In this document: positions 1 to 64,000 of the stretch, in pieces | Layout of the letters: each line of letters opens with the position of its first letter | Numbering within the stretch: the stretch's first letter is position 1 | Source: a virus | Lineage: Duplodnaviria; Heunggongvirae; Uroviricota; Caudoviricetes | Virus record (IMG/VR): IMGVR_UViG_3300048586_000134 | Location: 25,703 to 89,702 of that record | Length of the DNA stretch: 64,000 nucleotides | Reading direction: 5' to 3' (one strand) | Made by a program: the position numbers and the translations under genes | The notes under the pieces: model-generated | Database searches by the model: none | What the model was told of the DNA's origin: nothing | The model's input: only the letters and a program-made list of their open reading frames with translations

Positions 1-9
1 AGCGGTGCC

Positions 10-1773
10 GTGGATCGTGAATCGCCACAGATCAAGCACTTTCTCTGGAAGATTTACGACGCGGACGGTAACTATCTTGAAACGTGGCACGATGCAGGCA
101 CGCCTGAATTCTCGTGGCACGAGAATGGTGGTGTTACAGACCTTCGTGTAACGTTGCCTCGACCGCTTTCCACGCTGAACGATCCATACTCCTCCATTCA
201 GTTTCAGCATCGAGTCGATATTTGGGTGGTTGATCCATCCTCGAACGGCTTTGGTACGAATTACATGGTTGATGGTGAATTTGACGCGGGTGGCTGGACC
301 ATCGATCCAGCGACAACACTCAGTAGTGGTGTGTTGACCGTGGGAACGCAAGTTGTTCCAGAAGGACCAGACGGTTCAAACTGCATGAAGATCAAGTCTG
401 CGAATACGACCGTCTACACCACACGTTCTACGCCAATTCCACTCTTCAGCGAGGAGAGTCTTGTACCTGATCCGATCAATGTTCCCTTTATCGTCACGGC
501 AATCGGACGAGCAGTCGGTTCGAAACTCAAGATGTTCGTGGAAGCCTACGACAAGAATGATCAGAAGATCGACCAGTCGGCGGAAACCGCAGAGACCGTT
601 GGTCCTGAGTGGCAAAAGCTGCGTGTCGAATACGTGCCGAAACAAGGTACGTATTATTTGCGAGTTACCCTCCAAAATGACGCGGTAGGAACGATGTGGG
701 TTGATAAAGTTGTCATGCTCGCCAAGGAGCAGCTTATTTATCGCGGATTCATCGAACGCTTCAAGCCAGAAGTTACCCAAAACGAACAGAACGTTGAGAT
801 TGAAATCCTCGGTCCTGTCTCGCTCCTTTCAGACGATTACATTGAATTCCTCCAATTCATCGATATTCAACCACAAAAGGATATCGACGCACAACGGCCA
901 CACTTCGAACCATCCGATCCTGCTGACATGATGCGCGAAGTCATTCGTGTTGCGAAGCGCCAGAACCCGCGCTTTATGCTTTACTACACGGCTGATAGCA
1001 TTAGAAACACAGGAACGCTGGCGAAGTACACCTTTCGTGACCAGCAGATTCGGGCGTGCATGGACAAGATCAGATCGCTCTGTCCGTCTGGCTGGCACTA
1101 CTACATCGAAGCGGATGGGCTTGTGGTTCTTCGTGGACCAGAGCATGCAACGACGCACACGCTTCGACTCGGTGTGGAGACCATGAACTTCAGCGTGGAC
1201 AAATCCATCCGTAATCTCAAGAACTACATTCACGTGAAGGGCCGTCAGGACGAAGACCGTAATGAGCCTGATGGACATGGCTCGATTCATTATATCACCT
1301 TTGATCAGGAATCGATCAACAAGTACGGCAAGCGTATGATGTTCATCCGCGATGCACAGATTACCGATCCTGACACCGCAGAACTTGTCGGTGACGGTCG
1401 ATTGGAAGAAATGAATCGCGAAGAGCAGCGAGCGCAATGTCTTGTCTTGGACGAGAAGCAGGTTTTTGACACAAACCATGCACTGCGCGGGTACAACATC
1501 GAAGCCTTCCGCCCTGGTGATATGATTCGTATTCTTGATCCTGTGAGCGGACCATTGACAACCTATTGGGACCAATTCACATGGGATAAGGACACATGGG
1601 ATACGCGCACAGCGGCCTTTACGCTCGTCTCCGATGCAGTTCCGATTAAGACCGTTCAATATGAAGACACACAAGCACGGCTCGAACTCTCTGAGCGTCA
1701 GCCGTCAAGCGTGGGTGACTTTGGCCGTCTCTATCGCTGGCTGCAATTGAAGGAAGCAGACTCAGGGGAGTAA
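10..1773 (+). CDS. putative tail fibre / host-recognition structural protein (first codon GTG; true 5' end may lie upstream of window)
   Basis: 587-aa ORF directly upstream of the lysis genes. Gly/Thr/Asn-rich, no catalytic motif recognised. The first codon is GTG at the window edge. Confidence 0.35.
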   Translation: MDRESPQIKHFLWKIYDADGNYLETWHDAGTPEFSWHENGGVTDLRVTLPRPLSTLNDPYSSIQFQHRVDIWVVDPSSNGFGTNYMVDGEFDAGGWTIDPATTLSSGVLTVGTQVVPEGPDGSNCMKIKSANTTVYTTRSTPIPLFSEESLVPDPINVPFIVTAIGRAVGSKLKMFVEAYDKNDQKIDQSAETAETVGPEWQKLRVEYVPKQGTYYLRVTLQNDAVGTMWVDKVVMLAKEQLIYRGFIERFKPEVTQNEQNVEIEILGPVSLLSDDYIEFLQFIDIQPQKDIDAQRPHFEPSDPADMMREVIRVAKRQNPRFMLYYTADSIRNTGTLAKYTFRDQQIRACMDKIRSLCPSGWHYYIEADGLVVLRGPEHATTHTLRLGVETMNFSVDKSIRNLKNYIHVKGRQDEDRNEPDGHGSIHYITFDQESINKYGKRMMFIRDAQITDPDTAELVGDGRLEEMNREEQRAQCLVLDEKQVFDTNHALRGYNIEAFRPGDMIRILDPVSGPLTTYWDQFTWDKDTWDTRTAAFTLVSDAVPIKTVQYEDTQARLELSERQPSSVGDFGRLYRWLQLKEADSGE

Positions 1774-1779
1774 CATATT

Positions 1780-2577
1780 ATGCCTCTACCTTATCAACTT
1801 ATGTCGGGTGAGACGGCTCGTGCGCATGAAGTTATGGCGAATTTCAATTATGTCATCAACGTCATCGGAGAGCTTGTCGGTCCTGACCGTCTTCAGACAC
1901 TCAAGGAATTCCTTATGGGAGGCAACAGCGGCGTTCTGCTGTCTGCTGCCTCCCAGCACTTCGTTCAACTCGGCTGGAATGTCGATCTGAATCACATTGG
2001 TGGTGGCGTCTTCGAGTTTGCGCGACTCGTGCCAGACAAGAACGCCACCGCGCTCCGCATCGGAAAAGATGGTGTGGAGATTATGGAAACCTCAACAACC
2101 TCTGGTGACCTCAACCGTCAACTCTCAACCGTGTGGGCGGTACGAGCGACAACTGGCAAAGACTTTATGTATTTCGCACCAGGGTGGTCGATTCAGAACA
2201 AGGACGGTGCGGCAACGAAGGTTGAAGATTACCGTTTGCTTTACACTCCATTCACGACGCCAAAGGTTATCTACACAAACAAGAGTTTTGGCGCGACCGT
2301 CCAGAACATCCCTGTGACGCAATACGATGTACCATCGGGAGCGCAAGCTGTCAAGCTCAGTGTCCGCTTCAAGGCGGGTGGCTCTGAAGCTGAGACACGT
2401 TTCTTCCCTTCTGGTCTTTCGTCTCGCCCACTCAACTCGGCTGTCTCGGTGATTGCCGCTTCAGGAGAGCGTGTTGGCGGGGTTGTTGATGTCAACCTTG
2501 TGGCAAGCAAATTCTCAATGGAAGTCATCGGCAACATTTCTGAAGCCTACGTTACAATTCTTGGATACTACCAGTAA
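1780..2577 (+). CDS. hypothetical structural (tail-associated) protein
   Basis: 265-aa ORF starting 7 nt after the previous stop. Its stop overlaps the next start (TAATG). Same strand as the structural block. Confidence 0.3.
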   Translation: MPLPYQLMSGETARAHEVMANFNYVINVIGELVGPDRLQTLKEFLMGGNSGVLLSAASQHFVQLGWNVDLNHIGGGVFEFARLVPDKNATALRIGKDGVEIMETSTTSGDLNRQLSTVWAVRATTGKDFMYFAPGWSIQNKDGAATKVEDYRLLYTPFTTPKVIYTNKSFGATVQNIPVTQYDVPSGAQAVKLSVRFKAGGSEAETRFFPSGLSSRPLNSAVSVIAASGERVGGVVDVNLVASKFSMEVIGNISEAYVTILGYYQ

Positions 2578-2909
2578 TGTTCGAACAGGTATCCCGACGC
2601 GTCTCAGGATTCGTCGGGACGCCGTTCGCCACAATCAGCGCGATCAGTCTGGTTGTGGTGTGGGCGATTGCTGGACCATTCCTCGGCTTTTCCTCTCAAT
2701 GGCAACTTTTTATCAACACGACGACAACGATTATTACCTTCATTATGGTTTTCCTCATCCAAAGCTCGCAGAATACAGACACCAAGGCGCTTCATCTCAA
2801 ACTCGATGAGTTGATTCATGCTACGGAGTCCGCAAGAAATGACTTCATTCACCTCGAAGAAGAGTCGCAGCACGACATCGAGCAGATGAAGGAAGCCGTG
2901 GATCAATAA
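2577..2909 (+). CDS. small membrane protein, putative holin
   Basis: Two predicted TM helices (FATISAISLVVVWAIAGPF and LFINTTTTIITFIMVFLIQ) with a charged C-tail. It lies ~0.7 kb upstream of the endolysin. Confidence 0.35.
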   Translation: MFEQVSRRVSGFVGTPFATISAISLVVVWAIAGPFLGFSSQWQLFINTTTTIITFIMVFLIQSSQNTDTKALHLKLDELIHATESARNDFIHLEEESQHDIEQMKEAVDQ

Positions 2910-2924
2910 GCAGGCAGGTGCGTT

Positions 2925-3656
2925 ATGTCCTCACGACCAACCAATAATACCCTCATAGCATTATCGGAGTTAGGCGAACGCATCAACCTTCTCCATAACA
3001 GCATCAACGAACGCCTCGAACTCAAGGATCGATGGATCAATACGATTCGTGAAGACCTTGAGAAGCAGATCATGTCTGAGATTAACGGAGTTTCACGCAA
3101 TCTTGAACTCCTTCGGGAAGCGCTCGCGCAAAGTGACGCTCGTCTTCTCGACGGTATCTCGACCAATCGCGAACTCTACCAGAAAGGTCTTGATCGGTTG
3201 GTTCTTGATCTGGATCGACGCATCGTAGATTTGCGAGAAACGCTCACGACACAGCAAGAAAACTCATGGAAGTCTCACGACGTTCTCCATGATGTTGCGA
3301 AAGAAGCTCAGAACGAATTCAAGAATACCGTTCAGCAGCGTCTCAATGTCCTGCAAAAAGGAATTGACGACCTCAAGGTTGAGCGTGGTCTGTTCGTTCT
3401 TCGGGACTCGTACGACTCCAAGATCGAAACCATAGAGAAGAGTCTCGACGGTCTTGAAAAGACCACACGAGAAAACCTCGAAAGCGGTCTGAAGCTCGTT
3501 CGTGAGCAGACGGATGCGCGTTTTACGACCATGACGGAACGTATCACTAAAATTGAGCAAAGTATTCAAATTACAAACGCTCGCAATCAACAGAGCATTA
3601 TTGCTCTTGGTATTCTTCTCACACTCGTTGAGATTATCATTCGTTACTACCGATAA
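2925..3656 (+). CDS. coiled-coil protein with C-terminal transmembrane anchor (lysis-associated?)
   Basis: Heptad-rich sequence throughout, hydrophobic tail IIALGILLTLVEIIIRYY, and an RBS-like GCAGG upstream. Confidence 0.45.
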   Translation: MSSRPTNNTLIALSELGERINLLHNSINERLELKDRWINTIREDLEKQIMSEINGVSRNLELLREALAQSDARLLDGISTNRELYQKGLDRLVLDLDRRIVDLRETLTTQQENSWKSHDVLHDVAKEAQNEFKNTVQQRLNVLQKGIDDLKVERGLFVLRDSYDSKIETIEKSLDGLEKTTRENLESGLKLVREQTDARFTTMTERITKIEQSIQITNARNQQSIIALGILLTLVEIIIRYYR

Positions 3657-3675
3657 CGAGAAAGTGAGGCACGAT

Positions 3676-5559
3676 ATGCCTTTTTCTACTTCCGATCCCA
3701 TTGCAGCCGCCTCTCGTGGATCGATTGACGCTGCTGCACGATATACCCTGACAACAGGAGCGCATCGTGCCTTCGCAATGGAATACATTCAAGAACTCTG
3801 GCGGCTCTGTCAGACCTACAAAATGGACTTTGCAATCCTTTTTGCTCAGTTTTGTGACGAAACCGCACGCGGCACAAGCCCGATCTGGTATGCAGATGGT
3901 AACCCTGCTGGTATTGGTATTACCGATGGTGGCAGAGTTGACATTCCGTATGCGACAGGATCAGATGCGGCTCGCGCTCATGTCGTGCACATGCACGCAT
4001 ACGTCTATGGTCCGATTCCGACGAACAGTCCACTCAGGGAGTATATCAAACTCGATCCCCGCTATCAAGCGGCCCTGAATGCCTACGGAGGAGTCGCCAA
4101 GAAGATTGCCGATCTAGCTGGGAGATGGGCAACCAACAAGAACTACGCAAATCAGATTGTTGGTCACGCGAACGCAGCATTCCCGAACGTTGGTGCTCCT
4201 CAGCCTGCGCCGACACAACCATCGACAGGAGGTTCTATGCCTACTCCGAAGATTATTGACAAGTGGCTCCACGTTGCGCAAGACGGCTATCCTGCGGTCA
4301 ATCGACGCTATGCTGGTGCCAACGGACAGGACATTATCGTTATCCACATTCAGGAAGGAACCAATTGGGGTTCGTGGCAGCACTTCCACAGTGTTTCAGC
4401 GTCTTCCACCGTCTTTGTCGGACGCAATGGTGACATCTGGCGTCTCGTGCCAGAGAGTGACGGCCCTTGGACGAACGGCGATGTTTGTTCGCCAACCCAA
4501 AAGGGACGCGATATCATCAACCGCTATGGCGGCGATCCAAACTACTATTCACTGACGATTGAGACCGAAGGTTTTGCGTCGTCAAACAACGCGCTCGGCT
4601 GGCTCGCATGGCCGAAGCCACAGGCTCAGCTTGATAGCGTCGTCTGGCAGGTTCGACAGTGGATGGACAAGTATAACATCCCGATTGAGCGTGTCGTGCG
4701 ACATGCTGATATCAATCAGTGCTCGCGCCCAGGTTGTCCAGGCGACACGTTCTACAACTACGTCATTGCTGCACTGAAATCGGGAGGAGGTTCTACCGTG
4801 GAAGAGCCTGAAGTCATTTACGCGGATCGCTCTCCTGTCAAGGATGCCGATGGTAACCTCTGGACTGGTGAGGAAGACCTCAAGATCAATGGGGCAACCT
4901 TCCATGCAGAGAAGCGCACCGTCAAGGCCGTTGCGGGTGTCACATTCCGCACGCACGCTAGCCGCAAGGCTGGTCTGACACGACCGACACTTGAGGCAGG
5001 CAAGGGCTTCTCGGTTCTTGGTTGGGTTAATGGTGAGGAAGTCAATGGGGAGCGCCGATGGTGGATCACCGAGTCATACTCGCGTGTACACGTCAGCGGC
5101 ACCGTTGAGAAGCCGACACCAGAGCCGCTTCCACTTCCAGATGAGGACACCGATCCACAGCAGCCTGACGAGCAGCCAGAGATTATCGAGTACGGTCCTG
5201 AGATTGTCAATGGACGTGCATACTACCCACTCTCGCTCTTCCTCTCTGAGCCAGCAGAACCAGTCAGCGAAGAGACTCCTGTGGGCGTTGAGAACGACAT
5301 CAAGCTCGTTCCTGTCCATGAGATGACGGTCATCGTGACTGAGGATGAAGCTGATGCTCGCCGCTCGGTTTCGCTCAAGGCTCCTGTTCGCCACACCTTT
5401 GAGAAGGGCGACGAAATTGTGGTCACACACTTCGTCGTTGGCGATGAGGTTGACGGTGAGGAACTGTGGTGGGTCATCAAGCCTTCCGACTCAGCGAAGA
5501 ATCCTTTGCGCCACGGACTGCGTATCCCATGCGCATTCACGAACGTCAGACCAAGCTAG
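3676..5559 (+). CDS. endolysin: N-acetylmuramoyl-L-alanine amidase (Amidase_2/PGRP-type) with two C-terminal SH3-like cell-wall-binding repeats
   Basis: Amidase_2-like core (..IIVIHIQEGTNWGSWQHFHSVSASSTVFVGRNGDIWRLV..CPGD). Two C-terminal repeats each end in GEE.WW(I/V). RBS GAGG lies 8 nt before ATG 3676. The track ORF 3553.. extends upstream only by frame overlap with the previous gene. Confidence 0.8.
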   Translation: MPFSTSDPIAAASRGSIDAAARYTLTTGAHRAFAMEYIQELWRLCQTYKMDFAILFAQFCDETARGTSPIWYADGNPAGIGITDGGRVDIPYATGSDAARAHVVHMHAYVYGPIPTNSPLREYIKLDPRYQAALNAYGGVAKKIADLAGRWATNKNYANQIVGHANAAFPNVGAPQPAPTQPSTGGSMPTPKIIDKWLHVAQDGYPAVNRRYAGANGQDIIVIHIQEGTNWGSWQHFHSVSASSTVFVGRNGDIWRLVPESDGPWTNGDVCSPTQKGRDIINRYGGDPNYYSLTIETEGFASSNNALGWLAWPKPQAQLDSVVWQVRQWMDKYNIPIERVVRHADINQCSRPGCPGDTFYNYVIAALKSGGGSTVEEPEVIYADRSPVKDADGNLWTGEEDLKINGATFHAEKRTVKAVAGVTFRTHASRKAGLTRPTLEAGKGFSVLGWVNGEEVNGERRWWITESYSRVHVSGTVEKPTPEPLPLPDEDTDPQQPDEQPEIIEYGPEIVNGRAYYPLSLFLSEPAEPVSEETPVGVENDIKLVPVHEMTVIVTEDEADARRSVSLKAPVRHTFEKGDEIVVTHFVVGDEVDGEELWWVIKPSDSAKNPLRHGLRIPCAFTNVRPS

Positions 5560-5676
5560 GATCAACGTAGAGGCCACTAGCAGCCTCGCTACGGCACGAT
5601 AATATCGTTTTCGACTCCTGATACCTTTATGGGTTCTGGTTTCAACACAGACGATTCTAGCGATTGGTAACCACAA

Positions 5677-5730
5677 ATAAAAATACCCCTAGCGCAAGGA
5701 TTGATTTCCAAGCGCTAGGGGTATTTTTTC
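5677..5730. terminator. bidirectional rho-independent terminator between convergent + and - transcription units
   Basis: ATAAAAAT-ACCCCTAGCGC-(16-nt loop)-GCGCTAGGGGT-ATTTTTT. An 11-bp GC-rich stem is flanked by an A-run on one side and a T-run on the other. Confidence 0.8.
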
Positions 5731-5732
5731 GT

Positions 5733-6134
5733 TTATGTTACGTCTTTCCAACTTCGTCCAACTCGTATCGCACGAACTAGTTGTGGAGAGACCATAAACA
5801 TGTCCGCAATTTGTCTGTCGCTGTGTTGAGGAAGAAGTTGCTTTATTGTTTGTACTTGCTCTTCTCGAAGTTTTGTTCTGTTGCTTCTACGAACGTTGAC
5901 AAGATTCGTGACAGGCTCTAAGTGACTTGGGTTCACACAATCACGACGCCTACACAGATGATCGAGCACCTTTCCCTTTTCAAGTGGACCAACAAAGTGC
6001 TCGTAGTAAACCACATGCGCCTGTCTTCTTCGTCGCTCGTGTGTGATACGTCCGTAACCGTCCCTATCTTTTGATCGTTGCCAAACCCAACAGTTCTTCT
6101 CCCCTTCCACGTTATATTGTGTTTCGTTAATCAT
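5733..6134 (-). CDS. HNH homing-type endonuclease
   Basis: Cys/His motif ..DHLCRRRDCVNPSHLE.. typical of HNH_3. The gene stands alone at the strand switch. Confidence 0.75.
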   Translation of the reverse strand: MINETQYNVEGEKNCWVWQRSKDRDGYGRITHERRRRQAHVVYYEHFVGPLEKGKVLDHLCRRRDCVNPSHLEPVTNLVNVRRSNRTKLREEQVQTIKQLLPQHSDRQIADMFMVSPQLVRAIRVGRSWKDVT

Positions 6135-6166
6135 AACACCACCTCGGTATTTTTGTGTTTACGGAG

Positions 6167-6439
6167 CTAGATCGTCTCGCGGACAGAGACGAAGGCTTCG
6201 AGACCAGCGCGAACAGCTTCCTTTAGTTCTTCCCACTGTTCACGAGAGCGCTCGAACCATTCTTCTCGCTCGGCTTCTTCATCCTCTCCATAAGGCGAGT
6301 CAGTGAGCGAGCGCCAATGCGACCAGATGCCGCACTCATCTTCAGACTCATCAGGACGACAGAAATCTTCCTGAATCTGTCGTGTCAATACCGCATCAAC
6401 CGCACGCGTTGCAGTCTCAAGCTGTGCTTCTGTAATCAT
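6167..6439 (-). CDS. hypothetical acidic protein
   Basis: 90-aa ORF whose stop overlaps the start of the HAD gene. Co-directional packing. Confidence 0.4.
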   Translation of the reverse strand: MITEAQLETATRAVDAVLTRQIQEDFCRPDESEDECGIWSHWRSLTDSPYGEDEEAEREEWFERSREQWEELKEAVRAGLEAFVSVRETI

Positions 6440-6876
6440 TAGAAGTCTCCTTTCGCGGGATCACTCACATCCACAACGGCCAGACCAAGCGACTGCCACA
6501 TACGGATAACCTTCGGACGGTCGTCAACCACCTTTACCACTTCAAAGTGTGGATTGATCAGGTTGTCGTAGATTTCCTGCTTGATCACGGTGTCAGGACG
6601 CTGATCCCCTTCCTTCCTCATGAAGAGCCAATCGTAAGGGATGTCGTGCTTCCAGAGCCAGCGGCGAGTCTGTTCCTCGTACGTGTCAAACCGACCGCTT
6701 ACGACAAAGACTTCGTAATCGTAGAAGTCTTCTTTCAGCATGTCGTACACCTCCTGACGGACCAGATCATTTTCGCACTCAGCCTGCGCATCTCCGTACG
6801 GGAGACGCCCATTCAGATTGGCGAGGGTGCCGTCCAGATCATAGATCACGGCCAGCGGCTTGTCGGTTTGCTGCAT
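6439..6876 (-). CDS. HAD-superfamily phosphatase (polynucleotide 3'-phosphatase-like)
   Basis: N-terminal DxDxT motif (IYDLDGTL), characteristic of HAD hydrolases. Confidence 0.6.
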   Translation of the reverse strand: MQQTDKPLAVIYDLDGTLANLNGRLPYGDAQAECENDLVRQEVYDMLKEDFYDYEVFVVSGRFDTYEEQTRRWLWKHDIPYDWLFMRKEGDQRPDTVIKQEIYDNLINPHFEVVKVVDDRPKVIRMWQSLGLAVVDVSDPAKGDF

Positions 6877-6884
6877 GGTTCCTC

Positions 6885-7121
6885 CTATAAGTTACGGGCG
6901 GCGATTTCTCCCTCCACCCATTCAACAATTTGCCGCATGTCATACGGCGTCAGGCCATAGCGCTCCTGAATGACAGAGGGGAGCAACCTGTCAAGATTCG
7001 TGCGTTCATTGAGCACGATATTGTACTCGACAAAATGATCCCCGCTGTCGAATTTCAGTCTCGCCGTAATCAGGTAGCCGTTATACTGCAACGGCGGAGC
7101 AAGTAATTCAGTTCTCATCAC
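6885..7121 (-). CDS. hypothetical protein
   Basis: 78-aa ORF, co-directional and tightly packed. Confidence 0.4.
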   Translation of the reverse strand: MMRTELLAPPLQYNGYLITARLKFDSGDHFVEYNIVLNERTNLDRLLPSVIQERYGLTPYDMRQIVEWVEGEIAARNL

Positions 7122-7122
7122 G

Positions 7123-7338
7123 TCATTTGTTCCTTTGCAGAATAAGTTTGATTCTGTGCCAGGGCACGAAGATCAGGCTGTTCTCCGCGAATCCGTCGTT
7201 CAGATAATCCGTTTGGTTTATTAGATCGGCCCAAACACCGTTTTCGGTTGTGTAAATAGTGGCTGCGAACACATTCGTTCCATCCGCAGCGTCCTCATCG
7301 ACCGCGTACACCCAACCAACGTACCCTCCTCCTGTCAT
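7123..7338 (-). CDS. hypothetical protein
   Basis: 71-aa ORF with start/stop overlap with its neighbours. Confidence 0.4.
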   Translation of the reverse strand: MTGGGYVGWVYAVDEDAADGTNVFAATIYTTENGVWADLINQTDYLNDGFAENSLIFVPWHRIKLILQRNK

Positions 7339-7670
7339 GCGAACACTCGCAGAGATGAGAGGGCACGCTCAGCGGCACCTTCGCCGTTGTCACGGTCGTA
7401 CAGACCAGTGAACAGTTCGTCGCCGCTGATATCAACCTTCATGACACGGCCTTTGAAGTAATCGAAGTACATCTTGTTGCGGCTCGGCCAAGCAGGGTAA
7501 TCGCCTGCCGCGTTGCCGCCCTTGTTGATGACTTCCTGCGCTTCAGCAACGCTCATCGGTGTCGGATCGAATTGCAGCCAACCCATACCAAGCGGCTTTG
7601 CGGAATTGTAGAGAGCCGCCAGCACTTCCGCCTTGTCCAGACCGCTGATATCAAGAGTGTCCTTTGCCAT
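7335..7670 (-). CDS. hypothetical protein
   Basis: 111-aa ORF, 4-nt overlap with the upstream gene. Confidence 0.45.
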   Translation of the reverse strand: MAKDTLDISGLDKAEVLAALYNSAKPLGMGWLQFDPTPMSVAEAQEVINKGGNAAGDYPAWPSRNKMYFDYFKGRVMKVDISGDELFTGLYDRDNGEGAAERALSSLRVFA

Positions 7671-8133
7671 TGCGTACCTCCTCGTTGTGATTGATGAATG
7701 CTCTCATCATGGCTTCGGTCTCGGTCCCTCCGCGACCTTTCCATTCGTTCTCTCCATCCGTGACCGTGGCTTCATAGCGAGCAAGGTTGAATGCCCCGCC
7801 GCCCTTGTCCACGACCTCTGGTGGATATTGTAGCGCATAGGTAATGTAGCTGTCAAGGCCCATCACATCGGTGCCGCACAGCAATCTCAGATCGACTTCC
7901 GTTCGTTCCAGATCAACGATCCAGTCGCGGACTTCCTCATCCCTTCCGCTCGCGAGATGGATGGGCCGATCATCTTTCCTTTGCAAGAGAAAGTCCAGAT
8001 GCTCGGGGTCCATACCATTCCGAATTTGCTCGAAGAAGGCTCCAAGCATATTGGATTGATTGCGGTAGCATCCGATCCGATACTGCCTCATGGTGTCGTG
8101 CAATTCGTATTCTTTTGCTTGAGCCACAATCAA
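7651..8133 (-). CDS. hypothetical protein
   Basis: 160-aa ORF, no motif recognised. Confidence 0.45.
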   Translation of the reverse strand: MIVAQAKEYELHDTMRQYRIGCYRNQSNMLGAFFEQIRNGMDPEHLDFLLQRKDDRPIHLASGRDEEVRDWIVDLERTEVDLRLLCGTDVMGLDSYITYALQYPPEVVDKGGGAFNLARYEATVTDGENEWKGRGGTETEAMMRAFINHNEEVRNGKGHS

Positions 8134-8142
8134 ATCCTCACA

Positions 8143-8337
8143 TTAGCGACGACGCACGAGCGACGGCGCGGTGCCAGTCAGCTTTGCGCCCTGCACTTCA
8201 CGTCCGATCTTCACGAGATTCACCGCCGCGATCACAAAGGCCGCGAAACAGAGAATCTCGAAGAACCCATCGATGATGAACAGGCCCGTAACAAGACAGA
8301 TTGCGATGCAGACAAGCACCTTTACTCCTTGGTCCAT
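8143..8337 (-). CDS. small membrane protein
   Basis: 64 aa with one long hydrophobic segment (VLVCIAICLVTGLFIIDGFFEILCFAAFVIAAV). Confidence 0.4.
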   Translation of the reverse strand: MDQGVKVLVCIAICLVTGLFIIDGFFEILCFAAFVIAAVNLVKIGREVQGAKLTGTAPSLVRRR

Positions 8338-8349
8338 GTTGTCTCCTTC

Positions 8350-8688
8350 CTAGAATCTGGCAACCAGATCAGCGTACTCAGCATATCCTTTGGTATGGTT
8401 GTCCTTGTAGCTCTCTGGTAGAGCCTTAATAATAACATCCTCCACCCAATCCTGCAAGAGTGAGACACGTAAGGGATCATGGATTCGTACTTCTTGAACC
8501 ATTGGAATTCCGTCATCTTCCCACGTTACTCCTACTTCTGCGTTTTCGTGCGGTAGGTCGAACCACTCCTCGGGTTCGTATGGTCCACAATACACGAACA
8601 GCTTCCCATTTGTCAAGTCCACATGGACATTGAACTCAAGAGGGGAGTGTGTTTGCGCTGGTGTAGCGCTCATCAGTAACCCCGCCAT
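8350..8688 (-). CDS. hypothetical protein
   Basis: 112-aa ORF. Confidence 0.45.
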   Translation of the reverse strand: MAGLLMSATPAQTHSPLEFNVHVDLTNGKLFVYCGPYEPEEWFDLPHENAEVGVTWEDDGIPMVQEVRIHDPLRVSLLQDWVEDVIIKALPESYKDNHTKGYAEYADLVARF

Positions 8689-9244
8689 ATTTCCTCCTCT
8701 CGAATTCGTGAATCATCTGCACAATGCAGGCAATCGTTTCAATACCTTCCTTGATCGCTTCATCCCAATCCTGTTCAAGCATCGCCTTGGCAGTTTCACC
8801 TTGCTCTTCCGCGACGATTGCATACCAGTACTCAGGAATATGGTATTGGACGCCCCACTTCTCATGCTGTCGGGAAAGTTCGCCAAGCACCTTCTCCTGC
8901 ACGCGATAGGCCGTGCCATAAACAGAACCCACGTTCTCCTCTTCCTCGGACTGCGGTACATTGGAAATGTTCTCGTCTTCTGCGGAGAACCGTCCAGTTT
9001 CAGTTGAAGGCATCTGGAAACGCTCAAAGAGGCTTGCAACCAGCTTCTCGATCTGCTCTTCAGTGAACACTGGAACGGATGCGTAATGAAAGTTCACGTC
9101 TTGTCCTCCTTTTGGTTTTGGTCGCGTCCACGATCCTTCAAGATCGCCTGCATAAAAATCAGCTTGGCCCGTTGCCCGTTCCATCGACTGTCTCATTTGT
9201 TCCTGTTCCCACTTCCTCATTTCCTCCTCCAACGCCATGAGCAT
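8636..9244 (-). CDS. MazG-like nucleoside triphosphate pyrophosphohydrolase (start uncertain, may be further downstream)
   Basis: C-terminal all-alpha EE..E..D pattern (..HEKWGVQYHIPEYWYAIVAEEQGETAKAMLEQDWDEAIKE..). The first ~40 codons of the track ORF are Arg-rich and probably non-coding. Confidence 0.45.
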   Translation of the reverse strand: MLMALEEEMRKWEQEQMRQSMERATGQADFYAGDLEGSWTRPKPKGGQDVNFHYASVPVFTEEQIEKLVASLFERFQMPSTETGRFSAEDENISNVPQSEEEENVGSVYGTAYRVQEKVLGELSRQHEKWGVQYHIPEYWYAIVAEEQGETAKAMLEQDWDEAIKEGIETIACIVQMIHEFERRKYGGVTDERYTSANTLPS

Positions 9245-9581
9245 CCCCTCCTTTGGTTGACTTCGCCTGTCCACGACCAGTAGGCTTCTTTGTCGTTCGT
9301 TTCTTTTTCTCCTGTGCGGTAATAACAGTTGTTCTTTCTTTAACGGTCTCTCTGGTGGCCTCATCTATCTCCTCCCGCATCTGGCTAAGGTGCGTGTCAA
9401 TCAAGTCACGCACCTCAACGAGTGAGTCAGGATTGAGCATCGTGACATAACGTCCTTCGTCTGTCTGGACGGCATCAACTTCGAACAAGAATGTGTAATC
9501 CTTAACGGTTACCGACTCTTCCTCAAGGTTCCACATTCCAAGTTCGGGACGCCAGAATGCCACTCGGATTCTGTCGCTCAT
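9159..9581 (-). CDS. hypothetical protein with Lys/Gly-rich tail
   Basis: 140-aa ORF with a basic, low-complexity C-terminus. Confidence 0.4.
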   Translation of the reverse strand: MSDRIRVAFWRPELGMWNLEEESVTVKDYTFLFEVDAVQTDEGRYVTMLNPDSLVEVRDLIDTHLSQMREEIDEATRETVKERTTVITAQEKKKRTTKKPTGRGQAKSTKGGDAHGVGGGNEEVGTGTNETVDGTGNGPS

Positions 9582-9888
9582 TCACACCTCGCACGTAATG
9601 CAATGGAATCCCATCATTCTTCTTGATGGAATCCTCACAAATCTCTAAGACAATATTATACAGGAAAGCGATAGAAAGTCCAGTGTTACACTCTTCCCAC
9701 GTTGAACGCGGACAGAGAACGGTTGCTCCCAATCGTTGCGTGTATGGATTGACGCAGTAGAACATCGCTCCCTCGTCATCCACACACGCGCTGATTTCGT
9801 AGGAGAAGCCATTCACGGTAACAACAGGCTCCATTTCGATATAGGACAGGAGGAGCTTCTTGCGCTCGTCCTCAGATGCAATGGTCAT
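9523..9888 (-). CDS. hypothetical protein
   Basis: 121-aa ORF. Confidence 0.4.
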   Translation of the reverse strand: MTIASEDERKKLLLSYIEMEPVVTVNGFSYEISACVDDEGAMFYCVNPYTQRLGATVLCPRSTWEECNTGLSIAFLYNIVLEICEDSIKKNDGIPLHYVRGVNERQNPSGILASRTWNVEP

Positions 9889-9905
9889 AGGGTTCCCCCT
9901 ATCAT

Positions 9906-10727
9906 TTATACCTTTCGGTGCTTGAAAACCAGTTGTGGTGCTCCGAATGTTTGGGGTACTACGGTGACATCGGCCAGTAATTCTGGCACGTATGGCAGTA
10001 CCGCTTGGTATACTGCATAGGCAAACTCCCTGATCGATGCGTCTGCACTTGGGTCAGAGCGCACTTCCAGAACGTGTCGGAGTGAACGGCCATTGAAGGT
10101 GACCAGTCCATCCGATCCTAGTGAATTCGGTAGGATGCTGCGTGCAGCTTCCTTGACGCGCTTGCGTCGGAGTGTCTTCGATTCTTCTTCACCAAGTTGC
10201 TCGGTTCCAAGACTGTCTGCAATCTCGCAGTACTTCTGGAAGTTGTGCCGCGCAAAGGATTCGAAGAACTTGCGTTGATCCTCATTCTCCCGAATGAGCG
10301 GAGGAATCACATACTCAACCCGCTTGTCCGTGAATCGGGTGGACTGCCAAGAGTACCCCATTCCCTGACGGTGACGAACAAGTTCTAGTTGCGTGGATCG
10401 GGGAACAGAAGCACACATCAGATTGAGTGTCGCATGTTCGAGAACCGATCCGTGCAAGTGGCTGATGATACTCCCCTGAATGTAGGCTTCCAGTGTCTTG
10501 TCGCCAGGGTTATGAAAACTATCATAGCAGACCTTACCACCAAATGCAATGATATTGGCGGGTTGGTGCGCATTCACAAGTCCATCCTCTCGATCCGCTG
10601 TTCCGTCAACATAGATACGTTCACGGTAGTCGAGATAGTCCTGAAAGTTGCCCCAATGTGGCGTTGTGAGACCAACCACGAAGATTTTCGGAGGAGTATC
10701 AGTCAGAAGAAACTGTCTCTCGGTCAC
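9906..10727 (-). CDS. thyX: flavin-dependent thymidylate synthase
   Basis: ThyX signature RHRx7S (LVRHRQGMGYSWQSTRF) and a length of ~270 aa. Confidence 0.85.
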   Translation of the reverse strand: MTERQFLLTDTPPKIFVVGLTTPHWGNFQDYLDYRERIYVDGTADREDGLVNAHQPANIIAFGGKVCYDSFHNPGDKTLEAYIQGSIISHLHGSVLEHATLNLMCASVPRSTQLELVRHRQGMGYSWQSTRFTDKRVEYVIPPLIRENEDQRKFFESFARHNFQKYCEIADSLGTEQLGEEESKTLRRKRVKEAARSILPNSLGSDGLVTFNGRSLRHVLEVRSDPSADASIREFAYAVYQAVLPYVPELLADVTVVPQTFGAPQLVFKHRKV

Positions 10728-11022
10728 TCGTAATCTCCTTCCCCATATTGTACTCTACATAATCCAATGTAGAGACACCCATCGCGTCAAAGATTACCCA
10801 TCTCGCTTCCTCAAGGCGAAAGAGCGCATCCACCAATTTCTGTGGCGTATCCTCCTCAGCCTGACCGATAGCGATGAGCGTTCCTGCCGCCCCTGATGCT
10901 GACGCGTGTGTGACGGCGCTCTTCCATGCCTCGATCAGTTCTCGTTTTGTAGCCACTCGTTTTCTACCTCCTCCGCCGCCTCGACTCCTTCCAGACATGC
11001 CTGATAATGCATGTCCAGACAA
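10699..11022 (-). CDS. hypothetical Gly/Arg-rich protein
   Basis: 107-aa ORF. Confidence 0.35.
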   Translation of the reverse strand: MSGHALSGMSGRSRGGGGGRKRVATKRELIEAWKSAVTHASASGAAGTLIAIGQAEEDTPQKLVDALFRLEEARWVIFDAMGVSTLDYVEYNMGKEITSDRETVSSD

Positions 11023-11106
11023 AAGTCGTAGGCGTCTATTTCGAACTCAGCCATGTCTCGGCATGCTTCGTAGGCCACATCGCGGCAGAAGTCATGCGTA
11101 CCAAGA

Positions 11107-11391
11107 TTATCCGTTCTCTGTCGCATCGGTCTCTCGTTCTACGATGTACGCAATCAGGACACCGTGCTTCCAGAAGATGCGTGCCTGCAAATCATAGCAG
11201 AATTGCTCAATCTCGGTGGCATTGTCCTGCTCGGTAATCAGGATGCGCCAGAGAGGACGCCAATCATTTGCTTCCTCACGCGACATCATCACATCGAAGC
11301 GCCGATCAACGCTGCCGCCGAAGAAGTCGGCGCAATCGTCAACCAAATGGTCTTCGAAGATCATGTCGAATTCGCCCTCATTCATACACAT
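11107..11391 (-). CDS. hypothetical acidic protein
   Basis: 94-aa ORF. Confidence 0.4.
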   Translation of the reverse strand: MCMNEGEFDMIFEDHLVDDCADFFGGSVDRRFDVMMSREEANDWRPLWRILITEQDNATEIEQFCYDLQARIFWKHGVLIAYIVERETDATENG

Positions 11392-11668
11392 CCTCCCACA
11401 TTTCGTTCGCTTCCCACTCCCACAGGAGAGATGAATCTGAACGTCTAATTACGTATTCCGTTTGCGGCTCGTCGTGCAGGATTGGGTGAAAGTACCAGTC
11501 AATGTCATCGAAGTCAAGATGCTCTGCTAGCTCCTGCGCTTCGGGCCAGCCGTCAACCCCCGCGAAACTCTGCAAGAACTCCTTCATGACCTGTCGGCGT
11601 TCGCTGCTATCCTTGCCCTTGACATCGAGTGTAGCTTTCATGACGACGGTAACAGTCTCAAATGGCAT
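11378..11668 (-). CDS. hypothetical protein (start moved to internal Met MPFETV..)
   Basis: The internal Met removes the overlap with the upstream gene. Confidence 0.4.
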   Translation of the reverse strand: MPFETVTVVMKATLDVKGKDSSERRQVMKEFLQSFAGVDGWPEAQELAEHLDFDDIDWYFHPILHDEPQTEYVIRRSDSSLLWEWEANEMWEDVYE

Positions 11669-12273
11669 TATACATGCTCCGCTCGAAGAGGCGACATGTA
11701 CGAAATCGTGCAGTTGCAGAGCACTTCCTCCCAGCGTTTGCTGATTGTGAAGGCCCAATGCCGACCTAACCCATCACAGCGTTGACAGAGCGGGTCCGCG
11801 TCGTTGCGAAGCTCTTTCGCACGCTCTGGTGTGAGTGGAATGCTTCCCTCAGAAGGATGCGTCAGGTACAGATAATAATCCGTACCAAACGCTTCCGCAA
11901 TCTTCTCCGCCGTCAGGCGTCCATCTCCGACCTCGACCGTCGTCTTCAATGACTTACGCAGACTTTCGTCGGCATCGATCATCCCAAAAACAAGCTCGCG
12001 AGAACGCTTCAGCAGTTCTTCGTTCGGTGTCAGTTCAGGATCGCCGTAGCGCGGTCGTGTACTGGAAGACTCACTCACAGGTGTTCCTCCGATCCTCGGT
12101 CCTTCGTAGCGCGGTCTACCAATGCCAGCCACAGTCTCGGCACTTCCACGATGAGCAATAAATGTCGCTCTCCTCATAGCTTCCTGAGAGCTTGGCGCGG
12201 AGAAGATTCCCCCCGCCACAGCTTTCACAGGTTGCCTCACCCTCGACGTACTCTTCAGGGATTTGTACGCCAC
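11668..12273 (-). CDS. hypothetical protein with C-terminal Cys cluster
   Basis: 201-aa ORF with ..CQRCDGLGRHW..CNC.. near the C-terminus. Confidence 0.4.
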   Translation of the reverse strand: MAYKSLKSTSRVRQPVKAVAGGIFSAPSSQEAMRRATFIAHRGSAETVAGIGRPRYEGPRIGGTPVSESSSTRPRYGDPELTPNEELLKRSRELVFGMIDADESLRKSLKTTVEVGDGRLTAEKIAEAFGTDYYLYLTHPSEGSIPLTPERAKELRNDADPLCQRCDGLGRHWAFTISKRWEEVLCNCTISYMSPLRAEHV

Positions 12274-12370
12274 AATACGAGCACGTTACGGTACGACTAA
12301 ACCTCGCATCCGTCATTTGTGCAGTAGTTCTCTCGCTCACCGTCGCTACCTCCAAACTTCGACCAGTCAA
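12116..12370 (-). CDS. zinc-ribbon protein
   Basis: CxxC..CxxC pairs (CSYCGVQIP..CESCGGG; CSSWKCRDCGW). Confidence 0.4.
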   Translation of the reverse strand: MTGRSLEVATVSERTTAQMTDARFSRTVTCSYCGVQIPEEYVEGEATCESCGGGNLLRAKLSGSYEESDIYCSSWKCRDCGWHW

Positions 12371-14291
12371 TCGGTCGAATCTCTTTCACCCGACGCTGAT
12401 ACTCAGCGACAGTGATTCCCTCGTACGGCATCTGCGCGTACGCACCTTCGTCTGTGTCTGGCAAGAGGCTGATGCTCTTGGTGAGGGGCACCAGATAGGC
12501 CAGAAGGTCTTCGATCTGATGCCCTTCTGTCCGAGGATCGAACGTGATGGTATTAGAAACCATGTTATCCGCCCAATGGAGTTGAAGCATGACGACCATC
12601 GCCGCCTTTTGCCACATCGAGATATCACGTTGACTTCTCCTTGCCTTCGCCTCGACAGGAAACTCGAAGACGATGGTGTTATCCGAGTATACATCAACTT
12701 CCCAAGGAACGCCAGCGCTCTTCAGGACATTGACGATAGGTGTATTGGCACCGACACGCACGCGACGAATATAGCGTGTGTATGGCGGATAGTGCATCCC
12801 AGGACTCACTCCTGCCAGTTGTGACACGGTGCCAGAAGGCTTGACAGTCGTTACCCGCACCGATTCAGGAACGCCAGCTTCCTTTGCGAGCGCTCGATTT
12901 GTCTCACGGACAACATCATACCCGTTGCGCATCAGATCGACAATCTTCTTCGCACCAACCGTATCGAACCAGTCCGCGATACCGCTCAGGCTCTCACCGA
13001 TACGGTGATTGCGTGCGATAACCGCATTGGTCTCGACACGATGCGTCGGGAGCAATGTTACCGTATGTGCATAGATTTGTGCAAGGCGCAACGCTTCAAA
13101 GAATTGTTCGTCCGTCTCACACTTCGTCGGGAAGACTTCTACAAGGCAGCAAACCTCTTTATCTTCCAAAGGCTGTTCTGCACAAGGATTACAGCCTGTC
13201 GCGGGATCGTACATCTTCTCCTTGTACCGTCCGTACTTCTGAACATTTAGCAGGTTAAAGATTCCAGGCTCGCCATTGTTACGAATCCTGTCCGCGATGG
13301 ACGGAAGCGCATTCAGGTCATCGAGTGAGCGAATGACGATGGAGTTGTTTGACATCCATCCAAGCTCACGACGATCATAGGCAGGCCCAGGTTCATCATC
13401 GGTGCCATAGTTCTTGAGGTTGAGGAAGCTCTGGTCAGTCGGAGAACCAAGAGCAATCTCTGCCGAACGTCGTACATTCCCCGCCACCACACAGGCTCCA
13501 ATGGCATTCATAATATCCGCCGCAACACGAGTTGAGTCGAACGGCATACCATAGTCGGACATCTGTCCCGCCTGTGAAAGAATCTCACGAATTCTGTCGT
13601 GAAGTTTGATTAGTGGTCCAGCACCACTCGCTGTTCCTCCGAACCCTCTGATGGGTTCTCCTTCTGGTCTGATGTCGTCGTAGATGAAGACGATTGGTGA
13701 ACTGGCCCCACCCTTCTCGAAACTCTCAATAAGAAGTCGTACGCTTTCCACCCAACCCTCGCGGGTATCTGGAATACGATACTCACGAGAAAACTCTTGA
13801 GTAGGAGCCGTAATTGTCGCAGCATCAAACCCTCCCAATCCGAAACCAACGCCCACTCCGCACATCAGAGCGTCCATCGCCCATGACGTATCACGAGAGA
13901 GGAGATTGATTTCAGTATAGCCGCAGTTTTGCAGTGCCATTGCACCGCGCTCGTAGACGTAGGGTGTTCCCATCGCCCAAATGCCGCGCCCAGGTGGAAG
14001 AAACCTAAAGTGAAACATCGCATCCGCCATATCGTTTGCGATCTTCTGCCACTTGGTTTCATCCCATTCGATATAGTGCTTGAGATACCAATCTTTCCGA
14101 ATCGACATCACCCCTTCGATGACGCGGATGACGGTATCAGCCCACTGTTCCTGACTTCCATCCTCCTTGAGACGGCTGTAGGTTCGATAATAAACAACTG
14201 CCCCTAACCCGCCGAATCCGAAATCTGGTGTCAGACTGTGAAGATAGCGACGAGTTAGGGGGTTCAATGTGAAGCGTTCATTTACAAACAT
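12297..14291 (-). CDS. nrdJ: class II (adenosylcobalamin-type) ribonucleotide reductase
   Basis: 664-aa single chain. It has the NrdJ-like N-terminus and an active-site region ..TGCNPCAEQPL.. with a C-terminal Cys tail. Confidence 0.8.
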   Translation of the reverse strand: MFVNERFTLNPLTRRYLHSLTPDFGFGGLGAVVYYRTYSRLKEDGSQEQWADTVIRVIEGVMSIRKDWYLKHYIEWDETKWQKIANDMADAMFHFRFLPPGRGIWAMGTPYVYERGAMALQNCGYTEINLLSRDTSWAMDALMCGVGVGFGLGGFDAATITAPTQEFSREYRIPDTREGWVESVRLLIESFEKGGASSPIVFIYDDIRPEGEPIRGFGGTASGAGPLIKLHDRIREILSQAGQMSDYGMPFDSTRVAADIMNAIGACVVAGNVRRSAEIALGSPTDQSFLNLKNYGTDDEPGPAYDRRELGWMSNNSIVIRSLDDLNALPSIADRIRNNGEPGIFNLLNVQKYGRYKEKMYDPATGCNPCAEQPLEDKEVCCLVEVFPTKCETDEQFFEALRLAQIYAHTVTLLPTHRVETNAVIARNHRIGESLSGIADWFDTVGAKKIVDLMRNGYDVVRETNRALAKEAGVPESVRVTTVKPSGTVSQLAGVSPGMHYPPYTRYIRRVRVGANTPIVNVLKSAGVPWEVDVYSDNTIVFEFPVEAKARRSQRDISMWQKAAMVVMLQLHWADNMVSNTITFDPRTEGHQIEDLLAYLVPLTKSISLLPDTDEGAYAQMPYEGITVAEYQRRVKEIRPIDWSKFGGSDGERENYCTNDGCEV

Positions 14292-14609
14292 CTATGACTC
14301 CTTGGGCGGCTTGATTTGTGATTCCTGTTGCTGAATATAATCACGAAACGACTTGCCGTGGAAGGCAGGACCGTTCGTTGTCTCTTCGTCGTCCTCTTCT
14401 TCCGCAGCTTTTGCTTGCTGCATCTGCAAGAACTCCATCTGTGATGCGAAGAAGGTTGCTCTCAGGATTTCCTGCATAATCAGTTCGGCGGCTTCACCTT
14501 CATAGTCGATGGTTACTCCGCCAGTGTAACGTATTGTAAAGGTTTCAATCTGGTTACGGGGGGCTGGTGAGAACCCCCCGATAACCTGACTGAGCATAGG
14601 ATAGGGCAT
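14292..14609 (-). CDS. hypothetical acidic protein
   Basis: 105-aa ORF abutting the nrdJ start. Confidence 0.4.
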   Translation of the reverse strand: MPYPMLSQVIGGFSPAPRNQIETFTIRYTGGVTIDYEGEAAELIMQEILRATFFASQMEFLQMQQAKAAEEEDDEETTNGPAFHGKSFRDYIQQQESQIKPPKES

Positions 14610-14628
14610 ACCTAATCCTTTCTACTCA

Positions 14629-15039
14629 CTAAAACGGAACGTCGTCCAGATTGTCATCGCTCCCGAAGCCGTCATCTGCCGCGACCGTCGCACGCTGATT
14701 GCCTCCATCCTCACCATTGCGGTCAGGAAGAAGCTGCACGCCATTGACGATCAGTTCGGTGATGGTCTGCTTCTGTCCATTCTTCTCATACTCACGCGCT
14801 TCGATACGGTATTCCACGACGACAGAGCGTCCCTTGGTCAGATACGGAGCCAGCTTGACGCCACGCACGCCGTACCAGACGCAGCGGAGCCATGAGGTTC
14901 GCTTCTGCTTCTGGCCGTCACGACCATTGAATGTGCGTGTATTCGCCAGCGAGAACGTAACACGATCCCCACTCTCCGAAATGACCGCATCCTTGCCAAG
15001 ATTGCCGCTGACAAAACCGTGATTGATTTCGAGTGCCAT
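14629..15039 (-). CDS. ssb: single-stranded DNA-binding protein
   Basis: OB-fold-like N-terminal region and an acidic C-terminal tail ..DDNLDDVPF. Confidence 0.8.
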   Translation of the reverse strand: MALEINHGFVSGNLGKDAVISESGDRVTFSLANTRTFNGRDGQKQKRTSWLRCVWYGVRGVKLAPYLTKGRSVVVEYRIEAREYEKNGQKQTITELIVNGVQLLPDRNGEDGGNQRATVAADDGFGSDDNLDDVPF

Positions 15040-15045
15040 ACTTCT

Positions 15046-15438
15046 TTACCTCCGTACTAGATAGTCCTCAACAGCAAATCGTCCACGATGAACGTCCTGA
15101 TGATGAGGAACACACAACACAACACATTTGGAAAGTTCCTCTTGCAGTCTCATGGGAGACCGTTTCGATGCAAGATCAGAAATGGTGGTCCGTTTTCCAT
15201 TTCGCCGCTCGGTATGGTGATGAAAATGGAGCGGTACTTCCGTCCGCTTACAGATCAGACACCCTTTTGCTAACTCGGCGTTTACCAGTTCCTTGTTTCT
15301 TTCATTCCACCGTAGCTGTAGCTCGGTTCTCATTTGAACGTGGCACGCCTTGCATTCACTGTTTCGCTTGGCGGCTTTAGATCGGTTGCGGGGAAAGTCT
15401 TCAAAGGCTTTCTCCTCACCACATCTGACACATCGATG
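15046..15438 (-). CDS. HNH / endonuclease-VII-like nuclease (start set at MHRCVRCGEE..; upstream part of track ORF is low-complexity)
   Basis: CxxC..CxxC plus HFHHH..LCVPHHQDVH. RBS AGGAAGGAG lies before ATG ~15438. Confidence 0.55.
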   Translation of the reverse strand, partial: HRCVRCGEEKAFEDFPRNRSKAAKRNSECKACHVQMRTELQLRWNERNKELVNAELAKGCLICKRTEVPLHFHHHTERRNGKRTTISDLASKRSPMRLQEELSKCVVLCVPHHQDVHRGRFAVEDYLVRR

Positions 15439-15478
15439 CATACTCCTTCCTTTCCGTGTTGTTCTTTGGCACGCTTGC

Positions 15479-15778
15479 CTAGAACCGCTTGTTTGGATCG
15501 ATGGACTGCTTCGCTGGTGGTGGCGGTTCCTCACCATAAAACTTACTCCATCCAGAGTTAAGTTGTTCCAGCTTGTCCCCGCGACTATCGTAGTCGCCTT
15601 GATAGTGACCTCTGCGACCGTGGAAGCCAGCAGAGTGAAAGTGGGTTGGGGGAGAGGTGAAGACGCGGCGGGAGCGTTCCTGACATTCTGGACACACCGC
15701 GAAATCGTGACTCTCCGACATGGGTTGACGCACTGCGAAGTTGCCATGCGCTTCGCAGCGGTAGAGATATTCTGGCAT
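15479..15778 (-). CDS. FmdB-family zinc-ribbon protein
   Basis: N-terminus MPEYLYRCEAHGNF..CPECQ matches the FmdB/regulatory zinc-ribbon signature. Confidence 0.55.
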   Translation of the reverse strand: MPEYLYRCEAHGNFAVRQPMSESHDFAVCPECQERSRRVFTSPPTHFHSAGFHGRRGHYQGDYDSRGDKLEQLNSGWSKFYGEEPPPPAKQSIDPNKRF

Positions 15779-15779
15779 A

Positions 15780-16025
15780 TTACCCTCGTGATTTCAAGTT
15801 CGGGTCTTTCGTGATGAGTTGTGTTAGCTGTTCAACCTGCTGCTGTTCCTGTATCTTAGCCGCAATCGAGGTACTAAGATGCTGTGTTGCCAGTTTGTGC
15901 TGCGCCATAACCATCAAGGTAATGACATTCGCGGCATCGAGGTTGGAGTTAACAATGATATCACCAAATTTGTCCATCGACAAGTTGACGAACGGTGCTT
16001 GTTTTGTGTCAGCAGACAACTTCAT
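15780..16025 (-). CDS. hypothetical protein
   Basis: 81-aa ORF. Confidence 0.4.
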   Translation of the reverse strand: MKLSADTKQAPFVNLSMDKFGDIIVNSNLDAANVITLMVMAQHKLATQHLSTSIAAKIQEQQQVEQLTQLITKDPNLKSRG

Positions 16026-16209
16026 ATCCTTTCCGTAGCATATACGTCTCCGCGTTGATGTGCATCATGTTGTGAGGAGCCGCCTTCTTTCTAGGATACT
16101 CCATGTCGTCGGTCTCTGTCAAGAGATAACGCAGAAAGCGGAAGAAGAGCATCTCATCCTCTGGCATGACCACTCTCCCGATAACCGTGGGAACAATGAA
16201 CATGTTCAT
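16009..16209 (-). CDS. hypothetical protein
   Basis: 66-aa ORF. Confidence 0.35.
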   Translation of the reverse strand: MNMFIVPTVIGRVVMPEDEMLFFRFLRYLLTETDDMEYPRKKAAPHNMMHINAETYMLRKGYEVVC

Positions 16210-16997
16210 AGGTATATCCCCCTCTCTGCAAGCTGCTCTTCCAGCTTTTCACAGTCGCATCGCCACTTCCCAGGGAAGCGCATATAGGGTGAGCACACAG
16301 GCAGAACACCTGACTGCTTCCACTGAACCAGCGGAACAACTCGATCAATAACGAAGAGTTCTGTTTGTTCAATCGGCCAGACAGGATAGGCCATTTTCTT
16401 GAACTGCGACATCTTCTTGGTGTTCCATGTAATATAATGCATGCCTCCACCAACAATGTCAACGTCAACAATTTCACCTGTCTTGACAAACGCGCCACCT
16501 TTCCACAACCATGCATAGATGTTGAATTGTGCTTCGTGGCTCGCATCTGGTTTTGTCGGGAGCGTGTGCTTCGACTTGTAATCGATCAACACGCCTCTCT
16601 TGGTATTCGTGTAGTCTGGCTTGCCCGTAATCCGAACACTCTCACCGAGGACATGCACTGATTTTGCAATCCGCTGCTCTTTGACAACATACTCTGGATA
16701 GTCGTCATCAGATTCCAGCATATAGTGCAGCCATGATCCTCGTTGTTTGTTCCATCCGCTCTCAATACTTTCGTACCAATCATAGGTCGCTCGAATGGCT
16801 TCTGCTCGTGGACAACCGAGTAGGGTTGTCGCAGACCATCCCGCATCCGCTCGATCTATATGATTGTTCTTCATTGCTTTGAGCAATTCAACAGGAGCAT
16901 CACAGTTGCGTGATCCTCCGTGCTCGTGGCACCTGATACAGACATCGAAAGGCTGAGGCGTCTGATCGTACGGACAGATGACGCCGCAGAGTGGCAT
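16206..16997 (-). CDS. Cas4-like / RecB-family PD-(D/E)xK exonuclease with Fe-S cysteine cluster
   Basis: Motifs ..GKPDY..VLIDYKSK.. (D, ExK). N-terminal Cys plus a C-terminal CxxxxxxxxCxC cluster (CSPYMRFPGKWRCDC). Confidence 0.6.
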   Translation of the reverse strand: MPLCGVICPYDQTPQPFDVCIRCHEHGGSRNCDAPVELLKAMKNNHIDRADAGWSATTLLGCPRAEAIRATYDWYESIESGWNKQRGSWLHYMLESDDDYPEYVVKEQRIAKSVHVLGESVRITGKPDYTNTKRGVLIDYKSKHTLPTKPDASHEAQFNIYAWLWKGGAFVKTGEIVDVDIVGGGMHYITWNTKKMSQFKKMAYPVWPIEQTELFVIDRVVPLVQWKQSGVLPVCSPYMRFPGKWRCDCEKLEEQLAERGIYL

Positions 16998-17482
16998 TAG
17001 GTTCTACTCCTTCGCAAGTAGTCTAGGGCGCTTTCTAAGTACAACTCGCTGTCTCTAAAGTGTCCTAGACCTTGGTTACAATGCTTACACAATAAACCGC
17101 GAACGGCTCCTGTTTGATGGTCGTGATCCACATGAAGTTCTTTTGAGCTTTTCAAGAACTGCTTACAGATAGAACAACAATGGTTTTGTTCTTCCACAAG
17201 GCGCTCAAAGTCTTCAATGGTTAAACCATATAGGCGCTTTCGTCGTCCTTTTGTGTCGCATTCTTTACATGAGCCTCGATAGGTCTGTCGCGTCATTCGT
17301 TTGGTGAAGCGATCAACAGGAAGTAGTCTTTGGCAGACACTACACGTCAAGTGTGTATGCTCACCTATGCGTCGATTGGAGAACTTGTGACCGTTTACGT
17401 AGCGTCTTTGTTTTCCGTCCCTTCGCTCTGTCTTTTGGTTACATCCACATTGACAGTATCCGTAGGGAATCGTGTCCTGCAT
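16997..17482 (-). CDS. recombination endonuclease VII (Holliday-junction resolvase)
   Basis: ..HVDHDHQTGAVRGLLCKHCNQGLG.. is the Endonuclease_7 signature. N-terminal Zn ribbons are present. Confidence 0.8.
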   Translation of the reverse strand: MQDTIPYGYCQCGCNQKTERRDGKQRRYVNGHKFSNRRIGEHTHLTCSVCQRLLPVDRFTKRMTRQTYRGSCKECDTKGRRKRLYGLTIEDFERLVEEQNHCCSICKQFLKSSKELHVDHDHQTGAVRGLLCKHCNQGLGHFRDSELYLESALDYLRRSRT

Positions 17483-17721
17483 TAGAGGGCATCCTCCCCC
17501 ATGTTGACGCTATCTAGGTCGTACTCAATTGCTGTTCGCAGTGGAATACGTGATGGTTGCAGCCCTAGCAATCCAACTGTGGATTCTCGTCTCTTGACGG
17601 CATTGATACGTCTTGCTGAGACAACTGGATACTTGCTGCATACCTCTTCGAAACGTTCAGGATCGTCTTCACGACATTTGGCGAAGAACTCTCTGACCAT
17701 CTCATGATGTGTCTGTTGCAT
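17482..17721 (-). CDS. hypothetical protein
   Basis: 79-aa ORF. Confidence 0.4.
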   Translation of the reverse strand: MQQTHHEMVREFFAKCREDDPERFEEVCSKYPVVSARRINAVKRRESTVGLLGLQPSRIPLRTAIEYDLDSVNMGEDAL

Positions 17722-17741
17722 ATAGCCTCCTCTCTCCTTCG

Positions 17742-18233
17742 TTATGATTCCATGATCTTCGTAAGCCGTTGAACGGCACGAAACACTCTCTTCTGCATCG
17801 ATCCTCTCGATGAAACCCCTCTCAGGACCATCAACTCATCGAGTGTGTAGAGATGGAGGATATGGTAGTTAATGAGAAGAAAATAATCCTCTTGCGCTTG
17901 TGCGCGGAGAGCGGGGTTAGGACTCGCTTCAGCTATTTCTCGTAGCTCAGCCAACGCATTATCCACATCGATGACTGAACAGAGTAAATCCTCCATCTGC
18001 CGTGCCCTGCGTTTCCCATCATTGGGGGTTGCCGCATGAAGTTTTTCCATGAACGGCCAGGGTTGGTTCTTTCCACCTAACGGAACTTCCCGAGTCGGCT
18101 CTCTTTTCTTGATGACTGCTGAAGAGTCGTGAACCCGCTGAGCTTTCCCCTCAAATGTAGAGCGGATATCGATATAGTTTCGAAGCACACGCTCTACAAG
18201 CGGGGGTGTGTATGTAGGTTCATCCATAGACAT
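17742..18233 (-). CDS. hypothetical protein
   Basis: 163-aa ORF. Confidence 0.45.
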   Translation of the reverse strand: MSMDEPTYTPPLVERVLRNYIDIRSTFEGKAQRVHDSSAVIKKREPTREVPLGGKNQPWPFMEKLHAATPNDGKRRARQMEDLLCSVIDVDNALAELREIAEASPNPALRAQAQEDYFLLINYHILHLYTLDELMVLRGVSSRGSMQKRVFRAVQRLTKIMES

Positions 18234-18409
18234 TACCGTGTTGGCTTCTTCAAAGAAGCAATCTTTTCTTTAAGTACGGAAACGATGCTCGTTCCCTTGT
18301 CGATCATACCGCGTTGATACACAAGACGCTGACAATTGTAACACAAGGTCTTGCCACCACGCGACATGACCTTTCCACAATTCGTACAGCGGTTGTAAAA
18401 TTGGTACAT
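18233..18409 (-). CDS. small zinc-ribbon protein (58 aa, below track cutoff)
   Basis: Hand-translated as MYQFYNRCTNCGKVMSRGGKTLCYNCQRLVYQRG.. with two CxxC pairs. Confidence 0.35.
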   Translation of the reverse strand: MYQFYNRCTNCGKVMSRGGKTLCYNCQRLVYQRGMIDKGTSIVSVLKEKIASLKKPTR

Positions 18410-18421
18410 AGTGTGTCCCTT

Positions 18422-19234
18422 CTATCGTTCGATGTTGAGAATGATCTGTCTCCTTCTCGTGAAGTCGCGGTACTTCGCCAGCATGTCAATTGTCCTTGGA
18501 TCACCCTTCGGAATCAAGTTCAAGCGATTTCGAATGTCTCGTTGTCCGAGTTCTAAGGCTCGATCTGTGAGCATCAAATCATTTTTTGATATCTGCTTGT
18601 ATTCCTCAGCCAGTGACAGATACTTTCCATCCAAGTTTGACTTTGTGTCTTTCTTGCGCCATTCAAATGTTCGGTACATATCGGGATTACGCTTCTGCAT
18701 ATCTTCGAGTACCATCAAATGTCTCTGCAAGAATGCGGTGTCGCCACGCATGAGAGGAGAGGTCGTTTGTGGCAGGTTCAATGGTTGCTCAAGCGGTGGA
18801 TCAGGGGAAGGGGAAACGCGAACGTACCCCTCCCCAAGATCGACTGATTGATAGGCTTCTTTGAACTTTGCCATTTCTGCGTACAGGAGTGTGCTATCAG
18901 CAATCTCCTTCGGCATATACGGTTCGAGAAGTTCGAAGTATCCTCGTAACCCTAGCGATCCGTCAAGTTGGGCGGTGACCTGTTGTTCGATGAACACCTC
19001 TGGATTGAATTTACCAGTTGCCTCAGCGAAGTCGCGTTCCCAGCGCTGTTGTTGCTTGAATGCGATCTGTTCAACGGTATCCTCATCAAGCACCTCCAAT
19101 TCTACCTTGACTGGCTTGGACTCCTCAAACTTCTTGGCTTCCGCACGATCCGCAAGTGCCGCCGCGCCGTAGAAGAGGCCCATAATAAGAGCCATGCTTA
19201 TCAGCGTGAATGTGGCGACAAACAATATCATCAT
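18422..19234 (-). CDS. membrane-anchored protein
   Basis: N-terminal TM MMILFVATFTLISMALIMGLFYGAAALA, followed by a charged/coiled region. Confidence 0.5.
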   Translation of the reverse strand: MMILFVATFTLISMALIMGLFYGAAALADRAEAKKFEESKPVKVELEVLDEDTVEQIAFKQQQRWERDFAEATGKFNPEVFIEQQVTAQLDGSLGLRGYFELLEPYMPKEIADSTLLYAEMAKFKEAYQSVDLGEGYVRVSPSPDPPLEQPLNLPQTTSPLMRGDTAFLQRHLMVLEDMQKRNPDMYRTFEWRKKDTKSNLDGKYLSLAEEYKQISKNDLMLTDRALELGQRDIRNRLNLIPKGDPRTIDMLAKYRDFTRRRQIILNIER

Positions 19235-19243
19235 GCGGTCCTC

Positions 19244-20347
19244 CTAGTCCCGAGAAATCTTGCCGATTGCCTGTACAGGGTCTCCGTTCCACCTGTCTGC
19301 CACTTTGTTCGCCCAAAACGGACACGTTGACGAACAATAGCTGTCTGCTTGTGGCGATCTACAAGGGTACATGCTGTACACACTATCATATGCGGAAGAA
19401 ACCTTTTGAGCGACAACTTCCGACTCCAAAGGCGGGTGTGATTTCTCGTTGACTGCTTCTGCCACCACCAAGGCGATATCAGGAGGCATGCCACGAGAAC
19501 GGCACATCGCTGCCAATGAAAACATCATCGCATCACGCGTTCCTTCCACGGCTCCTTCTCGCATGAGACGATTCAGGCATGGAATTCCATCTGAGGTTGT
19601 TGAATCCTTGATACGGACAATCGTCGCAGGAATATCAGCTACCCTCGCTTGGACAGCCCTGATTGGAAGTGGCGCAACCTCACGCAGCACCTTCCATTGA
19701 TCCTGCATGGGTTTGAAAGCACCATTCAGGAATAGACAGCGCTGTTTGGTCTTCTGGTGAATGCCCAATGGCAGCTTCACGAGGTTCCCAAAGTCGGCTA
19801 ACGTTGTTTGCTTGGGATAGACCTCGATCCGCACACCCCCAGGCAATTCCAGTTCACTCGTAATCAAGTGACCGAGACGGTAGGCGTCAAATGCGGGAAG
19901 ATTCCCATCGAAGAACAGCCAGACATGATACCCCTTGGAACCACTTTCTTCGACCAGTGCATGCCCCTTGCCGAAGATGGTAATAATCTTTCGGACAAGC
20001 ATGCGCGTGGTCTGCTGAAGTTTCTCGGCTTCGTAGTCGGTCGTAGCATCCACATCAAGGCAGAGCCACTTCACGGTTGATTGTTTGTCAAGCTGATAAA
20101 CGCCTAACGTCCAGTCGCCGCGAAGATGCTGCATAATGTGAAACGGTTCGAGTGGAATCGTCTCGACATCAGGACACTCGCTCGGTCGATGACGAGGCTC
20201 ATGCTCACAACTTCCCCGATAGACGCGACGAAAGCTCGTTCCTTTGCCCTCCTCATACTTTTGCTTGGCGAACGCATCGTCACGGTGAACGAAGCGCTCT
20301 CGCATCAGTTCGATCTGTTCGTCGCTAATGATCATCGATCCTCCCAC
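19244..20347 (-). CDS. archaeo-eukaryotic-primase-type DNA primase-polymerase with PriCT-like C-terminal domain
   Basis: AEP motifs LCLDVDATTD (DxD) and GSKGYHVWLFF (sGxGyHvw). C-terminal ..PCLNRLMREGAVEGTRD.. region. Confidence 0.75.
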   Translation of the reverse strand: MGGSMIISDEQIELMRERFVHRDDAFAKQKYEEGKGTSFRRVYRGSCEHEPRHRPSECPDVETIPLEPFHIMQHLRGDWTLGVYQLDKQSTVKWLCLDVDATTDYEAEKLQQTTRMLVRKIITIFGKGHALVEESGSKGYHVWLFFDGNLPAFDAYRLGHLITSELELPGGVRIEVYPKQTTLADFGNLVKLPLGIHQKTKQRCLFLNGAFKPMQDQWKVLREVAPLPIRAVQARVADIPATIVRIKDSTTSDGIPCLNRLMREGAVEGTRDAMMFSLAAMCRSRGMPPDIALVVAEAVNEKSHPPLESEVVAQKVSSAYDSVYSMYPCRSPQADSYCSSTCPFWANKVADRWNGDPVQAIGKISRD

Positions 20348-20499
20348 CAGACTTCAAATTGGTTTCTCGTACCAGATGGATTGTTCTGCTTCCAGTCTCG
20401 GTAGACACGGTTCTTGTAACGGTTCTCCGTGAACAGCGCCGTCAGAACGATCACAAGCGCAATCAGCGAGAGGATAACCAAGAGAATAATAAATGTCAT
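20332..20499 (-). CDS. small single-pass membrane protein
   Basis: MTFIILLVILSLIALVIVLTALF.. Its ATGA overlap links it to the next gene. Confidence 0.35.
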   Translation of the reverse strand: MTFIILLVILSLIALVIVLTALFTENRYKNRVYRDWKQNNPSGTRNQFEVWWEDR

Positions 20500-20747
20500 T
20501 GATGAGCCTCCTCGTATACGCGCTTCACCCACTCTGTCAGCGCTTCTAGCTCTGAACGATCCATTGTCAGATCGAGAGCGTGCATCCATGCCTCCCACTT
20601 CGCAGCGGCAATCGCCTGATCCATGAAGAGTTGGATGTTCCCTCTGGCTAATTCGTAGTTGCGCCATGCTCCGCGCATGTCACTGTAATACGACTTGGTG
20701 TAGCTATACACTGTGTTGCGCTGCCGTTCCTCAAGTGTCATCGTCAT
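20496..20747 (-). CDS. hypothetical protein
   Basis: 83-aa ORF with RBS GAGGAGGATGACG before the ATG. Confidence 0.45.
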   Translation of the reverse strand: MTMTLEERQRNTVYSYTKSYYSDMRGAWRNYELARGNIQLFMDQAIAAAKWEAWMHALDLTMDRSELEALTEWVKRVYEEAHQ

Positions 20748-20946
20748 CCTCCTCCTCTAAGCGATTGAGCACCTTTCTCAATGCTACACGAAGTCGGGGC
20801 AGTCTGTCAAGTTTGACGACAATGCATTCCTCGTCACCTTCTTCGGCGGCATCCTGACACAAGACAACATGCGTACCTTTATCATCATAGGATGTGATGC
20901 GGATGTCACCCCACTCAGTAGCAGAGTCAACTGTGATCGGCTTCAT
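20731..20946 (-). CDS. hypothetical acidic protein
   Basis: 71-aa ORF. Confidence 0.4.
   Translation of the reverse strand: MKPITVDSATEWGDIRITSYDDKGTHVVLCQDAAEEGDEECIVVKLDRLPRLRVALRKVLNRLEEEDDDDT
20781..20810 (-). promoter_or_regulatory. embedded promoter TTGACA-18-TAGCAT inside 20731..20946
   Basis: Read on the - strand, upstream of 20496..20747. Confidence 0.35.
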
Positions 20947-21127
20947 CAGGCTTCTCCAAAATTTCTACGTGCACTGCATTACCTGTTCGATATGCGTATT
21001 CGACTACTGCCTGCTGAAGACGCATGTAATCCATGTCGCACGAGTTTAGCTCTTCAGGCGTGAGATGTACGATTTCCGTTTTGTCCGTCTTTTGTGCCTT
21101 GCGTCCCTGCCACGGCCAGCCTCTCAT
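20927..21127 (-). CDS. hypothetical protein
   Basis: 66-aa ORF. Confidence 0.35.
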   Translation of the reverse strand: MRGWPWQGRKAQKTDKTEIVHLTPEELNSCDMDYMRLQQAVVEYAYRTGNAVHVEILEKPDEADHS

Positions 21128-21354
21128 GAGGGTAACTCCTTTCTGAGCTTCTTGATAATATCAATCACCTCGGTATCGTCTACGATCAGTTCGAAACTCA
21201 GCAGAAGAAACTTGATCTGCTCAAGGTGATCCCTGCTGACAAGTACGTAATCGCATCCGCAAACACCGCAGATCGGGCAAGCATGTTGCCAGCAGACTTC
21301 GCAGAGCGGCTCCCACGCGGCAATTTCAACGCCGCAGTTTTTGCAGGGAATCAT
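21124..21354 (-). CDS. zinc-finger protein (start at MIPCKNCGV..)
   Basis: Four CxxC pairs (CKNCG..CEVC..CPICGVCGC). Confidence 0.4.
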   Translation of the reverse strand: MIPCKNCGVEIAAWEPLCEVCWQHACPICGVCGCDYVLVSRDHLEQIKFLLLSFELIVDDTEVIDIIKKLRKELPS

Positions 21355-21593
21355 GCGCGGTCCCGCACAATCCCGATTTCGAGGCGCATGCTCCGACAGA
21401 TGTTCTGAATGCTCTTGGCCCATGCACGGTCATTGGACTCAGCCTCGGTCGCATACTCAAGCGTCTCGGTAGCAAAGGCTTCCGCGAAACCGAGAAGAGC
21501 TTCAAGGTCTTTCGTGGGTACAAGCGAGTACCCCTGACGAAACCAAGAATTTTCGAGTTGGTCAAGCGCCTTGTTAATCAAGTCTTCAATCAT
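21351..21593 (-). CDS. hypothetical protein (start at MIEDLINK..)
   Basis: The internal Met removes overlap with the upstream gene. Confidence 0.4.
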   Translation of the reverse strand: MIEDLINKALDQLENSWFRQGYSLVPTKDLEALLGFAEAFATETLEYATEAESNDRAWAKSIQNICRSMRLEIGIVRDRA

Positions 21594-21868
21594 GTGTCCT
21601 CCCTTACTGAAAGGCACGTATCCTGCTGGAAAGCAAGCTCGGCCTGAAACCATGCCTCAGCGACGATCTTCTGTACTTCGTCATTAGAGCGGTGTCCAAC
21701 GATACCCGCTCGTTTGTTGAAGGCAAACTCGATCACCACACATCCAGTGTTTTCGTTGTAGTGTGAGTACCATTGGATGTCACGATACGCCCACACAAGA
21801 TACTTGTGGACAATACTCATCATCTTTCGTGCGTTGTAGGCGTAGGTTGCCGTACCTTCTCCCAGCAT
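21590..21868 (-). CDS. hypothetical protein
   Basis: 92-aa ORF. Confidence 0.4.
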   Translation of the reverse strand: MLGEGTATYAYNARKMMSIVHKYLVWAYRDIQWYSHYNENTGCVVIEFAFNKRAGIVGHRSNDEVQKIVAEAWFQAELAFQQDTCLSVREDT

Positions 21869-21877
21869 TTCTCCTCC

Positions 21878-22081
21878 TTAGCGTGCAAAGATACCGAGTG
21901 CAATTGCAATCACACCAAGCACCATCGACACATACAGCACCAAACGTGCGTCGGCTCGGGCGTCAGGGTGCGAGTTCGCGGATAGCCATATGCCACCCGC
22001 GATTGCACCTGCTACCGATAGCATACCACAGATCAAGCTGACAAGTTGCATTATTCCTCCTATCCCTTCGCTGAACCCCAA
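21878..22081 (-). CDS. small membrane protein (2 TM)
   Basis: 67 aa, hydrophobic throughout. Confidence 0.4.
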   Translation of the reverse strand: MGFSEGIGGIMQLVSLICGMLSVAGAIAGGIWLSANSHPDARADARLVLYVSMVLGVIAIALGIFAR

Positions 22082-24171
22082 TTCGGACCAGCATGCGCAT
22101 CGGCCAAGAGCGGCAGGCTCAACTCATTCACGAGTCCGTACCCGTTCATGAAGGTGTCCATGATCTTGATTCCGATTGCTTCGTACTCGGCAGGAACTTC
22201 TGCCACGAGTTCATCATGCACTTGCAGCAGGAGCGATCCTCCAATAGCTCGAAGTGCTTTCTGCATCGGCGGCATCGCATCACAGATAATATCTCCGCAC
22301 GATCCCTGAATGATTGCATTTACGCCTTGCCGCTCAGCGCGACCACGACGCCAACCTTCACGAGAGAAGGCTTCAGGCAGACGACGCTTGCGACCACCAA
22401 TGGTACCGACATAGCCAGCCGTGCGGACATGCTTCCAAACGCGCTGCTTCCACTCGGTTGCCACCTTGTACATCGCATTGTAGCCGTCGATCCACTCTTG
22501 CGCCTGCTCTTCGGTGATGTCCAGCTTGTTGTTGACCAGCAGGTAACGGCGGAATTTCTTCGCGCCCATGCCGTAGGTCAATGCAAAGTTGCCAGTCTTT
22601 CCGAGTTGTCGTAGCTCCTTCGCCTTTGGATCACCAGCGTGATACGCCTCATAGAGTTCTTCGTAGGTCATACGAGCGAACGCCGCACCAGTCAGGATGT
22701 GAAGGTCTTTCTCTTCCTTGAATGCAGCCAGCAACTCAGGGTCTTGGCTGTAGTGTGCGAGCACTCGCAGTTCCATCTGTGAGTAGTCAGCGACGACCAA
22801 CACATACCCAGGTCGCGCAACAAACATGGATCGTGCGAGTTTGCCTACCTCTCCACGCGAGGGGATGTTCTGCAAATTGGGATTGCTGCTACTAAGACGA
22901 CCAGTCGCAGTGCCGCCACGTCCCTGTTCTGACGCAGCCTGATTGAACAGCGTCGTGATGCTATTATAGTCGTCTGGATCGGCATCTGTCAAGAATCGAT
23001 CCAGATAGGTGCCAATGAACTTGGTTGCCTTGCGCCATTCAAGCACGTCATAGAGGAACTGAGGCGGCTCGTTCTCCGCGAAGAAGATCAGCGTCTCAAG
23101 GTTGTCCTTGTCCACGCTGTACTTCTCACCAGATTTGGTCCGCTTCAGTTCAATCTCTGTCGGAATTCTCACACCGCTGTACTTGAAAATCAAGTCGTAG
23201 ATTTGATTCCCTGAGCCAGTGTTGAATTCATACCAGCGCTCGACTGATCGAGGAGTCGGCTTCCAGACAGGAATCTGGACACCTTCCACGTCGATAACCT
23301 GCTGACCCTGATCGTTGGTATAGACCTCCTCAGCAAGCTCCGCAGGGAACTTCTTGACGTAGAGATTCGGCACCGTCTCAGGGGTGTAACGCTCGGTGAG
23401 CATTTTGAGGCCCATGATCCGAACGTTCCTCTCCAATTCTGTTGCACGAGTAACGTAATCCTCACGAATGCGCTTGACCAATTCAATGTCAAGAGCGATA
23501 CCACGACCTTCCATCTGTTGCAACGTCACGAGGAGCGGCATCCAAATGTTGTTGAAGACTTCGATCAGGAACTTGTTCTTGACTTTCTCCTCACGAAGTT
23601 GTTGGGAGAAGAGACCATGTAGCTTGAAGGTTGCTTCAACGTCATTCATGGCATACTGTGCGCCCTTATCAAGAGGGACGCCAAGAAACTCTCTCTTTGA
23701 GAAGCCCTCATATTCAGAGAGTTCCATATACTTATCATACACGATACCGACCATGTATGACAAGTCTTTTAGGCCGTTCTTGCGGTTCTCATCCAGCAAT
23801 TGAGCGGCAAGAAGCGTATCGAAAAGTTGACCGTCAATCGTCAACCCGATACGCTCCATGAAATGCATATCAAATTTCGAGTTGTGTGCAATCATCAGCA
23901 CATCATGTTGTGAGAACAGCGGGGCAAGCGCGGTCCTCAAATCTGATCGTGGGATGTAATTGACGAGTTTAATTCGTCCATCCCACAACTTCACTGTATG
24001 CTCAGCGGCGAGGTAGAAGGCGTCACCGTTCTCAAAGTACAGTGCTATTCCGAGAAGACGATCCTTGCGGAAGTTAAGTCCACTCGTTTCTGTGTCGAAC
24101 GCGAACGACATTCCCTGATACGCACGAGCAATGTCCCACATCTCATTCGGATCGGTAATGATTCGTCGCAT
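22060..24171 (-). CDS. polA: family-A DNA polymerase (Pol I-like) with 3'-5' proofreading exonuclease domain
   Basis: ExoI motif FDTETSGL near the N-terminus. Pol motifs A and C (..R.RRLPE.., ..LLQVHDELV..). Length 703 aa. Confidence 0.9.
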   Translation of the reverse strand: MRRIITDPNEMWDIARAYQGMSFAFDTETSGLNFRKDRLLGIALYFENGDAFYLAAEHTVKLWDGRIKLVNYIPRSDLRTALAPLFSQHDVLMIAHNSKFDMHFMERIGLTIDGQLFDTLLAAQLLDENRKNGLKDLSYMVGIVYDKYMELSEYEGFSKREFLGVPLDKGAQYAMNDVEATFKLHGLFSQQLREEKVKNKFLIEVFNNIWMPLLVTLQQMEGRGIALDIELVKRIREDYVTRATELERNVRIMGLKMLTERYTPETVPNLYVKKFPAELAEEVYTNDQGQQVIDVEGVQIPVWKPTPRSVERWYEFNTGSGNQIYDLIFKYSGVRIPTEIELKRTKSGEKYSVDKDNLETLIFFAENEPPQFLYDVLEWRKATKFIGTYLDRFLTDADPDDYNSITTLFNQAASEQGRGGTATGRLSSSNPNLQNIPSRGEVGKLARSMFVARPGYVLVVADYSQMELRVLAHYSQDPELLAAFKEEKDLHILTGAAFARMTYEELYEAYHAGDPKAKELRQLGKTGNFALTYGMGAKKFRRYLLVNNKLDITEEQAQEWIDGYNAMYKVATEWKQRVWKHVRTAGYVGTIGGRKRRLPEAFSREGWRRGRAERQGVNAIIQGSCGDIICDAMPPMQKALRAIGGSLLLQVHDELVAEVPAEYEAIGIKIMDTFMNGYGLVNELSLPLLADAHAGPNWGSAKG

Positions 24172-24180
24172 CGCATCTCC

Positions 24181-24615
24181 TTACAAGTAGAAGTCGTAGT
24201 ATCCAATATAGGCGATCACGCCAAGCACTAGCACGTACAGAAGCACAACCCACTTGATCAGTTCGCCGTGCTTTCGATGCGCGTTGTTAGCCATGCTACG
24301 CACAGCATCGATCTGCCCTTCGAGATGTCGTTCAAGCGCTGCGTGCTCATCCTGTACTATCATATGCGCGTTGCAGACTGGACACGACATTCTCCGTGCA
24401 CGTCTATCATACACGCCGAAAGGATCGAAGTCATACGATAATTTCGTATCTTCGGTAATCTCGATCAGCGAACGACATTTCCCACAACGCCGACGCTCAC
24501 CAATAAATTCGTTTCGTTGTTCTTCAGGCTTGACGCCTGTATAGATGACGTTACTCATTGAATCCACCCCAGCGAATACGCGACACCGAGAGCGAGAACA
24601 GCAAGGAAGATGCAT
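24181..24615 (-). CDS. zinc-ribbon protein with C-terminal TM anchor
   Basis: CxxC pairs plus a C-terminal hydrophobic helix. Confidence 0.4.
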   Translation of the reverse strand: MHLPCCSRSRCRVFAGVDSMSNVIYTGVKPEEQRNEFIGERRRCGKCRSLIEITEDTKLSYDFDPFGVYDRRARRMSCPVCNAHMIVQDEHAALERHLEGQIDAVRSMANNAHRKHGELIKWVVLLYVLVLGVIAYIGYYDFYL

Positions 24616-24962
24616 TGAAGAACGAAGAAGAAGACAATTTTTTCGTTGAAATGGTCTTGGCTCTCCTTCAACTCACGGCGAGACTGTCCTCCGTCAGAAG
24701 CATATTGATACATCGACTTCCGAACATCCTTGATTGCGGATTCAAAGTATTCGTCGTCGGTCTTCACCCGTACAGCGATGCTCTTTTCACAGGTAGGACA
24801 GGCGACGGCACGATACTCGCTGGTATAGATGTTATTATCTACGAATTTCGTGTCCTTGTCCGTGAAGATCACCGTTCCACAGTGGTTGCATTGTGCTCTG
24901 CGCCCAATGAGAGACGGCTTCGTGTCAGATGGTTTACAACCTTCGATGAGAACTTGCGTCAT
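24555..24962 (-). CDS. zinc-ribbon protein with C-terminal TM anchor
   Basis: CNHCGTV..ACPTCEKS.. plus a C-terminal TM. Paralogue-like with the preceding gene. Confidence 0.4.
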   Translation of the reverse strand: MTQVLIEGCKPSDTKPSLIGRRAQCNHCGTVIFTDKDTKFVDNNIYTSEYRAVACPTCEKSIAVRVKTDDEYFESAIKDVRKSMYQYASDGGQSRRELKESQDHFNEKIVFFFVLQCIFLAVLALGVAYSLGWIQ

Positions 24963-25255
24963 GGTGCCTCCTTTGTAATAATGTCTTCAGGAATGAGACG
25001 ATAGCGACGAATCTGGTAACTCTTTTCTTGTTCGCCGTAGACAAAGCAGACCGCTTTGGCAGCTTTCTCGGCGGTTTCGAGTGTACGATATCCGTGAATG
25101 AGCGTGTCGGGAATGCGATCTTTTCGGAACAGCTTCCAGTGTGCAGGCGTGACGGTTAGCTTTCTGTTCGGATACGACAAGCGTTCCTCTTCCCACACAT
25201 AGAGAAGGTAAACCTCCTCAATTGTATCATGTGACTTCAAGCCAAAACCATCCAA
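24959..25255 (-). CDS. hypothetical protein
   Basis: 98-aa ORF. Confidence 0.4.
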   Translation of the reverse strand: MDGFGLKSHDTIEEVYLLYVWEEERLSYPNRKLTVTPAHWKLFRKDRIPDTLIHGYRTLETAEKAAKAVCFVYGEQEKSYQIRRYRLIPEDIITKEAP

Positions 25256-25451
25256 AGAGTCCTCCTAGCGCTATGATGATACCAACAACCATCAAGGTAC
25301 ATCCGACTGCCTCTCTATCATCATCCTGCTTTCCGAGGCTGACGATCCACCCCATCGATCCAAAGGTGAGGAACACTCCGATCAGGAACATCCCCAACAT
25401 AATCAGTTGCTCCACAGATACCCCTACCTTTCTTTTTACGAAAATCCCCAT
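25227..25451 (-). CDS. small 2-TM membrane protein (start at ATG, third codon of track ORF)
   Basis: Hydrophobic 74-aa product. Its start codon is embedded in a long-range stem-loop (see findings). Confidence 0.4.
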   Translation of the reverse strand: MGIFVKRKVGVSVEQLIMLGMFLIGVFLTFGSMGWIVSLGKQDDDREAVGCTLMVVGIIIALGGLFGWFWLEVT

Positions 25452-25510
25452 TTTCAAAAAGGGCTTTTTTCAAAAAATTCTGAAGCCTACTTCGAAAGGG
25501 GATTTTCGTT
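25437..25510 (-). other. long-range stem-loop CGAAAATCCCC..(~50 nt)..GGGGATTTTCG sequestering the start codon of the 25227..25451 membrane-protein gene
   Basis: An 11-bp perfect inverted repeat; read directly. The 3' arm covers codons 2-4 (GGG ATT TTC). The loop contains TTTTCAAAAA x2. Confidence 0.6.
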
Positions 25511-25707
25511 ATTCGGATCGAGGTAGACCGAGTGCTCCCCGCATTGTAACATCACAGGATGCACAATGACGAGGAGCGCATCGGTGTTGGCTACCCGCAT
25601 TCCTTCAACATAGACCTCTCCGCGTTTGACCGCAGCAGAGGCTTTTCTGATAGTCTCGCAAAGACCACTGATAACTAAAAGTTCGTTGATTGAGCGGATA
25701 TAGCCTT

Positions 25708-26196
25708 TTATTGCTCTTCCCTCCTTGCCAGATCACGACGATATCGCCGCCGATTCTTAATTTTCTTGTCATATTGGAATAACACGAATTGGGCGTGAGG
25801 ACTGGAATTGAGATATTGCTCAAATTGTCCCGCAAGCAGTTCATGGCTCCCATCCGCTGCTTTGAAGATCGGATCAGGTTGAACTGGATCGCGTGGACAG
25901 TAAATTGTCCCCACATGGACGCGATCTACGGTGCCTTCATGTCGATCCATGTAGTATTCTTCTATTTTCTCAAGATGTGTGGCATCTTTCGGAATTGGCG
26001 GATACGTGTTTGGTGGCGGAAGGTGCTTTTTGCGCGTTTTAGGCGTTTGAGAGCGCTGCCGCTGCTTTTCCAAATCTGTCTGCGGAACCGTACCACACGT
26101 TCTGCACTTAATTGACGCGGTAACAGGATCGAGGCGTAAAACGCCTGTTTTCTTGCATCGCGGACAACCGAGTGTTCGGATATCTTGCTCGTTCAT
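25708..26196 (-). CDS. zinc-ribbon protein, basic
   Basis: CPRCKK..CRTCG at the N-terminus, Lys/Arg-rich afterwards. Confidence 0.4.
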   Translation of the reverse strand: MNEQDIRTLGCPRCKKTGVLRLDPVTASIKCRTCGTVPQTDLEKQRQRSQTPKTRKKHLPPPNTYPPIPKDATHLEKIEEYYMDRHEGTVDRVHVGTIYCPRDPVQPDPIFKAADGSHELLAGQFEQYLNSSPHAQFVLFQYDKKIKNRRRYRRDLARREEQ

Positions 26197-26206
26197 AGGC
26201 GTTTTC

Positions 26207-26659
26207 CTATTTTAGTTGTGCATGACCAATTTTCGCCAATTCTATCAATTCCTTAAGATGTTCGCCTTTCAAAATACCGTATCCGTCGCGAATTGCCTGC
26301 CCTTTGAAATGAATCCAGAGCACACCAACTTCGCCAGACTCTTCGGCTTCATTGAACATCTGCTCAAGTACGTCAGTGGTGAGTGTATAGCTCTTCTCAC
26401 CTTTGGCACTGATCAGGCCAGACGCCTTGACCTCCATTTTAATGAAGAATTCGTTATTGATGTCAGGAATTTCGACATCACCCTTCAGATTGCGATTCGA
26501 GTCTTTGATCGAACCGCTCCCAGGCGTTCGGGAGCCGCCTAGTTCCTTTGCAACCATGCGTTCCACACGGTCACCAGAACGACGCGGCGATTTACCTCCT
26601 CTTCCTTTAGAAACCTTTTCAGGTTTCCAGTTTGGATAGACTATTTTGTTGTCGGGCAT
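26207..26659 (-). CDS. Hjc-like PD-(D/E)xK Holliday-junction resolvase
   Basis: ..GDRVERMVAKELGGSRTPGSGS..GDVEI..FIKMEVK.. matches the archaeal Hjc E..D..ExK arrangement. Confidence 0.55.
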   Translation of the reverse strand: MPDNKIVYPNWKPEKVSKGRGGKSPRRSGDRVERMVAKELGGSRTPGSGSIKDSNRNLKGDVEIPDINNEFFIKMEVKASGLISAKGEKSYTLTTDVLEQMFNEAEESGEVGVLWIHFKGQAIRDGYGILKGEHLKELIELAKIGHAQLK

Positions 26660-27180
26660 AGTAGTCCTAACTGCTCATTGGTCTTAGCGTGCTCTCCCCA
26701 CAATTCAACCGCTTTTGCGTCGTAGGCTCTTGCGGCGTCTTCGGCGGTGGCAAAATAGCCTATATGAACACGTTTACCCGCGATTCCAATTTTTGCTCGC
26801 CAACGACCATTCGGCATTCGTAACACACCCTTAAAGCCTGAAGTATTATCTTTGTTGAGCGTTCGATTCGCTACATTGAGCGTATCGTTTGTCTCACGCA
26901 GGTTACTTCGGCAATTATTAAGTGTATTGTTGTCAATGTGATCCGTCATGGGAGCATCAAGTAGCTCTTTGTGAAGAAACACCGTCTTTCCTGACTGGTA
27001 GTCTGTACGACAAGCATACACTCTTCCGTCTCGTTTGTCAAGAGCGGCATTCCATTTATACCGTTGGACAAATTCCGCATCCTCGGCGCTCACCCAACAG
27101 GATAAGCCCCGAGTCAGCGGAATCAACACTGCATTTGGCTCTGGCTTGGGAATCGCCAGAGCACTATAATCGATGGGCAT
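26641..27180 (-). CDS. HNH endonuclease with C-terminal AP2 DNA-binding domain
   Basis: HNH-type N-terminal region. C-terminal ..GVLRMPNGRWRAKIGIAGKRVHIGYFATAEDAARAYDAKA.. is an AP2 signature. Confidence 0.7.
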   Translation of the reverse strand: MPIDYSALAIPKPEPNAVLIPLTRGLSCWVSAEDAEFVQRYKWNAALDKRDGRVYACRTDYQSGKTVFLHKELLDAPMTDHIDNNTLNNCRSNLRETNDTLNVANRTLNKDNTSGFKGVLRMPNGRWRAKIGIAGKRVHIGYFATAEDAARAYDAKAVELWGEHAKTNEQLGLLCPTTK

Positions 27181-27271
27181 ACGTTATCCTAGCTGGCAAA
27201 GCCTCCCGCGATAAGAGCGCGTTGTTTGCGCAATCGCCGTAGCTTCTCCAATAATTCACGCAGTCGAAACA

Positions 27272-27976
27272 CTACGCACCTCCAATCGTTATCTCATAAG
27301 GCTTGCACTCCATGATACCACCTTTGATCCGACCTTCGACCACATCATTGAGAGCGTCGTGAAGGTCGCTGAGTGATCCGTTGTTGTAGAGCGTGATATC
27401 AGCCATAATAAAACGCTGTTCAGTTTCGCTTGGATGATTCTGCGTCTCTTCGAGTCGCTTTTCAACCTGCTCGGGCGTAAGAGATGGGTCTGCCGTGCGG
27501 ATAGATGTACGTACGGATTCAAGGCGCTCCTCCTCTGGTCGCTGGATACGAATCAGGGTAAACCCGACATTCTTCAGCGCATCCGCTTCGTTCGGAAAAC
27601 GACAGTCGTCGTTCACGAGTCGAGTATACCACGAATGCTCGATCCGCGCAACCAGTTTGTCGATCCAGATTGTGTCAGGGCCGAAAAACTCTCGTCCTAG
27701 CTCTGTACCAACAAGTTGCAGCAGTTTCCGAATTGGAGCCTGCCCCTTGATCGCATTCATTGTCTGAATGGTGTAGTCCGTGCGTCCCTGTCCAAGAGCG
27801 CGTGCCATAGTGTTCAACATCTCGGCAGAGATTTCCTTGACAGGATCAGCAAAGGCTTCTCGGTGGAATCCGTGCTCACTAATAAGGTACTGTGCGGCGG
27901 TTGTTTTGCCGCTATGCATTTTGCCGATCACGCCGAACTTTTGTCGCTCTACCACTTTTCCACTATCTCCTTCCAC
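27272..27976 (-). CDS. deoxynucleoside monophosphate kinase (P-loop)
   Basis: Walker A GKMHSGKTT at the N-terminus. Size and context fit phage dNMP kinases. Confidence 0.55.
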   Translation of the reverse strand: MEGDSGKVVERQKFGVIGKMHSGKTTAAQYLISEHGFHREAFADPVKEISAEMLNTMARALGQGRTDYTIQTMNAIKGQAPIRKLLQLVGTELGREFFGPDTIWIDKLVARIEHSWYTRLVNDDCRFPNEADALKNVGFTLIRIQRPEEERLESVRTSIRTADPSLTPEQVEKRLEETQNHPSETEQRFIMADITLYNNGSLSDLHDALNDVVEGRIKGGIMECKPYEITIGGA

Positions 27977-28536
27977 CCGTTGACACGGATAATACGCTCA
28001 TCCTCACCGAGATACTGATTATAGGGCATATCGATCAGGAAGATGCGGTTAATGTGCGGCTTCTTGGCAAAGAGTTCGACATGGTGAGGACCATCTTCGA
28101 TCACCCCATCCAGCTTATAGAGCCATGCGGCTTGCTGTTTGGTGAGGTTGCCGTCTGTCAAGCTGCTGTGCTTGTGCCGCGTGAAGAGCAATCGTACCAT
28201 GTCGAGTCCTTGCTTGTCAAGCCAATCTCTCGTGACCTCGAAGAGTGACGAGTGACGGTCAGAAACGACCATCGCCTCGTCACCATTCGCAATCAGGTGA
28301 TGGACACCCTCAATGGCATGCGGAATCGGATCGACAGACTCCTGAAAGTCCTCATTCATGAAACACTCAGGTGACCAAACCCAATCAAAGTGTTCTTTTT
28401 TGATGCGCTTGGGACCAGCCCACGACGTAAAATCAGACTCAGCGTAGTCAGTCCCGAAGCGTTCATTCATCGCCTGCAAATAGCGTGCTTGCGTATTTGC
28501 GAGCGTTTGATCGTAGTCGATCAACCAACGTGTCAT
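27949..28536 (-). CDS. 5'(3')-deoxyribonucleotidase (HAD, NT5C-like)
   Basis: N-terminal DxDxT motif (IDYDQTL). Length ~195 aa. Confidence 0.6.
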   Translation of the reverse strand: MTRWLIDYDQTLANTQARYLQAMNERFGTDYAESDFTSWAGPKRIKKEHFDWVWSPECFMNEDFQESVDPIPHAIEGVHHLIANGDEAMVVSDRHSSLFEVTRDWLDKQGLDMVRLLFTRHKHSSLTDGNLTKQQAAWLYKLDGVIEDGPHHVELFAKKPHINRIFLIDMPYNQYLGEDERIIRVNGWKEIVEKW

Positions 28537-28545
28537 GCGACCTCC

Positions 28546-28857
28546 TTAATCCTCAAATTCCAACGTCAGACGCATTCTCTTGCCAGTCTGTATAGCGTTA
28601 TGAATATATTCCAACTCGCTTGACTGTACAAGCTCTAGCTTGATGTCCGCATGTACGATACTGCTTTCGCTGCGGATGCTACGCAGTGTACGAACGCCCT
28701 CTAGCTCAAAGTCAACGACGATTGAGTGGTAGTCAAGATTGGCGGCGACAGAACTGACAATGAGTGGATTACTTTTCCAGATCGTTTTCAGTTGCGTTTC
28801 GGGCTTGCTTGTAGTCACCCTTGGTGTCTCGCTTTCGGGTTTGGGTGTACTCCGTGT
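28546..28857 (-). CDS. hypothetical protein (start uncertain)
   Basis: The track ORF overlaps the next gene, so its start was moved to MTRSTPKP. Confidence 0.3.
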   Translation of the reverse strand, partial: TRSTPKPESETPRVTTSKPETQLKTIWKSNPLIVSSVAANLDYHSIVVDFELEGVRTLRSIRSESSIVHADIKLELVQSSELEYIHNAIQTGKRMRLTLEFED

Positions 28858-29197
28858 CATCTTCGGCCCCAGCCGCTTGCGCATTCGCTGCCTCCTCCTC
28901 ATGGCGTGCTTCCGCTACCTCAGCGTCAACCGCGATAGGCGGCTCGGAACGGTATTGCGTAGCGCCTTCGTCAACGACGTTTTCGAGAGCAACAGGATCA
29001 ACTGGTGCCTCGGTAAGCGGAACATCGTTCGCTGCTTCGTTCTCTGCCGCAGCTTCCGCTTCACGCGCCTTCATCGCCTCAACATAGGCCAGATCACGCT
29101 CAACATTGGCAATCTGTGGTCTAACACGATCATCACGCTCAATCGGAGTATCGTTTACCACAACTTCAGTATTCTCAGCCATTGTGTTTCCTTTCAT
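28769..29197 (-). CDS. hypothetical highly acidic Ala/Glu-rich protein
   Basis: 142-aa ORF. Confidence 0.4.
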   Translation of the reverse strand: MKGNTMAENTEVVVNDTPIERDDRVRPQIANVERDLAYVEAMKAREAEAAAENEAANDVPLTEAPVDPVALENVVDEGATQYRSEPPIAVDAEVAEARHEEEAANAQAAGAEDDTEYTQTRKRDTKGDYKQARNATENDLEK

Positions 29198-29654
29198 TCA
29201 CGCTCTCCCATGTAAAGTGTTCGAGAGAGACATGATAGTATTCGTTGTTGTCATTCGGGAATCGCCTGACTTCCGAATTGTCACAGATTTCAAGAACTCG
29301 TTCGAATGTCTCAAACGCTACCTGCTTATGACGTGAATCGTACAGGAAGAACCAGAGAGGGGTGTCATCGTTCCATTGGGCCAGATACGGCATGACCTTT
29401 GGCTTGAAGGATTTGATGACCTCCCCTCCCGTTCCTTTTGCATCTACGAGGAAGTGGGTTTTCCCTTCACATAAGAAGTCGGGAGTCGCACGTATAAAGG
29501 GACTGACTTTCGGCAACTTTTTGAATGGTGGCCGATTCAGCCCATATCGTACGAAGCTGATTCCCTTTGCGGTTGCCCACGCCTCGAATTGTGCCTCAGC
29601 TTGATCGCCCATCTTGGCGAGTCGTTGTGTAAAGTGTTGTTCTGAAAATGTCAT
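29175..29654 (-). CDS. hypothetical protein
   Basis: 159-aa ORF. Confidence 0.45.
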   Translation of the reverse strand: MTFSEQHFTQRLAKMGDQAEAQFEAWATAKGISFVRYGLNRPPFKKLPKVSPFIRATPDFLCEGKTHFLVDAKGTGGEVIKSFKPKVMPYLAQWNDDTPLWFFLYDSRHKQVAFETFERVLEICDNSEVRRFPNDNNEYYHVSLEHFTWESVNERKHNG

Positions 29655-29905
29655 TTCTTCGCGATGTCAGTGTCATTCTCACAGGAGCACACAGGGCAAA
29701 TCCATTCTGCCCAAAACTCCCGCCGCTCGAAGCCAAACGGACCAATTTCCTCACTCATTGGAGGATACGGGACGATCTTGTTGAACGTCCAGAACGAACG
29801 CAACTCGATGACAGACGAACACGCTTCACAAGTTAGTTCAGCGGGAATCTCATATGGAATTTCACCCCTGTGAGTGATTTTGTAGTAATGCTCCTTGAGC
29901 GACAT
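29651..29905 (-). CDS. zinc-finger protein
   Basis: CEACSSV..CPVCSCEND. Preceded by RBS AGGAGG and an embedded promoter. Confidence 0.45.
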   Translation of the reverse strand: MSLKEHYYKITHRGEIPYEIPAELTCEACSSVIELRSFWTFNKIVPYPPMSEEIGPFGFERREFWAEWICPVCSCENDTDIAKK

Positions 29906-29916
29906 CGCTGTACCTC

Positions 29917-30615
29917 CTATTCGACTATCTCGTAGTTCCCATCGAAGATCGATTCTACTTCGGGCCAGTCGCGCTTGTCAATGTGCACGGTGCCTGCTTG
30001 GTAGTAACGGTCTCCCGCTGCGATCCACAATTCGATTCGGTGCTTGTCTTCTCCTCGCCAGACACGCGCCTTCAGGATAGACGACTTTACCTGATCGTAG
30101 GGTTCTTCGATGCCGCGTACGGCTCGGATTTCCTGCTTGGCGTCTCTTGTCGTCAAACCCTGCACTCGCTCGGCTGCTTCGATGAACTTCTCTTCCGCGT
30201 TCTCATCAGAGAGAATCGGAAGAAGATCGTACATGGTCGAAACAGGAGGAAGCAGGTTCATAGCGTCGTGCTTCTCAAGAATGGGGAGCGCTTCATCCGC
30301 AATCCGAATCAGATTGTGCGCTGTTCGGTAACTGAGACCAGGGATGTCGGCTGAATCCGCCCATGCGCGAAAGGTTGGATATCCCTTCGCCAGATAGAGC
30401 TTCTCAGCATTGAAGGTTGACAGTGCGCGAGCGAGTTTGAGGTAGTGGATTTCGATGGACTTCGTATGATCTATGATTTGTCCTTCAACCTCTTCGGCTC
30501 GGGCAACATCCTTATCCGTTACCGCTGAAAACGTATCTGCATAGCGCTGAATCTCGCCAGTACCAGGGTCTTTGATCCATTGATCTTTTCCTTCGAGTGT
30601 CATCAACGCCACCAC
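29917..30615 (-). CDS. hypothetical protein
   Basis: 232-aa ORF. Confidence 0.45.
   Translation of the reverse strand: MVALMTLEGKDQWIKDPGTGEIQRYADTFSAVTDKDVARAEEVEGQIIDHTKSIEIHYLKLARALSTFNAEKLYLAKGYPTFRAWADSADIPGLSYRTAHNLIRIADEALPILEKHDAMNLLPPVSTMYDLLPILSDENAEEKFIEAAERVQGLTTRDAKQEIRAVRGIEEPYDQVKSSILKARVWRGEDKHRIELWIAAGDRYYQAGTVHIDKRDWPEVESIFDGNYEIVE
29952..29981 (-). promoter_or_regulatory. embedded promoter TTGACA-18-TAGAAT inside 3' end of 29917..30615
   Basis: Read on the - strand. It is followed by the ATCGATCTTCGAT hairpin and RBS AGGAGG of gene 29651..29905. Confidence 0.45.
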
Positions 30616-31433
30616 ATATCAGGACCGCCGCGCCACTCACGCGTAAAGCGTGCGGCAACAGGAAGCTGCTCCATCAAGCCAATAATCGGTGAACCATCAG
30701 GATCGTTGATGTAGCGTTGATAGTGATGAGGAAGCGCATTGAGACCGAAGTCAACAAGCGCACTATACCACTCATCAATGGTAAGGTTCGCTTCCTCAAG
30801 TTCTTCAATTGTCGTCACAAAAGGCATGTACAGCGATGAATGGTCACGTTCTCGATCAAAGTCGTAGATACTCACCATTGCTGCGTAATCGCCGCGTAGG
30901 GGAGCAAGCCCCATTACCTTGTAATACTGACCAGCTTCCCGCCACGCATCGTCAGTCGGACGAACGAATGCGTTATTCGTGTGCACTCCAAGATGTGTGT
31001 ACGGATCGTCTTCAAAGATCAGTGTCGGCTCGTTACGAACAGTCAGCCAGACATCATCGCGTACACGATCAACCAGAGCGTTCACGGCAGCGCTTGGATC
31101 GACAGCCTCTTCCATTGCATTTGTGAAGTGTGCGTCCCATTTCAATTGCCCCGCCACGCGTGATCCGAACGCACTTGCATCACGCATCTTCGGATATCGC
31201 GCTACGCGAATTAGCATCTTGTTATCTGCGTTGCGGATGTTGAGCGGCGTGTTCGAGCAAAAGGAATGCATGACCTGTTGTCGTAGCTCATCACCAGTCC
31301 ATGCGAGAAGAAGCGGCTTACCTAGTTCGGGTTGTGGCGGTTCTCGCCATGTGTCGTGTGCAGAAGCGATCTGCGGGACAACGGCGGCTGCTCCTGTCGC
31401 AAGTGCGCCTGTGAGGAATGTTCGTCTATCCAT
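30603..31433 (-). CDS. secreted protein with twin-arginine (Tat) signal peptide, function unknown
   Basis: MDRRTFLTGALATGAAAVVPQIASA-HD gives an S/T-RR-x-FL motif, a hydrophobic h-region and an AxA cleavage site. Confidence 0.6.
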   Translation of the reverse strand: MDRRTFLTGALATGAAAVVPQIASAHDTWREPPQPELGKPLLLAWTGDELRQQVMHSFCSNTPLNIRNADNKMLIRVARYPKMRDASAFGSRVAGQLKWDAHFTNAMEEAVDPSAAVNALVDRVRDDVWLTVRNEPTLIFEDDPYTHLGVHTNNAFVRPTDDAWREAGQYYKVMGLAPLRGDYAAMVSIYDFDRERDHSSLYMPFVTTIEELEEANLTIDEWYSALVDFGLNALPHHYQRYINDPDGSPIIGLMEQLPVAARFTREWRGGPDMWWR

Positions 31434-31484
31434 ATCCCCTCCTAACGGAGATGGGGGAGCATATCGCTCCCCCTCCCCATTTAT

Positions 31485-32504
31485 TTACGGCGTGGTGTCG
31501 TCTGCGGGACTGACATCCACGATCCCAAGAACATCGCTCGGCAGGTAGATCACATTGGCCGACGTAATCGCGCCGATGCGCTCATGCTCAAGCAGTTCAG
31601 GGTATTGCTGGTAGGTCGCACCAATCGTCGCATTCGCTTCAGCCTGCGCATTCGCAGAAGAGATGGTGTTCTGGTTGATTGCGTCCTGCTGTGCAATAGA
31701 GACTGCCGCCTGACCTTCCGCTGCGATCAGATCAGCCGCCGCTTGACCTTCTGCTTCGATGCGCTTGCGCTCAGCTTCCTGACGCGCCGTTTCCTGCTGC
31801 GCCTGAACCGCTGACGCTCGTGCAGCTTCCGCTGAAACCTGAGCGATTGCTTGCTCGTACTCGTCACTAAAGTTCGGTCGCTTGATCTGGAAGTTATCGA
31901 TCACCACACCACGAGAGTAGAGATAATCGAAGGCTTCCTGCCAGATAGTCTGGCTGATGGAGTCAAGTTCGCCAGTATAGAGACGGTTCGCGGTGTACTT
32001 GTTCAGTTCGCCAGGGATCATACCGCGAATGTACGACTTGACGATAATCTCGTAGATGCGTTCGTCATTACGAGCACCGTTGCGGAACATTGTTGTAATC
32101 TGGTCGGTTGGCTCACCCTCACGCGTTCCGAGAAGGTGGTACTGAATAATCGCTGTCGCCGTAAAAGGCTGACCGTCTACCGAGTGTGTCGAAATCGCCC
32201 AATCCACGAAGTTCGCCTTGCTGTCGGTATCTTCTGGATTCTCGACAAGCTCAATCGTCTGAAGACGAGCATTGTAGCAATTGTAGTCGGTGATGAATGG
32301 TGTGTTCCAGTGACGGCCAGGTTCGGCAAGCTCGGTCACCTTACCACTCTTGGTGATGACGCAGATTTCACCAGCGCTCACCTTATGGTTTGATGCAAAG
32401 AGCGCCAGAATGCCGAAGAGGACGAGGACAACTCCTGCCACAAGACCAGCAATGGTTCCCGCACTGAGTTCTCCTGTATTATCACTATGGCGACTATACG
32501 ACAT
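31485..32504 (-). CDS. SPFH/band-7 (prohibitin/HflK-like) membrane protein
   Basis: N-terminal TM followed by SPFH-like GEICVITKSGKV..PGRHW..PFI.., then a long Ala/Gln coiled-coil tail. Confidence 0.7.
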   Translation of the reverse strand: MSYSRHSDNTGELSAGTIAGLVAGVVLVLFGILALFASNHKVSAGEICVITKSGKVTELAEPGRHWNTPFITDYNCYNARLQTIELVENPEDTDSKANFVDWAISTHSVDGQPFTATAIIQYHLLGTREGEPTDQITTMFRNGARNDERIYEIIVKSYIRGMIPGELNKYTANRLYTGELDSISQTIWQEAFDYLYSRGVVIDNFQIKRPNFSDEYEQAIAQVSAEAARASAVQAQQETARQEAERKRIEAEGQAAADLIAAEGQAAVSIAQQDAINQNTISSANAQAEANATIGATYQQYPELLEHERIGAITSANVIYLPSDVLGIVDVSPADDTTP

Positions 32505-32521
32505 TTTGTTTCCCTACCTCC

Positions 32522-33220
32522 TTAGTCTCGGCCAGCGACAAAGAGCGCCAGCAGAACTGCGACAATGAACGCGACGACGGCACCCGCCGTCTCCCAAAAG
32601 ATCGTGTCGAATCCCTTGAAGGCCAGAACCAATCCAGCACCGAAGAACCCGAAGAATGTGATAAACGCAAGCGCGTACCACTTCAGACTCGTATCGGACA
32701 AGTCTTCCTCGACGTAGGTTTCAGCATTGTTGTATGCATTACCTACAGTGCTCGAACCACCCGCATAAAGTTCCTCCCCCTCGTCTCGGATGGTGTCGTA
32801 ATATTCTCCGATCTGCTCCTGACGTTCCTCAACCCACTCGGAATCTCTCACGTCCTGAACGGAGTCTACCACATGTTCCCAAACGTTGTCAAGGTGCTCG
32901 GCAATCTGTTCCTTGCTGATTCGTGGTACTTGCGGCCCACTCTCTTCGACAACAGGATCAACAACACTAACCACACGATTCTGCTCGTCAAGGAAGACCG
33001 TTCCAAGTTCTTCCCCTGTCACTGGATCGGTGATCACCTGAGCGGTAACTGCACCAGTCTCCTCATTGACATCTGTGATGGTCAATGGTTCCGTAAATGA
33101 TGCACCAGTGTTGGTCACCACCGTGGCTGCACCAACAGCAGAGCCACTCTCGTCATAAATCACTTCGTCTGTTACTGGCTCAGTTGTCGGGCCAGAGGAC
33201 GACACATCTCGTTGCGTCAC
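32522..33220 (-). CDS. membrane protein (acidic ectodomain, two C-terminal TM helices)
   Basis: C-terminus ..WYALAFITFFGFFGAGLVLAF..AVVAFIVAVLLALFVAG. Confidence 0.5.
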   Translation of the reverse strand: MTQRDVSSSGPTTEPVTDEVIYDESGSAVGAATVVTNTGASFTEPLTITDVNEETGAVTAQVITDPVTGEELGTVFLDEQNRVVSVVDPVVEESGPQVPRISKEQIAEHLDNVWEHVVDSVQDVRDSEWVEERQEQIGEYYDTIRDEGEELYAGGSSTVGNAYNNAETYVEEDLSDTSLKWYALAFITFFGFFGAGLVLAFKGFDTIFWETAGAVVAFIVAVLLALFVAGRD

Positions 33221-33407
33221 GCGCTACCTCCTGACTAATCTCGACTAAATCTTCATTGTAGTCATCGAATGCGTAGTTCTCGGTGTTGTACCCTCCTACT
33301 TCAGCGAATCGATTCCCCTCTCCATCAGAGGATAACACGACGATCATCTCTCCGTCAAGGTCTTTCAGGAGTGCCCTCAATTCCTCAACAGTCATCGTGT
33401 AACCCAA
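33180..33407 (-). CDS. hypothetical acidic protein
   Basis: 75-aa ORF. Confidence 0.35.
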   Translation of the reverse strand: MGYTMTVEELRALLKDLDGEMIVVLSSDGEGNRFAEVGGYNTENYAFDDYNEDLVEISQEVARDATRCVVLWPDN

Positions 33408-33607
33408 TTTACCACATCGGGTTCTTGGATGTCAAGTTCATCGCCGTCGCAGTCGCAATCGTATTCGACGGCATCCAGATCAAACTCAGGAATCCATTCG
33501 GTCGTTCCTGACTTGTTGTCGTGGGTTTGGAGCCATTGCTTGATCGGAATGAAGATCGTCGGCTCTAGGCAATCTCCACAGACCGCTTGTGCGTACTCTT
33601 TCGTCAT
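33392..33607 (-). CDS. zinc-finger protein
   Basis: CGDCLEP..CDCDGD. Confidence 0.35.
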   Translation of the reverse strand: MTKEYAQAVCGDCLEPTIFIPIKQWLQTHDNKSGTTEWIPEFDLDAVEYDCDCDGDELDIQEPDVVNWVTR

Positions 33608-34563
33608 GCGGTCACCTTCTGTCGCTTCAAACTCATTTTCTCCTCTCCGAGAGATGGTGGCGGCTCATCGTCGCCAATCGGCGGGTTATCCCATTTCATA
33701 CGCTCAGGATAGAAGAACATCGACATCTGCGCACCACTCGGTCCCTGACGGTTCTTTGCGATGATGATCTTGGCGTCGTCTTCCACGATATCGCCTAGAT
33801 CGGTACGTCCATAGGATGCCTGCCCCTTGAGCGCCAGATAGTATTGCGGACGGTAGACGAAGATCACCACATGGGCGTCTTCTTCGATTCTACCAGTGTC
33901 CTTCAAGTCTGACAAGGTAGGGAGATTGTCTTCACGATGCTCGACATTGCGATTTAGCTGCGCAACTTCAATGGTTGCCATGCGCATGTCACGCGTGATC
34001 TTTGTAATTTCTTTGACAACATTCGCAACCTTGACGGTCTGGCTTTCGCCTTCGTTGTCGTGAATGATCGATATCTGATCGACGGTGAGAAGATCGATTG
34101 GCTCAACCGCATGCACGGCCTCTACGATACCATAAAGATGCTTACGTGACACAGAGTCATCGCCAATCTTGAACTTCCACTTGCGAATGATTTCCTCAGT
34201 CGAACGCACCTTCTCAAGCTGTTCCTGATCGAGTCGTCCATATTCGATATCGAGTGCGGGAATGCGTGTCATCGCTGACATCATTCTCAGCGCCAGCAAA
34301 CGCGCATCCATTTCCAGCGACAGGTAGAAGACATTGTAGTTCTTCGAGACATGCTCGGAGATGTTCTGAGCAAGAGAAGACTTGCCCATACCTACTCGTC
34401 CTGCGAGAACCATGACGGCTCCATTTCGCAGTCCACCAGTTGCCTCGTCTAGTTTGTGAATTCCCGTAGAATAGCCGATGAGGTTAGAACCACCTTGAGC
34501 GGTGCGCTCTGCAACCTCCGCGAATGTCGTAGTGAACGCATCCTGTAAGGTAATAATCGGCAT
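33604..34563 (-). CDS. DnaB-family replicative helicase (RecA-like C-terminal domain only)
   Basis: Walker A GRVGMGKSS. DnaB_C-like motifs through ..VIFVYRPQYY. Confidence 0.75.
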   Translation of the reverse strand: MPIITLQDAFTTTFAEVAERTAQGGSNLIGYSTGIHKLDEATGGLRNGAVMVLAGRVGMGKSSLAQNISEHVSKNYNVFYLSLEMDARLLALRMMSAMTRIPALDIEYGRLDQEQLEKVRSTEEIIRKWKFKIGDDSVSRKHLYGIVEAVHAVEPIDLLTVDQISIIHDNEGESQTVKVANVVKEITKITRDMRMATIEVAQLNRNVEHREDNLPTLSDLKDTGRIEEDAHVVIFVYRPQYYLALKGQASYGRTDLGDIVEDDAKIIIAKNRQGPSGAQMSMFFYPERMKWDNPPIGDDEPPPSLGEEKMSLKRQKVTA

Positions 34564-35279
34564 TATAACTCCCTGTACACTACTTCGTCAAGTCCGCGCT
34601 CGACCTTCTTGTTTGACTTGCCAAACTTGGCATTCTGGTAAAGGGCGTAGATGGTTCTGATCGGATTCTCACTGAGATGGGCTTTCCCACGCCAGAGCAT
34701 CTTGGTTCGCTCTGGTCCGTAGCCTTCAACAATCTCGGAGACGGCCCAAATCTCGAACGGCGACAAGCCTCTCCCAAGGTCTCTCTCAATTTCATCAACG
34801 ATCAACCGTTCCTCACCCTTGAGAATGGATGTGAGTCCACTCGATGACTTGACCTGACCGCGTTGTGTATCAGTCGCAATCCTGCGCAATTCTTTTTCAA
34901 TTGTCGCGATCTTGGTCTGGTCAGTGTTATCGTAGGTGAATGGAATCGGCTTCGCATCTCGCCCTAACCAGAATGGGCTGACCTGAATATCGTACCGATT
35001 GGAACGTTTGGTCAGCACAATGAAGTGTTCGATAGTTGGTTGTGTTTTGCGATCAGGATGGTTATTCGCATTCGGATCGCTGAGCCACAACAAGGCTCGT
35101 GCGGTGGATTCTACACCAAGATCGGCGGTACGTGCAAGCTCGGTGATGGACAGGCCGACTTTCGTGGTTAGCTGTAGTCGGTGTCTATCCATCAACACGA
35201 GCAAGACGCGGAGCGCATCGGACGGCATGTACGGTAATGCATCAATCAATTCGGGACGTAACGACATACCGTCCGACAC
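34563..35279 (-). CDS. DnaD-domain replication initiation / helicase-loader protein with N-terminal wHTH
   Basis: DnaD-domain hallmark ..GLSPFEIWAVSEIVEGYGPE..IYALYQN. Its ATGA overlap links it to the helicase gene. Confidence 0.6.
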   Translation of the reverse strand: MSDGMSLRPELIDALPYMPSDALRVLLVLMDRHRLQLTTKVGLSITELARTADLGVESTARALLWLSDPNANNHPDRKTQPTIEHFIVLTKRSNRYDIQVSPFWLGRDAKPIPFTYDNTDQTKIATIEKELRRIATDTQRGQVKSSSGLTSILKGEERLIVDEIERDLGRGLSPFEIWAVSEIVEGYGPERTKMLWRGKAHLSENPIRTIYALYQNAKFGKSNKKVERGLDEVVYREL

Positions 35280-35299
35280 TGCTCACCTCCCTCTCAAGG

Positions 35300-35965
35300 C
35301 TAGAATGCTGCGCCCTCCAACTGCTTCAGCCATTGCGTGACCTGTGCGTTGTTGAGCTTCTGGTAGTCAACTCCGTAGGCGCTCTGTGACGCCTTGTTTG
35401 CCTCAGCGATGTTGGTGGCAATCCCGCGCTTCTTGAGCGCATCCGTCAGCTTGGCGCGATCATTTGGCGAAGCTGCCGATGTCGGCCCAGGCTGCGATGC
35501 AGCGTTACCGTCGTCATCCTCAGCCGCAAGCGACAGGATCGACAGGATACCATATCGACGGAAGTAGGTGATTGCTCCGCCCATCTTCTGCGGGTTGTTT
35601 GGTTCGGCGCACGGCACGAGCGAACGACTCGAAAATTGCTGGTTCGTCGGAATATGAATCAGTACGGTGTCAAGCACCTGATTTCCAAGCTCGTCAACTC
35701 CCAGCGGTTGCAGAATAAGAATGTCGTTGGCAAGAAGCGTATCAACGACCGTTTCCAGCACGCTCTGAAGTGTTGCGTACTTGGTCCCCTTGAATGCACC
35801 ATTCGCTGCATCTTTGCGGACTGGCCCCATCTGTCTCAACGCATTGGCAAGCGCTTGCGGAAGTCCTGATGCCTTCTGCGGTTCGGGCGCAACAACAGGC
35901 ACCTGCTCCGCTTCAAGATTCTCAGTCACATCCGTCTCCGCTGCCTTAGCGATTCCTCTCGGCAT
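35300..35965 (-). CDS. erf: ERF-family single-strand annealing recombinase
   Basis: ..KYATLQSVLETVVDTLLANDILI..GGAITYFRRYGILSILSLAAEDDDGNAA matches the P22 Erf family signature. Confidence 0.8.
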   Translation of the reverse strand: MPRGIAKAAETDVTENLEAEQVPVVAPEPQKASGLPQALANALRQMGPVRKDAANGAFKGTKYATLQSVLETVVDTLLANDILILQPLGVDELGNQVLDTVLIHIPTNQQFSSRSLVPCAEPNNPQKMGGAITYFRRYGILSILSLAAEDDDGNAASQPGPTSAASPNDRAKLTDALKKRGIATNIAEANKASQSAYGVDYQKLNNAQVTQWLKQLEGAAF

Positions 35966-36040
35966 ACTTGTTAGCCTCCTAACTCTAGAAACATTTCACT
36001 TATTCAGTGCACCCCACATGGAGACTGAAGCATGCGTCCA

Positions 36041-36094
36041 GTTTCTAGGTAGAGAAGAAAGAATACTAGTATTCTTTCTTCTCTACCTAGAAAC
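36041..36094. repeat. 54-bp perfect palindrome (27-bp arms, centre ACTAGT)
   Basis: GTTTCTAGGTAGAGAAGAAAGAATACT|AGTATTCTTTCTTCTCTACCTAGAAAC, read directly. It sits in the 300-bp gap between the erf and sigma-like genes. Confidence 0.9.
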
Positions 36095-36107
36095 AGACAC
36101 CCTGCAT

Positions 36108-36131
36108 ACTATCATATGCGGACGCTTGCAA
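36108..36131 (-). promoter_or_regulatory. second-class promoter-like motif TTGCAAGCGTCCGCATATGATAGTAT (extended -10 TGATAGTAT)
   Basis: The core CAAGCnT.CCGCATATGATAGT recurs upstream of Ro60 (63251-63272). A related GCGCATATGGTAGTAT occurs at ~43080-43100. Confidence 0.4.
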
Positions 36132-36261
36132 ATTGGCGACATTCCTCTCAGAACGTTGTGGCGTGCACTGATTTCGTTTGAAAACGTCTAGCACTTATGG
36201 CTATCTCGTTACCGATAATGTCCCGTATGAATTTATTCGTTTTTTAGAGGAATATTTTCGT

Positions 36262-36795
36262 TTACGGGAGAGCGAGTGCCAGACCAGTCTTCGCACGGTA
36301 GCGTTCCAGTTTCTTCTGCTCGGCCTTGGTGATGCTGATACCAGCGTCACGCCGCTGCCAGATGTCGATGAAGAAGTCAACTGCTTCACGCTTGTCCTCT
36401 GGCAGATCAGCGAGTGCCGTCTGTAGCATGTCCATGTCAAGCACTTGCTCGAAGTCCTTGCCAGCGCTCGGATCAGCGATGTCGAAGATCGGTGAGTCCT
36501 CGATTGCCGATAGCTGTTCGATGGAGTCCACTCTCGCCTTCGGCTTCTCTGGATTTTCGCCGTACTTCTTTCGCCACATTTGCGTCCGCGCCTGCTGAAT
36601 CGCTCGGACAAGCAGACCAGCATCGTCCTTGAAGAACTCCTCGATGCTCATACCCTTTTCCCAAATCTTGCCTTGTTTCTCAAGGGTTTTCTTGGCGCTG
36701 AGAATACCCTCCTGAATGTAGTCCTTGCGCTCGTCATCCATCGTTTCTTCACTCGGCACCGATGCATTGATCAGGTTGACAAATTTGTTGTTCAC
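36262..36795 (-). CDS. sigma-70-family-like transcription factor (region-4-like C-terminus)
   Basis: The C-terminus ..ALADLPEDKREAVDFFIDIW..GISITKAEQKKLERYRAK resembles sigma region 4. Size is ECF-like. Assignment is tentative. Confidence 0.4.
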   Translation of the reverse strand: MNNKFVNLINASVPSEETMDDERKDYIQEGILSAKKTLEKQGKIWEKGMSIEEFFKDDAGLLVRAIQQARTQMWRKKYGENPEKPKARVDSIEQLSAIEDSPIFDIADPSAGKDFEQVLDMDMLQTALADLPEDKREAVDFFIDIWQRRDAGISITKAEQKKLERYRAKTGLALALP

Positions 36796-37073
36796 GCCTC
36801 TCCCTCCGTACTGTCGATAATAACGCCAGTGCTTTTCAGCGGCTCGTCTTCCGAATAATTCTCGAAATCCAGTCTTGTATTGCCGCGCCAGACACTCACC
36901 TCTGGAAAGAGGTCCGCAATCGATACGAGCGTCAGGAAGGCTTGGTCGCGATCCAGCCAGACCGCGACCTCATCCTTTCCTTCGTATTCCGTGTTGCTCT
37001 CGAACGTCAGTGCTCGCTCGATGTTGAGGATGTCTGTTCGGACGAAGAGGCTGACTTTCGGCTTAGAATCCAT
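36792..37073 (-). CDS. hypothetical protein (start MDSKPK..)
   Basis: RBS GGGAGGAACAGCGAAC precedes the ATG. Preceded by a promoter at 37151-37179. Confidence 0.45.
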   Translation of the reverse strand: MDSKPKVSLFVRTDILNIERALTFESNTEYEGKDEVAVWLDRDQAFLTLVSIADLFPEVSVWRGNTRLDFENYSEDEPLKSTGVIIDSTEGEA

Positions 37074-37150
37074 GTTCGCTGTTCCTCCCAAATGGCTTGA
37101 GGGGTCTCACGCTTCTCGAAGAACCCCCTGATGTACTGTCCATCGGACAC

Positions 37151-37179
37151 AATATATCCGTCCCACCCTGACTTGTCAA
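37151..37179 (-). promoter_or_regulatory. sigma70-like promoter TTGACA-17-TATATT
   Basis: Read on the - strand. It lies inside the track ORF 37007..37519, which is therefore rejected as a gene. Confidence 0.5.
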
Positions 37180-37238
37180 GGTGACATCGGGCGTACAGAT
37201 AATACCGTACGCCCTCATGCTCGAATGGTGTGTAGGCG

Positions 37239-38558
37239 CTACTTGAGGACACCCAACCGCTCCCTGATCTGATCGAAGCGCTCATAGTACAGATACCGTC
37301 CATTCTCCACGTAGGTGACGAAGCGTGGATTGTCCTGACGACCAGCCTTTGACCACTTGCTCTTGTCGCCAACAGGACGCTTTGCCACGTCGCGGTGCAC
37401 ACCGTCAACCACGACATGTGACACCTTGTAGGCGAAACGCAATGTATCACGATTGACCTTCTGAAGCAAGCCGCCTCCCGAACCAACGGCCAGATTCTCA
37501 GGAGCGAAGCCATGATCAACCACGGTTCGGAACAATTCAGGAATGGTGTAGAGGTCCATGCCGTCTCCTTGAATCAATCCGATGTGTGGATCGAGAACCC
37601 GAAGTCCCTTGCTGTTGACCGTGCCTCCATAGGCATCCCATAGAATGTCCAGTGAACGCAACACCACATCCTCGGGATCACCGCTGTCGGGACGGATCAC
37701 GACCTTCCCATCGCGACTGAGTACGATGTCTTTCAGCGCATCACACCATTCGTCCATAAGTGTGTCCCAATAGTTATAGGTGTCGCTAACACAGGCAATA
37801 ACGCCAGTGGGATAGGTGTTGAGAATCTGATCGAATGCGTCACCTTCGTAGTCATGCGCCAAAACAACTGAATGCTCCAAGGCAGGAATCGAGAATCCCG
37901 TAACTCCGCCAGCATACCAGCTACGAGCGAAGTCCACACCAGCCAGCGTATCCGATCCTCGGAAGGACAACAGGTGAGCCGCTCCGCCCAATTCAGCTTG
38001 CTCTTCAGTGGCACAACCTCGGTATCCGAAATCGTGTACCGCAAAGTCCAGTGCGGATGGGTTGTCGGAATAGGTATCGAACAATGACTGAAGCTGTTGT
38101 CGAATTGCGTACGACTGCGAAGCAATCGTGATCGGATACCAGAGTTTCATCATCACCGTTTCTACCCATCCTGGCAGGAAGGCGAAGCGTGGATCGGTGT
38201 TCTCAATGGTCATGAGTGGTTCACCGATCTTTGCAACAGTACCTTCGGGGAGCGCACACACACGAAGCGGCAGGAAGCCGTGGAAGTCATCAACGATTGT
38301 GTACCAAGGAGCGGGATCGAAGACCTCGCGTCCGAAGTGCTGCGCGTAGAACTCGACCGCTTCATCGACTTCGTGACGCTTGATCTGCATGCCGCTCAGG
38401 AAGCGGAGTGCGTAGTATTGCAGACCGAAGAAGACGATTTCCTTGAAGGCGGCTCCTTGTCGCGCCTCCATGTAGCTGTGCGCATATTCCAGCTTCTCGG
38501 GATATAGTGCTGGATGACTGACCTTGTATGAATCTGTTCGCAACAGTGCATTGAGCAT
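37239..38558 (-). CDS. nadV: nicotinamide phosphoribosyltransferase (NAMPT/NadV)
   Basis: 439 aa. NAMPT-like N-terminus MLNALLRTDSYKVSHPALYPEK.. with conserved blocks throughout. Confidence 0.8.
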   Translation of the reverse strand: MLNALLRTDSYKVSHPALYPEKLEYAHSYMEARQGAAFKEIVFFGLQYYALRFLSGMQIKRHEVDEAVEFYAQHFGREVFDPAPWYTIVDDFHGFLPLRVCALPEGTVAKIGEPLMTIENTDPRFAFLPGWVETVMMKLWYPITIASQSYAIRQQLQSLFDTYSDNPSALDFAVHDFGYRGCATEEQAELGGAAHLLSFRGSDTLAGVDFARSWYAGGVTGFSIPALEHSVVLAHDYEGDAFDQILNTYPTGVIACVSDTYNYWDTLMDEWCDALKDIVLSRDGKVVIRPDSGDPEDVVLRSLDILWDAYGGTVNSKGLRVLDPHIGLIQGDGMDLYTIPELFRTVVDHGFAPENLAVGSGGGLLQKVNRDTLRFAYKVSHVVVDGVHRDVAKRPVGDKSKWSKAGRQDNPRFVTYVENGRYLYYERFDQIRERLGVLK

Positions 38559-38776
38559 TAGCTCTTCACCCCCTTCACGAAGTCAAACCCGAACTGCATC
38601 ACGCGATCAACGTCATCATCGTGGTAGATGTCGTCGGTGTTGATCATGACACCATCCTCGAAGACACGGCTTGAGTAGCCTTCGTGTCCGTCCTTGAAGC
38701 GCGTCACTCGCGCCTCGATCAGAAACTCGCGCCCATCCTTGCGCACGACCTTCATCTGCTCCGTCATCAACTGCAT
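38558..38776 (-). CDS. hypothetical protein
   Basis: 72-aa ORF. Confidence 0.4.
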   Translation of the reverse strand: MQLMTEQMKVVRKDGREFLIEARVTRFKDGHEGYSSRVFEDGVMINTDDIYHDDDVDRVMQFGFDFVKGVKS

Positions 38777-38777
38777 T

Positions 38778-39707
38778 CTATTCTCCTCTCGAATAGCGAC
38801 CTAGATCGCTGACCAGTTCAGGGAGACTCATATCCCTGACCGTGTACCCCTTGCTACCATACATCGACTTTCGCGGATTGTCAAGGGTTGCGTTTTGCTT
38901 GCCGAACTTGACGGCTTTCTCCAATTGTTCCAGACGATCTATGTCCGCGTCAAGCTCCTTGATTGACGTGTAGTTGCGAGAGTCACTCATTTTTCGTTCC
39001 AGTGATTTGATCTGAGAATACTTCGATGCGGTTTCTCCCCATCCAAGCGCCTTGCGTTCGTACTCTCCTATCGCTCGGGCAATAAGGTCAATTCTGCCCA
39101 TGAGTTCAGCACCACTCGGACTGAGTTTCTCATGAACGGTCAACTCGTCATGAAGTTTGATCAAGTCCTGTCGCAATTGCTTGAGGTGGTCGATCTTGTC
39201 GTCAGTGTCTTTCATTTTCATGACAGACTTGATACGAGCGTCAATGCTGTCAAACGCAATGTCGGCGTTCAGCGAGAGTTTCTTTGGTGTCGCAACTGTC
39301 ACTGTTGGCTTGATTGGATCAAGTACCGTACCGTTCTTGATCTTCTCGGCCAGTTTATATACTGCCTCATCCGTCGTACAGGCGTCAAGGTGATGACTGA
39401 AGACACGTTTGAGGTTACCGTCCTTGTCAATGAAATCGTACATGTTCTGGTAGCTGCCAGTCTCAAGCGCGAATTGCCGCTCCCAACGAATCATCATGGC
39501 AATGCTCAACGTCAGCGGATCGTCGGGAACTGAAATTGCTTTTGGCGTTGTCTTGGTGCTTACGAACTTCTTCGGTTCTGAAGTCTCGTCAACAGCGTGT
39601 GTGAACAGGAAGAATGCAGGTGCGACGAGCAGAATACCCAAGAACGGCATTCCGATCATGTACATCGCCACCATCATCGTCGCAGCGAAGAAGAGGTTAC
39701 CGATCAC
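38778..39707 (-). CDS. membrane-anchored coiled-coil protein
   Basis: N-terminal TM pair followed by a long coiled-coil region. Confidence 0.45.
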   Translation of the reverse strand: MIGNLFFAATMMVAMYMIGMPFLGILLVAPAFFLFTHAVDETSEPKKFVSTKTTPKAISVPDDPLTLSIAMMIRWERQFALETGSYQNMYDFIDKDGNLKRVFSHHLDACTTDEAVYKLAEKIKNGTVLDPIKPTVTVATPKKLSLNADIAFDSIDARIKSVMKMKDTDDKIDHLKQLRQDLIKLHDELTVHEKLSPSGAELMGRIDLIARAIGEYERKALGWGETASKYSQIKSLERKMSDSRNYTSIKELDADIDRLEQLEKAVKFGKQNATLDNPRKSMYGSKGYTVRDMSLPELVSDLGRYSRGE

Positions 39708-40032
39708 TGTACCAGCCTCCTTGCGGTTCTAGCTCCCGCACTGGCTCGGGAAGCCGCTTCTTGGTGAGCCGAATGCTTCTCGGCGTCCACTCTACAAATG
39801 TGAGATAGCCCTCACGTTCCAGCATTCTAACATGGTCTACGCCAGATTTCAAGGACGCATATCCTCGACCTTTCTGAATCTCTCGATAGGATGGTGACTT
39901 GCCATGATAGGCGATGTATTGTGCGATCCATTTGTAGGTCTCACGGACTGGATCGCTGAGTCCGTCAGCACCGATGGGATGCCAGCCGCGCTTTTTCACA
40001 GGATCAGCTTCCCATCGGTCAGGGCAGACCAC
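39697..40032 (-). CDS. LexA-like winged-helix DNA-binding protein (no peptidase domain)
   Basis: ..VRETYKWIAQYIAYHGKSPSYREIQKGRGYASLKSGVDHVRMLEREGYLTFVEW.. resembles the LexA N-terminal DNA-binding domain. Confidence 0.55.
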   Translation of the reverse strand: MVCPDRWEADPVKKRGWHPIGADGLSDPVRETYKWIAQYIAYHGKSPSYREIQKGRGYASLKSGVDHVRMLEREGYLTFVEWTPRSIRLTKKRLPEPVRELEPQGGWYSDR

Positions 40033-40391
40033 GCCACATCATAGTCAAGCCCACGCATCCGACCTTGCTCGTCACGGTACTCGAAGTACCCATTCGGAGG
40101 AAGCTCGACGGTCTGCGGCTTGCCGAAGTGCGCCACGAAGGTGCATTCCTCTCCATCATACCAGAAGCGTTCTCCGTAGTACAGGTTGAGAATCTTGATG
40201 AAGTCCGTCGCTTCCCGCATCGGCATCACATCTTCAATGACATTGAGCGCGGCCAGATGCAGGAGAAAGCTCTGCATCGAAACGAAGGCAGGGATGCGGA
40301 AACGGTGTCCCAACACCTGTAACTTCTTTTCAAGGTTCTCGTCGTCATCGACGGTTTTCAGGAGCGTAATCAGACGATCAAGTTCAGTCAT
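39996..40391 (-). CDS. hypothetical protein
   Basis: 131-aa ORF. Confidence 0.4.
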   Translation of the reverse strand: MTELDRLITLLKTVDDDENLEKKLQVLGHRFRIPAFVSMQSFLLHLAALNVIEDVMPMREATDFIKILNLYYGERFWYDGEECTFVAHFGKPQTVELPPNGYFEYRDEQGRMRGLDYDVAWSALTDGKLIL

Positions 40392-40743
40392 GGATGCTCA
40401 CCAACCTCCCATCGAATCCTCGGAAGACAGACAGTTCATGCGAAATGGTATATGCCTCCGCCTCCCAAAGCTGCTCAAAGTAGCGCACAACCTGAAGCGA
40501 GACGTGGTTTTCGTAGTGGCGAGACTGTATATAAACTAGATTGGCGTCAAGACGGCCAAGCCAGTTCTCTCCTCGTTCGCGGTCAGCTTTCGTGAGCGGC
40601 AGTCCGAGAACGATTCCAAACTCGGGAACGGCGACATAGTATCCGCGCTGCGGGGAATGCGTGATCCCCCGCATGCGGTCAATTGTACATTGGCTTTCGA
40701 TCAGCACGTCAAGCTGATCACCACGGTCACTGATTTCCAGCAC
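40384..40743 (-). CDS. hypothetical protein
   Basis: 119-aa ORF. Confidence 0.4.
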   Translation of the reverse strand: MLEISDRGDQLDVLIESQCTIDRMRGITHSPQRGYYVAVPEFGIVLGLPLTKADRERGENWLGRLDANLVYIQSRHYENHVSLQVVRYFEQLWEAEAYTISHELSVFRGFDGRLVSIHD

Positions 40744-41008
40744 GTTTTGCCTCCTTGAGCATGGTGATGCCCTGCTCGAATCGAACGATTTGCTTCTTGC
40801 ACTGCGCGATTGCCTGCTCTCGGGTCAGAGACGGCATCTCGTGCCCTTTGATCACGACAGGCTCAGGTTCCAGACCAGCCTCGTATTTTGCCAGCCAGAA
40901 TTGAGCGGTCTCGATATTCCACTCAAGCTGAGCGATGTCGCGATCAATCGGGTTACGGATGGTTCTCACCAGCGGCTTCTGCGAGCGCCCTTTCTTGCCT
41001 TTGGACAA
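40727..41008 (-). CDS. hypothetical basic protein
   Basis: 93-aa ORF. Confidence 0.4.
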   Translation of the reverse strand: MSKGKKGRSQKPLVRTIRNPIDRDIAQLEWNIETAQFWLAKYEAGLEPEPVVIKGHEMPSLTREQAIAQCKKQIVRFEQGITMLKEAKRAGNQ

Positions 41009-41381
41009 TAGCTTTCCCCATATGCTTGCAGAACGTGTGCCGTACCTGATGATCCATGCACGTACAGGTTACAGGAACGGCCTTCTCGAACTCTACAATG
41101 TAGCGCACATTCTCGTGCGTCTCGGACTTGACGATTTCCACGTCGCGCTTTGGCTTCTCAGGACTGACTTGCTCGAATCCCAACCGCTCGGCAAATGCCT
41201 GCGCATGCTGAAGCTCCTCAAAGATCAGCGAGACCGTATCCTCGGGCGAATCCGCCTGCCTGATTGCAGCGAAGAGCGAGCGCTTCAGCCCATCCTCCTC
41301 CGCGCTCAGGTACGACCGCGCAAGCTCGTCTCCTGTCAACTCAACATGGTAGAAGGTCTTCTTCTGTTCGACAATTTTCAC
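40953..41381 (-). CDS. hypothetical protein
   Basis: 142-aa ORF. Confidence 0.4.
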   Translation of the reverse strand: MKIVEQKKTFYHVELTGDELARSYLSAEEDGLKRSLFAAIRQADSPEDTVSLIFEELQHAQAFAERLGFEQVSPEKPKRDVEIVKSETHENVRYIVEFEKAVPVTCTCMDHQVRHTFCKHMGKAIVQRQERALAEAAGENHP

Positions 41382-42079
41382 TTGTAGTCCTCCTTTGCCT
41401 TGTACACCATCTTGATGTACGATGCTCGCTTCCAGTTATCAGTGAACTCCTCACTGTCTGGTGCCAGTGTAATCGCTTTGAGCGTCGTTGTCAAGTGCTC
41501 AACCACATCTACGAAGTCAGCGGAGTACATGTGTCGAAAGTCATGCAGCAGTGAGTAGGTGTTACCGAGACCAGCGACATAATGTGAGTACCCCGCATCA
41601 GGGTTGATCGTGAAGTGACCGATCAGGAGTGACTTGATCGCATGACAAGCTGTCTTGCCATTTGATTCCTCCTGCGCCTTCTGCGTGAAGTACTCTGCCT
41701 GACGAATGCAGGCATCCCTCAGCATGTTCGGACGCTGGTAGGTGAAGGCATGTTCGCGCAAGAAGCGAAAGCCCCAATCACCCACCGAACGATCAATCCC
41801 TGTGAATGGAAAGATACGGTGTGCAGCAACAACCTCCCAGCTATTGATGTCCGAATGCCAGAGCTTGCTGACGAAGGTAGAGAACTCGAAGAGCGTTTTC
41901 TCGATCTTTCGTGTCCCATAACCGACTTCGGTACTTCTGCGCATCGTGTCCTTCTGGTAGTTGATAGGATCAAGACGCTGTTCCAGTGTCACCGTGTACA
42001 GACCACGAATGTCGTAATCCGAGTCATGCGTCTCGTAGCCCCATAGGGCGCTCCCGACTGGCTTTTCAATCTCAAGCAT
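41378..42079 (-). CDS. Pol-beta-superfamily nucleotidyltransferase (RlaP-like predicted NTase)
   Basis: hG[GS]x9-13Dh[DE]h-type motif (VGSALWGYETHDSDYDIRGLY) near the N-terminus. Start set at MLEIEKP. Confidence 0.5.
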   Translation of the reverse strand: MLEIEKPVGSALWGYETHDSDYDIRGLYTVTLEQRLDPINYQKDTMRRSTEVGYGTRKIEKTLFEFSTFVSKLWHSDINSWEVVAAHRIFPFTGIDRSVGDWGFRFLREHAFTYQRPNMLRDACIRQAEYFTQKAQEESNGKTACHAIKSLLIGHFTINPDAGYSHYVAGLGNTYSLLHDFRHMYSADFVDVVEHLTTTLKAITLAPDSEEFTDNWKRASYIKMVYKAKEDYK

Positions 42080-42318
42080 TACGCACCTCCAAAGGCTGCG
42101 ATTTCCCACTCACGCGTCATCTTCTTGATCGCCTTGTCCTTCTCAGGATTGAAGGACACATACATAGTGGCAAAGGATTTGTATTCCTGCTTTGCTGCCT
42201 GCTTGCGCGTCGTAGTAAAGTCATTGTCCAGCATCCAGAGCCATTGCTCGAAGAGCCTGCGATACTCCTCCACGAACTCAGTGTACGACATTTGTTCAAT
42301 CTTGTCAATGAGCAACAT
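42079..42318 (-). CDS. hypothetical protein
   Basis: Start moved to MLLIDK to avoid overlap. Confidence 0.35.
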   Translation of the reverse strand: MLLIDKIEQMSYTEFVEEYRRLFEQWLWMLDNDFTTTRKQAAKQEYKSFATMYVSFNPEKDKAIKKMTREWEIAAFGGA

Positions 42319-42328
42319 CGATCCCTCC

Positions 42329-42829
42329 CTAGACCTCAGACCGATACACTTGTTCATTTTCACCGTTGTCGTTTACCTGATAGGCGGCATACGCTTTTGC
42401 GTCGTAGTGGCCCATTGAACGAGCGTTCTCGGCCAACGTGTCAACCGTGTCTTCCATTTCCTGCCAGTCTGTCGCGGTGGTAACGAAAATATCATCATCG
42501 TAGTCGTCCACCTTGCAGATAATGTAGCAAGGTTTCTCGACTTCTTCAATGATTGGTTTTGGTTCAGGCACCTTGTACATTTGCAGCTTGCTTGCCATGT
42601 CGTTGATTGATTGTGCAAGCGCTCGCATGTCACGAATCAATGAAACACGATCAGGTGCCAGCAGAGTATACACCAGATTGCCGCGATCTTCAAGGGTAAA
42701 GTGATGATCGTCTACCGATGTCGCGGCAATGATGGTATCGTTCTTGTCAATGGGCTGTGCGGTAAAGATCACGCCGCGCACGTCTGTCTGTTGAATTGGC
42801 ATGCTTTCCTCCCTAGACGCAGATTGCAT
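42329..42829 (-). CDS. hypothetical protein
   Basis: 166-aa ORF. Confidence 0.45.
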   Translation of the reverse strand: MQSASREESMPIQQTDVRGVIFTAQPIDKNDTIIAATSVDDHHFTLEDRGNLVYTLLAPDRVSLIRDMRALAQSINDMASKLQMYKVPEPKPIIEEVEKPCYIICKVDDYDDDIFVTTATDWQEMEDTVDTLAENARSMGHYDAKAYAAYQVNDNGENEQVYRSEV

Positions 42830-43028
42830 CTAGCTTGCGCGATTCCTTGCGGATGTTGCGCTCGATCTTGCAGATTTCGTTCTTGACACGCTCGTAATCC
42901 CACGAACCTTCCTCGAAATGTTGGAGCGATCCGTAAAGCTGTGTGACCTTCTGCTCCATCTTGCCAATCTCGTGCTCGATCCGATCAATCGCGTGATCGT
43001 TCATTGGCCGCTTGCGACCGTTCATGTT
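42813..43028 (-). CDS. hypothetical coiled-coil protein (start MNGRKRP..)
   Basis: RBS GGAAAGGACGAAAC precedes the ATG. Promoter at ~43080-43109. Confidence 0.45.
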   Translation of the reverse strand, partial: NMNGRKRPMNDHAIDRIEHEIGKMEQKVTQLYGSLQHFEEGSWDYERVKNEICKIERNIRKESRKLDAICV

Positions 43029-43079
43029 TCGTCCTTTCCGTCGTGCTTGGGTTAGTCCCACTGACTAACCGATGGTCCC

Positions 43080-43109
43080 ATACTACCATATGCGCTAACT
43101 ACCTGTCAA
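43080..43109 (-). promoter_or_regulatory. sigma70-like promoter TTGACA-18-TAGTAT followed by leader hairpin
   Basis: Read on the - strand. The downstream leader contains GGTTAGTC..GACTAACC. Confidence 0.5.
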
Positions 43110-43130
43110 GCGACATAATCAGTCCATGCG

Positions 43131-43541
43131 CTAACGCCGTCTTACGGCCTCGTCGCGAATCTCAGTCAGTTGCTTGGCGGCGTCCAGCAGCACGGACCAG
43201 TCAGGATCGTCATCGTTTGCTACGTAAGTAAGCGATTCAATCACCTCTTTCAACTTGTTTGTCTGTCGTGCTTTTTCGCGCCGAACTCCTTCCTCACGAG
43301 CAACGAACATTACCCGCGAAAGTTTGGCGAAAAACTCCTCAGCCTCGTCAAGAGTCAGATTGACAATCGCGCCTTTCTCGAAAGCAGCAGTCGGACGCAC
43401 GATCACGTACACTCCTGGTACACTATTCACGGATGAAAATCCAACACCCGCTTCCTTTGCGTCATCGAGTGGTCGCTGTGTTCCGCGAACCGTCATAACT
43501 CGACCAGTCAGAATCTCTTTGTCGCTCATCGATACAGTCAT
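43131..43541 (-). CDS. hypothetical protein (start MTVSMSDKEIL..)
   Basis: RBS AAGGAG precedes the internal Met. The upstream part of the track ORF overlaps the neighbouring gene. Confidence 0.4.
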   Translation of the reverse strand: MTVSMSDKEILTGRVMTVRGTQRPLDDAKEAGVGFSSVNSVPGVYVIVRPTAAFEKGAIVNLTLDEAEEFFAKLSRVMFVAREEGVRREKARQTNKLKEVIESLTYVANDDDPDWSVLLDAAKQLTEIRDEAVRRR

Positions 43542-43551
43542 GTTTTCTCCT

Positions 43552-43977
43552 TTATCCGTAGACGATTTCACCGAAGATCGCCATTTGCACGATGCCGTCT
43601 GCATCGATAGCGTCGTAGTTATCATAGACGCCCTGCGGTGTCTTGTCAACATGCTCGCACCACAACCTGAAACCAGTAAGCCACTTATCTAAAGTAAGCT
43701 CGTATGGTACGTAGGTTTCAGGATCGTTGGTTTCAAGGTCGTCCACGTAGAGAACGATCACCTTTCCGTAGCTCAGGTTGTCTGCGAGATAGCGCGTGCC
43801 CTCCTGACGCTCGCCCTTGATGTCCCAATCGTCACACCAGTAGCTAATGCCGTGGTCAAGCGCGTCTCCGAACATGTGCTCAACCCACACACGCGGAATC
43901 TTGGTGGGAATCACGACCTCGCCCACAATGTCATTCAAATCAGGACGGTTGATGTACTCGAAAAATCCGTCGCTCAT
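43552..43977 (-). CDS. hypothetical protein
   Basis: 141-aa ORF. Confidence 0.45.
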   Translation of the reverse strand: MSDGFFEYINRPDLNDIVGEVVIPTKIPRVWVEHMFGDALDHGISYWCDDWDIKGERQEGTRYLADNLSYGKVIVLYVDDLETNDPETYVPYELTLDKWLTGFRLWCEHVDKTPQGVYDNYDAIDADGIVQMAIFGEIVYG

Positions 43978-44256
43978 CTAGTCCTCCCACGGTTCTGAAT
44001 CGACCACCCGCGCATCGTCGGTCTTGGTCATGCTATCTCCAATGTACAGTTCATCGGACTTGAAGTAGCTACCTTGGAAACGGCGAACGTATTCACCCAT
44101 CCAGTATCGCTCGACACGCTCGATAAAGTCCTCCCGCGACGTGACCTGATGCAGTAGCAGCGTTGTTGGCACTTCTACAGTATACGCGGTCTTGCCGTCG
44201 AAGTCAAGCCCCTCGATGCTGTCTGCCAGCGCCTCGGCCCGTTGTCGAATGCCCAT
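43978..44256 (-). CDS. hypothetical protein
   Basis: 92-aa ORF. Confidence 0.4.
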   Translation of the reverse strand: MGIRQRAEALADSIEGLDFDGKTAYTVEVPTTLLLHQVTSREDFIERVERYWMGEYVRRFQGSYFKSDELYIGDSMTKTDDARVVDSEPWED

Positions 44257-44259
44257 ACG

Positions 44260-44406
44260 TTCCTCCTAACTGAAGACGAGTGCCGCCACGATAACGCACA
44301 CTCCTACCAATGCGATGCGTGTACTCAGCGTGTTCACGCCGCTGTCAGGACGCCACGTCCCGACAAGCAGAATCGTTGACACAAGAATCGTACCATAGAA
44401 CCATCC
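44260..44406 (-). CDS. small membrane protein (48 aa, below track cutoff)
   Basis: Hand-translated as MGWFYGTILVSTILLVGTWRPDSGVNTLSTRIALVGVCVIVAALVFS. Confidence 0.3.
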
Positions 44407-44431
44407 CATTGTCAACTCCTACCGCAAGATG

Positions 44432-45043
44432 TCATGCGGCCTCCCGTTTCGCGTAGTAGTCCGCACTCGCCTCGGCCTCACTCTTGCAGTACTTGATATC
44501 ACCGATGAACCCCCAGCAAGAATCAAGGTTTTTCCCCTCGACCATTTCGCCGTCCTCATCGTACTCAACCTCGCTGATCGTGTAGCCGTAAACCTCTCCC
44601 TGAAGGTAGCTGCTGTACTCCTCAACAGACGCGTCAAGGTATTCTTCCAGCTTGATCCTTCGCGCCTTGGTCAGATTCTTCCATTCAGGATGCTCAGCCT
44701 GCCACTCTTCTCGCGTGATGTAGGCGATACCGCAGAAGCCGCTATCCCACTCGGCATGCTGTGCACGGCCTCGGAAGCTGCGCGTACTCATGGCCTGAAC
44801 GCTGTGGTCGTAGAAGTAGAGCGGAAGTACGACATTCTGCTTGCACTTCAGAATCTCCTGAATGCCTTCTGGATCAATCTCCTCGTCACCGAGAGTGTAG
44901 CGCCGATGCGGGTAGACGGCCAGCGTACCGAACCGATCCTGATATTCGCGATCACGCGGGTTGAGCGGATCGTTGTCGTAGAAGATCGTGATAAGGAACC
45001 CGTTGTGCTCGTACTCCTCGGCAATGTTTTCACGGTAGCTCAT
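44432..45043 (-). CDS. hypothetical protein
   Basis: 203-aa ORF. Confidence 0.45.
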   Translation of the reverse strand: MSYRENIAEEYEHNGFLITIFYDNDPLNPRDREYQDRFGTLAVYPHRRYTLGDEEIDPEGIQEILKCKQNVVLPLYFYDHSVQAMSTRSFRGRAQHAEWDSGFCGIAYITREEWQAEHPEWKNLTKARRIKLEEYLDASVEEYSSYLQGEVYGYTISEVEYDEDGEMVEGKNLDSCWGFIGDIKYCKSEAEASADYYAKREAA

Positions 45044-45050
45044 GGGTGCG

Positions 45051-45317
45051 TTACTCCTTTTCTGAAAAATATCGCTTCAGGTCTGCGGTGAGGGAATTGA
45101 GAACGTTCGCAATCTCCTCCTCTGTCTTTTCTACAGCATACTCGACGGCTTGCTCGCTGTCAAGTCCTGTTTCCTGCAAGAGTCGAACGTTGTGTTTCGT
45201 CATGGTCGAAATGAGTGATTTCCAGCGTGCCGTCGTTTCGTTGTCTCGCAGCACTGTATAGAGCGTAACATCACTCGGCGGCATTGTCAACCTTCTTGAT
45301 GATGCGCTGCTCGACAT
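45051..45317 (-). CDS. hypothetical protein
   Basis: 88-aa ORF. Confidence 0.4.
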   Translation of the reverse strand: MSSSASSRRLTMPPSDVTLYTVLRDNETTARWKSLISTMTKHNVRLLQETGLDSEQAVEYAVEKTEEEIANVLNSLTADLKRYFSEKE

Positions 45318-45522
45318 CGTAATTGTACAACGCTCGCACCGCTTCCTTCAAGTCCTCGTAGTCACCGATGCGAATGCAGTTTTCGTGCTCGTTCAGGAAG
45401 TAGTAGGCGCTGTGGCGAAACCCACATGGGTTACTGACTGCCCCGATTCGCCGCCTGTGAGCGCCTTCCAGAATAATTTCCATGCTGTGTTGCTCCTCAG
45501 TACGTGAGAACGATTCCATCAT
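45271..45522 (-). CDS. hypothetical protein
   Basis: 83-aa ORF; start may be an internal Met. Confidence 0.35.
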   Translation of the reverse strand: MMESFSRTEEQHSMEIILEGAHRRRIGAVSNPCGFRHSAYYFLNEHENCIRIGDYEDLKEAVRALYNYDVEQRIIKKVDNAAE

Positions 45523-45883
45523 CCACCCCCGCGATGACCAGTTGCTTCATCGAGTCGTTGCAGTAGACGCGATGGTAGTCACGAACGCACTCTTCACGCT
45601 CCTTGAGCGAGTAGAGCGCCCTCGTCCAGTAGTGTCCTTCCGAGAAGTCGAACAACGTTGCCACAAACTCTGGTGCCGCTCCGTTGTGTCCCTCGATGCT
45701 GTCAGTATACGCATCTTCCAGCCACGAGTCAATCAATTCCTCGCCGCGCATCTTCGCCTCCGCTTTACTCTCGAATCCTGCCGCTGAATGGGTAATCTCG
45801 ACGCCACCCCACGGACGAATCATGTAGGCATACGTCTTGGTATGCACATCGAAACGCGTGATAATCTGATACCCGCTGCTCAT
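45497..45883 (-). CDS. hypothetical protein
   Basis: 128-aa ORF. Confidence 0.45.
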   Translation of the reverse strand: MSSGYQIITRFDVHTKTYAYMIRPWGGVEITHSAAGFESKAEAKMRGEELIDSWLEDAYTDSIEGHNGAAPEFVATLFDFSEGHYWTRALYSLKEREECVRDYHRVYCNDSMKQLVIAGVDDGIVLTY

Positions 45884-46102
45884 TGTTATCCTTTCCTCCT
45901 GTTGGCTTATCCTCGTTGGTGCGTTGGATTGCTAGGCCCAACGCACGGACGAAGATACGTCCATTGCCTGTTTTCAGGCTAACGCATGGTAGCTCCCTTT
46001 CACGTCAATCGAACATTCCACCCACACGAACGGTATTCATTGTTCTCTCAGTCCAGCAGTGGTCGCTGACTCGGGCGGAGAACGCGCTCCCATGTTCCCT
46101 CC

Positions 46103-46303
46103 TTACTCGTCTCCGATAACCTCGTAGTCCTCCGTGAAGAGCACTTGATCGGCATGTGACCAGATGACGAACTCGACAATCTCCTCATTATTATATGGGC
46201 CGATGTCGCTTTCGTCAAGCGCCTCCTGCACAAGCTGAATCGCTTTCAGCGGGTCAGGCTCGGTCACGAGAAATTGTACCGTTACCTTGCGTCCGACTGG
46301 CAT
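46103..46303 (-). CDS. hypothetical protein
   Basis: 66-aa ORF. Confidence 0.35.
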   Translation of the reverse strand: MPVGRKVTVQFLVTEPDPLKAIQLVQEALDESDIGPYNNEEIVEFVIWSHADQVLFTEDYEVIGDE

Positions 46304-46312
46304 ATACCCCTC

Positions 46313-46600
46313 CTACAGTCCTTCGTGCCATTCCATGTCATTCCAACCGCGAACCTCTCCGCGATTGCCAGATGCTATCACATAATCCAGCAGACTGACA
46401 ACCTCATCGACATCGCGCTCCTCGTACACGCCCTCCTTGACAAGCTCGCGCAAGTCCTGAACCTCGCGAGTCAACTCCTGCACCGTCGCGTCACTAATTG
46501 CGCCAGTGCTTGCGAGAACGTAGACGGCACTCCCGCCGCCGCCGTGCCAGATTGCTGCTAGCTCTCTGGCATCCTCATCATACAGTACCTTGCTGCCCAT
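46313..46600 (-). CDS. hypothetical protein
   Basis: 95-aa ORF. Confidence 0.4.
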   Translation of the reverse strand: MGSKVLYDEDARELAAIWHGGGGSAVYVLASTGAISDATVQELTREVQDLRELVKEGVYEERDVDEVVSLLDYVIASGNRGEVRGWNDMEWHEGL

Positions 46601-46609
46601 GTCAACCTC

Positions 46610-46840
46610 CTAGAGTCCGATTGCCAGATTGATCGCTCGGACCATCGCAAACCAGACCAACTCGACCTCATGCATCGAAACTCCACGCATGTCGCGAATC
46701 TTCTTCTTTTCGTCCGCGACCGAAAGATCGATATTGATGACGTTCAGGTAGTCACCGCGCTTGCAGTAACGTTGGCGAACGCTCGCAAGTCTCGCAAGCT
46801 CGTCATACTTTCCTGACGCGCCGTATCCATCAACGATCAT
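46610..46840 (-). CDS. hypothetical protein
   Basis: 76-aa ORF. Confidence 0.4.
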   Translation of the reverse strand: MIVDGYGASGKYDELARLASVRQRYCKRGDYLNVINIDLSVADEKKKIRDMRGVSMHEVELVWFAMVRAINLAIGL

Positions 46841-47052
46841 GCGAACCTCCTATAGAAGATACCAGTCAAGTCGCCCATTGTCAACTCGACGGCCTCAACC
46901 AGTTGCGCTTTCAGCGCCTCCTCAACCTCGTCAAGATCGCGCCCGACCTCATCCTCGTCGGTCTTGTCTGGCGTCCCACGCTGCCGCAGGAACAACTCAG
47001 CCTCGAAGAGCATTTCCTCTTTCAGTTGCGAGATAATCCAATCAGGAATCAT
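46837..47052 (-). CDS. hypothetical acidic protein (start MIPDWII..)
   Basis: The internal Met abuts the neighbouring gene. Confidence 0.35.
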   Translation of the reverse strand: MIPDWIISQLKEEMLFEAELFLRQRGTPDKTDEDEVGRDLDEVEEALKAQLVEAVELTMGDLTGIFYRRFA

Positions 47053-47053
47053 G

Positions 47054-47239
47054 TTAGTCCTCCGCAGGGATCGTATCCCCGTATTCGTTGATGACCTTCT
47101 CGTACTCATCACCGATCAGCACATTGTCGATGTACGGATCGGCTTCCAGACTCTCGGCGTAATGATGCGCCTGATGGGTAGCGTCTGTCAAGTCCTTCGC
47201 CTCGACCGTCACCCACAACTGAAACACGTACTGTGGCAT
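47054..47239 (-). CDS. hypothetical protein
   Basis: 61-aa ORF. Confidence 0.35.
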   Translation of the reverse strand: MPQYVFQLWVTVEAKDLTDATHQAHHYAESLEADPYIDNVLIGDEYEKVINEYGDTIPAED

Positions 47240-47268
47240 GCTGTCCTCCTGTCTGCTAACCTGCCTCT

Positions 47269-47297
47269 ACTCTAGCAGGTTACTCCTCGCCTGTCAA
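47269..47297 (-). promoter_or_regulatory. array promoter TTGACA-17-TAGAGT (TGC extended -10)
   Basis: Read on the - strand. The -35 overlaps the last codons (..DYLTGEE) of gene 47280..47612. Confidence 0.55.
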
Positions 47298-47612
47298 GTA
47301 GTCGCCAGTGAAGTCAACCACGATCCTCGCGACTTGCGTACCCAGCGCATTCGTCTCGTATTCGAGAAACACTGGATACACCCCATCGCCTCCGAACCCT
47401 GAGACAACGATTGCCGTGTTGTTCCCATCGAACGGCTCGATGAAGTCGCCCTTGTGGTTGACTCCATCCCATGCATGCAAGACTCCATCGTAGGTAATCC
47501 CGCGCTCCGCTGGTGTGACATCGCCAAACCTGTTGTATGGGAGCGTGTAGCACGGATCACCAACCATGATCTGTCCCGAGTCCACGCCCACATACCCGAT
47601 ATGCTTCCGCAT
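47280..47612 (-). CDS. hypothetical protein
   Basis: 110-aa ORF. Confidence 0.45.
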   Translation of the reverse strand: MRKHIGYVGVDSGQIMVGDPCYTLPYNRFGDVTPAERGITYDGVLHAWDGVNHKGDFIEPFDGNNTAIVVSGFGGDGVYPVFLEYETNALGTQVARIVVDFTGDYLTGEE

Positions 47613-47613
47613 G

Positions 47614-47814
47614 TTAGTCCTCCACCAATCGTGTTACGAAGAAACCGTTGTCGTCGTACAGATTTTCGTCCTCTCCCTCGATTTCGTCTCCCATCTGCGC
47701 GGAGTAGCCCTTCATGGTTTCGTTGATCTGCGCCTCCAACGCCCACAAGTTTGCCGCCGCATCCTCTGGCGTTTCCGCCTCGGTCGTCACGAAGATACAT
47801 CCTGTGAATCGCAT
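47614..47814 (-). CDS. hypothetical acidic protein (start MRFTGC..)
   Basis: Internal Met with GAGGGG upstream. Confidence 0.35.
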   Translation of the reverse strand: MRFTGCIFVTTEAETPEDAAANLWALEAQINETMKGYSAQMGDEIEGEDENLYDDNGFFVTRLVED

Positions 47815-47825
47815 TGTCAACCCCT

Positions 47826-48413
47826 CTAGATGCTCAATCGCATCTGTGATAGTCCCAGCACGTCCAGCAACCAATCAGCCGCCGCATCGATGCGCTTCTC
47901 CACATCCAGCGGGTAAACAGGATTCATCCGCCGATCACGGCATGCATTGTGGTGAGCGATGTAGCCCATCGAACGCTTCACGCAAGCGAGTGAGAACTCC
48001 TGTCCCACGATAGCCGCAACCGACTCGGCCACGACTTCCATCATCAGCCCTTTTTTCTTTTCCTTCCCTCGCGGCCAGTTCTTACCAACCGTCTCGTACT
48101 CGAATGCGTGCACGGCCTCGTGCACCAGCGTCAGGAACTCGGAATTAGCGTGCTTGTTCGGCCTGATGAAAATGACCTTTGTATTCGGATTGCACCACCC
48201 GAGTGATGTTTTCCGTCCGCAGTCCTTCTCTTTCTGGATCGTCCATCCGCGCTTTTCCAGCACGTCAGCGAGTTTCCGCGTGGCCGCAAGAACCGCTCGA
48301 CTGGCTCCGACCACTGGCTCGTAATCCCAATTGTAGCGGTAGTGCACGCGACGTGTCTCAACCTCCACGCGTGCCTGCTGATCGAGTGTGTGCAACAGCG
48401 TCTTGTAGGTCAT
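47826..48413 (-). CDS. zincin-like metallopeptidase (HExxH)
   Basis: ..TLVHEAVHAFEYE.. is an HExxH motif. The ORF is 195 aa. Confidence 0.45.
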   Translation of the reverse strand: MTYKTLLHTLDQQARVEVETRRVHYRYNWDYEPVVGASRAVLAATRKLADVLEKRGWTIQKEKDCGRKTSLGWCNPNTKVIFIRPNKHANSEFLTLVHEAVHAFEYETVGKNWPRGKEKKKGLMMEVVAESVAAIVGQEFSLACVKRSMGYIAHHNACRDRRMNPVYPLDVEKRIDAAADWLLDVLGLSQMRLSI

Positions 48414-48447
48414 GATGCTTCCTCCATCGCTTCTCGAATCTGTTGCC

Positions 48448-48476
48448 AGTCTAGCAGGGAGTCAACTGCCTGTCAA
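48448..48476 (-). promoter_or_regulatory. array promoter TTGACA-17-TAGACT
   Basis: Read on the - strand, upstream of 47826..48413. Confidence 0.55.
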
Positions 48477-48495
48477 CTCCCTGCTGTTGCCTTCG

Positions 48496-48894
48496 CTACA
48501 GTGTGATCGTTTCCCGCTTCGCCAGATCGTAGATCGCGATTTCGCCGCGCTCACGTCCCGCGAGAAGCGCCTTGACGCGTCCCTTCGGCGTGTTCGGGAA
48601 GATCGTGACCGCATCTACATAGAGCGTATCACCATCGATCCAGCCGCCGAACCATTCAATGTTGCTCGGCTTCGGTGTCATCCAGACCGCCACCAGCGCA
48701 ATCGCGTCGTCAATTTGCGTGTCTCGTGAGATTTTGAGCGTCGGCGTGTTGAATGCGCTCCCAACCGCGAACCCCTCATCGGGAGCGTCCGCACCATACT
48801 GTCCAACCGTAGCGCCACCCGTTGCAAGCGTTCGCTCAACCAGCTTGGTTGCCGCTTGGATCGTCTGCTCGTAGGGGATGATCGACGTATTCAC
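48496..48894 (-). CDS. hypothetical protein
   Basis: 132-aa ORF. Confidence 0.45.
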   Translation of the reverse strand: MNTSIIPYEQTIQAATKLVERTLATGGATVGQYGADAPDEGFAVGSAFNTPTLKISRDTQIDDAIALVAVWMTPKPSNIEWFGGWIDGDTLYVDAVTIFPNTPKGRVKALLAGRERGEIAIYDLAKRETITL

Positions 48895-48940
48895 TTTGCT
48901 TTCTCCTCACTCTTGGCCGCTCATTGCCGCCACTGGAATG

Positions 48941-48969
48941 ACTATAGCAGGTTGTCTGTTGCTTGTCAA
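48941..48969 (-). promoter_or_regulatory. array promoter TTGACA-17-TATAGT
   Basis: Read on the - strand. The TAG stop of the upstream gene lies 4 nt from the -35. Confidence 0.6.
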
Positions 48970-48972
48970 GCC

Positions 48973-49323
48973 CTACGCATCAGGATCGTATGGGCCATAC
49001 TCCATGAAGTCGAAATAGGCTTCGATCAGCGCTGCCGCCGACTCTCGATATGCTCGCGGTTCATCGTCGCAGATTGTGGCGTTTGCGGCCTCTCGCATGT
49101 GCTGATACAGACGCGTCCCGAGTGCGTCACCCGTAGTCTCGATCAGCTTGTGTGCGGCCTCGTAACGATCCGCGTAGTGCGCATCCTCTGGTAGCGTGAG
49201 ATACACTTGGAAGTAGAGCGCGAACTCTTTGAGCGGGAGCCGCGTGCTGTACCACGCTCCATCAACGCCAACCACTTCCACGAAACCGTCCTCGGAAATG
49301 CGGTATTCCTCGCGCTTGCTCAT
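48973..49323 (-). CDS. hypothetical protein (start MSKREEY.., RBS GGAGGAA)
   Basis: 117-aa product. Confidence 0.45.
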   Translation of the reverse strand: MSKREEYRISEDGFVEVVGVDGAWYSTRLPLKEFALYFQVYLTLPEDAHYADRYEAAHKLIETTGDALGTRLYQHMREAANATICDDEPRAYRESAAALIEAYFDFMEYGPYDPDA

Positions 49324-49394
49324 CGGTTCCTCCAAATGGGCGAGACATAACTGCCTCGACGTGTCAGGCTGTACACAATCGCCAGCCAGTCCCT

Positions 49395-49423
49395 ACTGTA
49401 CACCGCGATCAGCTTGCCGTCAA
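49395..49423 (-). promoter_or_regulatory. array promoter TTGACG-17-TACAGT (GTG extended -10) followed by leader hairpin
   Basis: Read on the - strand. The leader contains GGCTG..CAGCC. Confidence 0.45.
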
Positions 49424-49579
49424 GCCAGACGCCGTAGTGCATGCTACCAACCACCGATGTCGTCCAGCCAAAGCTCGAAGTCCAGTTCATCGTCTGTCCA
49501 GCAGACTAGCACATCGCCGTTCCGCATGTCAAGCATGGCGTCCAGCATGTCGTAGTACCAGTCAACGATCCAGCCGTGT

Positions 49580-49837
49580 CTATTGAGAATGACCCACCAC
49601 ATTGTTTTGCTCCTTCAGTTTCGCGTAGAAGCGAGTCGCGTCAATCGCGTCCTTCAGCTTGTGCGCCTTGCGTAGCTCCGTGTCCGCGTCCTCGAAGTCG
49701 TGCAGATGTCCGAGTCGAATGATCGTATCGGGACCGTCCACGTAGAGCGTCACTTGATAGCAGCGCCCCATCGGAATGTAGGCGATTTCTCCAATCGCCC
49801 GATTGCCGTCCTTGACCACGTACACGCTTGGTTTCAC
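49580..49837 (-). CDS. hypothetical protein
   Basis: 85-aa ORF. Confidence 0.4.
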   Translation of the reverse strand: MKPSVYVVKDGNRAIGEIAYIPMGRCYQVTLYVDGPDTIIRLGHLHDFEDADTELRKAHKLKDAIDATRFYAKLKEQNNVVGHSQ

Positions 49838-50124
49838 TTCACCCCTCCACGACCATCGTACTCGATGATCTGCGGCTTGTCAAGCCCCTTGTTGCTGATG
49901 TAGTGCTTGATACCAGCCTGCACCAGCCGATACGCCTTGATCGCGCTCTTGCGTGCCTCTTCCAGCGGCTCACCGAGACTGACCAGCAGATCGTCGCTCT
50001 CGTTGTCCGTGCATGCGCACCAGACGATCCACTTTGTCGGATCGCTTTTCGACTTGCGTGCCTTGCCGACACGCTCAGCGCCGACGTAAAAGACCACGAT
50101 TTCCTGAATCTCCTGCTCGTTCAT
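49834..50124 (-). CDS. hypothetical protein
   Basis: 96-aa ORF. Confidence 0.4.
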   Translation of the reverse strand: MNEQEIQEIVVFYVGAERVGKARKSKSDPTKWIVWCACTDNESDDLLVSLGEPLEEARKSAIKAYRLVQAGIKHYISNKGLDKPQIIEYDGRGGVK

Positions 50125-50177
50125 GCCCTGTCCTTTCTGATTGACCAGCCCTCAGTGGTGCGGTACCACCCTCCTCG

Positions 50178-50206
50178 ATGATAGCAGCTTAGTTGCTCTC
50201 TGTCAA
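50178..50206 (-). promoter_or_regulatory. array promoter TTGACA-17-TATCAT
   Basis: Read on the - strand; overlaps the stop of the HNH gene. Confidence 0.55.
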
Positions 50207-50656
50207 GTGTTCGCATATCCCTCCGTTTCGTCGCTTGCTGTCGTTACAGTTTGCGCACAAGATTTGTAGCGTGTCAGGAAAGTCGTTTTTGATGATCCAG
50301 CGATATGTCTCACTCCCCGATGCTGACCGACGCTTTCCGTTGCTGATTTGCGCACGATGTTCATTACCGCCGCCCTCAATATGGTCGATGTGTAACATAG
50401 TCATCCGATGCTCACCACAACACGCACATTTATTTCCATAATGCTCGAATACTGTTGTCCGTAACTTTTCTCGATACCTCTTGTTTGCGTCCAGCTTATC
50501 AGCCGCATTGACAATCACTAAACAAGCCTGACACAACGATCCCTGTCTGTCAAGCGTCTTGCCACATTTCCCGCACAAGCCCTCCGCTCGTCGCTTGTGG
50601 TACGTCTGTCGTTGCCATGTCGCGCTGTACGTGTCAGATTTTATTTCTCTGCTCAT
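50189..50656 (-). CDS. HNH endonuclease
   Basis: ..MLHIDHIEGGGNEH..LQILCANCN.. is an HNH motif. N-terminal CxxC pairs are present. Confidence 0.7.
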   Translation of the reverse strand: MSREIKSDTYSATWQRQTYHKRRAEGLCGKCGKTLDRQGSLCQACLVIVNAADKLDANKRYREKLRTTVFEHYGNKCACCGEHRMTMLHIDHIEGGGNEHRAQISNGKRRSASGSETYRWIIKNDFPDTLQILCANCNDSKRRNGGICEHLTESN

Positions 50657-50733
50657 GTGTGCCTCCCGTACTGTAGAGACTACCCTATGCAGCCTCTACA
50701 GTACAGTAGCACCGACTACCGAATTAGTTTCCG

Positions 50734-50762
50734 TCCGTTCGGACGAACTCAGGACGGTTGAA
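50734..50762 (-). promoter_or_regulatory. TTGACA -35 with weak -10 (AGTTCG). Its long structured leader contains the 14-bp palindrome CGTCCGAACGGACG plus the hairpin TACTGTAGAG..CTCTACAGTA
   Basis: Read on the - strand, upstream of the HNH gene. May be a regulated promoter. Confidence 0.35.
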
Positions 50763-50778
50763 TGGTTGTCAAGTAGTC

Positions 50779-51090
50779 TTAGCGACACGTCCCATCTTCG
50801 TAGACCACGTACCCCGCTCGCTTCATTTTCGTAAAGTAGGTGCCGCTGAACGGGTAGACTCCATTCCTCGTGAGCGTCCGCTGATAGCCTGCACACGCTC
50901 CCGACCGTCGTACATACGTGCCGCGCTTGCTTCCCTCATCGCAGCCAGTCGCGTGCACAATCTGCGAATCCCTTACGCTCGTCTGTCCGTACCACCGCGC
51001 CCACATCAGGCACTCGCTCGACGCCGACGCGCTTCCACCATACCCGACGAACAGACTTGCCACGATTGCAATGATAACCACAAACCGCAT
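50779..51090 (-). CDS. small secreted Cys-rich protein (Sec signal peptide)
   Basis: MRFVVIIAIVASLFVGYGGSASA-SS.. with 6 Cys in the mature part. Confidence 0.45.
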   Translation of the reverse strand: MRFVVIIAIVASLFVGYGGSASASSECLMWARWYGQTSVRDSQIVHATGCDEGSKRGTYVRRSGACAGYQRTLTRNGVYPFSGTYFTKMKRAGYVVYEDGTCR

Positions 51091-51272
51091 TACCGCGCTA
51101 CCTCCTGCTGAATCCGTCGTGCCTTGTCCTCATTCCACACGATGCCGTGCCGAATCTGCTTGTTGCGCTTGTCTAGCTTGCGCTGCTCCTCCCGCTCACG
51201 CTCGATCCGTCGCCGTTCCGACTGCCGCTGCTGTCGTGCTCCCATGATACTTGCTCCTCTCGATCCTGTCAA
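51090..51272 (-). CDS. hypothetical Arg/Glu-rich basic protein
   Basis: 60-aa ORF. Its start overlaps the next promoter, so it is probably translated from the upstream transcript. Confidence 0.3.
   Translation of the reverse strand: MTGSRGASIMGARQQRQSERRRIEREREEQRKLDKRNKQIRHGIVWNEDKARRIQQEVAR
51244..51272 (-). promoter_or_regulatory. array promoter TTGACA-17-TATCAT
   Basis: Read on the - strand. Confidence 0.5.
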
Positions 51273-51282
51273 GTAGCGTCTG

Positions 51283-51612
51283 CTACGTGGTGGCGAAAAA
51301 CTTCTCGACCAGTGCTTCCAGATCGTCCCGCACGCTTACCAGCGTGCTGATGTATGCCTGTCGTGCGCTGTCGTTATCCTCCTCCTCTACGCCGTCCGTA
51401 ACCAGTGAGTCAAGACGATCTTTGATCGTGATGATGTCCCTGACTTCCTCAGTACTCACGGATGCCCGAACAGTCTTGATCGCCACCGCTCCGAGTGAGT
51501 CCTCGACTTCGTATTCCGCCTCTCTCACGGCTTGCTTTGCGGCATCCTCCTTGTCTGTCGCCCAAACCGTGTGCAAGCTGTCTTGTCGTACTGTAACCTT
51601 GAACCACTCCAT
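51283..51612 (-). CDS. hypothetical acidic protein
   Basis: 109-aa ORF. Confidence 0.4.
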   Translation of the reverse strand: MEWFKVTVRQDSLHTVWATDKEDAAKQAVREAEYEVEDSLGAVAIKTVRASVSTEEVRDIITIKDRLDSLVTDGVEEEDNDSARQAYISTLVSVRDDLEALVEKFFATT

Positions 51613-51619
51613 CTGTCAA
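51590..51619 (-). promoter_or_regulatory. promoter-like TTGACA-18-TACAGT
   Basis: Read on the - strand. It overlaps the annotated ATG of 51283..51612, so either the start or the promoter call is wrong. Confidence 0.3.
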
Positions 51620-51638
51620 GCCTCCTCAGTAGCCGTAG

Positions 51639-51896
51639 CTACACATCGAACTTACGGTCGAATCGATCAGCGGCCTCGGCCTCGTACAGTTCATCTTGGA
51701 AACTCTCGTCAATGTCAAGCACGTCTGCCTCGTAGTGCTTGCTTGCCGCGTCCGAGAGTGTGCGAAGAAAACTTTGCACTGCCTCCTCGACGGTTTCCGC
51801 CACTACATCGAAGTTGACGTAATATCGGTTCATGTCGTTACTCCTTCTCGACCAGACCGTAGCCGTGGATATCCGCGAGTGCCAGCAGAAGCGCAA
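51639..51896 (-). CDS. hypothetical acidic protein
   Basis: 85-aa ORF. Confidence 0.4.
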   Translation of the reverse strand: MRFCWHSRISTATVWSRRSNDMNRYYVNFDVVAETVEEAVQSFLRTLSDAASKHYEADVLDIDESFQDELYEAEAADRFDRKFDV

Positions 51897-52065
51897 GCGC
51901 CTCAGTTGACTTCAGGTGAATGCCTGTCTGATAATCGTACTGGCTCAGGCCAGTGTTGTCAAGATCATACCCGCCGCGAGTCGATGTCAACTCAATCGGG
52001 CTATCGTGGATCACCACCCGCACGTCGCCGTCGTCGCTCGTCCATTTCGTGTACGGCTTGCTCAT
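51838..52065 (-). CDS. hypothetical protein
   Basis: 75-aa ORF. Confidence 0.35.
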   Translation of the reverse strand: MSKPYTKWTSDDGDVRVVIHDSPIELTSTRGGYDLDNTGLSQYDYQTGIHLKSTEALALLLALADIHGYGLVEKE

Positions 52066-52067
52066 GT

Positions 52068-52598
52068 TCAGTCCTCCACTCCATCGAACATGCTGCTAGG
52101 ATAGCACACTCGGCATCCTTCGTCAAGCCACTCCTCATAGTATTCCAGCGGCTCGTCGCATTCGCTACATGTCGGCCAGTTCTCGATGATCGCTTGCCGT
52201 GCATACTCGTAGGCCAGTTGTTGCGCGTCACTGATCCATCGGTCAATGTCGCCGTAGCTTTGCCCATCCTCGCACAACTCATTCATCAGAACCGCGTGCT
52301 TGATGTTCTCGGCCAGCCAGCCAGTCAGCGCCAGCGTTTCGTAATCGGAGTCAGGAAGTACCATGTCCGCGATTTCGTCAGGACCGTTGAGACCGTTCAC
52401 CGCCGCGTCTGAAAGAAGTTCATGAACGTACTCGTATGCCGTATCCTCGTTCATGTTTTCCGCTGCCGCTCGCACCATTTCGCTCAGTGGCGTTTGTTGT
52501 GCGTGATCCCGCAGAAACCAGATGCGCTTGCCTGCACTCGTTACGCGAGTGTCGAACATGTTGCTCATTGCCTCGGTGATCGTGACCAGATCGCCCAT
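52068..52598 (-). CDS. hypothetical acidic protein (start MGDLVTI.., RBS GGAGG)
   Basis: The start lies downstream of the promoter at 52644-52672. Confidence 0.45.
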   Translation of the reverse strand: MGDLVTITEAMSNMFDTRVTSAGKRIWFLRDHAQQTPLSEMVRAAAENMNEDTAYEYVHELLSDAAVNGLNGPDEIADMVLPDSDYETLALTGWLAENIKHAVLMNELCEDGQSYGDIDRWISDAQQLAYEYARQAIIENWPTCSECDEPLEYYEEWLDEGCRVCYPSSMFDGVED

Positions 52599-52643
52599 GA
52601 TTGTCCTCCGTTTCGTCGTGCGGCCCTCGTTGACCACACCATC

Positions 52644-52672
52644 ACTGTACACCATCCTGCCAGCCGTGTCAA
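52644..52672 (-). promoter_or_regulatory. array promoter TTGACA-17-TACAGT
   Basis: Read on the - strand. The upstream gene's TAG stop sits in a GTAGCGGCGGCTAC hairpin 10 nt before the -35. Confidence 0.6.
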
Positions 52673-52682
52673 GTAGCCGCCG

Positions 52683-53142
52683 CTACAAATCCTCGAATGC
52701 GTCGTAACTCGCATCTGTCCAGTAACTAATCGTGCGGTAGATAACCCCGCCGATCTGCCAGCATGCCGCCTGTACAATAGGCATTGCCTCGTAGTCGCGA
52801 TACAGGTTGACGTAATCACCCACTTCCTTGATGTGTTCCTGTGCGAACTCCTTGAACGCCTCGATCATTTTCTTTTCGTCGCTTGCATATTGTAGCAGGA
52901 AGCGGTGCGACGGCTCACCCTGATACTTGACGAACTCGTTTCCGATTGCCGCCGTCCGTCCTCGGATCGTGTATTGATGATTCTCGATGAACGGCCCACG
53001 CTGCATGAGTGCCGCGTATGCCTCGTCATAGGTCGCGAACGAACTTTCATAAAACGGTTCATCGCCGCGAAGATCGATGTAAAACTTGCCGCTGTACGCC
53101 TGACCGATGTTGGCAACCGTGCCGCCGTTGATGTAGTTCATG
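52683..53142 (-). CDS. hypothetical protein (start MNYINGG.., RBS AGGGAGTGCGATC)
   Basis: The start was corrected to lie downstream of the promoter. Confidence 0.45.
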
Positions 53143-53184
53143 ATCGCACTCCCTGTGATGGTAGCCGTTGCTTGACTACCATCA

Positions 53185-53214
53185 CTGTACATCATTCGTC
53201 CATGTCCTGTCAAG
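53185..53214 (-). promoter_or_regulatory. array promoter TTGACA-18-TACAGT
   Basis: Read on the - strand; shares the conserved ACCATCACTGTACA block with 52644. Confidence 0.55.
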
Positions 53215-53223
53215 TAGTGACCG

Positions 53224-53460
53224 CTACCGAATCGACGGTCGTTCGTCGCCGCTGTCGTAGACGATGTAATACTCGTCCTCGTTCACACCCTCCCACGGAT
53301 CGCGGTACACGGTCGTTACACCCATCGTACTTCTCTGAATCTCAGCACTCACGTACTCGTCTTGGAGCGCTTCGTGCGCCAACTCGGATGCCTGCTCGAA
53401 CGTGTCTGCCTCAACAAAGAACTCGGATCGCTCGGTTACACCGACCTTGAAGAATGGCAC
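53224..53460 (-). CDS. hypothetical acidic protein
   Basis: 78-aa ORF. Confidence 0.4.
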   Translation of the reverse strand: MPFFKVGVTERSEFFVEADTFEQASELAHEALQDEYVSAEIQRSTMGVTTVYRDPWEGVNEDEYYIVYDSGDERPSIR

Positions 53461-53509
53461 TGTCGTTTACCCTTCACTTTACTGTCGTTATGCCGTGTTT
53501 CACTGTCGT

Positions 53510-53860
53510 TTAGAACTTGAAGTTGATCGCCGCGTCCTTCTTCGCGAGAATGTCCGCAGCCTCTTTCACGTTGACCGCGCATTGGAGATTGCATTCAAGC
53601 GCCTTCACGCCGTCGTAATTCTGACGCATCAGATCATCCTCGTCAACCGTGCCATAGTTGCGGAAGCTACTGTTGTTCAGCAGCCGCCCGAAGCGTCCCC
53701 ACATCCGCTTGCTCATGGTCACGTAGAAATACCCGTTCTCCACGCGAATCGAGATAACCGTGTTCATCTTGAACCGTGCACGCTCGGCTTCCTGTCGTGC
53801 ACACACATCGCATTCGATGTAGGTCACGGTCGTAAGAAAGTCTTTCGCCTCGTTGTTCAT
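53510..53860 (-). CDS. hypothetical protein
   Basis: 116-aa ORF. Confidence 0.45.
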   Translation of the reverse strand: MNNEAKDFLTTVTYIECDVCARQEAERARFKMNTVISIRVENGYFYVTMSKRMWGRFGRLLNNSSFRNYGTVDEDDLMRQNYDGVKALECNLQCAVNVKEAADILAKKDAAINFKF

Positions 53861-53904
53861 CGGTGCCTCTCCTCGGTGACACGGCCCTCATCGACCGTGC
53901 CACC

Positions 53905-53933
53905 ATGTTAGCCTATCGCTCAGTCGTTGTCAA
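53905..53933 (-). promoter_or_regulatory. array promoter TTGACA-17-TAACAT followed by leader hairpin
   Basis: Read on the - strand. The leader contains GGTGGCACGG..CCGTGTCACC. Confidence 0.55.
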
Positions 53934-53952
53934 GTGCCTTGTGTTGCGTTCG

Positions 53953-54609
53953 CTACTTGATCGGCGCTCCGAAGAATTGTTCGCTGTACCACACTCCCAC
54001 TTGTGGCGCGTAGTCGCCCGTTATGGCATAGTAGGCTTGTTGGCCGCATGTCTCGCTAAAGAGTGCGTGATGTGCCATGCGTGAGAACAGTTTCGCGTGA
54101 CTGTAGTACGCTTTCGTCTCGCCAGCCCATCCGAATGACCCACCCGAAGCGAAGTGACCCAGCACGTCATGCACTGCACGAAAGATGGTGTTGAGCGTCT
54201 CGTTTCGGCCATTGTACCAGATGAATCCCTGATCCAGAAACTCATGGTCGCCAGCGCTACGGAACACTCGCAGCACGCCAGTCTCGTTGAACTCCGCGAA
54301 CGTCTCAGCCGCCGACTTGAAACCCTCCCCTGTCACGTTCGGATCATCGTCCACGAACTCGAACACGAACCCGCGAGAGAGAAGGTAGGCCCACTGCTCG
54401 GCCAGTTCATTCATGAATGCCTCGTAACTCAGGATCAGATCGGCGCGATGTGGCTTGAAGTCGATGCGGTAATCGTTCGCCTGTCGCTCGTAGATGTCGA
54501 AAATCACCTGCTGATAGTCTGTCAGATCGACATCCAGCGTGTCAAGTGGCTTACGCTGGAACGGATAGGCAGTGTGTGCATCGACCGCTGACTGAATCGG
54601 AGTAGGCAT
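53953..54609 (-). CDS. hypothetical protein (start MPTPIQS.., RBS GGGAGAAC)
   Basis: The start was corrected to lie downstream of the promoter at 54653-54681. Confidence 0.45.
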   Translation of the reverse strand: MPTPIQSAVDAHTAYPFQRKPLDTLDVDLTDYQQVIFDIYERQANDYRIDFKPHRADLILSYEAFMNELAEQWAYLLSRGFVFEFVDDDPNVTGEGFKSAAETFAEFNETGVLRVFRSAGDHEFLDQGFIWYNGRNETLNTIFRAVHDVLGHFASGGSFGWAGETKAYYSHAKLFSRMAHHALFSETCGQQAYYAITGDYAPQVGVWYSEQFFGAPIK

Positions 54610-54652
54610 TGATGTTCTCCCTCGTTTGTGGTCCCTCGACCACCGTGCAACC

Positions 54653-54681
54653 ACTGTACCACGTTCGGTTTCGCTTGTCAA
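54653..54681 (-). promoter_or_regulatory. array promoter TTGACA-17-TACAGT (GTG extended -10)
   Basis: Read on the - strand. Confidence 0.55.
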
Positions 54682-54685
54682 GCCC

Positions 54686-54937
54686 CTAGTAGTCGATTGC
54701 CTCCCGCTCGTTGTATTCAGGCTCATACTCGCCGCACGTATCGCAGGCTACGAAGTACTCATCGCGACTTTCCGAACAACACCCACACGCGAAGTAGTGC
54801 GTTTCGGTGTCAATCGTCAGCCTAGCACCCTCGCCGCCGCATCGCGGACACTTGACCGTGTACTCCTCGCGGTCGTTGTACGTGCGAGAACTGTACTCGC
54901 TTTCGTATTCGTCCACGTACTGCTCGTCCTCGTCCAT
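54686..54937 (-). CDS. zinc-ribbon protein (start MDEDEQY.., RBS GAGGAG)
   Basis: CPRCGGEG..CGCC..CDTCGEYEP. Confidence 0.45.
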   Translation of the reverse strand: MDEDEQYVDEYESEYSSRTYNDREEYTVKCPRCGGEGARLTIDTETHYFACGCCSESRDEYFVACDTCGEYEPEYNEREAIDY

Positions 54938-54960
54938 CGTGTCGCTCCTCACTTGTGACT

Positions 54961-54989
54961 ACTGTATCACGTTCGGATCAGGTTGTCAA
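54961..54989 (-). promoter_or_regulatory. array promoter TTGACA-17-TACAGT
   Basis: Read on the - strand. Confidence 0.55.
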
Positions 54990-55138
54990 GTGTTTGCTAC
55001 GATTCGATGCTCCTCAGTGTAGCCGCCGCTACGCTTGATGTCGATGTAAACGCGTGCGGTTTCGAGTGTGACGCAGCGTGCCAGCGGATCAGGCACCCAA
55101 TGACCGCGTGTGAAGTACTCAACCCTGAACGTCTGCAT
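54986..55138 (-). CDS. small hypothetical protein (50 aa; start MQTFRVEY..)
   Basis: RBS AAGGGAGCACGATC precedes the ATG, downstream of the promoter at 55193-55221. Confidence 0.35.
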   Translation of the reverse strand: MQTFRVEYFTRGHWVPDPLARCVTLETARVYIDIKRSGGYTEEHRIVANT

Positions 55139-55192
55139 GATCGTGCTCCCTTGCTTGTGGTGACCAACCCTCGTTGGTGCCGTACAGTCCTC

Positions 55193-55221
55193 ACTATACG
55201 GCACGGACGAATGTTTGTCAA
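55193..55221 (-). promoter_or_regulatory. array promoter TTGACA-17-TATAGT followed by leader hairpin
   Basis: Read on the - strand. Confidence 0.55.
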
Positions 55222-55229
55222 GCCCCTCG

Positions 55230-55970
55230 TTAGTAGCCGAAGATACCAAGATGTGACTCAAAGTAGCCGTGCTGAATCTGCCACATCGCCCACTGTAGCA
55301 CGAATGGCCGATACCCGTTCTGTCGCGCCCACTCGACCAGCGTAGCCTCAAGCATGCGATAGGGCACTTTGTTGACCGTCATGCTTGTCGCCGTGATGCC
55401 ACCCACGAACGATTGTAGCATCCTCAGCATGTGCACGTCAAGTGTGAACACATCGGCGTCACCGTTGAACAAGGCAACCGCCATTGCCGCCGTTTTCTCG
55501 CCCACGTTCCGCAACTTTCCTTGTTTCTTTAGGGCCAGTAGGTTATCCTTCGTCATATCCTCTGGCTCAATGTTGCGGATCGTGTCAAGCGATGTGAAGA
55601 TACCGCGTGCAGCCCCGCCAGCCGTCACCCATGACATCGCGCCGTCGTTCGTCAGGATACGGTAGACATCATCGACCGTCTCGAAGTTGTCATACAACCG
55701 ATCCATGATCCTGCGAGTCGCCGCGACATTGTGACCGAACCAGCATTGCGGTGATATTATCGCGAACACCAGCGACGTTTGAGCGTGCAGTATCGCGTCC
55801 TGTTCTCGCAGTGCATCCATGACTGCCACTTCAGCCGCGATTGCATCCACGTTCGCGTCAATCTCTGGCTTGATGCGTTCCATGTGATTGTTCAGCACCA
55901 GCAGGATACGTGCCGCATCCTCAGCCTTGACCGTGTAGGATGCCTGATCGTGATTGCTAACGCTCGCCAT
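55230..55970 (-). CDS. HhH-GPD superfamily DNA glycosylase (endonuclease III-like)
   Basis: Helix-hairpin-helix plus catalytic Asp: ..LRNVGEKTAAMAVALFNGDADVFTLDVHMLRML.. Start corrected to MASVSNH. Confidence 0.5.
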   Translation of the reverse strand: MASVSNHDQASYTVKAEDAARILLVLNNHMERIKPEIDANVDAIAAEVAVMDALREQDAILHAQTSLVFAIISPQCWFGHNVAATRRIMDRLYDNFETVDDVYRILTNDGAMSWVTAGGAARGIFTSLDTIRNIEPEDMTKDNLLALKKQGKLRNVGEKTAAMAVALFNGDADVFTLDVHMLRMLQSFVGGITATSMTVNKVPYRMLEATLVEWARQNGYRPFVLQWAMWQIQHGYFESHLGIFGY

Positions 55971-56016
55971 GTCTGTACCCTTCCTCGTTCGTGCCAGCCC
56001 ATCGCTGACACTCTCA

Positions 56017-56045
56017 CTATCGCACATCCTCAGCAGGTTGTCAAG
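56017..56045 (-). promoter_or_regulatory. array promoter TTGACA-17-GATAGT
   Basis: Read on the - strand. Confidence 0.5.
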
Positions 56046-56061
56046 TGCTCGTTTGTCGTTT

Positions 56062-56187
56062 GCGCTACAACCCTCCTGCCAGCCAGCCCACTAGTATCAC
56101 CAGCCCATACAACACGCTCGGCACCACCACCCAAGCGATGTTCTGATTGCGAGTCCACTTTTTCGGCGGATAGTGCTTCATGATCGG
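56062..56187 (-). CDS. small membrane protein (~42 aa, below track cutoff)
   Basis: Hand-translated as MAPIMKHYPPKKWTRNQNIAWVVVPSVLYGLVILVGWLAGGL. Confidence 0.3.
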
Positions 56188-56214
56188 TGCCATTGCCTCT
56201 CCTCGCTTGTGTCT

Positions 56215-56243
56215 ACTCTACCAGCCTGTCAAGCGTTTGTCAA
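56215..56243 (-). promoter_or_regulatory. array promoter TTGACA-17-TAGAGT (two overlapping TTGACA hexamers)
   Basis: Read on the - strand. Confidence 0.5.
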
Positions 56244-56344
56244 CCCGCACCGCAGATGCTCAGGACCGTAGCAACTATCACCCACAAGAGAATGAAGATT
56301 GCCGCACCAGTGAGAAGATACCCGATACGCTGTCCGATGCTCAT
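56240..56344 (-). CDS. small membrane protein (~34 aa, below track cutoff)
   Basis: Hand-translated as MSIGQRIGYLLTGAAIFILLWVIVATVLSICGAG. Its TGA stop overlaps the next -35. Confidence 0.3.
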   Translation of the reverse strand: MSIGQRIGYLLTGAAIFILLWVIVATVLSICGAG

Positions 56345-56375
56345 TGCATCCTCCCTGTCTCGCTACCGTGCCACC

Positions 56376-56404
56376 ACTCTAGCACGGTAGCGCCGTCTTG
56401 TCAA
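56376..56404 (-). promoter_or_regulatory. array promoter TTGACA-17-TAGAGT
   Basis: Read on the - strand. An upstream GTAGCGGCGACTAC hairpin carries the TAG stop of 56415..56741. Confidence 0.6.
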
Positions 56405-56414
56405 GTAGTCGCCG

Positions 56415-56741
56415 CTACTCGATCCAAACGACCTTCGCGGGAATGCTCCAATCAATCGCGTCTGCCAGTTGATAGAGCCGCTGTCCCTGTACGATCACCT
56501 GAAAGTGATTGATGAGTGCCGCCGTGTAGTCCGTGCGACTGAATGGCACATACTTCGCGTTTAGGTCAACCGTCCCGATGCAATCCTCAATCGTCCCGCG
56601 TATCGCGGCCAGCGTCTTCCCTCGCTTGACATCGTTATCGTAGCTAAATGAATTGATACCCTTCAGGTTGTCCAGCACGTCCTCGAAGTGCACGATAGCG
56701 TCCGCGAGAATGTCGTTACCGAACAATTGATCGACCGTCAT
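56415..56741 (-). CDS. hypothetical protein
   Basis: 108-aa ORF. Confidence 0.45.
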   Translation of the reverse strand: MTVDQLFGNDILADAIVHFEDVLDNLKGINSFSYDNDVKRGKTLAAIRGTIEDCIGTVDLNAKYVPFSRTDYTAALINHFQVIVQGQRLYQLADAIDWSIPAKVVWIE

Positions 56742-56786
56742 GACCGTTCTCCCTCGCTAGTGGCACCGTCTCTCGATGCCACTAGC

Positions 56787-56815
56787 ACTGTACCAGACTG
56801 CCAAACGTTTGTCAA
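56787..56815 (-). promoter_or_regulatory. array promoter TTGACA-17-TACAGT followed by leader hairpin
   Basis: Read on the - strand. The leader contains GCTAGTGGCA..TGCCACTAGC. Confidence 0.6.
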
Positions 56816-56825
56816 GTAGTCCGTG

Positions 56826-57104
56826 CTACGGATGCAGTGGCAGCACCACCGTGTCCGTATCGTGTGCATTCCCGCGCTCGTCCGTCGCGACCGTCATGAG
56901 CGTGTACATCGTGGCGTCCACATTATTACGCCACATACAATACCGCAACACCGTATCCTCGCCCACGACTTCGCTGATGTTGACCCCGATCACTTCCTTA
57001 TTGTCAATCAGCAACCTGCCCATGTCCAGCGCCGTTGTGCGTGACTGCAAGAGAACGGGAAACGCGTGCGGCTTGTCCTTGACCATCACGATAACCTGAT
57101 ACAT
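56826..57104 (-). CDS. hypothetical protein
   Basis: 92-aa ORF. Confidence 0.45.
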   Translation of the reverse strand: MYQVIVMVKDKPHAFPVLLQSRTTALDMGRLLIDNKEVIGVNISEVVGEDTVLRYCMWRNNVDATMYTLMTVATDERGNAHDTDTVVLPLHP

Positions 57105-57140
57105 GGTGCCTCTCCTCGCTTGTCTCGCTCGACTGTTACC

Positions 57141-57169
57141 ACTCTACCAGACACGGATCAGATTGTCAA
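57141..57169 (-). promoter_or_regulatory. array promoter TTGACA-17-TAGAGT
   Basis: Read on the - strand. Confidence 0.55.
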
Positions 57170-57439
57170 TGCCTCGCTTGTCGCGTTCGCTACATCGAAT
57201 GTCGTTTGCAGCGCCAGCGTCCGACCGTCGCACGTCGTCACGTATTCCCACATGACGCCCGTATTTTCGTGCGAGTCGCGATACAGTTGACGGACCCGAT
57301 GTTCACCCTCGTAAAGTATCGCGCCGTCACAATCGGGAGATGCCACCACCATTTTCGCCAGCGTGGTAGCCGCCGCTACCGTGTCCACATCGAACCGCAT
57401 CAGGCTACCCGACTTGCTGCGAACGTCCACCGTAATCAT
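57158..57439 (-). CDS. hypothetical protein (start MITVDVRSK..)
   Basis: RBS GAGGGAGTGCGGTC precedes the ATG. Confidence 0.45.
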   Translation of the reverse strand: MITVDVRSKSGSLMRFDVDTVAAATTLAKMVVASPDCDGAILYEGEHRVRQLYRDSHENTGVMWEYVTTCDGRTLALQTTFDVANATSEALTI

Positions 57440-57476
57440 GACCGCACTCCCTCGCTTGCTTGCCTCGACTGTCACC

Positions 57477-57505
57477 ATTCTAGCAGGTTGCTTGTCGGTT
57501 GTCAA
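57477..57505 (-). promoter_or_regulatory. array promoter TTGACA-17-TAGAAT
   Basis: Read on the - strand. Confidence 0.55.
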
Positions 57506-57852
57506 CCCCCAATCTGTAGCCTGCACGACAGTCGCATATCAGCCAGTGCGTACATCGCACGTCCGAACTCGCTCACGCATGGTAGCGGAAGATACGCGTC
57601 TCGACCGTCCTTCTTGATGCCGACAATCCACGCCAGCGGAATAAATGTCTGCTCGTAATAGACTACTATACCTAGGTGGCCGTCGTGTGTCGCGCCGACA
57701 CTTTGCTCCTTGATGAAATCCTTACTCACGTCAAACAAATCGCTCAGCTTTTCTTTTGCCTCGTCAATGGCCGTGTACTCGTCCCGTAGTCGATCCTCGC
57801 TGAATGATGCCGCGCCAACAAAGTGCAGTTTACCGTCTTTCCAGTTGACCAT
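57502..57852 (-). CDS. hypothetical protein (start MVNWKDGK..)
   Basis: RBS GGGAGAACGGTC precedes the ATG. Confidence 0.45.
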   Translation of the reverse strand: MVNWKDGKLHFVGAASFSEDRLRDEYTAIDEAKEKLSDLFDVSKDFIKEQSVGATHDGHLGIVVYYEQTFIPLAWIVGIKKDGRDAYLPLPCVSEFGRAMYALADMRLSCRLQIGG

Positions 57853-57895
57853 GACCGTTCTCCCTTGTGAGTGCAGCCCCGACTTGACTGCACTC

Positions 57896-57924
57896 ACTCT
57901 ACCATGCCTGAATCCCGTTGTCAA
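57896..57924 (-). promoter_or_regulatory. array promoter TTGACA-17-TAGAGT followed by leader hairpin
   Basis: Read on the - strand. The leader contains GAGTGCAG..CTGCACTC. Confidence 0.6.
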
Positions 57925-57934
57925 GTAGTCCGTG

Positions 57935-58141
57935 CTACTTGACTTTCACGATCACGCCGTCTTTCAGTTCCACTTCAGCGTACCACTTGTGGTATTCAGC
58001 AGGGCCAGAAATAAACTCCCTGCCATTGCGCGGTGGAGCCTGAAAGAGATAGTAACTCTCGTCAAGTACCACGCGCTCGCCCTTCGCGACCGCTTCCTTG
58101 AATGCCTTCTTGCTCTTGAAGTCAGGAATGATGTGCGCCAT
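57935..58141 (-). CDS. hypothetical protein
   Basis: 68-aa ORF preceded by GGGAGAACGATC. Confidence 0.45.
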   Translation of the reverse strand: MAHIIPDFKSKKAFKEAVAKGERVVLDESYYLFQAPPRNGREFISGPAEYHKWYAEVELKDGVIVKVK

Positions 58142-58188
58142 GATCGTTCTCCCTTGTGTGAGTGTGACCGTCCCTCGACCACACTCAC

Positions 58189-58217
58189 ACTATACCATGC
58201 TGCCAGCCAGTTGTCAA
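58189..58217 (-). promoter_or_regulatory. array promoter TTGACA-17-TATAGT followed by 11-bp-stem leader hairpin
   Basis: Read on the - strand. The leader contains GTGTGAGTGTG..CACACTCACAC. Confidence 0.6.
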
Positions 58218-58222
58218 GTAGC

Positions 58223-58762
58223 CTAGGCGACAATCTCCTCCACGTCTGCCGCCGTTGGAGCCTTACCCCATGCGGGTATCGGTACATAGGTCACACTATA
58301 GCCACCGCTCGACCGTGACACAAGCACCGCGTCCCGCCAGATATAGGCCAGTTGGTAGCCCTTGCTACGCAGCGTGGCAATCGAACGCTTGTTCCACACT
58401 ATCGTGCCGTCATCCTGCACGTCCCGACGCGGAATGCTCAACCATGCCACCGCATCGCCCGTAGGTTGCCCACGCTCATCCCATGCGCTTGTGACCAGCC
58501 ACTTAGGTCCGTACCGTGTCTCCACAATCTTACACGGTACAGGATTGCCTGTCAAGTCCACCAGACCCTCGAAATCGTAGCGTCCGTTACTTTCGGCCAG
58601 TGTCGCCGCCAGATCGTATGCGCGGGCCATTGTGTCGCTCGCCCACTGCGAGAGAAAACCGTCAGTATCAGACCGCTCGAAAGAATCCTCGGACGACTTC
58701 CGCGATGCGCGTGCCATTGCGCGGAACTCATCAGCCGTGTGATCGATCTTGATGACGCTCAT
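58223..58762 (-). CDS. hypothetical protein
   Basis: 179-aa ORF. Confidence 0.45.
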   Translation of the reverse strand: MSVIKIDHTADEFRAMARASRKSSEDSFERSDTDGFLSQWASDTMARAYDLAATLAESNGRYDFEGLVDLTGNPVPCKIVETRYGPKWLVTSAWDERGQPTGDAVAWLSIPRRDVQDDGTIVWNKRSIATLRSKGYQLAYIWRDAVLVSRSSGGYSVTYVPIPAWGKAPTAADVEEIVA

Positions 58763-58806
58763 TGAGATTCTCCCCGCTAGTGCAGCCGTCCCTCGACTGC
58801 ACTAGC

Positions 58807-58835
58807 ATCATAGCACGTCCGACCGTCCCTGTCAA
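58807..58835 (-). promoter_or_regulatory. array promoter TTGACA-17-TATGAT followed by leader hairpin
   Basis: Read on the - strand. The leader contains GCTAGTGCAG..CTGCACTAGC. Confidence 0.6.
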
Positions 58836-58845
58836 GTAGTCGCCG

Positions 58846-59217
58846 CTACACCGCGTATTGCTTGCCCCAATTCCATGACGGCTCACCCTCGTTCTCGTTG
58901 CGCGTGAACTCCTGAATGAAGCGGCGATCACCGCTCACATTGTAGGTTGCCAGCACGAAACCGTCATGTGTGTTGTCGATGATGCGACCGCCGCAATCGT
59001 TGTCCGTGGCATAGCGTACACCATACCGCGTCATGGTGTCAAGCGCATCGGAGTAGTCCTTGCTACCCTTGATCGTGGCGATGACGCGTGGCGTGCCATT
59101 CTCCCAGCGGTTGAACTCGACTACGAAACACTCGCACACGAGATAGTTTGCCGCGTCAAGTGTCTGGCCGCAACCTTCGCAGAATCCCATGACCGTCCTC
59201 CCTTGTGGCGTAGCCAA
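58846..59217 (-). CDS. hypothetical Cys-containing protein
   Basis: 123-aa ORF. Confidence 0.45.
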   Translation of the reverse strand: MATPQGRTVMGFCEGCGQTLDAANYLVCECFVVEFNRWENGTPRVIATIKGSKDYSDALDTMTRYGVRYATDNDCGGRIIDNTHDGFVLATYNVSGDRRFIQEFTRNENEGEPSWNWGKQYAV

Positions 59218-59232
59218 CTCGACTACGCCACT

Positions 59233-59261
59233 ACTCTACCACGTCCGACCGATGCTGTCAA
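59233..59261 (-). promoter_or_regulatory. array promoter TTGACA-17-TAGAGT
   Basis: Read on the - strand. Confidence 0.6.
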
Positions 59262-59271
59262 GTAGTCTCGA

Positions 59272-59604
59272 CTACCAGCGGATCGCCCCGCGCTCAGCCC
59301 CGCGACCGCCGTTCTCATCCGCCCACGCGTTCCAGTGATCGCGATAGTTGATGATCGTATCAAAGTCAAGCGGTCGCCGCATGCACTGAATGGGCCGATA
59401 CTTATAGTCCACAAGTTTGCCGTTCGATGCGCGATAGGTGACGTATGGCTCATCCGTTCGCCATATCCGCGTTATGAACGATCCCGCTTTGAGCATAGCA
59501 TATGCTTGTGGCAGTGTCAAGCCGTCAATCGTTCGGCGGATGTGACCCTGATTCTCGACCGCCAGCACCACGGACGCCGCGTACATACCCTGAGCCTTCT
59601 TCAC
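59272..59604 (-). CDS. hypothetical protein (probable GTG start within conserved GGAGAACGGTC-GTG block)
   Basis: The track ORF start lies upstream of the promoter. The conserved RBS/start block places the start at a GTG. Confidence 0.4.
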   Translation of the reverse strand: MKKAQGMYAASVVLAVENQGHIRRTIDGLTLPQAYAMLKAGSFITRIWRTDEPYVTYRASNGKLVDYKYRPIQCMRRPLDFDTIINYRDHWNAWADENGGRGAERGAIRW

Positions 59605-59646
59605 GACCGTTCTCCTTCGTGGCACGATCCCGATTGACCGTGCCAC

Positions 59647-59675
59647 CACTTTACCACCGTTCCGACCGTCTGTCA
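59647..59675 (-). promoter_or_regulatory. array promoter TTGACA-17-TAAAGT
   Basis: Read on the - strand. Confidence 0.5.
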
Positions 59676-59701
59676 AGTCCCCAGCGTAGCGCCGACTACT
59701 T

Positions 59702-59821
59702 TCGTGCATTCTTTTCCTTCACGAGACAAACTTCGCACAGTTCGGGATTCTCGCGAGTGCACCCACACGAGCCGCACTCCACACACGCGAGATTGTCAAG
59801 ATCGACCGTGCTCATGATCCT
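59702..59821 (-). CDS. small zinc-finger protein (39 aa, below track cutoff)
   Basis: Hand-translated as MSTVDLDNLACVECGSCGCTRENPELCEVCLVKEKNARK. The TAG stop lies inside the GTAGTCGGCGCTAC hairpin. Confidence 0.35.
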
Positions 59822-59875
59822 ACTCCCTGCTAACTATCCCTGAGCGACCATCGCTCATTGGTGGGCTACGTGAGT

Positions 59876-59904
59876 AGCATAGCCCACGGATGAGAGATTG
59901 TCAA
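59876..59904 (-). promoter_or_regulatory. array promoter TTGACA-17-TATGCT followed by leader hairpin
   Basis: Read on the - strand. The leader contains GAGCGATGGTCGCTC. Confidence 0.55.
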
Positions 59905-59923
59905 GACCCTAGTGTAGCGCCGA

Positions 59924-60185
59924 CTACTTCGACAATTCTTCCAGCCGATTTTGAGCACGCATCGCCGCCGACTGATAGTAATAGGCCCGAATAATTGCCA
60001 TGCCGCGCTCGACCGTCACCTGAGCGAGCATGTGTATCTCAGTGAGTGCCATATTTTCGTTCGCGTTGAATACGAAAAGCCGCATTTTGCCCGTATTTTC
60101 GTCAATTTGAACGCGGCCTACTGGTTCGCCACCGAATCCCTTGACGCGGATAACTTTCTCAGTGTCAAGAATCGTGCCAGACATT
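59924..60185 (-). CDS. hypothetical protein (start MSGTILD.., RBS GGGAGG)
   Basis: The upstream part of the track ORF contains the promoter. Confidence 0.45.
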
Positions 60186-60239
60186 GCGCGTGCCTCCCGT
60201 TTGTTCGTGTGAGTGACCATCACTCTCGATTGTGCTAGC

Positions 60240-60268
60240 ATGCTAGCACAATGGGGAACGATTGTCAA
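60240..60268 (-). promoter_or_regulatory. array promoter TTGACA-17-TAGCAT overlapping the 20-bp perfect palindrome TGTGCTAGCATGCTAGCACA
   Basis: Read on the - strand. A leader hairpin GAGTGATGGTCACTC follows. Confidence 0.6.
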
Positions 60269-60287
60269 GTGCCAAGTGTAGCGCCGA

Positions 60288-60458
60288 CTACGCGAGTCGT
60301 GCATGCTCGCCGCGATTCGCGGAGTAGAGTGCCAGCGTAATGCCGACATACTTTCGGCGCAGAAAGTTTAGGACGTTCTCGGCTTCGTCGCGCCGCGTGC
60401 CATTGTGGAGAATCGCATCGGGAGAAAAGTTTTCACCGATAACCACATGGTACGTCAT
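60288..60458 (-). CDS. small hypothetical protein (start MTYHVVIGE..)
   Basis: RBS AGGAG precedes the ATG. It is the last gene of the leftward array. Confidence 0.4.
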   Translation of the reverse strand: MTYHVVIGENFSPDAILHNGTRRDEAENVLNFLRRKYVGITLALYSANRGEHARLA

Positions 60459-60516
60459 GACCAGACTCCTGACTAGAACGGATGTGCGAGTGACCATCAC
60501 TCTCACTAACGCTACC

Positions 60517-60545
60517 AGTGTAGCACTAGTGAGAATGATTGTCAA
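60517..60545 (-). promoter_or_regulatory. array promoter TTGACA-17-TACACT followed by leader hairpin
   Basis: Read on the - strand. It is the outermost promoter of the leftward array. The leader contains GAGAGTGATGGTCACTCG. Confidence 0.55.
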
Positions 60546-60789
60546 GTCTCTTGCGAGACTCGCATCATTCCCGATGGTAGCTTGCGCTACCGTAGGAAGA
60601 TGGTCCTATCTGTCAACTAGGACCATTGCGCTATTCGATGTCACGTTCTTCTTGTGTACGTTCGCCTTCGTTTCGATAGCCAGAGCCGTTATGTTGGCTA
60701 CCACGAACGTACACTCAGAGCGTCAACACTCCAGAGCGCTAAGTTGTCAATGTGCCCATAGAGTCAGCTAAGCGTCCCTCAGTAGTCCG

Positions 60790-61055
60790 TACTACTCACT
60801 AGCTCGCGCCTCCCCCCCTTACCATAACGGACGCTTACGCGTGGTAGCTATGGCAGACGAGTTACAAACATTCGCGAGTTTCCACGAGTAGTCGTGGCTA
60901 CGTCCCTCAGCAGAGCGGACTATGCGCTATGTCGCATGAAGTCAGATAGGTCAGGCCGTTCAATCAGAGAGTGAGCCATCGATGGTAGTCATGCGTTCGC
61001 GTGTCCGTTTCACCACGCGTTCGGCTTACCGCGACCATCGGTGCACCGTGCTATG
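60790..61055 (-). ncRNA. candidate structured non-coding RNA (promoter-driven, no ORF)
   Basis: A TTGACA-17-TAGTCT promoter at 61061-61089 points into ~270 bp with no ORF of 30 aa or more in any frame. The region is dense in short hairpins (CCACGAGTAGTCGTGG, GTAGTCCGTACTAC, ATGCGCTATGTCGCAT, CACCGATGGTCGCGG). Fold and exact ends were not determined. Confidence 0.25.
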
Positions 61056-61060
61056 TGAGT

Positions 61061-61089
61061 AGACTAGCAGAGAATCAGCGCCGTGTCAA
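61061..61089 (-). promoter_or_regulatory. sigma70-like promoter TTGACA-17-TAGTCT
   Basis: Read on the - strand. Confidence 0.5.
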
Positions 61090-61094
61090 GAGAG

Positions 61095-61250
61095 TCAGGT
61101 AGCGTATGCAACAGAGCCGTAATTTTGCTTTGCGAAACAATCGGGGCGCTTACTTCATTCGGCGTGACGCGACTGTTTCCGTAGCTTGACCGCCGAAGCG
61201 GATTTTGTCTCTCGCCGTTCGGTTTCCCGTTCGGCTTGATGTGACTACTA
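61095..61250 (-). ncRNA. candidate small non-coding RNA with UUCG-tetraloop hairpin
   Basis: Lies downstream of the TTGACA at 61270-61275. It contains CCGC-UUCG-GCGG (plus-strand ccgccgaagcgg ~61191-61202) and repeated CCGAACGG. The only ORF (61064..61291) is low-complexity and starts upstream of the promoter. Confidence 0.2.
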
Positions 61251-61485
61251 TGCCATAGCATGAAACCATTGTCAAGCGGTTTCGCAGTCAATTCTAAAAT
61301 TGTTGCGCAACTTGACTACTACGACTCATACTCGAACGGATGTTCTACTAATCAGGATTGTGAGTGTTTATGTCAAGTTGTCTGATAGTAGAACAAATGT
61401 TCTAATCAGGGGATCATTAGCATGGTAAAGGACTTTACTTGGTAACTAACGATTAGTAAGTATGTATCTCTTGACTGACATTGTT

Positions 61486-61835
61486 TCGCAGCGCGTTGCG
61501 CGTGCGTATGTGCGCGTATGCGTATGCGCGTCTCGCACGCGTGCGCATGCATGCGCGTTGCGCGGTTCCAACGTGACGCGAAAAGCGACTCGTTAGCTAC
61601 GCAAAGCAAAGTTTCCTCGCGTATGCGCGTGCACGCGTGTGAGTGGCAGTTGTTGATATAAAACTCAAGATTAGTAATCTCGCAGCGTGCGTATGCGCGT
61701 GCACTGATTGTCGAGTTCTGGATAAAGAACTCAAGATTAGCAATGTAGATTGTTGACTTGTGGATCAACAACTGGCCGTTAGTTTTCTCGCGTGCGTCAC
61801 GCGTGCACGTATGCGCGTGCGAGGAGCTTAGCTAC
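61486..61835. repeat. four alternating purine-pyrimidine, palindrome-rich GC tracts built on GCGTGCGTATGCGCG (Z-DNA/cruciform-prone)
   Basis: The tracts are interleaved with direct repeats AACTCAAGATTAG[T/C]AAT (x2), GATTAGTAA (x3) and TTAGCTACGCAAAG[C/T]AAA (x2). Tract 61497-61531 is 35 bp of perfect R-Y alternation, then CGCACGCGTGCG and GCATGCATGC. Further copies lie at ~61615-61640, 61685-61704 and 61790-61821. Confidence 0.8.
61759..61767 (-). promoter_or_regulatory. DnaA-box-like 9-mer TGATCCACA (1 mismatch) inside inverted repeat TTGTTGA..TCAACAA
   Basis: Plus-strand tgtggatca. It is flanked by ttgttgacttgtggatcaacaa. Confidence 0.3.
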
Positions 61836-62204
61836 GCAAAGTAAATCGGCCCTATTACTTATCGTTACTAACCCCTAGAATCGCCTGTTTGGTGTCGTTA
61901 TGCGGTCACTAATGGTAGACATCATTTTACGCGTGGAATGCGCTTAGAATCGATTGTAGCGCCTTACAGACGTATCCTAGAATTGACGCCAACACCAAAA
62001 ATGCGGTCTTTTACCACGCTAAATAACAGCGTCACTGTTGTTGACTGCCACATAGGGCATTCTTTACTGTCCGTTACTGTCGTTGCTTTGATTCATAACG
62101 ATAAGTAATATCGATTTTGCCTCTTTTCTGACCCAACAGGATTGTTGACGGCCACTAATGAAACCTAACGCCGTTCGGATAGCCTAACGACGTTCGCTCA
62201 GGCA

Positions 62205-62235
62205 TGCGCGTGCGTGCGCGTGCGCGTGCGTAGCG
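62205..62235. repeat. fifth alternating purine-pyrimidine GC tract (GCATGCGCGTGCGTGCGCGTGCGCGTGCGTA)
   Basis: Read directly. Same family as the 61.5-61.8 kb tracts. Confidence 0.8.
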
Positions 62236-62426
62236 TTCGGTTTGGCGAACGTTGTTCGCTTATCCTAACGTTGTTCGGAGTAGGGTACAGTGTTAGGTAG
62301 AGTGGATTGTTTAGTTCTTTACTACTTACTTTATTTCTGCGCGTAGCTATCATAACGTGCGTCACTTACACAACGTTAGCGACCGAACGTTAGCTATGCT
62401 AAGCAAACTATCGCATCTCTCATTGT

Positions 62427-62435
62427 TGATCCACA
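62427..62435 (+). promoter_or_regulatory. DnaA-box-like 9-mer TGATCCACA (1 mismatch)
   Basis: Lies in ttgttgatccacaac, which is related to the 61759 element in the opposite orientation. Confidence 0.3.

Positions 62436-64000: not shown

Follow-up and report, generated by a model that had tools for sequence, protein, structure and literature searches.

The window analysed here is a stretch of 64,000 nucleotides from an uncultivated phage of ~128 kb, in which nearly every small early gene (function unassigned) is preceded by the same control unit of ~100 bases, composed in order of a stop codon, a strong host-type promoter, an RNA hairpin and a strong ribosome site. Between 46.8 and 60.6 kb, 29 gene-junction promoters are found on the - strand. 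The core array (52596–60570, - strand), as defined by intergenic gaps, the feature table and covariance-model matches, consists of 20 consecutive junction cassettes between 21 small orphan ORFs. The gaps measure 46–108 nt at these 20 successive junctions, whereas in the 5.6–45 kb region neighbouring genes mostly overlap or lie <20 nt apart. Motif scans and the feature table revealed a looser zone (46838–51642, - strand) with nine further exact TTGACA-17/18-TAnnnT promoters, at 51619, 51272, 50206, 49883, 48969, 48476, 47820, 47297 and 46884. Apart from stop-codon palindromes at two of them (51642 and 51286), the cassette is reduced to its promoter part between 46.8 and 52 kb; several of these promoters overlap ORF starts or ends, and they are interspersed with translationally coupled junctions.

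The core cassettes, all on the - strand, are numbered by decreasing coordinate, with folding energies in kcal/mol. Cassette 1 (60456–60545) contains TTGACA-17-TGcTACACT with an inverted repeat across the -10, the hairpin GAGAGTGATGGTCACTC, the SD AGGAG and ATG 60458. In cassettes 2–4 the string GTAGTCGGCGCTAC is followed after 9 nt by the -35. Cassette 2 (60182–60291), where the TAG of this string terminates the upstream ORF, has TTGACA-17-TGcTAGCAT with the -10 at the centre of a 24-nt perfect palindrome, a short hairpin, GGGAGG and ATG 60184; cassette 3 (59813–59927) has TTGACA-17-TATGCT, the -10 repeat GTGGGCTA..TAGCCCAC, the hairpin GAGCGATGGTCGCTC and ATG 59815; cassette 4 (59602–59699) has TTGACA-17-TGgTAAAGT, an 11-bp leader hairpin (-20.7, z -5.7) and GGAGAACGGTC-GTG 59604. 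Directly adjoining the -35 are GTAGTCGAGACTAC in cassette 5 (59188–59275; TTGACA-17-TGgTAGAGT, hairpin of -20.3, z -5.7, GGGAGGACGGTC-ATG 59190), GTAGCGGCGACTAC in cassette 6 (58760–58849; TTGACA-17-TGcTATGAT, 13-bp hairpin with loop AGGGA, -24.1, z -7.1, GGGGAG, ATG 58762), CCTAGGCTAC in cassette 7 (58139–58225; TTGACA-17-TGgTATAGT, 15-bp hairpin GTGTGAGTGTGGTCG-AGGGA-CGGTCACACTCACAC, -22.7, z -5.3, GGGAGAACGATC-ATG 58141) and GTAGCACGGACTAC in cassette 8 (57850–57938; TTGACA-17-TGgTAGAGT, hairpin of -21.6, z -6.1, GGGAGAACGGTC-ATG 57852).

Cassette 9 (57437–57505; TGcTAGAAT, GGGAGTGCGGTC-ATG 57439; covariance-model E 2.7e-4), in which the TGA within TTGACA is the upstream stop, is a deletion derivative whose hairpin has no 3' arm. 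The promoter of cassette 10 (57102–57169; TGgTAGAGT, no hairpin, GAGGAG, ATG 57104), likewise matched by the covariance model, overlaps the end of the upstream ORF. Cassette 11 (56739–56829) combines GTAGCACGGACTAC, adjoining TTGACA-17-TGgTACAGT, with a 14-bp hairpin (-24.4, z -6.3) and GGGAGAACGGTC-ATG 56741, and cassette 12 (56342–56418) combines GTAGCGGCGACTAC, adjoining TTGACA-17-TGcTAGAGT, with AGGGAGG and ATG 56344 and has no hairpin. Two cassettes are minimal, with the upstream stop again supplied by the TGA in TTGACA: cassette 13 (56191–56243; TGgTAGAGT, 21-nt leader, GAGGAG, ATG 56193) and cassette 16 (54935–54989; TGaTACAGT, 23-nt leader, GAGGAG, ATG 54937). Degenerate palindromes are present in cassette 14 (55968–56067; GTAGCGCAAACGAC, TTGACA-17-TGcGATAGT, 8-bp hairpin, ATG 55970; covariance-model match) and cassette 18 (53858–53955; GTAGCGAACGCAAC, TTGACA-17-TAACAT, 13-bp hairpin of -24.7, z -5.8, GAGGAG, ATG 53860). 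Cassette 15 (55136–55246) reads GTATCTTCGGCTAC-TAA…GGGGC-TTGACA-17-TATAGT, hairpin, GGGAGCACGATC-ATG 55138, and cassette 17 (54607–54688) reads CTAC-TAG-GGGC-TTGACA-17-TGgTACAGT, short hairpin GGTGGTC-GAGG-GACCAC, GGGAGAACATCA-ATG 54609. In the last two, GTAGCGGTCACTAC adjoins TTGACA-18-TACAGT (cassette 19, 53139–53227; 12-bp hairpin of -19.8, z -6.5, GGGAGTGCGATC-ATG 53141) and GTAGCGGCGGCTAC adjoins TTGACA-17-TACAGT (cassette 20, 52596–52686; 8-bp hairpin, GGAGGACAATC-ATG 52598).

The core junctions are assembled from common modules, and the array is a mosaic. The sequence-only reading had described ~27 stereotyped cassettes at 46800–60560, each making its ORF an autonomous unit. The repetition is real, with 29 promoters, but it is less uniform than that: the palindrome is found in 13 junctions and a hairpin of -10 kcal/mol or better in 17, and the combination of palindrome, TGn and hairpin (-8 kcal/mol or better) occurs in only 6. 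Autonomy applies to ~20 junctions; leftward of these the genes are translationally coupled. A covariance model of the -10/hairpin/SD/ATG half, proposed at that stage as a check, returned 14 copies at E < 0.01, all between 52.6 and 59.7 kb.

Promoters of the form TTGACA-N16-19-TAnnnT occur 58 times in the window, every one on the - strand, against 1.4 expected, and a consensus scan of 44–64 kb gave 59 promoter-like sites (12.3 ± 3.5 expected). In the junction set the -35, earlier put at exact TTGACA in about 26 copies, is exact in 29 of 29, and the spacer, earlier given as 17 or 18 nt, is 17 nt in 27. The -10 reads mostly TAGAGT, TACAGT or TATAGT, and it is of the extended TGn type in 20. The same promoter type extends leftward to ~5 kb and is also found inside ORFs. 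Compared with L114, a relative with 82% overall DNA identity, the hexamers are conserved at 92 of 96 positions (96%) and the spacers drift, with conservation down to 9/17. These motifs look like real promoters of the host sigma-70/sigma-A type, as judged from their consensus match. Intrinsic terminators were not above chance (12 found, 13.5 expected), and read-through between units is therefore expected. Dense arrays of consensus promoters were also seen in the unrelated phages L217 (17 in 15 kb), L078 and L105.

The palindrome GTAG-N6-CTAC (14 bp) has 22 copies where ~1 is expected; with up to 1 mismatch allowed, it stands 11 times immediately before TTGACA (0.02 expected). Its spacer, earlier given as N4-6, is always N6, and its position is fixed, either adjoining the -35 (9 copies) or 9 nt upstream (4 copies). 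As previously noticed, its TAG is the stop codon of the upstream ORF, which holds in 13 of 13 junction copies. Eight copies are not at promoters. Four lie inside ORFs, away from promoters (57379, spanning 57366–57379; 58368; 59066; 55032), and GTAGCGGCGGCTAC recurs unchanged at 57379, 55032 and 52686, the first two being read in different frames.

The element was first taken for an RNA hairpin holding the stop codon, which could serve the upstream gene as terminator, attenuator or translation-termination signal. The palindrome can form stems of 4–8 bp (4–5 bp in most copies; -2.6 to -10.6 kcal/mol), the in-frame TAG is constant at junctions, and the stem-loops of the PeSL cassettes of T4-type phages act as terminators (PMC2839356). 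However, GTAG and CTAC are conserved as sequence, the tetranucleotides being invariant, and not as pairing: positions 5/10 do not covary, 8 of the 22 copies having a C..A mismatch there, and no more than 3 of the 22 pair at positions 6/9. No U-tract follows, terminator-like sites are at chance level, the in-ORF copies sit in other reading frames, and in the unrelated phage L097, where the same palindrome adjoins the -35, only about half of the copies have a TAG that closes a long upstream ORF. We consider the hairpin reading improbable; GTAG-N6-CTAC is better read, from its conservation pattern, as a palindromic DNA site for a dimeric protein.

That protein could in principle be an NtcA-type member of the host's CRP/FNR family of activators (site GTA-N8-TAC, near -42), which would make these class II activator-dependent promoters in a cyanobacterial host. 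GTA-N8-TAC has 34 copies against 13.6 expected, and the nine copies adjoining the -35 give GTA-N8-TAC-N23-TAnnnT, reportedly the canonical layout of NtcA promoters. The motif is nevertheless narrower than an NtcA box (22 of its 34 copies have G4 and C11, where chance predicts 1 in 16), the -35 boxes are perfect here and absent from NtcA-type promoters, and four copies lie 9 nt further upstream and eight away from promoters. Strong SD usage, as seen here, is atypical of cyanobacteria, and the endolysin (Amidase_2 + glucosaminidase) does not point to a cyanobacterial host. An NtcA-type activator thus has a very slim chance of being the ligand, and the palindrome is most likely a putative operator for a dimeric DNA-binding protein that would modulate or shut off the early promoters.

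Eight leader hairpins fold at about -20 to -25 kcal/mol with z-scores of -5.3 to -7.1. Pairing in the inner helix reaches 89.7% over 15 leaders drawn from 3 lineages (27–45% in slid controls), double-sided changes occur at 5 of 8 pairs, and the covariation score of 0.407 (versus 0.25) was reached by 0 of 500 shuffles. Judged from this covariation, the leader stem-loop is a selected structure. It had earlier been placed in nearly every gap; it reaches -10 kcal/mol or better at 17 junctions. The stems start within or directly after the -10 hexamer, and those positions covary as well. Because the outer stem precedes the expected +1, a simple role as 5' stabiliser leaves its covariation unexplained. 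The repeats might instead work as DNA, as repressor operators overlapping +1: they cover -10 to +25, a common site of repressor action, they bracket the -10 itself in cassettes 1–3 and in the relative L126, and the tip GGTC-RA…GRCC is conserved in sequence. Yet the stems differ between cassettes by compensatory changes and tolerate G·U pairs (one pair is U-G in 9 of the 15 sequences), a sign of RNA, and loops of 5 to 7 nt fit a dimeric DNA site of fixed spacing poorly. A DNA operator is therefore quite improbable at this position. Downstream of the RNA stem-loop, the ribosome site is AGGGAG-N7-ATG; the conserved RBS/start string noted earlier was recovered, GGGAG-NN-CG-N-TCATG following a TTGACA-N17-TAnAGT promoter 5 times where 0 are expected.

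Among the ORFs between cassettes neither paralogs nor Pfam families were found. Because these genes are mutually unrelated, the repetition does not stem from gene duplication or from codon-usage-driven coding sequence, the explanation that had been named as fatal to the cassette. Related phages were also compared, in a small set of short contigs (2–8 kb, three relatives). The grammar is kept in L126/L127 (45% protein identity) and L208 (47%), and gene order and number differ. L126 carries its g57852-like gene ahead of the g58762-like one, where the window has them the other way round; the g54609-like gene follows the latter after two genes rather than eleven, and the cassette before the g58762 homologue belongs to a different window subtype. 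In L208, 3 genes separate the anchors g54609 and g51090, compared with 8–9 in the window. In L115 (98% identical) three genes replace one, with break points exactly at SD/ATG.

It is possible, though rather doubtful, that the array is purely regulatory and has no role in shuffling, every junction having been selected for one and the same optimum of consensus promoter, stable leader and strong RBS, with some local duplication, and the differences in gene order being ordinary illegitimate recombination. Selection for a regulatory optimum alone does explain much of the similarity: away from the consensus positions the cassettes are only modestly alike (identity 0.34, background 0.26), the best pairs are 65–77% identical over ~100 nt, and unrelated phages have the dense promoter arrays mentioned above. 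It accounts less well for the L115 break points, for the re-assortment of cassette subtype and ORF between L126 and the window, for sub-families with identical 'unconstrained' strings (GTAGTCGGCGCTAC three times, GTAGCACGGACTACTTGACAA twice) and for the greater likeness of adjacent cassettes at non-consensus positions (0.387 versus 0.338, p ~0.004). Given the modest identity and the length of the longest common strings (~15–21 nt), recombination between cassettes is a plausible proposal.

PeSL cassettes are defined by a stop codon, a sigma-70 promoter, a stem-loop that can take any of five positions, one of them downstream of the -10, an SD and a start codon (PMC2839356), and terminator activity and mini-circle formation have been shown for them (PMC2839356, PMC4122927). 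The analogy drawn in the sequence-only reading is apt, since the parts list is the same and gene order and content differ here between relatives; PeSL have been proposed to drive the shuffling of ORFs in T4-type phages. It stops short of PeSL proper: a family A DNA polymerase and an AEP primase mark this phage as not T4-type, and in this unrelated phage the cassette carries two conserved parts with no assigned role.

We favour, with a probability of roughly two in three, PeSL-like cassettes that form an early hyperplastic region of host-takeover type in a novel ~128 kb phage, in which standardised junctions of ~50–110 nt between small orphan genes make each gene a self-contained, recombinable unit read by host RNA polymerase. 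The cassette-borne stop would end the upstream ORF, through the TAG of GTAG-N6-CTAC in one frame and the TGA in TTGACA in another, and the near-consensus extended -10 promoter would recruit host sigma-70/sigma-A RNA polymerase, presumably early in infection. The mRNA would start inside the conserved stem-loop, so that the cassette's own transcript begins with a flush 5' hairpin of ~7–9 bp, which may stabilise or insulate it; transcripts that read through from promoters further upstream would bear the full 12–15 bp hairpin as a potential processing or attenuation site. Stabilisation of mRNA by 5' stem-loops together with ribosome binding has been described (Emory 1992; Hambraeus 2002; Agaisse 1996; cited in PMC3997798). 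The start codon would then be served by an SD (AGGGAG) that is strong, accessible and set at a constant 7–8 nt. With these four functions every ORF would be strongly expressed as an early unit, whatever its context.

The short conserved strings that recur at the two borders of an ORF may in addition provide homology for recombination, by which ORFs would be gained, lost and reordered as modules, probably via the phage ERF and exonuclease proteins. An ERF-family single-strand annealing protein (35300–35965, - strand), a PD-(D/E)XK nuclease (16206–16997) and matches to SSB and endonuclease VII among the phage proteins would give the phage its own short-homology recombination machinery. The sole recognisable DNA-binding regulator found in the window, a candidate only and with no feature that ties it to the palindrome, is a LexA-type winged-helix domain protein of 100 aa with no peptidase domain (39697–39999, - strand; Pfam LexA_DNA_bind 29 bits, cut-off 23.7; PDB 1lea, E 5.6e-4).

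The recurring gene-junction cassettes that the sequence-only reading had described among the small leftward genes proved real and highly significant, with motif counts far above expectation. The pattern TTGACA-N16-19-TAnnnT occurs 58 times in the window, all 58 copies being on the - strand (1.4 expected), and a consensus scan of 44-64 kb returned 59 promoter-like sites against 12.3 +/- 3.5 expected. Within 46.8-60.6 kb, 29 promoters are located at gene junctions. The near-invariant -35 and the 17/18-nt spacing claimed for them were borne out, TTGACA being exact in 29/29 and the spacer measuring 17 nt in 27/29, while the extended -10, presented as usual, stands for 20/29 promoters carrying TGn and fails for the remaining 9/29. 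The -10 consensus is TAnAGT, with G as the next base in 16 of the 23 profiled cassettes. The 20 successive intergenic gaps between 52.6 and 60.6 kb (the core zone) are 46-108 nt long; from 5.6 to 45 kb, neighbouring genes mostly overlap or are separated by less than 20 nt.

Comparison with the relative L114 (82.4% identity over 6.75 kb containing eight promoters) gave a strong signal: 92 of the 96 hexamer positions are kept, spacer identity drops to 9/17 at its lowest, and where a -10 has changed, as in a few cases, TAnnnT is preserved. From this we infer that the promoters of the array are functional. Complete TTGACA-17/18-TAnnnT promoters are also found inside genes, among them those at 59520, 59042, 58555, 51962 and 49532, and the homologue in the 45%-identical relative L126 retains that at 58555. 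Apparent conservation due solely to codon usage in coding sequence had been named as a refutation of the cassette. Synonymous-codon shuffles ruled out such an artefact as the source of the motifs, since the early ORFs contain four promoters of the type TTGACA-N16-18-TAnnnT against 0.25 in the shuffles, none of 1000 shuffles reaching four. At 51244-51272 the start codon of a 51-aa ORF shares bases with the -10 (TATCATG), and the promoter spacer contains the ORF's SD; this ORF is therefore translatable only from read-through RNA, the promoter serving the gene that follows it.

Hairpins of -10 kcal/mol or better are present at 17 junctions; for eight of them z ranges from -5.3 to -7.1 and 0/200 shuffles fold as well. 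In cassettes 1-3 of the core zone the inverted repeats span the -10. Fifteen leaders representing three lineages were aligned, ten from the window, four from L126 and one from a further relative, L208. The inner helix is paired at 89.7%, two-sided changes occur in five of its eight pairs, and the covariation score of 0.407 compares with 0.25 in shuffles (0/500 reaching 0.407). As a control, the 3' partner was slid by 1-3 columns, whereupon pairing was only 27-45%. The leader stem-loop of the sequence-only reading is confirmed by these values, and it is a selected structure. G·U pairs are tolerated in the helix and the loop varies from 5 to 7 nt, both of which indicate an RNA and not a duplex-DNA site. 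The hairpin tip, GGTC-RA-N2-4-G-GRCC, is conserved in sequence across the three lineages, and the common loop CGAGGGA echoes the SD context CGAGGGAG. One idea is a CsrA-type geometry with two GGA motifs, in the hairpin loop and the SD.

The stems begin within or immediately after the -10 hexamer. In 7-10 of 12 cassettes, positions +1 to +6 past the hexamer are base-paired, and two to four kinds of pair are seen at +2 to +4 and +6. Given a start 6-8 nt after the -10, a cassette's own mRNA would open with a flush hairpin of 7-9 bp, and the full stem of 12-15 bp would be present solely in read-through RNA from upstream promoters. The outer stem pairs covary, so the full stem must matter; on read-through transcripts it could serve for processing, attenuation or insulation. 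Intrinsic termination was rejected, as the hairpins are followed by CACAAGGGAG and not by a U-tract, and terminator-like sites in 44-64 kb number 12 against 13.5 expected, which is chance level, with none at the cassettes. Membership of a known RNA family was rejected too, Rfam giving 0 matches at gathering score over the whole window.

Known 5' mRNA stabilisers (cited in PMC3997798) comprise 5'-terminal stem-loops (ompA, papA), the aprE leader, which combines a stem-loop with ribosome binding, and STAB-SD. The window's hairpin is similar in its position at or near the 5' end ahead of a strong SD, and its loop repeats the SD context as a STAB-SD would; it differs in that the outer half-stem is upstream of the expected +1 and that ~14 copies share a conserved tip. 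The early region of T7 has intercistronic RNase III sites with internal loops. Such sites and the window's hairpins have in common that they are conserved stem-loops between early cistrons on read-through transcripts; unlike the T7 sites, the window's stems are of 11-15 bp without internal loops and each has its own promoter, and cleavage is only a possibility here. Intercistronic RNase III sites are likewise described for the early mRNA of phage SP82 (Panganiban & Whiteley, 1983, cited in PMC4838370).

Upstream of the promoters, the palindrome GTAG-N6-CTAC is found in 22 copies (~1 expected), 21 of them within 49.4-60.9 kb. Thirteen copies are at junctions, and in 13/13 the TAG is the stop codon of the upstream ORF, in agreement with the sequence-only reading. 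Nine junction palindromes directly abut the -35 (GTAGCGGCGACTAC-TTGACA) and four are positioned exactly 9 nt upstream of it. Degenerate palindromes (GTAGCGAACGCrAC, CTAC-TAG-GGGC) occur at several other junctions. The TGA inside TTGACA is the stop codon of three ORFs; with either this TGA or the TAG of the palindrome in use, the cassette therefore gives stops in two reading frames. TAG closes 21/37 early ORFs versus 23/72 elsewhere.

The palindrome had been taken for a hairpin enclosing the stop codon. Its GTAG and CTAC are invariant in all 22 copies, yet pairing is not conserved: positions 5/10 are Y/R without covariation and form a C..A mismatch in 8/22 copies, positions 6/9 are paired in just 3/22, and no U-tract follows. 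Folded as RNA, most copies have stems of 4-5 bp (maximum 8) at -2.6 to -10.6 kcal/mol. The element is probably better read as a DNA palindrome. Four further copies fall within ORFs with the TAG out of frame; among these, the copy at 59066 precedes the full intragenic promoter at 59042 by 10 nt. The 14-mer GTAGCGGCGGCTAC occurs three times, as the stop-codon palindrome at 52686 and twice within ORFs in two different frames. The palindrome occupies -49 to -36 or is displaced 9 bp further upstream, and its geometry, with half-sites of 4-5 bp and 14 bp overall, is what one would expect if a dimeric helix-turn-helix protein used it as its operator. Among the window's proteins a single candidate regulator could be recognised, 100 aa long (39697-39999) and consisting of a LexA DNA-binding domain alone.

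In NtcA-activated promoters a GTA-N8-TAC box replaces the -35 and is followed after ~22 nt by TAN3T. The nine abutting palindromes share the outer trinucleotides and the spacing to the -10 (GTA-N8-TAC, N23, TAnnnT), but the window's promoters have a perfect -35, the half-sites are of 4-5 bp (GTAGY) and other placements occur. G4 and C11 are present in 22/34 of the GTA-N8-TAC copies. The stoperators of cluster A mycobacteriophages are 13-bp asymmetric sites in one orientation, bound by a monomeric repressor, with many copies over gene ends and early-region gaps, some of which overlap the early promoter (PMC6550527, PMC9283540). The window's motif likewise recurs many times in the early region, at the ends of genes and in the gaps between them; it is, however, a symmetric 14-bp palindrome, and as no immunity repressor was identified in the window, assignment to the stoperators was rejected. 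By inspection only, CIRCE/HrcA was discarded on account of the inverse order of the window's half-sites, and the direct repeats of CtsR did not match.

Another phage, L097 (IMGVR_UViG_3300037147_000102), has seven junctions at 4091-9325 with a GTAGATACATCTAC-type palindrome abutting TTGACA, the variants differing by 1-3 bases and the TAG closing a long upstream ORF in about half of the seven. Protein similarity between L097 and the window is nil and the two phages are unrelated; such a placement is therefore not unique to the window's lineage. L097 excepted, searches for cassette DNA patterns in IMG/VR and JGI metagenomes gave single chance matches. In three other phages, L217 (IMGVR_UViG_3300024268_000077), L078 and L105, consensus sigma-70 promoters are densely arrayed, in one case 17 of them within 15 kb at 34% GC, and the GTAG-N6-CTAC palindrome of the cassettes is absent.

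A more far-reaching proposal, which we consider unlikely, is that the palindrome is the dedicated site of a phage-encoded dimeric protein that both switches off the whole array and uses the site as a mark of ORF borders. Binding would then turn the early array off together, in stoperator fashion, and the exact marking of ORF borders would serve targeted cassette exchange. Were it true, a lytic phage would possess an integron-like system for the capture and expression of orphan genes, with the leader hairpin as a built-in expression insulator. Integron gene cassettes proper, in which a promoterless ORF is joined to an attC site, an imperfect inverted repeat, and a tyrosine integrase takes part, were rejected, every unit of the window having its own promoter and the palindrome being of 14 bp; Pfam scans of the window found no integrase family.

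Considered as modules, namely palindrome (A), promoter (B), leader hairpin (C) and ribosome site (D), the cassette is a mosaic and not one fixed unit. The stereotyped cassette of the sequence-only reading hence survives as far as shared modules are concerned and not as a uniform whole, palindrome, TGn and hairpin being combined at only six junctions. Five junctions look like deletion derivatives without the 3' arm of the hairpin. Module D consists of CACAAG-GGAG and a spacer of 7-8 nt, often AACGGTC, before the ATG, as had been observed for the ribosome-binding site and its distance to the start. A covariance model, suggested earlier as a check and built for the half comprising -10, hairpin, SD and ATG, recovered 14 copies at E < 0.01, all in 52.6-59.7 kb, with 0 copies in the rest of the window and 0 in L097. 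The hexamer ACGGTC occurs in the core zone (52590-60600) 21 times on the - strand versus three times on the + strand (~3 expected), in promoter spacers, hairpin arms, SD-ATG spacers and, in several frames, inside ORFs.

A second junction type is seen at 47054, 47614, 51838 and 52068 (-), where GGAGGAC-TAA-C-ATG or GGAGGAC-TGA-AC-ATG has its SD within the final codons of the preceding ORF, whose stop codon comes between SD and ATG; this amounts to promoterless translational coupling. At 50189-50790 an HNH-endonuclease gene breaks into the array with yet a different junction, in which GTCGCTAAGACTAC-TTGACA without a usable -10 is followed by GTAGTCGGTGCTAC, an 8-bp hairpin (CTGTAGAG…CTCTACAG) and the SD.

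No similarity was detectable among the 42 ORFs of 44.4-60.5 kb, and this mutual dissimilarity rules out that the repeats arose by duplication of paralogous genes. Thirty-seven of the 42, searched as a batch, had no Pfam match below E = 1e-3; ten larger ORFs gave a few PHROG matches of unknown function and one HNH endonuclease. Relatives were sought in a database of 5.8 billion protein clusters and few were found. L115 (98%) and L114 (81%) correspond to the region's left edge, while L126/L127 and L208 are 45% and 47% identical, respectively. The distant relatives keep the TAG stop inside GTA-N8-TAC (GTAGCACAAGCTAC, GTAGTTCACGCTAC), followed by a 9-nt gap and TTGACA-N17-TAnnnT; after these come a hairpin whose tip matches that of the window, then CACAAGAGAGG and ATG. 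The search for the cassette in related phages, recommended by the sequence-only reading, thus finds its grammar retained at 45-47% identity. Scans of IMG/VR seeded with two early proteins yielded 0 relatives, and a profile of the g58762 family (genes being named by start-codon position) retrieved 80 loci there, none with the cassette grammar.

Gene order and content differ between relatives. In L126 the order is a g57852-like gene, a g58762-like gene, a novel gene and a g54609-like gene; in the window it is g58762, g58141, g57852, eight more genes and g54609. The interval between the g54609-like and g51090-like genes holds three small genes in L208 versus 8-9 in the window. The near-identical L115 has three genes in place of one 71-aa gene, with homology lost exactly at GGAGGACTAAC-ATG at one end and at the following start codon at the other, and the incoming module carries its own TTGACA-17-TACACT promoter. 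In L126 the cassette before the g58762 homologue is of the subtype found in the window at 60545, 60268 and 59904, unlike the cassette of g58762 itself. Two neighbouring cassettes resemble each other more at non-consensus positions than two random ones (0.387 vs 0.338; 39/10,000 permutations reach this value). Overall identity at these positions is modest, and the longest common strings are of ~15-21 nt. The recombination genes comprise those for an ERF annealing protein and a PD-(D/E)XK nuclease, to which a batch scan adds SSB and endonuclease VII matches, a set of the kind that can use such short homologies.

The closest described entities are the promoter-early-stem-loop (PeSL) cassettes of the T4-type phages RB49/phi1, PST and nt-1 (Arbiol et al., 2010, PMC2839356; Comeau et al., 2014, PMC4122927), which had already been named as the one analogous arrangement. 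The published definition calls for an upstream stop codon, an AT-rich tract, a near-perfect sigma-70 promoter, an SD and a start codon, together with a stem-loop for which five positions are recognised, those over and downstream of the -10 among them. PeSLs are grouped about ORFans in hyperplastic regions; the stem-loops function as terminators, and cassettes that recombine with each other give mini-circles (PMC2839356, PMC4122927). The window's array has the same parts, including near-consensus junction promoters (TTGACA-N17) and a stable stem-loop over or downstream of the -10, it forms a hyperplastic region of small orphan genes, and like the PeSLs it is tied to gain, loss and reordering of ORFs between relatives, the flanking ORFans of L126, L208 and L115 differing as described. 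It differs in its GC-rich 14-bp stop-codon palindrome upstream of the -35, where PeSLs have the AT-rich tract, in the extended -10 (TGnTAnAGT), in a hairpin with a sequence-conserved tip and without polyG/polyC, and in the conserved SD-to-ATG spacer.

It also differs in lineage, the phage (GC 52-57%) being no T4-type myovirus and unrelated to the PeSL phages. The - strand genes, all leftward from ~61 kb down to ~6 kb, encode a family A DNA polymerase, an AEP primase, a DnaB-type helicase, a class II ribonucleotide reductase and NAMPT, with further matches to ThyX, SSB, ERF recombinase, endonuclease VII, the PD-(D/E)XK nuclease and a PNKP-type phosphatase domain; on the + strand, 1-5.6 kb holds genes for a tail protein and for an endolysin (Amidase_2 plus glucosaminidase), among others. 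The best matches of the polymerase in known phages are ~30% identical, tblastn with polymerase and primase gave nothing above 30% identity, and megablast of the region against GenBank phages gave 0 matches. The source is an uncultivated tailed phage, two proteins of which are found at 100% identity on a 127,895-bp JGI contig. A second sample contains the same phage (99.98% identity), which gives no divergence information. No tRNAs were found in the window, and a genome scan for the host seeded with the endolysin returned a single 3-kb MAG contig, which was uninformative.

We conclude that the array is largely explained by the comparison with PeSL-type cassettes, which it matches in architecture and evolutionary context and not in lineage. 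Among the details in which it departs from them are two conserved elements, the palindrome, at 0 or 9 nt from the -35, and the GGTC-RA…GRCC tip. If this holds, standardised promoter-leader-RBS cassettes bounding orphan genes are not confined to T4-type phages, and an uncultivated, unrelated lineage would have converged on this solution, which strengthens the idea of phage "expression sockets" for trying out new genes. Furthermore, the array amounts to a natural library in which ~20 strong promoters and 5' leaders are matched and come in graded variants (with or without hairpin, TGn or palindrome), so that the contribution of each module can be tested directly. In function it resembles SPO1's host-takeover module, which (Stewart et al., 1998, as described in PMC6873191) is a cluster of 26 mostly small early genes in multi-gene operons beside a genome control region, with promoters for the host polymerase and ribosome-binding sites of the type of highly expressed genes. 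In contrast, ~20 consecutive genes of the window each have their own cassette with a common leader structure and palindrome, and there is no protein homology.

GC content is 0.545-0.57 in the cassette region (46000-60000) compared with ~0.48-0.54 in the replication-gene region (6000-46000), and GC skew is more negative in the former. Upstream of the first early gene, ~2.7 kb (60600-63333) are without ORFs. This stretch contains perfect DnaA boxes (TTATCCACA) at 62885-62893 and 62790-62798 (-) plus two near-matches, alternating purine-pyrimidine repeats (CGCGCATACGCACGCG) at 61.5-61.8 and 62.2 kb, and four GTCTCTAGT iterons at 63.10-63.20 kb; TTGACA promoters at 61376, 61275 and 61089 have no ORF behind them for ~600 nt. 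These features suggest an origin or control region, possibly with a gene for a non-coding RNA. Rfam at E up to 1 gave only chance-level miRNA matches in 60.4-63.4 kb and detected no Y RNA in the non-coding region adjoining the divergent gene at 63334-63999 (+), which encodes a TROVE-domain (Ro60/Rsr) homologue (Pfam, 67.9 bits). Together with the PNKP-type phosphatase domain and an RlaP-like gene matched weakly, below Pfam's cut-off, this homologue suggests a putative RNA-repair/Ro set.

Follow-up and report, generated by a model that had tools for sequence, protein, structure and literature searches.

Unit-specific stem-loops at the early promoters of an uncultured phage and their likeness to PeSL cassettes

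On the minus strand of a phage sequence window (the whole 64,000-nucleotide stretch analysed, positions 25,703 to 89,702 of the IMG/VR record IMGVR_UViG_3300048586_000134), 20 promoter/hairpin cassettes between 52.6 and 60.6 kb precede nearly all of the small ORFan genes in the early region. Because the arms of the hairpins differ across units yet stay complementary, the stems are supported as selected structures and not as a fixed-sequence operator. We propose that they are the stem-loop part of composite promoter/stem-loop/RBS cassettes, functionally analogous to the promoter-early stem-loop (PeSL) cassettes of T4-type phages and acting in read-through RNA, a reading to which we give about an even chance. 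We infer this function from sequence, namely from stem enrichment, covariation along the whole helix, start-site geometry, variable placement of the repeats, relatives, strand evidence and a point-by-point match to the published PeSL description.

Promoter cassettes and inverted repeats of the early array

The cassettes are compact strong promoter/RBS modules. Each runs from an upstream stop codon through TTGACA-N17(18)-TAnAnT and, usually, an inverted repeat to a strong Shine-Dalgarno sequence (SD; GGGAG/GAGGAG) and ATG. The stop is usually the TAG within GTAG-N6-CTAC, directly 5′ of the -35, where the sequence is a GC-rich palindrome (GTAGCGGCGACTAC). All 20 cassettes carry the promoter pattern, 15 of them with an extended -10 TG, and promoter-like sites in 46-64 kb number 52 against 11.8 ± 3.2 expected; the array promoters are of the host sigma-70/sigma-A type. 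No array gene received a confident Pfam or PHROG function, searches of the whole window returned no Rfam match at the gathering threshold, Rfam in E-value mode over 60.5-64 kb gave nothing meaningful, and no tRNAs were found.

Stem-loops at the array promoters, reported in an initial annotation of the window, are real: perfect Watson-Crick stems of at least 8 bp (loop 3-14) in 52.5-60.7 kb number 15, against 1.5 ± 1.2 in dinucleotide shuffles, and the folding z is -1.9 or lower in 13 of the 20 cassettes. The seven intervals given there as stems are in fact the -35 to -10 spans of the promoters, and the genes lie on the minus strand; the stems sit just below these intervals in plus-strand coordinates, and further copies were missing from that list (both marked in Table 1). 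We distinguish class A hairpins, which follow the -10, from class B repeats, which surround it. Two of the seven sites, the units at 60268 and 60545, depart from what had been described, since a large repeat encloses the -10 there (60229-60252; 60491-60544). Across the array, a repeat surrounds the -10 in five cassettes and the -35 elsewhere. The stems were said to begin 1-8 nt after the -10; the best stems begin at -1 to +2 relative to the end of the -10, from 2 nt inside the hexamer to 2 nt after it, and three weaker ones at +5, +5 and +10. A supposedly recurrent flank, ATGGTCACTC, proved to be a separate 6-bp hairpin, GAGTGAtggTCACTC (60211-60225, 60488-60502), or else belongs to the long hairpin, as the 3′ end that pairs with the -35.

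Little or no hairpin is present in five cassettes (57505, 57169, 56243, 54989, weakly 54681/52672), and four to six of the 20 have none, so the hairpin is dispensable for individual genes, which counts against an explanation by read-through. Outside promoter cassettes, a search with a covariance model built on the class A hairpin gave no further copies.

Table 1. Promoters, hairpins and repeats of the early array (z, folding z; "below", just below an interval of the initial annotation in plus-strand coordinates; "added", missing from its list)
Feature	Coordinates	Strand	Details
Array of 20 co-oriented early-gene cassettes	52596..60545	-	small ORFan genes downstream
Promoter of 57852-57502 gene, TTGACA-17-TAGAGT	57896..57924	-	extended -10 TG; predicted +1, A at 57889
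Promoter of 58141-57935 gene, TTGACA-17-TATAGT	58189..58217	-	
Class A hairpin GTGAGTGCAG-tcaagtcgggg-CTGCACTCAC	57867..57897	-	12 bp by MFE; z -3.19; 38.9 bits; 5′ arm begins in final 2 nt of -10; 4 bp left 3′ of predicted +1; below
Class A hairpin GTGTGAGTGTG-gtcgagggacggt-CACACTCACAC	58156..58190	-	15 bp incl. 2 G.U by MFE; loop AGGGA; z -2.36; below
Class A hairpin GCTAGTGCAGUCG-aggga-CGGCTGCACTAGC	58776..58806	-	13 bp; z -4.52; 43.2 bits; below
Class A hairpin GCTAGTGGCATCG-agaga-CGGTGCCACTAGC	56756..56786	-	13-14 bp; z -4.09; below
Class A hairpin GTGGCACGGTC-aatcgg-GATCGTGCCAC	59619..59646	-	11 bp; z -3.44; added
Class A hairpin GTGGCGTAGTC-gagtt-GGCTACGCCAC	59205..59231	-	11 bp; z -1.98; added
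Class A hairpin GGTGGCACGG-tcgatgaggg-CCGTGTCACC	53875..53904	-	internal G.U; z -3.02; below
Class A hairpin GTGATGGTAG-tcaagcaacgg-CTACCATCAC	53155..53185	-	z -3.61; added
Weak class A hairpin GTGTGGTC-aacgag-GGCCGCAC	52618..52639	-	8 bp, 2 G.U; starts 5 nt past -10; 14.7 bits, E 0.79; added
Hairpin GTGTCAGC-gatgg-GCTGGCAC	55991..56011	-	8 bp, 1 G.U; starts 5 nt past -10; z -1.86; added
Short hairpin GTGGTC-gagg-GACCAC	54628..54643	-	starts 10 nt past -10; added
Class B long imperfect hairpin	60491..60544	-	20-25 bp; z -4.73; spans -35 (TGACAAT), -10 in loop, to ATGGTCA, ~+21
Class B hairpin, outer arms TGACAATCG and ATGGTCA region	60214..60267	-	z -2.43; core 60229-60252, perfect palindrome ATTGTGCTAG-catg-CTAGCACAAT, 10 bp stem, 4-nt loop, centred on -10
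Class B repeat GTGGGCTA-N11-TAGCCCAC around -10 (59861-59887)	59841..59887	-	z -2.81; second hairpin TGAGCGAtggTCGCTCA at 59841-59857, equivalent to GAGTGAtggTCACTC with compensatory changes
Class B repeat CGCTACCGTGC-tagagtggtg-GCACGGTAGCG around -10	56361..56392	-	z -4.26
Class B long hairpin, -35 to +30	55161..55220	-	z -4.63; core GTGCCGTA-N12-TACGGCAC around -10; inner CCAAC-gagg-GTTGG
Repeat ATGGTCCTA-gTTGACAga-TAGGACCAT around a -35 hexamer	60600..60626	-	
Degraded cassette	57437..57505	-	promoter, 5′ arm GGTGACAG and loop start TCGAG retained; 3′ arm lost; z +0.53
Degraded cassette, same pattern as 57437..57505	57102..57169	-	z -0.72

Covariation and the level at which the stems act

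In alignment A2, made of eight window copies and one from a relative, 95.6% of cells are paired, compared with 69.4% in shuffles and 21-51% in slid controls, and changes are two-sided at 9 of 13 pairs, counts that do not represent independent events, since the copies are paralogous units of a single genome, supplemented by three short relative contigs. The compensatory variation noticed at the outset is upheld by these figures, with covariation present in the aligned copies. It is strongest in the outer six pairs, where nucleotides 1-6 after the -10 supply the 5′ partners (94.4% paired, with shuffles at 58.5%; score 0.958). Identity among the 5′ arms of different units is about 52%, and each arm is about 98% complementary to its own 3′ arm, which does not fit an operator with a conserved half-site, in line with the initial argument for an RNA structure.

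Complementarity might also have arisen with no selected function, through intrastrand template switching or gene conversion in palindromes that hitch-hike with duplicated cassettes. The cassettes are clearly paralogous, some (57505, 57169) are decaying, and several in the window and in the relative contig L015 have no hairpin. We consider this account highly improbable in view of the ten-fold enrichment over shuffles, the almost complete pairing of arms so far diverged, and the orthologous genes of relatives (45% amino-acid identity), which carry hairpins at different positions.

Non-Watson-Crick stem positions on the sense strand favour G.T over A.C by 11:3, and a U.G pair is kept in 8 of 9 aligned copies; an RNA-level reading is more likely than a DNA-level one for these reasons, and the strand evidence for it is only suggestive. 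Sense over antisense folding energy was rejected as evidence, since its advantage of 5.3 kcal/mol (p = 0.0004) failed the control for base composition (p = 0.12).

The loss of strand asymmetry under that control is compatible with a DNA element, in which the inverted repeats would extrude as cruciforms or hairpins and confer supercoiling-dependent promoter strength, or would serve as sites for structure-specific proteins or recombination. Every repeat overlaps or abuts a promoter core, including two at promoter-like sites within coding sequence (58511-58540, 54533-54560), which hints at a tie to promoter DNA and not to intergenic RNA. Furthermore, class B repeats are centred on AT-rich -10 hexamers with 4-nt loops, as in the 24-bp palindrome at 60229-60252, a setting that favours extrusion, and recombination crossovers of PeSL cassettes fall in or near the loop (PMC2839356). 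We nevertheless think action as a DNA element unlikely. The repeats keep no fixed register to the polymerase footprint, their centres lying at -35, -10 or about +9, and cruciforms are disfavoured by the class A loops, which measure 9-13 nt in Watson-Crick terms. The arms vary in sequence by unit, which rules out a single sequence-specific dimeric repressor, the G.T bias counts against the DNA reading, and a conserved U.G would be meaningless in duplex DNA. The loop motif, moreover, shows no enrichment elsewhere as a dispersed DNA site and is absent there as a candidate binding site.

The apex of the class A hairpin is more conserved than its base. Columns T11, C12, A14 and G20 do not vary, and the stem is lengthened to 11-15 bp by U.G, C-G and sometimes G-C pairs, which leave a loop of 5-7 nt (AGGGA, AGAGA). 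The recurrent loop content described initially is thus in part helix, and the exact motif GTCGAGGGAC occurs in only three copies, the other units having diverged. Such an apex might be recognised by an RNA-binding factor of the phage or the host, acting as antiterminator, translational repressor or dedicated endonuclease, that co-regulates the early transcripts, and SD-like GAGG/GGGA in the loops, together with a hairpin end 13-14 nt before the ATG in 8 of 11 post-(-10) units, would suit this. It is very unlikely in our judgement: the exact motif is restricted to those three units, class B units do without it, the 20 array proteins that were tested yielded no RNA-binding domain, and shared ancestry, or constraint on the initially transcribed sequence, could account for the conserved apex.

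Predicted start sites and two kinds of transcript

The start distribution of sigma-70-type RNA polymerase is 8/55/29/7% at positions 6/7/8/9 past the -10, with mode 7 (PMC5730371), and pyrimidine(6)-purine(7) follows the -10 in 19 of the 20 cassettes (background 0.28, p = 4e-10). We predict that the local +1 is most likely nucleotide 7. Given this start and stems beginning at -1 to +2, the outer 5-8 pairs of the post-(-10) stems lie upstream of the predicted +1, and nucleotides 1-6 of the 5′ arm would not be transcribed from their own promoter. With the predicted +1, the complete 11-15 bp helix cannot exist in RNA started there; because part of the 5′ arm precedes that position, the full hairpin would occur only in read-through RNA from upstream promoters, or in DNA. 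Local transcripts would retain an apical hairpin of at most 4-7 bp. In 8 of 11 post-(-10) units an apical 6-7 bp hairpin (e.g., GCAGUCGagggaCGGCUGC) lies within 0-3 nt of the predicted +1, and units 57924, 53213 and 58217 have 4 bp or fewer, or no 5′-terminal hairpin, in the MFE fold. The short hairpin at 54628-54643 is wholly within its local transcript owing to its start 10 nt beyond the -10.

This geometry bears on the function first suggested, in which an 8-11 bp stem at the 5′ end of the local mRNA blocks 5′-end-dependent decay. The enzymes concerned would be RppH/RNase E or, if the host is Gram-positive, RNase J1/Y. Stem-loops and SD-like stabilisers at the 5′ end protect mRNA in the E. 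coli ompA leader, B. subtilis aprE, the cryIIIA STAB-SD and the T4 gene 32 leader. Stabilisation by the last of these is cited in a passage of PMC8948821. The array hairpins resemble such elements in lying a few nucleotides from the predicted 5′ end in eight units and in their purine-rich, SD-like loops; the transcript would keep the apex, which is more conserved in sequence, and the L015 hairpin begins 6 nt after the -10. In 5′-terminal stabilising hairpins, the whole stem is transcribed and starts about 0-4 nt from the 5′ end, which at the predicted start is not the case here: only the inner 4-7 bp are in the local transcript, and the selected helix reaches past the +1 into the -10. The placement of the full stem at the local 5′ end is accordingly not supported. 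Protection by the 6-7 bp apical remnant is possible in the 8 of 11 units that have it and leaves selection on the outer stem, where covariation is strongest, unexplained. Class B repeats around the -10 or -35 cannot be in local RNA at all, and three units keep 4 bp at most. As the general explanation, 5′ protection of local mRNA seems to us an unlikely one.

No U-tract follows the hairpins, which are succeeded by ACAAGGGAG and similar sequence. An intrinsic (Rho-independent) terminator was rejected on this ground, and no array hairpin is among the terminator-like sites. Class A, at 11-15 bp, is too short for the RNase III length criterion of about 20 bp or more; class B reaches 20-25 bp.

Under the PeSL-like reading that we prefer, the full helix would form in read-through RNA that starts at co-oriented promoters 0.2-0.8 kb upstream; such read-through is suggested by the co-orientation and by the lack of terminator-like sites (11 vs 13 expected). 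The helix would lie between cistrons, most likely as a barrier or a boundary for processing that shields the upstream cistron at its 3′ end and the downstream cistron on its 5′ side, and it may also pause or attenuate the read-through polymerase. The SD would be left single-stranded downstream of the helix because the hairpin ends where it does relative to the ATG. In local RNA, the conserved apical 4-7 bp at the exact 5′ end may add 5′ protection, and the repeated cassettes of about 100 bp would supply homology for modular gene shuffling.

The same geometry admits a further reading, decidedly unlikely, in which the untranscribed discriminator serves as one strand of the helix so that each gene has two structurally distinct mRNAs, sorted, processed or translated differently through a factor that reads the apex. 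The read-through RNA would carry the full 11-15 bp hairpin, or the whole promoter in a 25-bp duplex, and the local RNA would carry only an apical mini-hairpin and a free 3′ arm; the U.G/C-G/purine-loop apex would be read by a phage or host factor. If true, about 15 early genes would share a regulon-wide post-transcriptional switch.

Relatives, known systems and meaning

Three distant relatives were found, all short contigs, and hairpin placement in them is likewise variable. Repeats enclosing promoter hexamers are also present in relatives L008 and L015, and the orthologous gene C has three different hairpins: that of the window is placed at +10, that of L015 at +6, and that of L008 encloses the -10. 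L008 (1062-1118) repeats the -35 to +21 long-hairpin architecture of unit 60545, with one A-U pair swapped to U-A and two G.U pairs turned into G-C. The genes run A-X-B...C in the window and B-A-Y-C in L008, as expected for cassette-mediated shuffling, a comparison drawn from three short relative contigs with no close pair among them for mapping crossovers. More distant homologue contigs (L010, L011) have promoter arrays without these hairpins. A megablast of 52-61.5 kb against INPHARED phages gave no match, PolA-based locus searches in IMG/VR found none, a metagenome scan for the promoter plus GAGTGATGGTCACTC returned only the contig already known, and a scan of genome contigs with the endolysin gave one uninformative 3-kb MAG contig. 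In IMG/VR, scanning for the cassette pattern produced seven matches, all rejected as chance hits in unrelated sequence. The only clue to the host is the endolysin, which has weak similarity to Bacillus phages and suggests a Gram-positive-type host; the tail protein gave no match.

PeSL cassettes have been described in the T4-type phages RB49/phi1, PST/T4 and nt-1/KVP40 (Arbiol et al. 2010, PMC2839356; Comeau et al. 2014, PMC4122927), with subclasses by stem-loop position (PMC2839356). The array shares with them a near-consensus sigma-70-type promoter (in all 20 cassettes), a stem-loop variably placed over the -35, over the -10 or just downstream of it, G-T pairs in the stems, degraded copies, and a gene order that varies between relatives. 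In both, many copies lie among small ORFans of an early, hyperplastic region, and the cassette is bounded by an upstream stop codon and a downstream SD and start codon. Unlike the PeSL phages, this phage is unrelated to the T4 type, its PolA being only about 30% identical to anything in INPHARED. Array stems are unit-specific and covarying, whereas PeSL stems follow a phage-wide consensus such as Gn-loop-Cn; the array hairpins lack a U-rich tail, and the GC-rich GTAG-N6-CTAC palindrome stands upstream of the -35 in place of an AT-rich tract. Terminator function has been measured for one PeSL, and canonical intrinsic termination is not supported here because there is no U-tract. In contrast to PeSL, with its terminator activity and mini-circle formation, the array is known from sequence alone.

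RNase III processing hairpins lie between the early genes of T7. They also lie between early genes of Bacillus phage SP82 (Panganiban & Whiteley 1983; Mitra & Bechhofer 1994; as cited in a passage of PMC4838370). The likeness is to intercistronic hairpins that define and stabilise individual messages in polycistronic early RNA, and the class B hairpins reach 20-25 bp; class A stems, by contrast, have only 11-15 bp and no internal-loop architecture, and each array gene has its own promoter. The SPO1-type host-takeover module, in an account attributed to Stewart et al. 1998, reportedly consists of units that end in terminators. It resembles the array in its dense, very strong early sigma-A promoters, small ORFan genes and unusually strong SD, and differs in those terminators and in having no homology to the array; we know of no report of covarying hairpins overlapping its promoters. 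Lambda nut boxB and HK022 put are promoter-proximal RNA hairpins, similarly small, with a purine-rich pentaloop and just downstream of early promoters. The array differs from them in having no boxA or GNRA-like loop, a partly untranscribed 5′ arm, about 15 copies and no terminators to override.

The array is a PeSL-like cassette form set apart by its unit-specific covarying stems, the lack of a U-tract and the GTAG-N6-CTAC palindrome upstream. If our reading is correct, composite promoter/stem-loop cassettes extend beyond T4-type coliphages and would represent a convergent route by which large lytic phages arrange early "host-takeover" ORFans and reshuffle them; the lineage in question is uncultured, probably from soil, and has no sequenced close relative. 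The array is also an unusually clean case in which untranscribed discriminator bases co-evolve with transcribed bases 20 nt downstream, which constrains where the structure must act. Such cassettes may be useful as markers of early regions in metagenomic phage contigs.

Cassette array and its genomic setting

All genes at about 46-60.6 kb are encoded on the minus strand, and 20 small genes at 52.6-60.6 kb, ORFans almost throughout, are each preceded by the same ~100-bp cassette. It opens with the preceding gene's stop codon, usually a TAG inside a GTAG-N6-CTAC mini-palindrome, and continues with TTGACA and TAnAnT spaced by 17 nt (18 in one unit); an inverted repeat, usual but not universal; GGGAG or GAGGAG; and ATG. 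The 46-64 kb region contains 52 promoter-like sites, nearly all on the minus strand, where shuffles give 11.8 ± 3.2. In 16/20 cassettes the −10 is directly followed by G, TG occupies −15/−14 in 15/20, and the SD-to-ATG spacer GAGAACGGTCATG is near-identical across many units; the initiation region is conserved whole, as a single module.

The 14-bp palindrome, GTAGCGGCGACTAC on the sense strand, is present in 22 copies where 0.43 would be expected, and all except one lie within 49.4-60.9 kb. Usually adjoining the −35 or lying 9 nt 5′ of it, it contains the preceding gene's TAG stop, and it is also found in L008 and L015, short metagenomic contigs of relatives. Its arms are conserved and do not covary, which makes it a candidate for a site of protein binding or for a boundary of the cassette.

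The array belongs to a large, lytic-type phage (GC 52%) encoding a family A DNA polymerase, DnaB helicase, AEP primase, class II RNR, NAMPT, an amidase/glucosaminidase endolysin and a tail endopeptidase. A megablast query with 52-61.5 kb found no close INPHARED relative, the PolA is at most ~30% identical to any INPHARED record, and scans of the window for Rfam families and tRNAs found none; one array protein has a 100% identical counterpart on a 127,895-bp JGI metagenome contig. Weak endolysin similarity to Bacillus phages, together with the extended −10 TG and the very strong SD, suggests a Gram-positive-type host. Elsewhere, a perfect palindrome lies between the NAMPT and DnaB gene blocks and could be an operator, RNase III site or origin-like element. 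At 60550-63400, ~2.8 kb almost devoid of credible ORFs carries at least five strong promoter-like sites not followed by SD and ATG, a CCGC-UUCG-GCGG tetraloop hairpin 3′ of the 61275 promoter, and repeats that resemble iterons (e.g., TTGTTGATCCACAA and AACTCAAGATTAGTAA). This stretch, which has no Rfam match, may encode non-coding early RNAs, contain an origin or a genome terminus, or both.

Compensatory variation and the predicted transcript start

In the 8.2-kb array, 15 stems of at least 8 bp are perfectly Watson-Crick paired, against 1.5 ± 1.2 in dinucleotide shuffles (16 against 8.6 in the other 52 kb of the window). Folded as RNA, 13/20 cassettes reach z ≤ −1.9, and 7 are unmatched by any of 200 shuffles; the array stems are real. 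Three placements occur. In class A (11 units), eight stems begin between the fifth base of the −10 and 2 nt past it, and three weaker ones at +5, +5 and +10; in class B the repeat encloses the −10 hexamer; other repeats enclose the −35. The initial annotation had listed stems at seven sites: the observation holds, with corrections to the coordinates and to two of the seven sites. The listed intervals are promoter spans, and the stems follow directly on their 3′ side, read along the minus strand. The recurring 'loop' of that annotation (TCGAGGGACGG) is partly helix: with added U·G and C-G pairs, and sometimes G-C as well, the stems grow to 11-15 bp, and the loops shrink to 5-7 nt (such as AGGGA, AGAGA or GAGUU). 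Its 'ATGGTCACTC flank' is accounted for by an imperfect 20-28 bp hairpin that runs, in four class B units, from the −35 (TGACAAT) to a downstream ATGGTCA.

In A2, which aligns the ungapped stems of eight copies from the window and one from a relative, 95.6% of cells are paired against 69.4% in column shuffles, with two-sided changes at 9/13 pairs, although the copies are paralogues and the cells counted are thus not independent events. Slid registers give only 21-51% pairing. The 5′ arms share ~52% identity between units and are ~98% complementary to their own 3′ arm, versus 68% to the arms of other units. Compensatory variation, as first proposed, is therefore confirmed; a covariance model built from A2 recovers only the known class A copies in the window.

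Sigma-70-type polymerase starts 6, 7, 8 or 9 nt after the −10 at 8, 55, 29 and 7%, preferring to begin on a purine that follows a pyrimidine (PMC5730371). In the array, 19/20 cassettes, hairpin or not, have pyrimidine/purine at nucleotides 6/7 past the −10 (background 0.28, p = 4e-10), and any other offset reaches at most 12/20. From this agreement, the predicted local +1 is almost certainly nucleotide 7, within the class A 5′ arm. Local RNA from this start would lose the outer 5-8 pairs, keeping a 6-7 bp 5′-terminal hairpin in eight units and practically none in three. The outer six pairs, whose 5′ partners are discriminator bases predicted to be untranscribed, show the strongest covariation (94.4% against 58.5% in shuffles; score 0.958, versus 0.651 for the inner seven), which argues that the selected molecule contains the promoter and is either read-through RNA or DNA. 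The proposed 5′-terminal RNA stem-loops survive as a selected structure, probably RNA, but not as a local 5′ cap, bar the short remnant.

Coordinates of features in the window and in related contigs
Feature	Position	Details
Conserved initiation region	52596-60545	20 cassettes
GTAG-N6-CTAC, span	49434-60901	
GTAG-N6-CTAC, examples	58836-58849, 57925-57938, 56405-56418, 59686-59699	
GTAG-N6-CTAC inside genes	55019, 57366, 58355, 59053	a few copies
Class B	60545, 60268, 59904, 56404, 55221; 47257-47282	last one outside array
Repeats enclosing −35	60600-60626, 48453-48485, 9388-9415	
Repeat inside gene 58762-58223	58511-58540	perfect 9 bp, around −10 of promoter-like TTGACA-17-TAAGAT (58511-58555)
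Repeat inside gene 54609-53953	54533-54560	perfect 8 bp, around TTGACA
Degraded cassettes	57437-57505, 57102-57169	neighbours; promoter, 5′ arm (GGTGACAG or GGTAACAG) and loop start TCGAG kept, 3′ arm lost
Promoter-rich stretch	60550-63400	−35 at 61376, 61275, 61089, 60750, 60616
Alternating purine-pyrimidine repeats	61.5-62.2 kb	GCGTGCGTATGCGCG
Perfect palindrome	36041-36094	54 bp, 25-bp stem, 4-nt loop (GTTTCTAGGTAGAGAAGAAAGAATActagTATTCTTTCTTCTCTACCTAGAAAC); intergenic, 5′ of an SD + ATG on the minus strand
Gene order, L008	1-2515	B-A-Y-C, Y unrelated
Gene order, window	53953-58762	A-X-B...(~10 genes)...C
L015, GTG start	843-880	called start overlaps −10 end (TACAGTGgaaac...)
L011, short repeats enclosing −35	6600-6660, 8650-8700	GGAGGAC-TTGACA-GTCCTCC
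L010, conserved leader	9932-19716	TGTAAGCGAGA..ACACACA, no hairpin

Hairpins in relatives, and RNA versus DNA

Only three contigs share the cassette architecture, all short and metagenomic (L008, L009 and L015); their homologous genes have 43-47% amino-acid identity, and L008 and L009 are 99% identical to each other. In L008, 10-17 bp repeats enclose the −10 in 3/5 cassettes (e.g., CTTGACCACGTgctatagttcttACGTGGTCAAG), one cassette has a class A stem (GCGTACGG-tcgaatggg-CCGTACGC), and one has a long −35 to +21 hairpin (z −5.3) as in window unit 60545, from which it differs by one A-U to U-A swap and two G·U to G-C changes. Orthologous genes in L008 and the window carry different cassette classes, and gene C orthologues have three different hairpins and registers: +10 (window), around −10 (L008) and +6 (L015). 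Hairpin presence is thus conserved across relatives while sequence and register are not, a pattern that fits an intergenic RNA structure and poorly fits a mechanism based on polymerase geometry or an exact 5′ end. The L015 GTG start may mark a leaderless message or be mis-called. TTGACA promoter arrays also occur in the more distant contigs L010 and L011, which encode a homologue of the 179-aa protein.

Strand evidence for RNA is suggestive only. Non-Watson-Crick positions in the best sense-strand helices favor G·T over A·C (11 vs 3, p = 0.057), and a U·G pair is conserved in 8/9 class A copies. The sense strand folds better than the antisense by 5.3 kcal/mol (p = 0.0004), but most of this advantage stems from the G-rich composition of the sense strand, and it is not significant after shuffle control (p = 0.12). 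Some tie to DNA finds support in the overlap or contact of each repeat with promoter elements, two promoter-like sites within coding sequence among them; a sequence-specific DNA operator is at odds with arms that differ from unit to unit and a loop motif that is not dispersed elsewhere. An intragenic TTGACA-17-TAAAAT is kept in the L008/L009 homologue, and its repeat is not.

Likeness to PeSL cassettes and proposed function

The architecture matches point by point that of the promoter-early stem-loop (PeSL) cassettes of T4-type phages, whose stems contain G-T pairs and which cluster among ORFans, include degraded copies and take part in gene shuffling (PMC2839356, PMC4122927); the two degraded cassettes resemble the 'half PeSLs' described there. 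The array nevertheless differs from known PeSLs in its unit-specific, covarying stems (versus a phage-wide Gn-loop-Cn consensus), its lack of a U-rich tail, its GC-rich GTAG-N6-CTAC palindrome in place of an AT-rich tract 5′ of the −35, and its unrelated lineage. We therefore describe it as an array that would work like a PeSL array without being a homologous member of that family, the likeness being one of architecture.

Canonical termination is unsupported: a U-tract is missing after every hairpin, and terminator-like sites show no enrichment, with 11 where 13 would be expected. Class B duplexes (20-25 bp) would be long enough for RNase III, and class A stems too short. T7 early RNA is one precedent for RNase III processing. 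Another is SP82 early RNA, as cited in PMC4838370 (its refs 19 and 20).

Most likely, we infer, the hairpins act between the cistrons of read-through early RNA, as a barrier or as a boundary for processing. Pausing or attenuation is possible as well, and the apical remnant may partly protect the 5′ end of locally initiated RNA. In read-through RNA, each hairpin would shield the messages on both sides of it, the upstream one at its 3′ end and the downstream one on its 5′ side.
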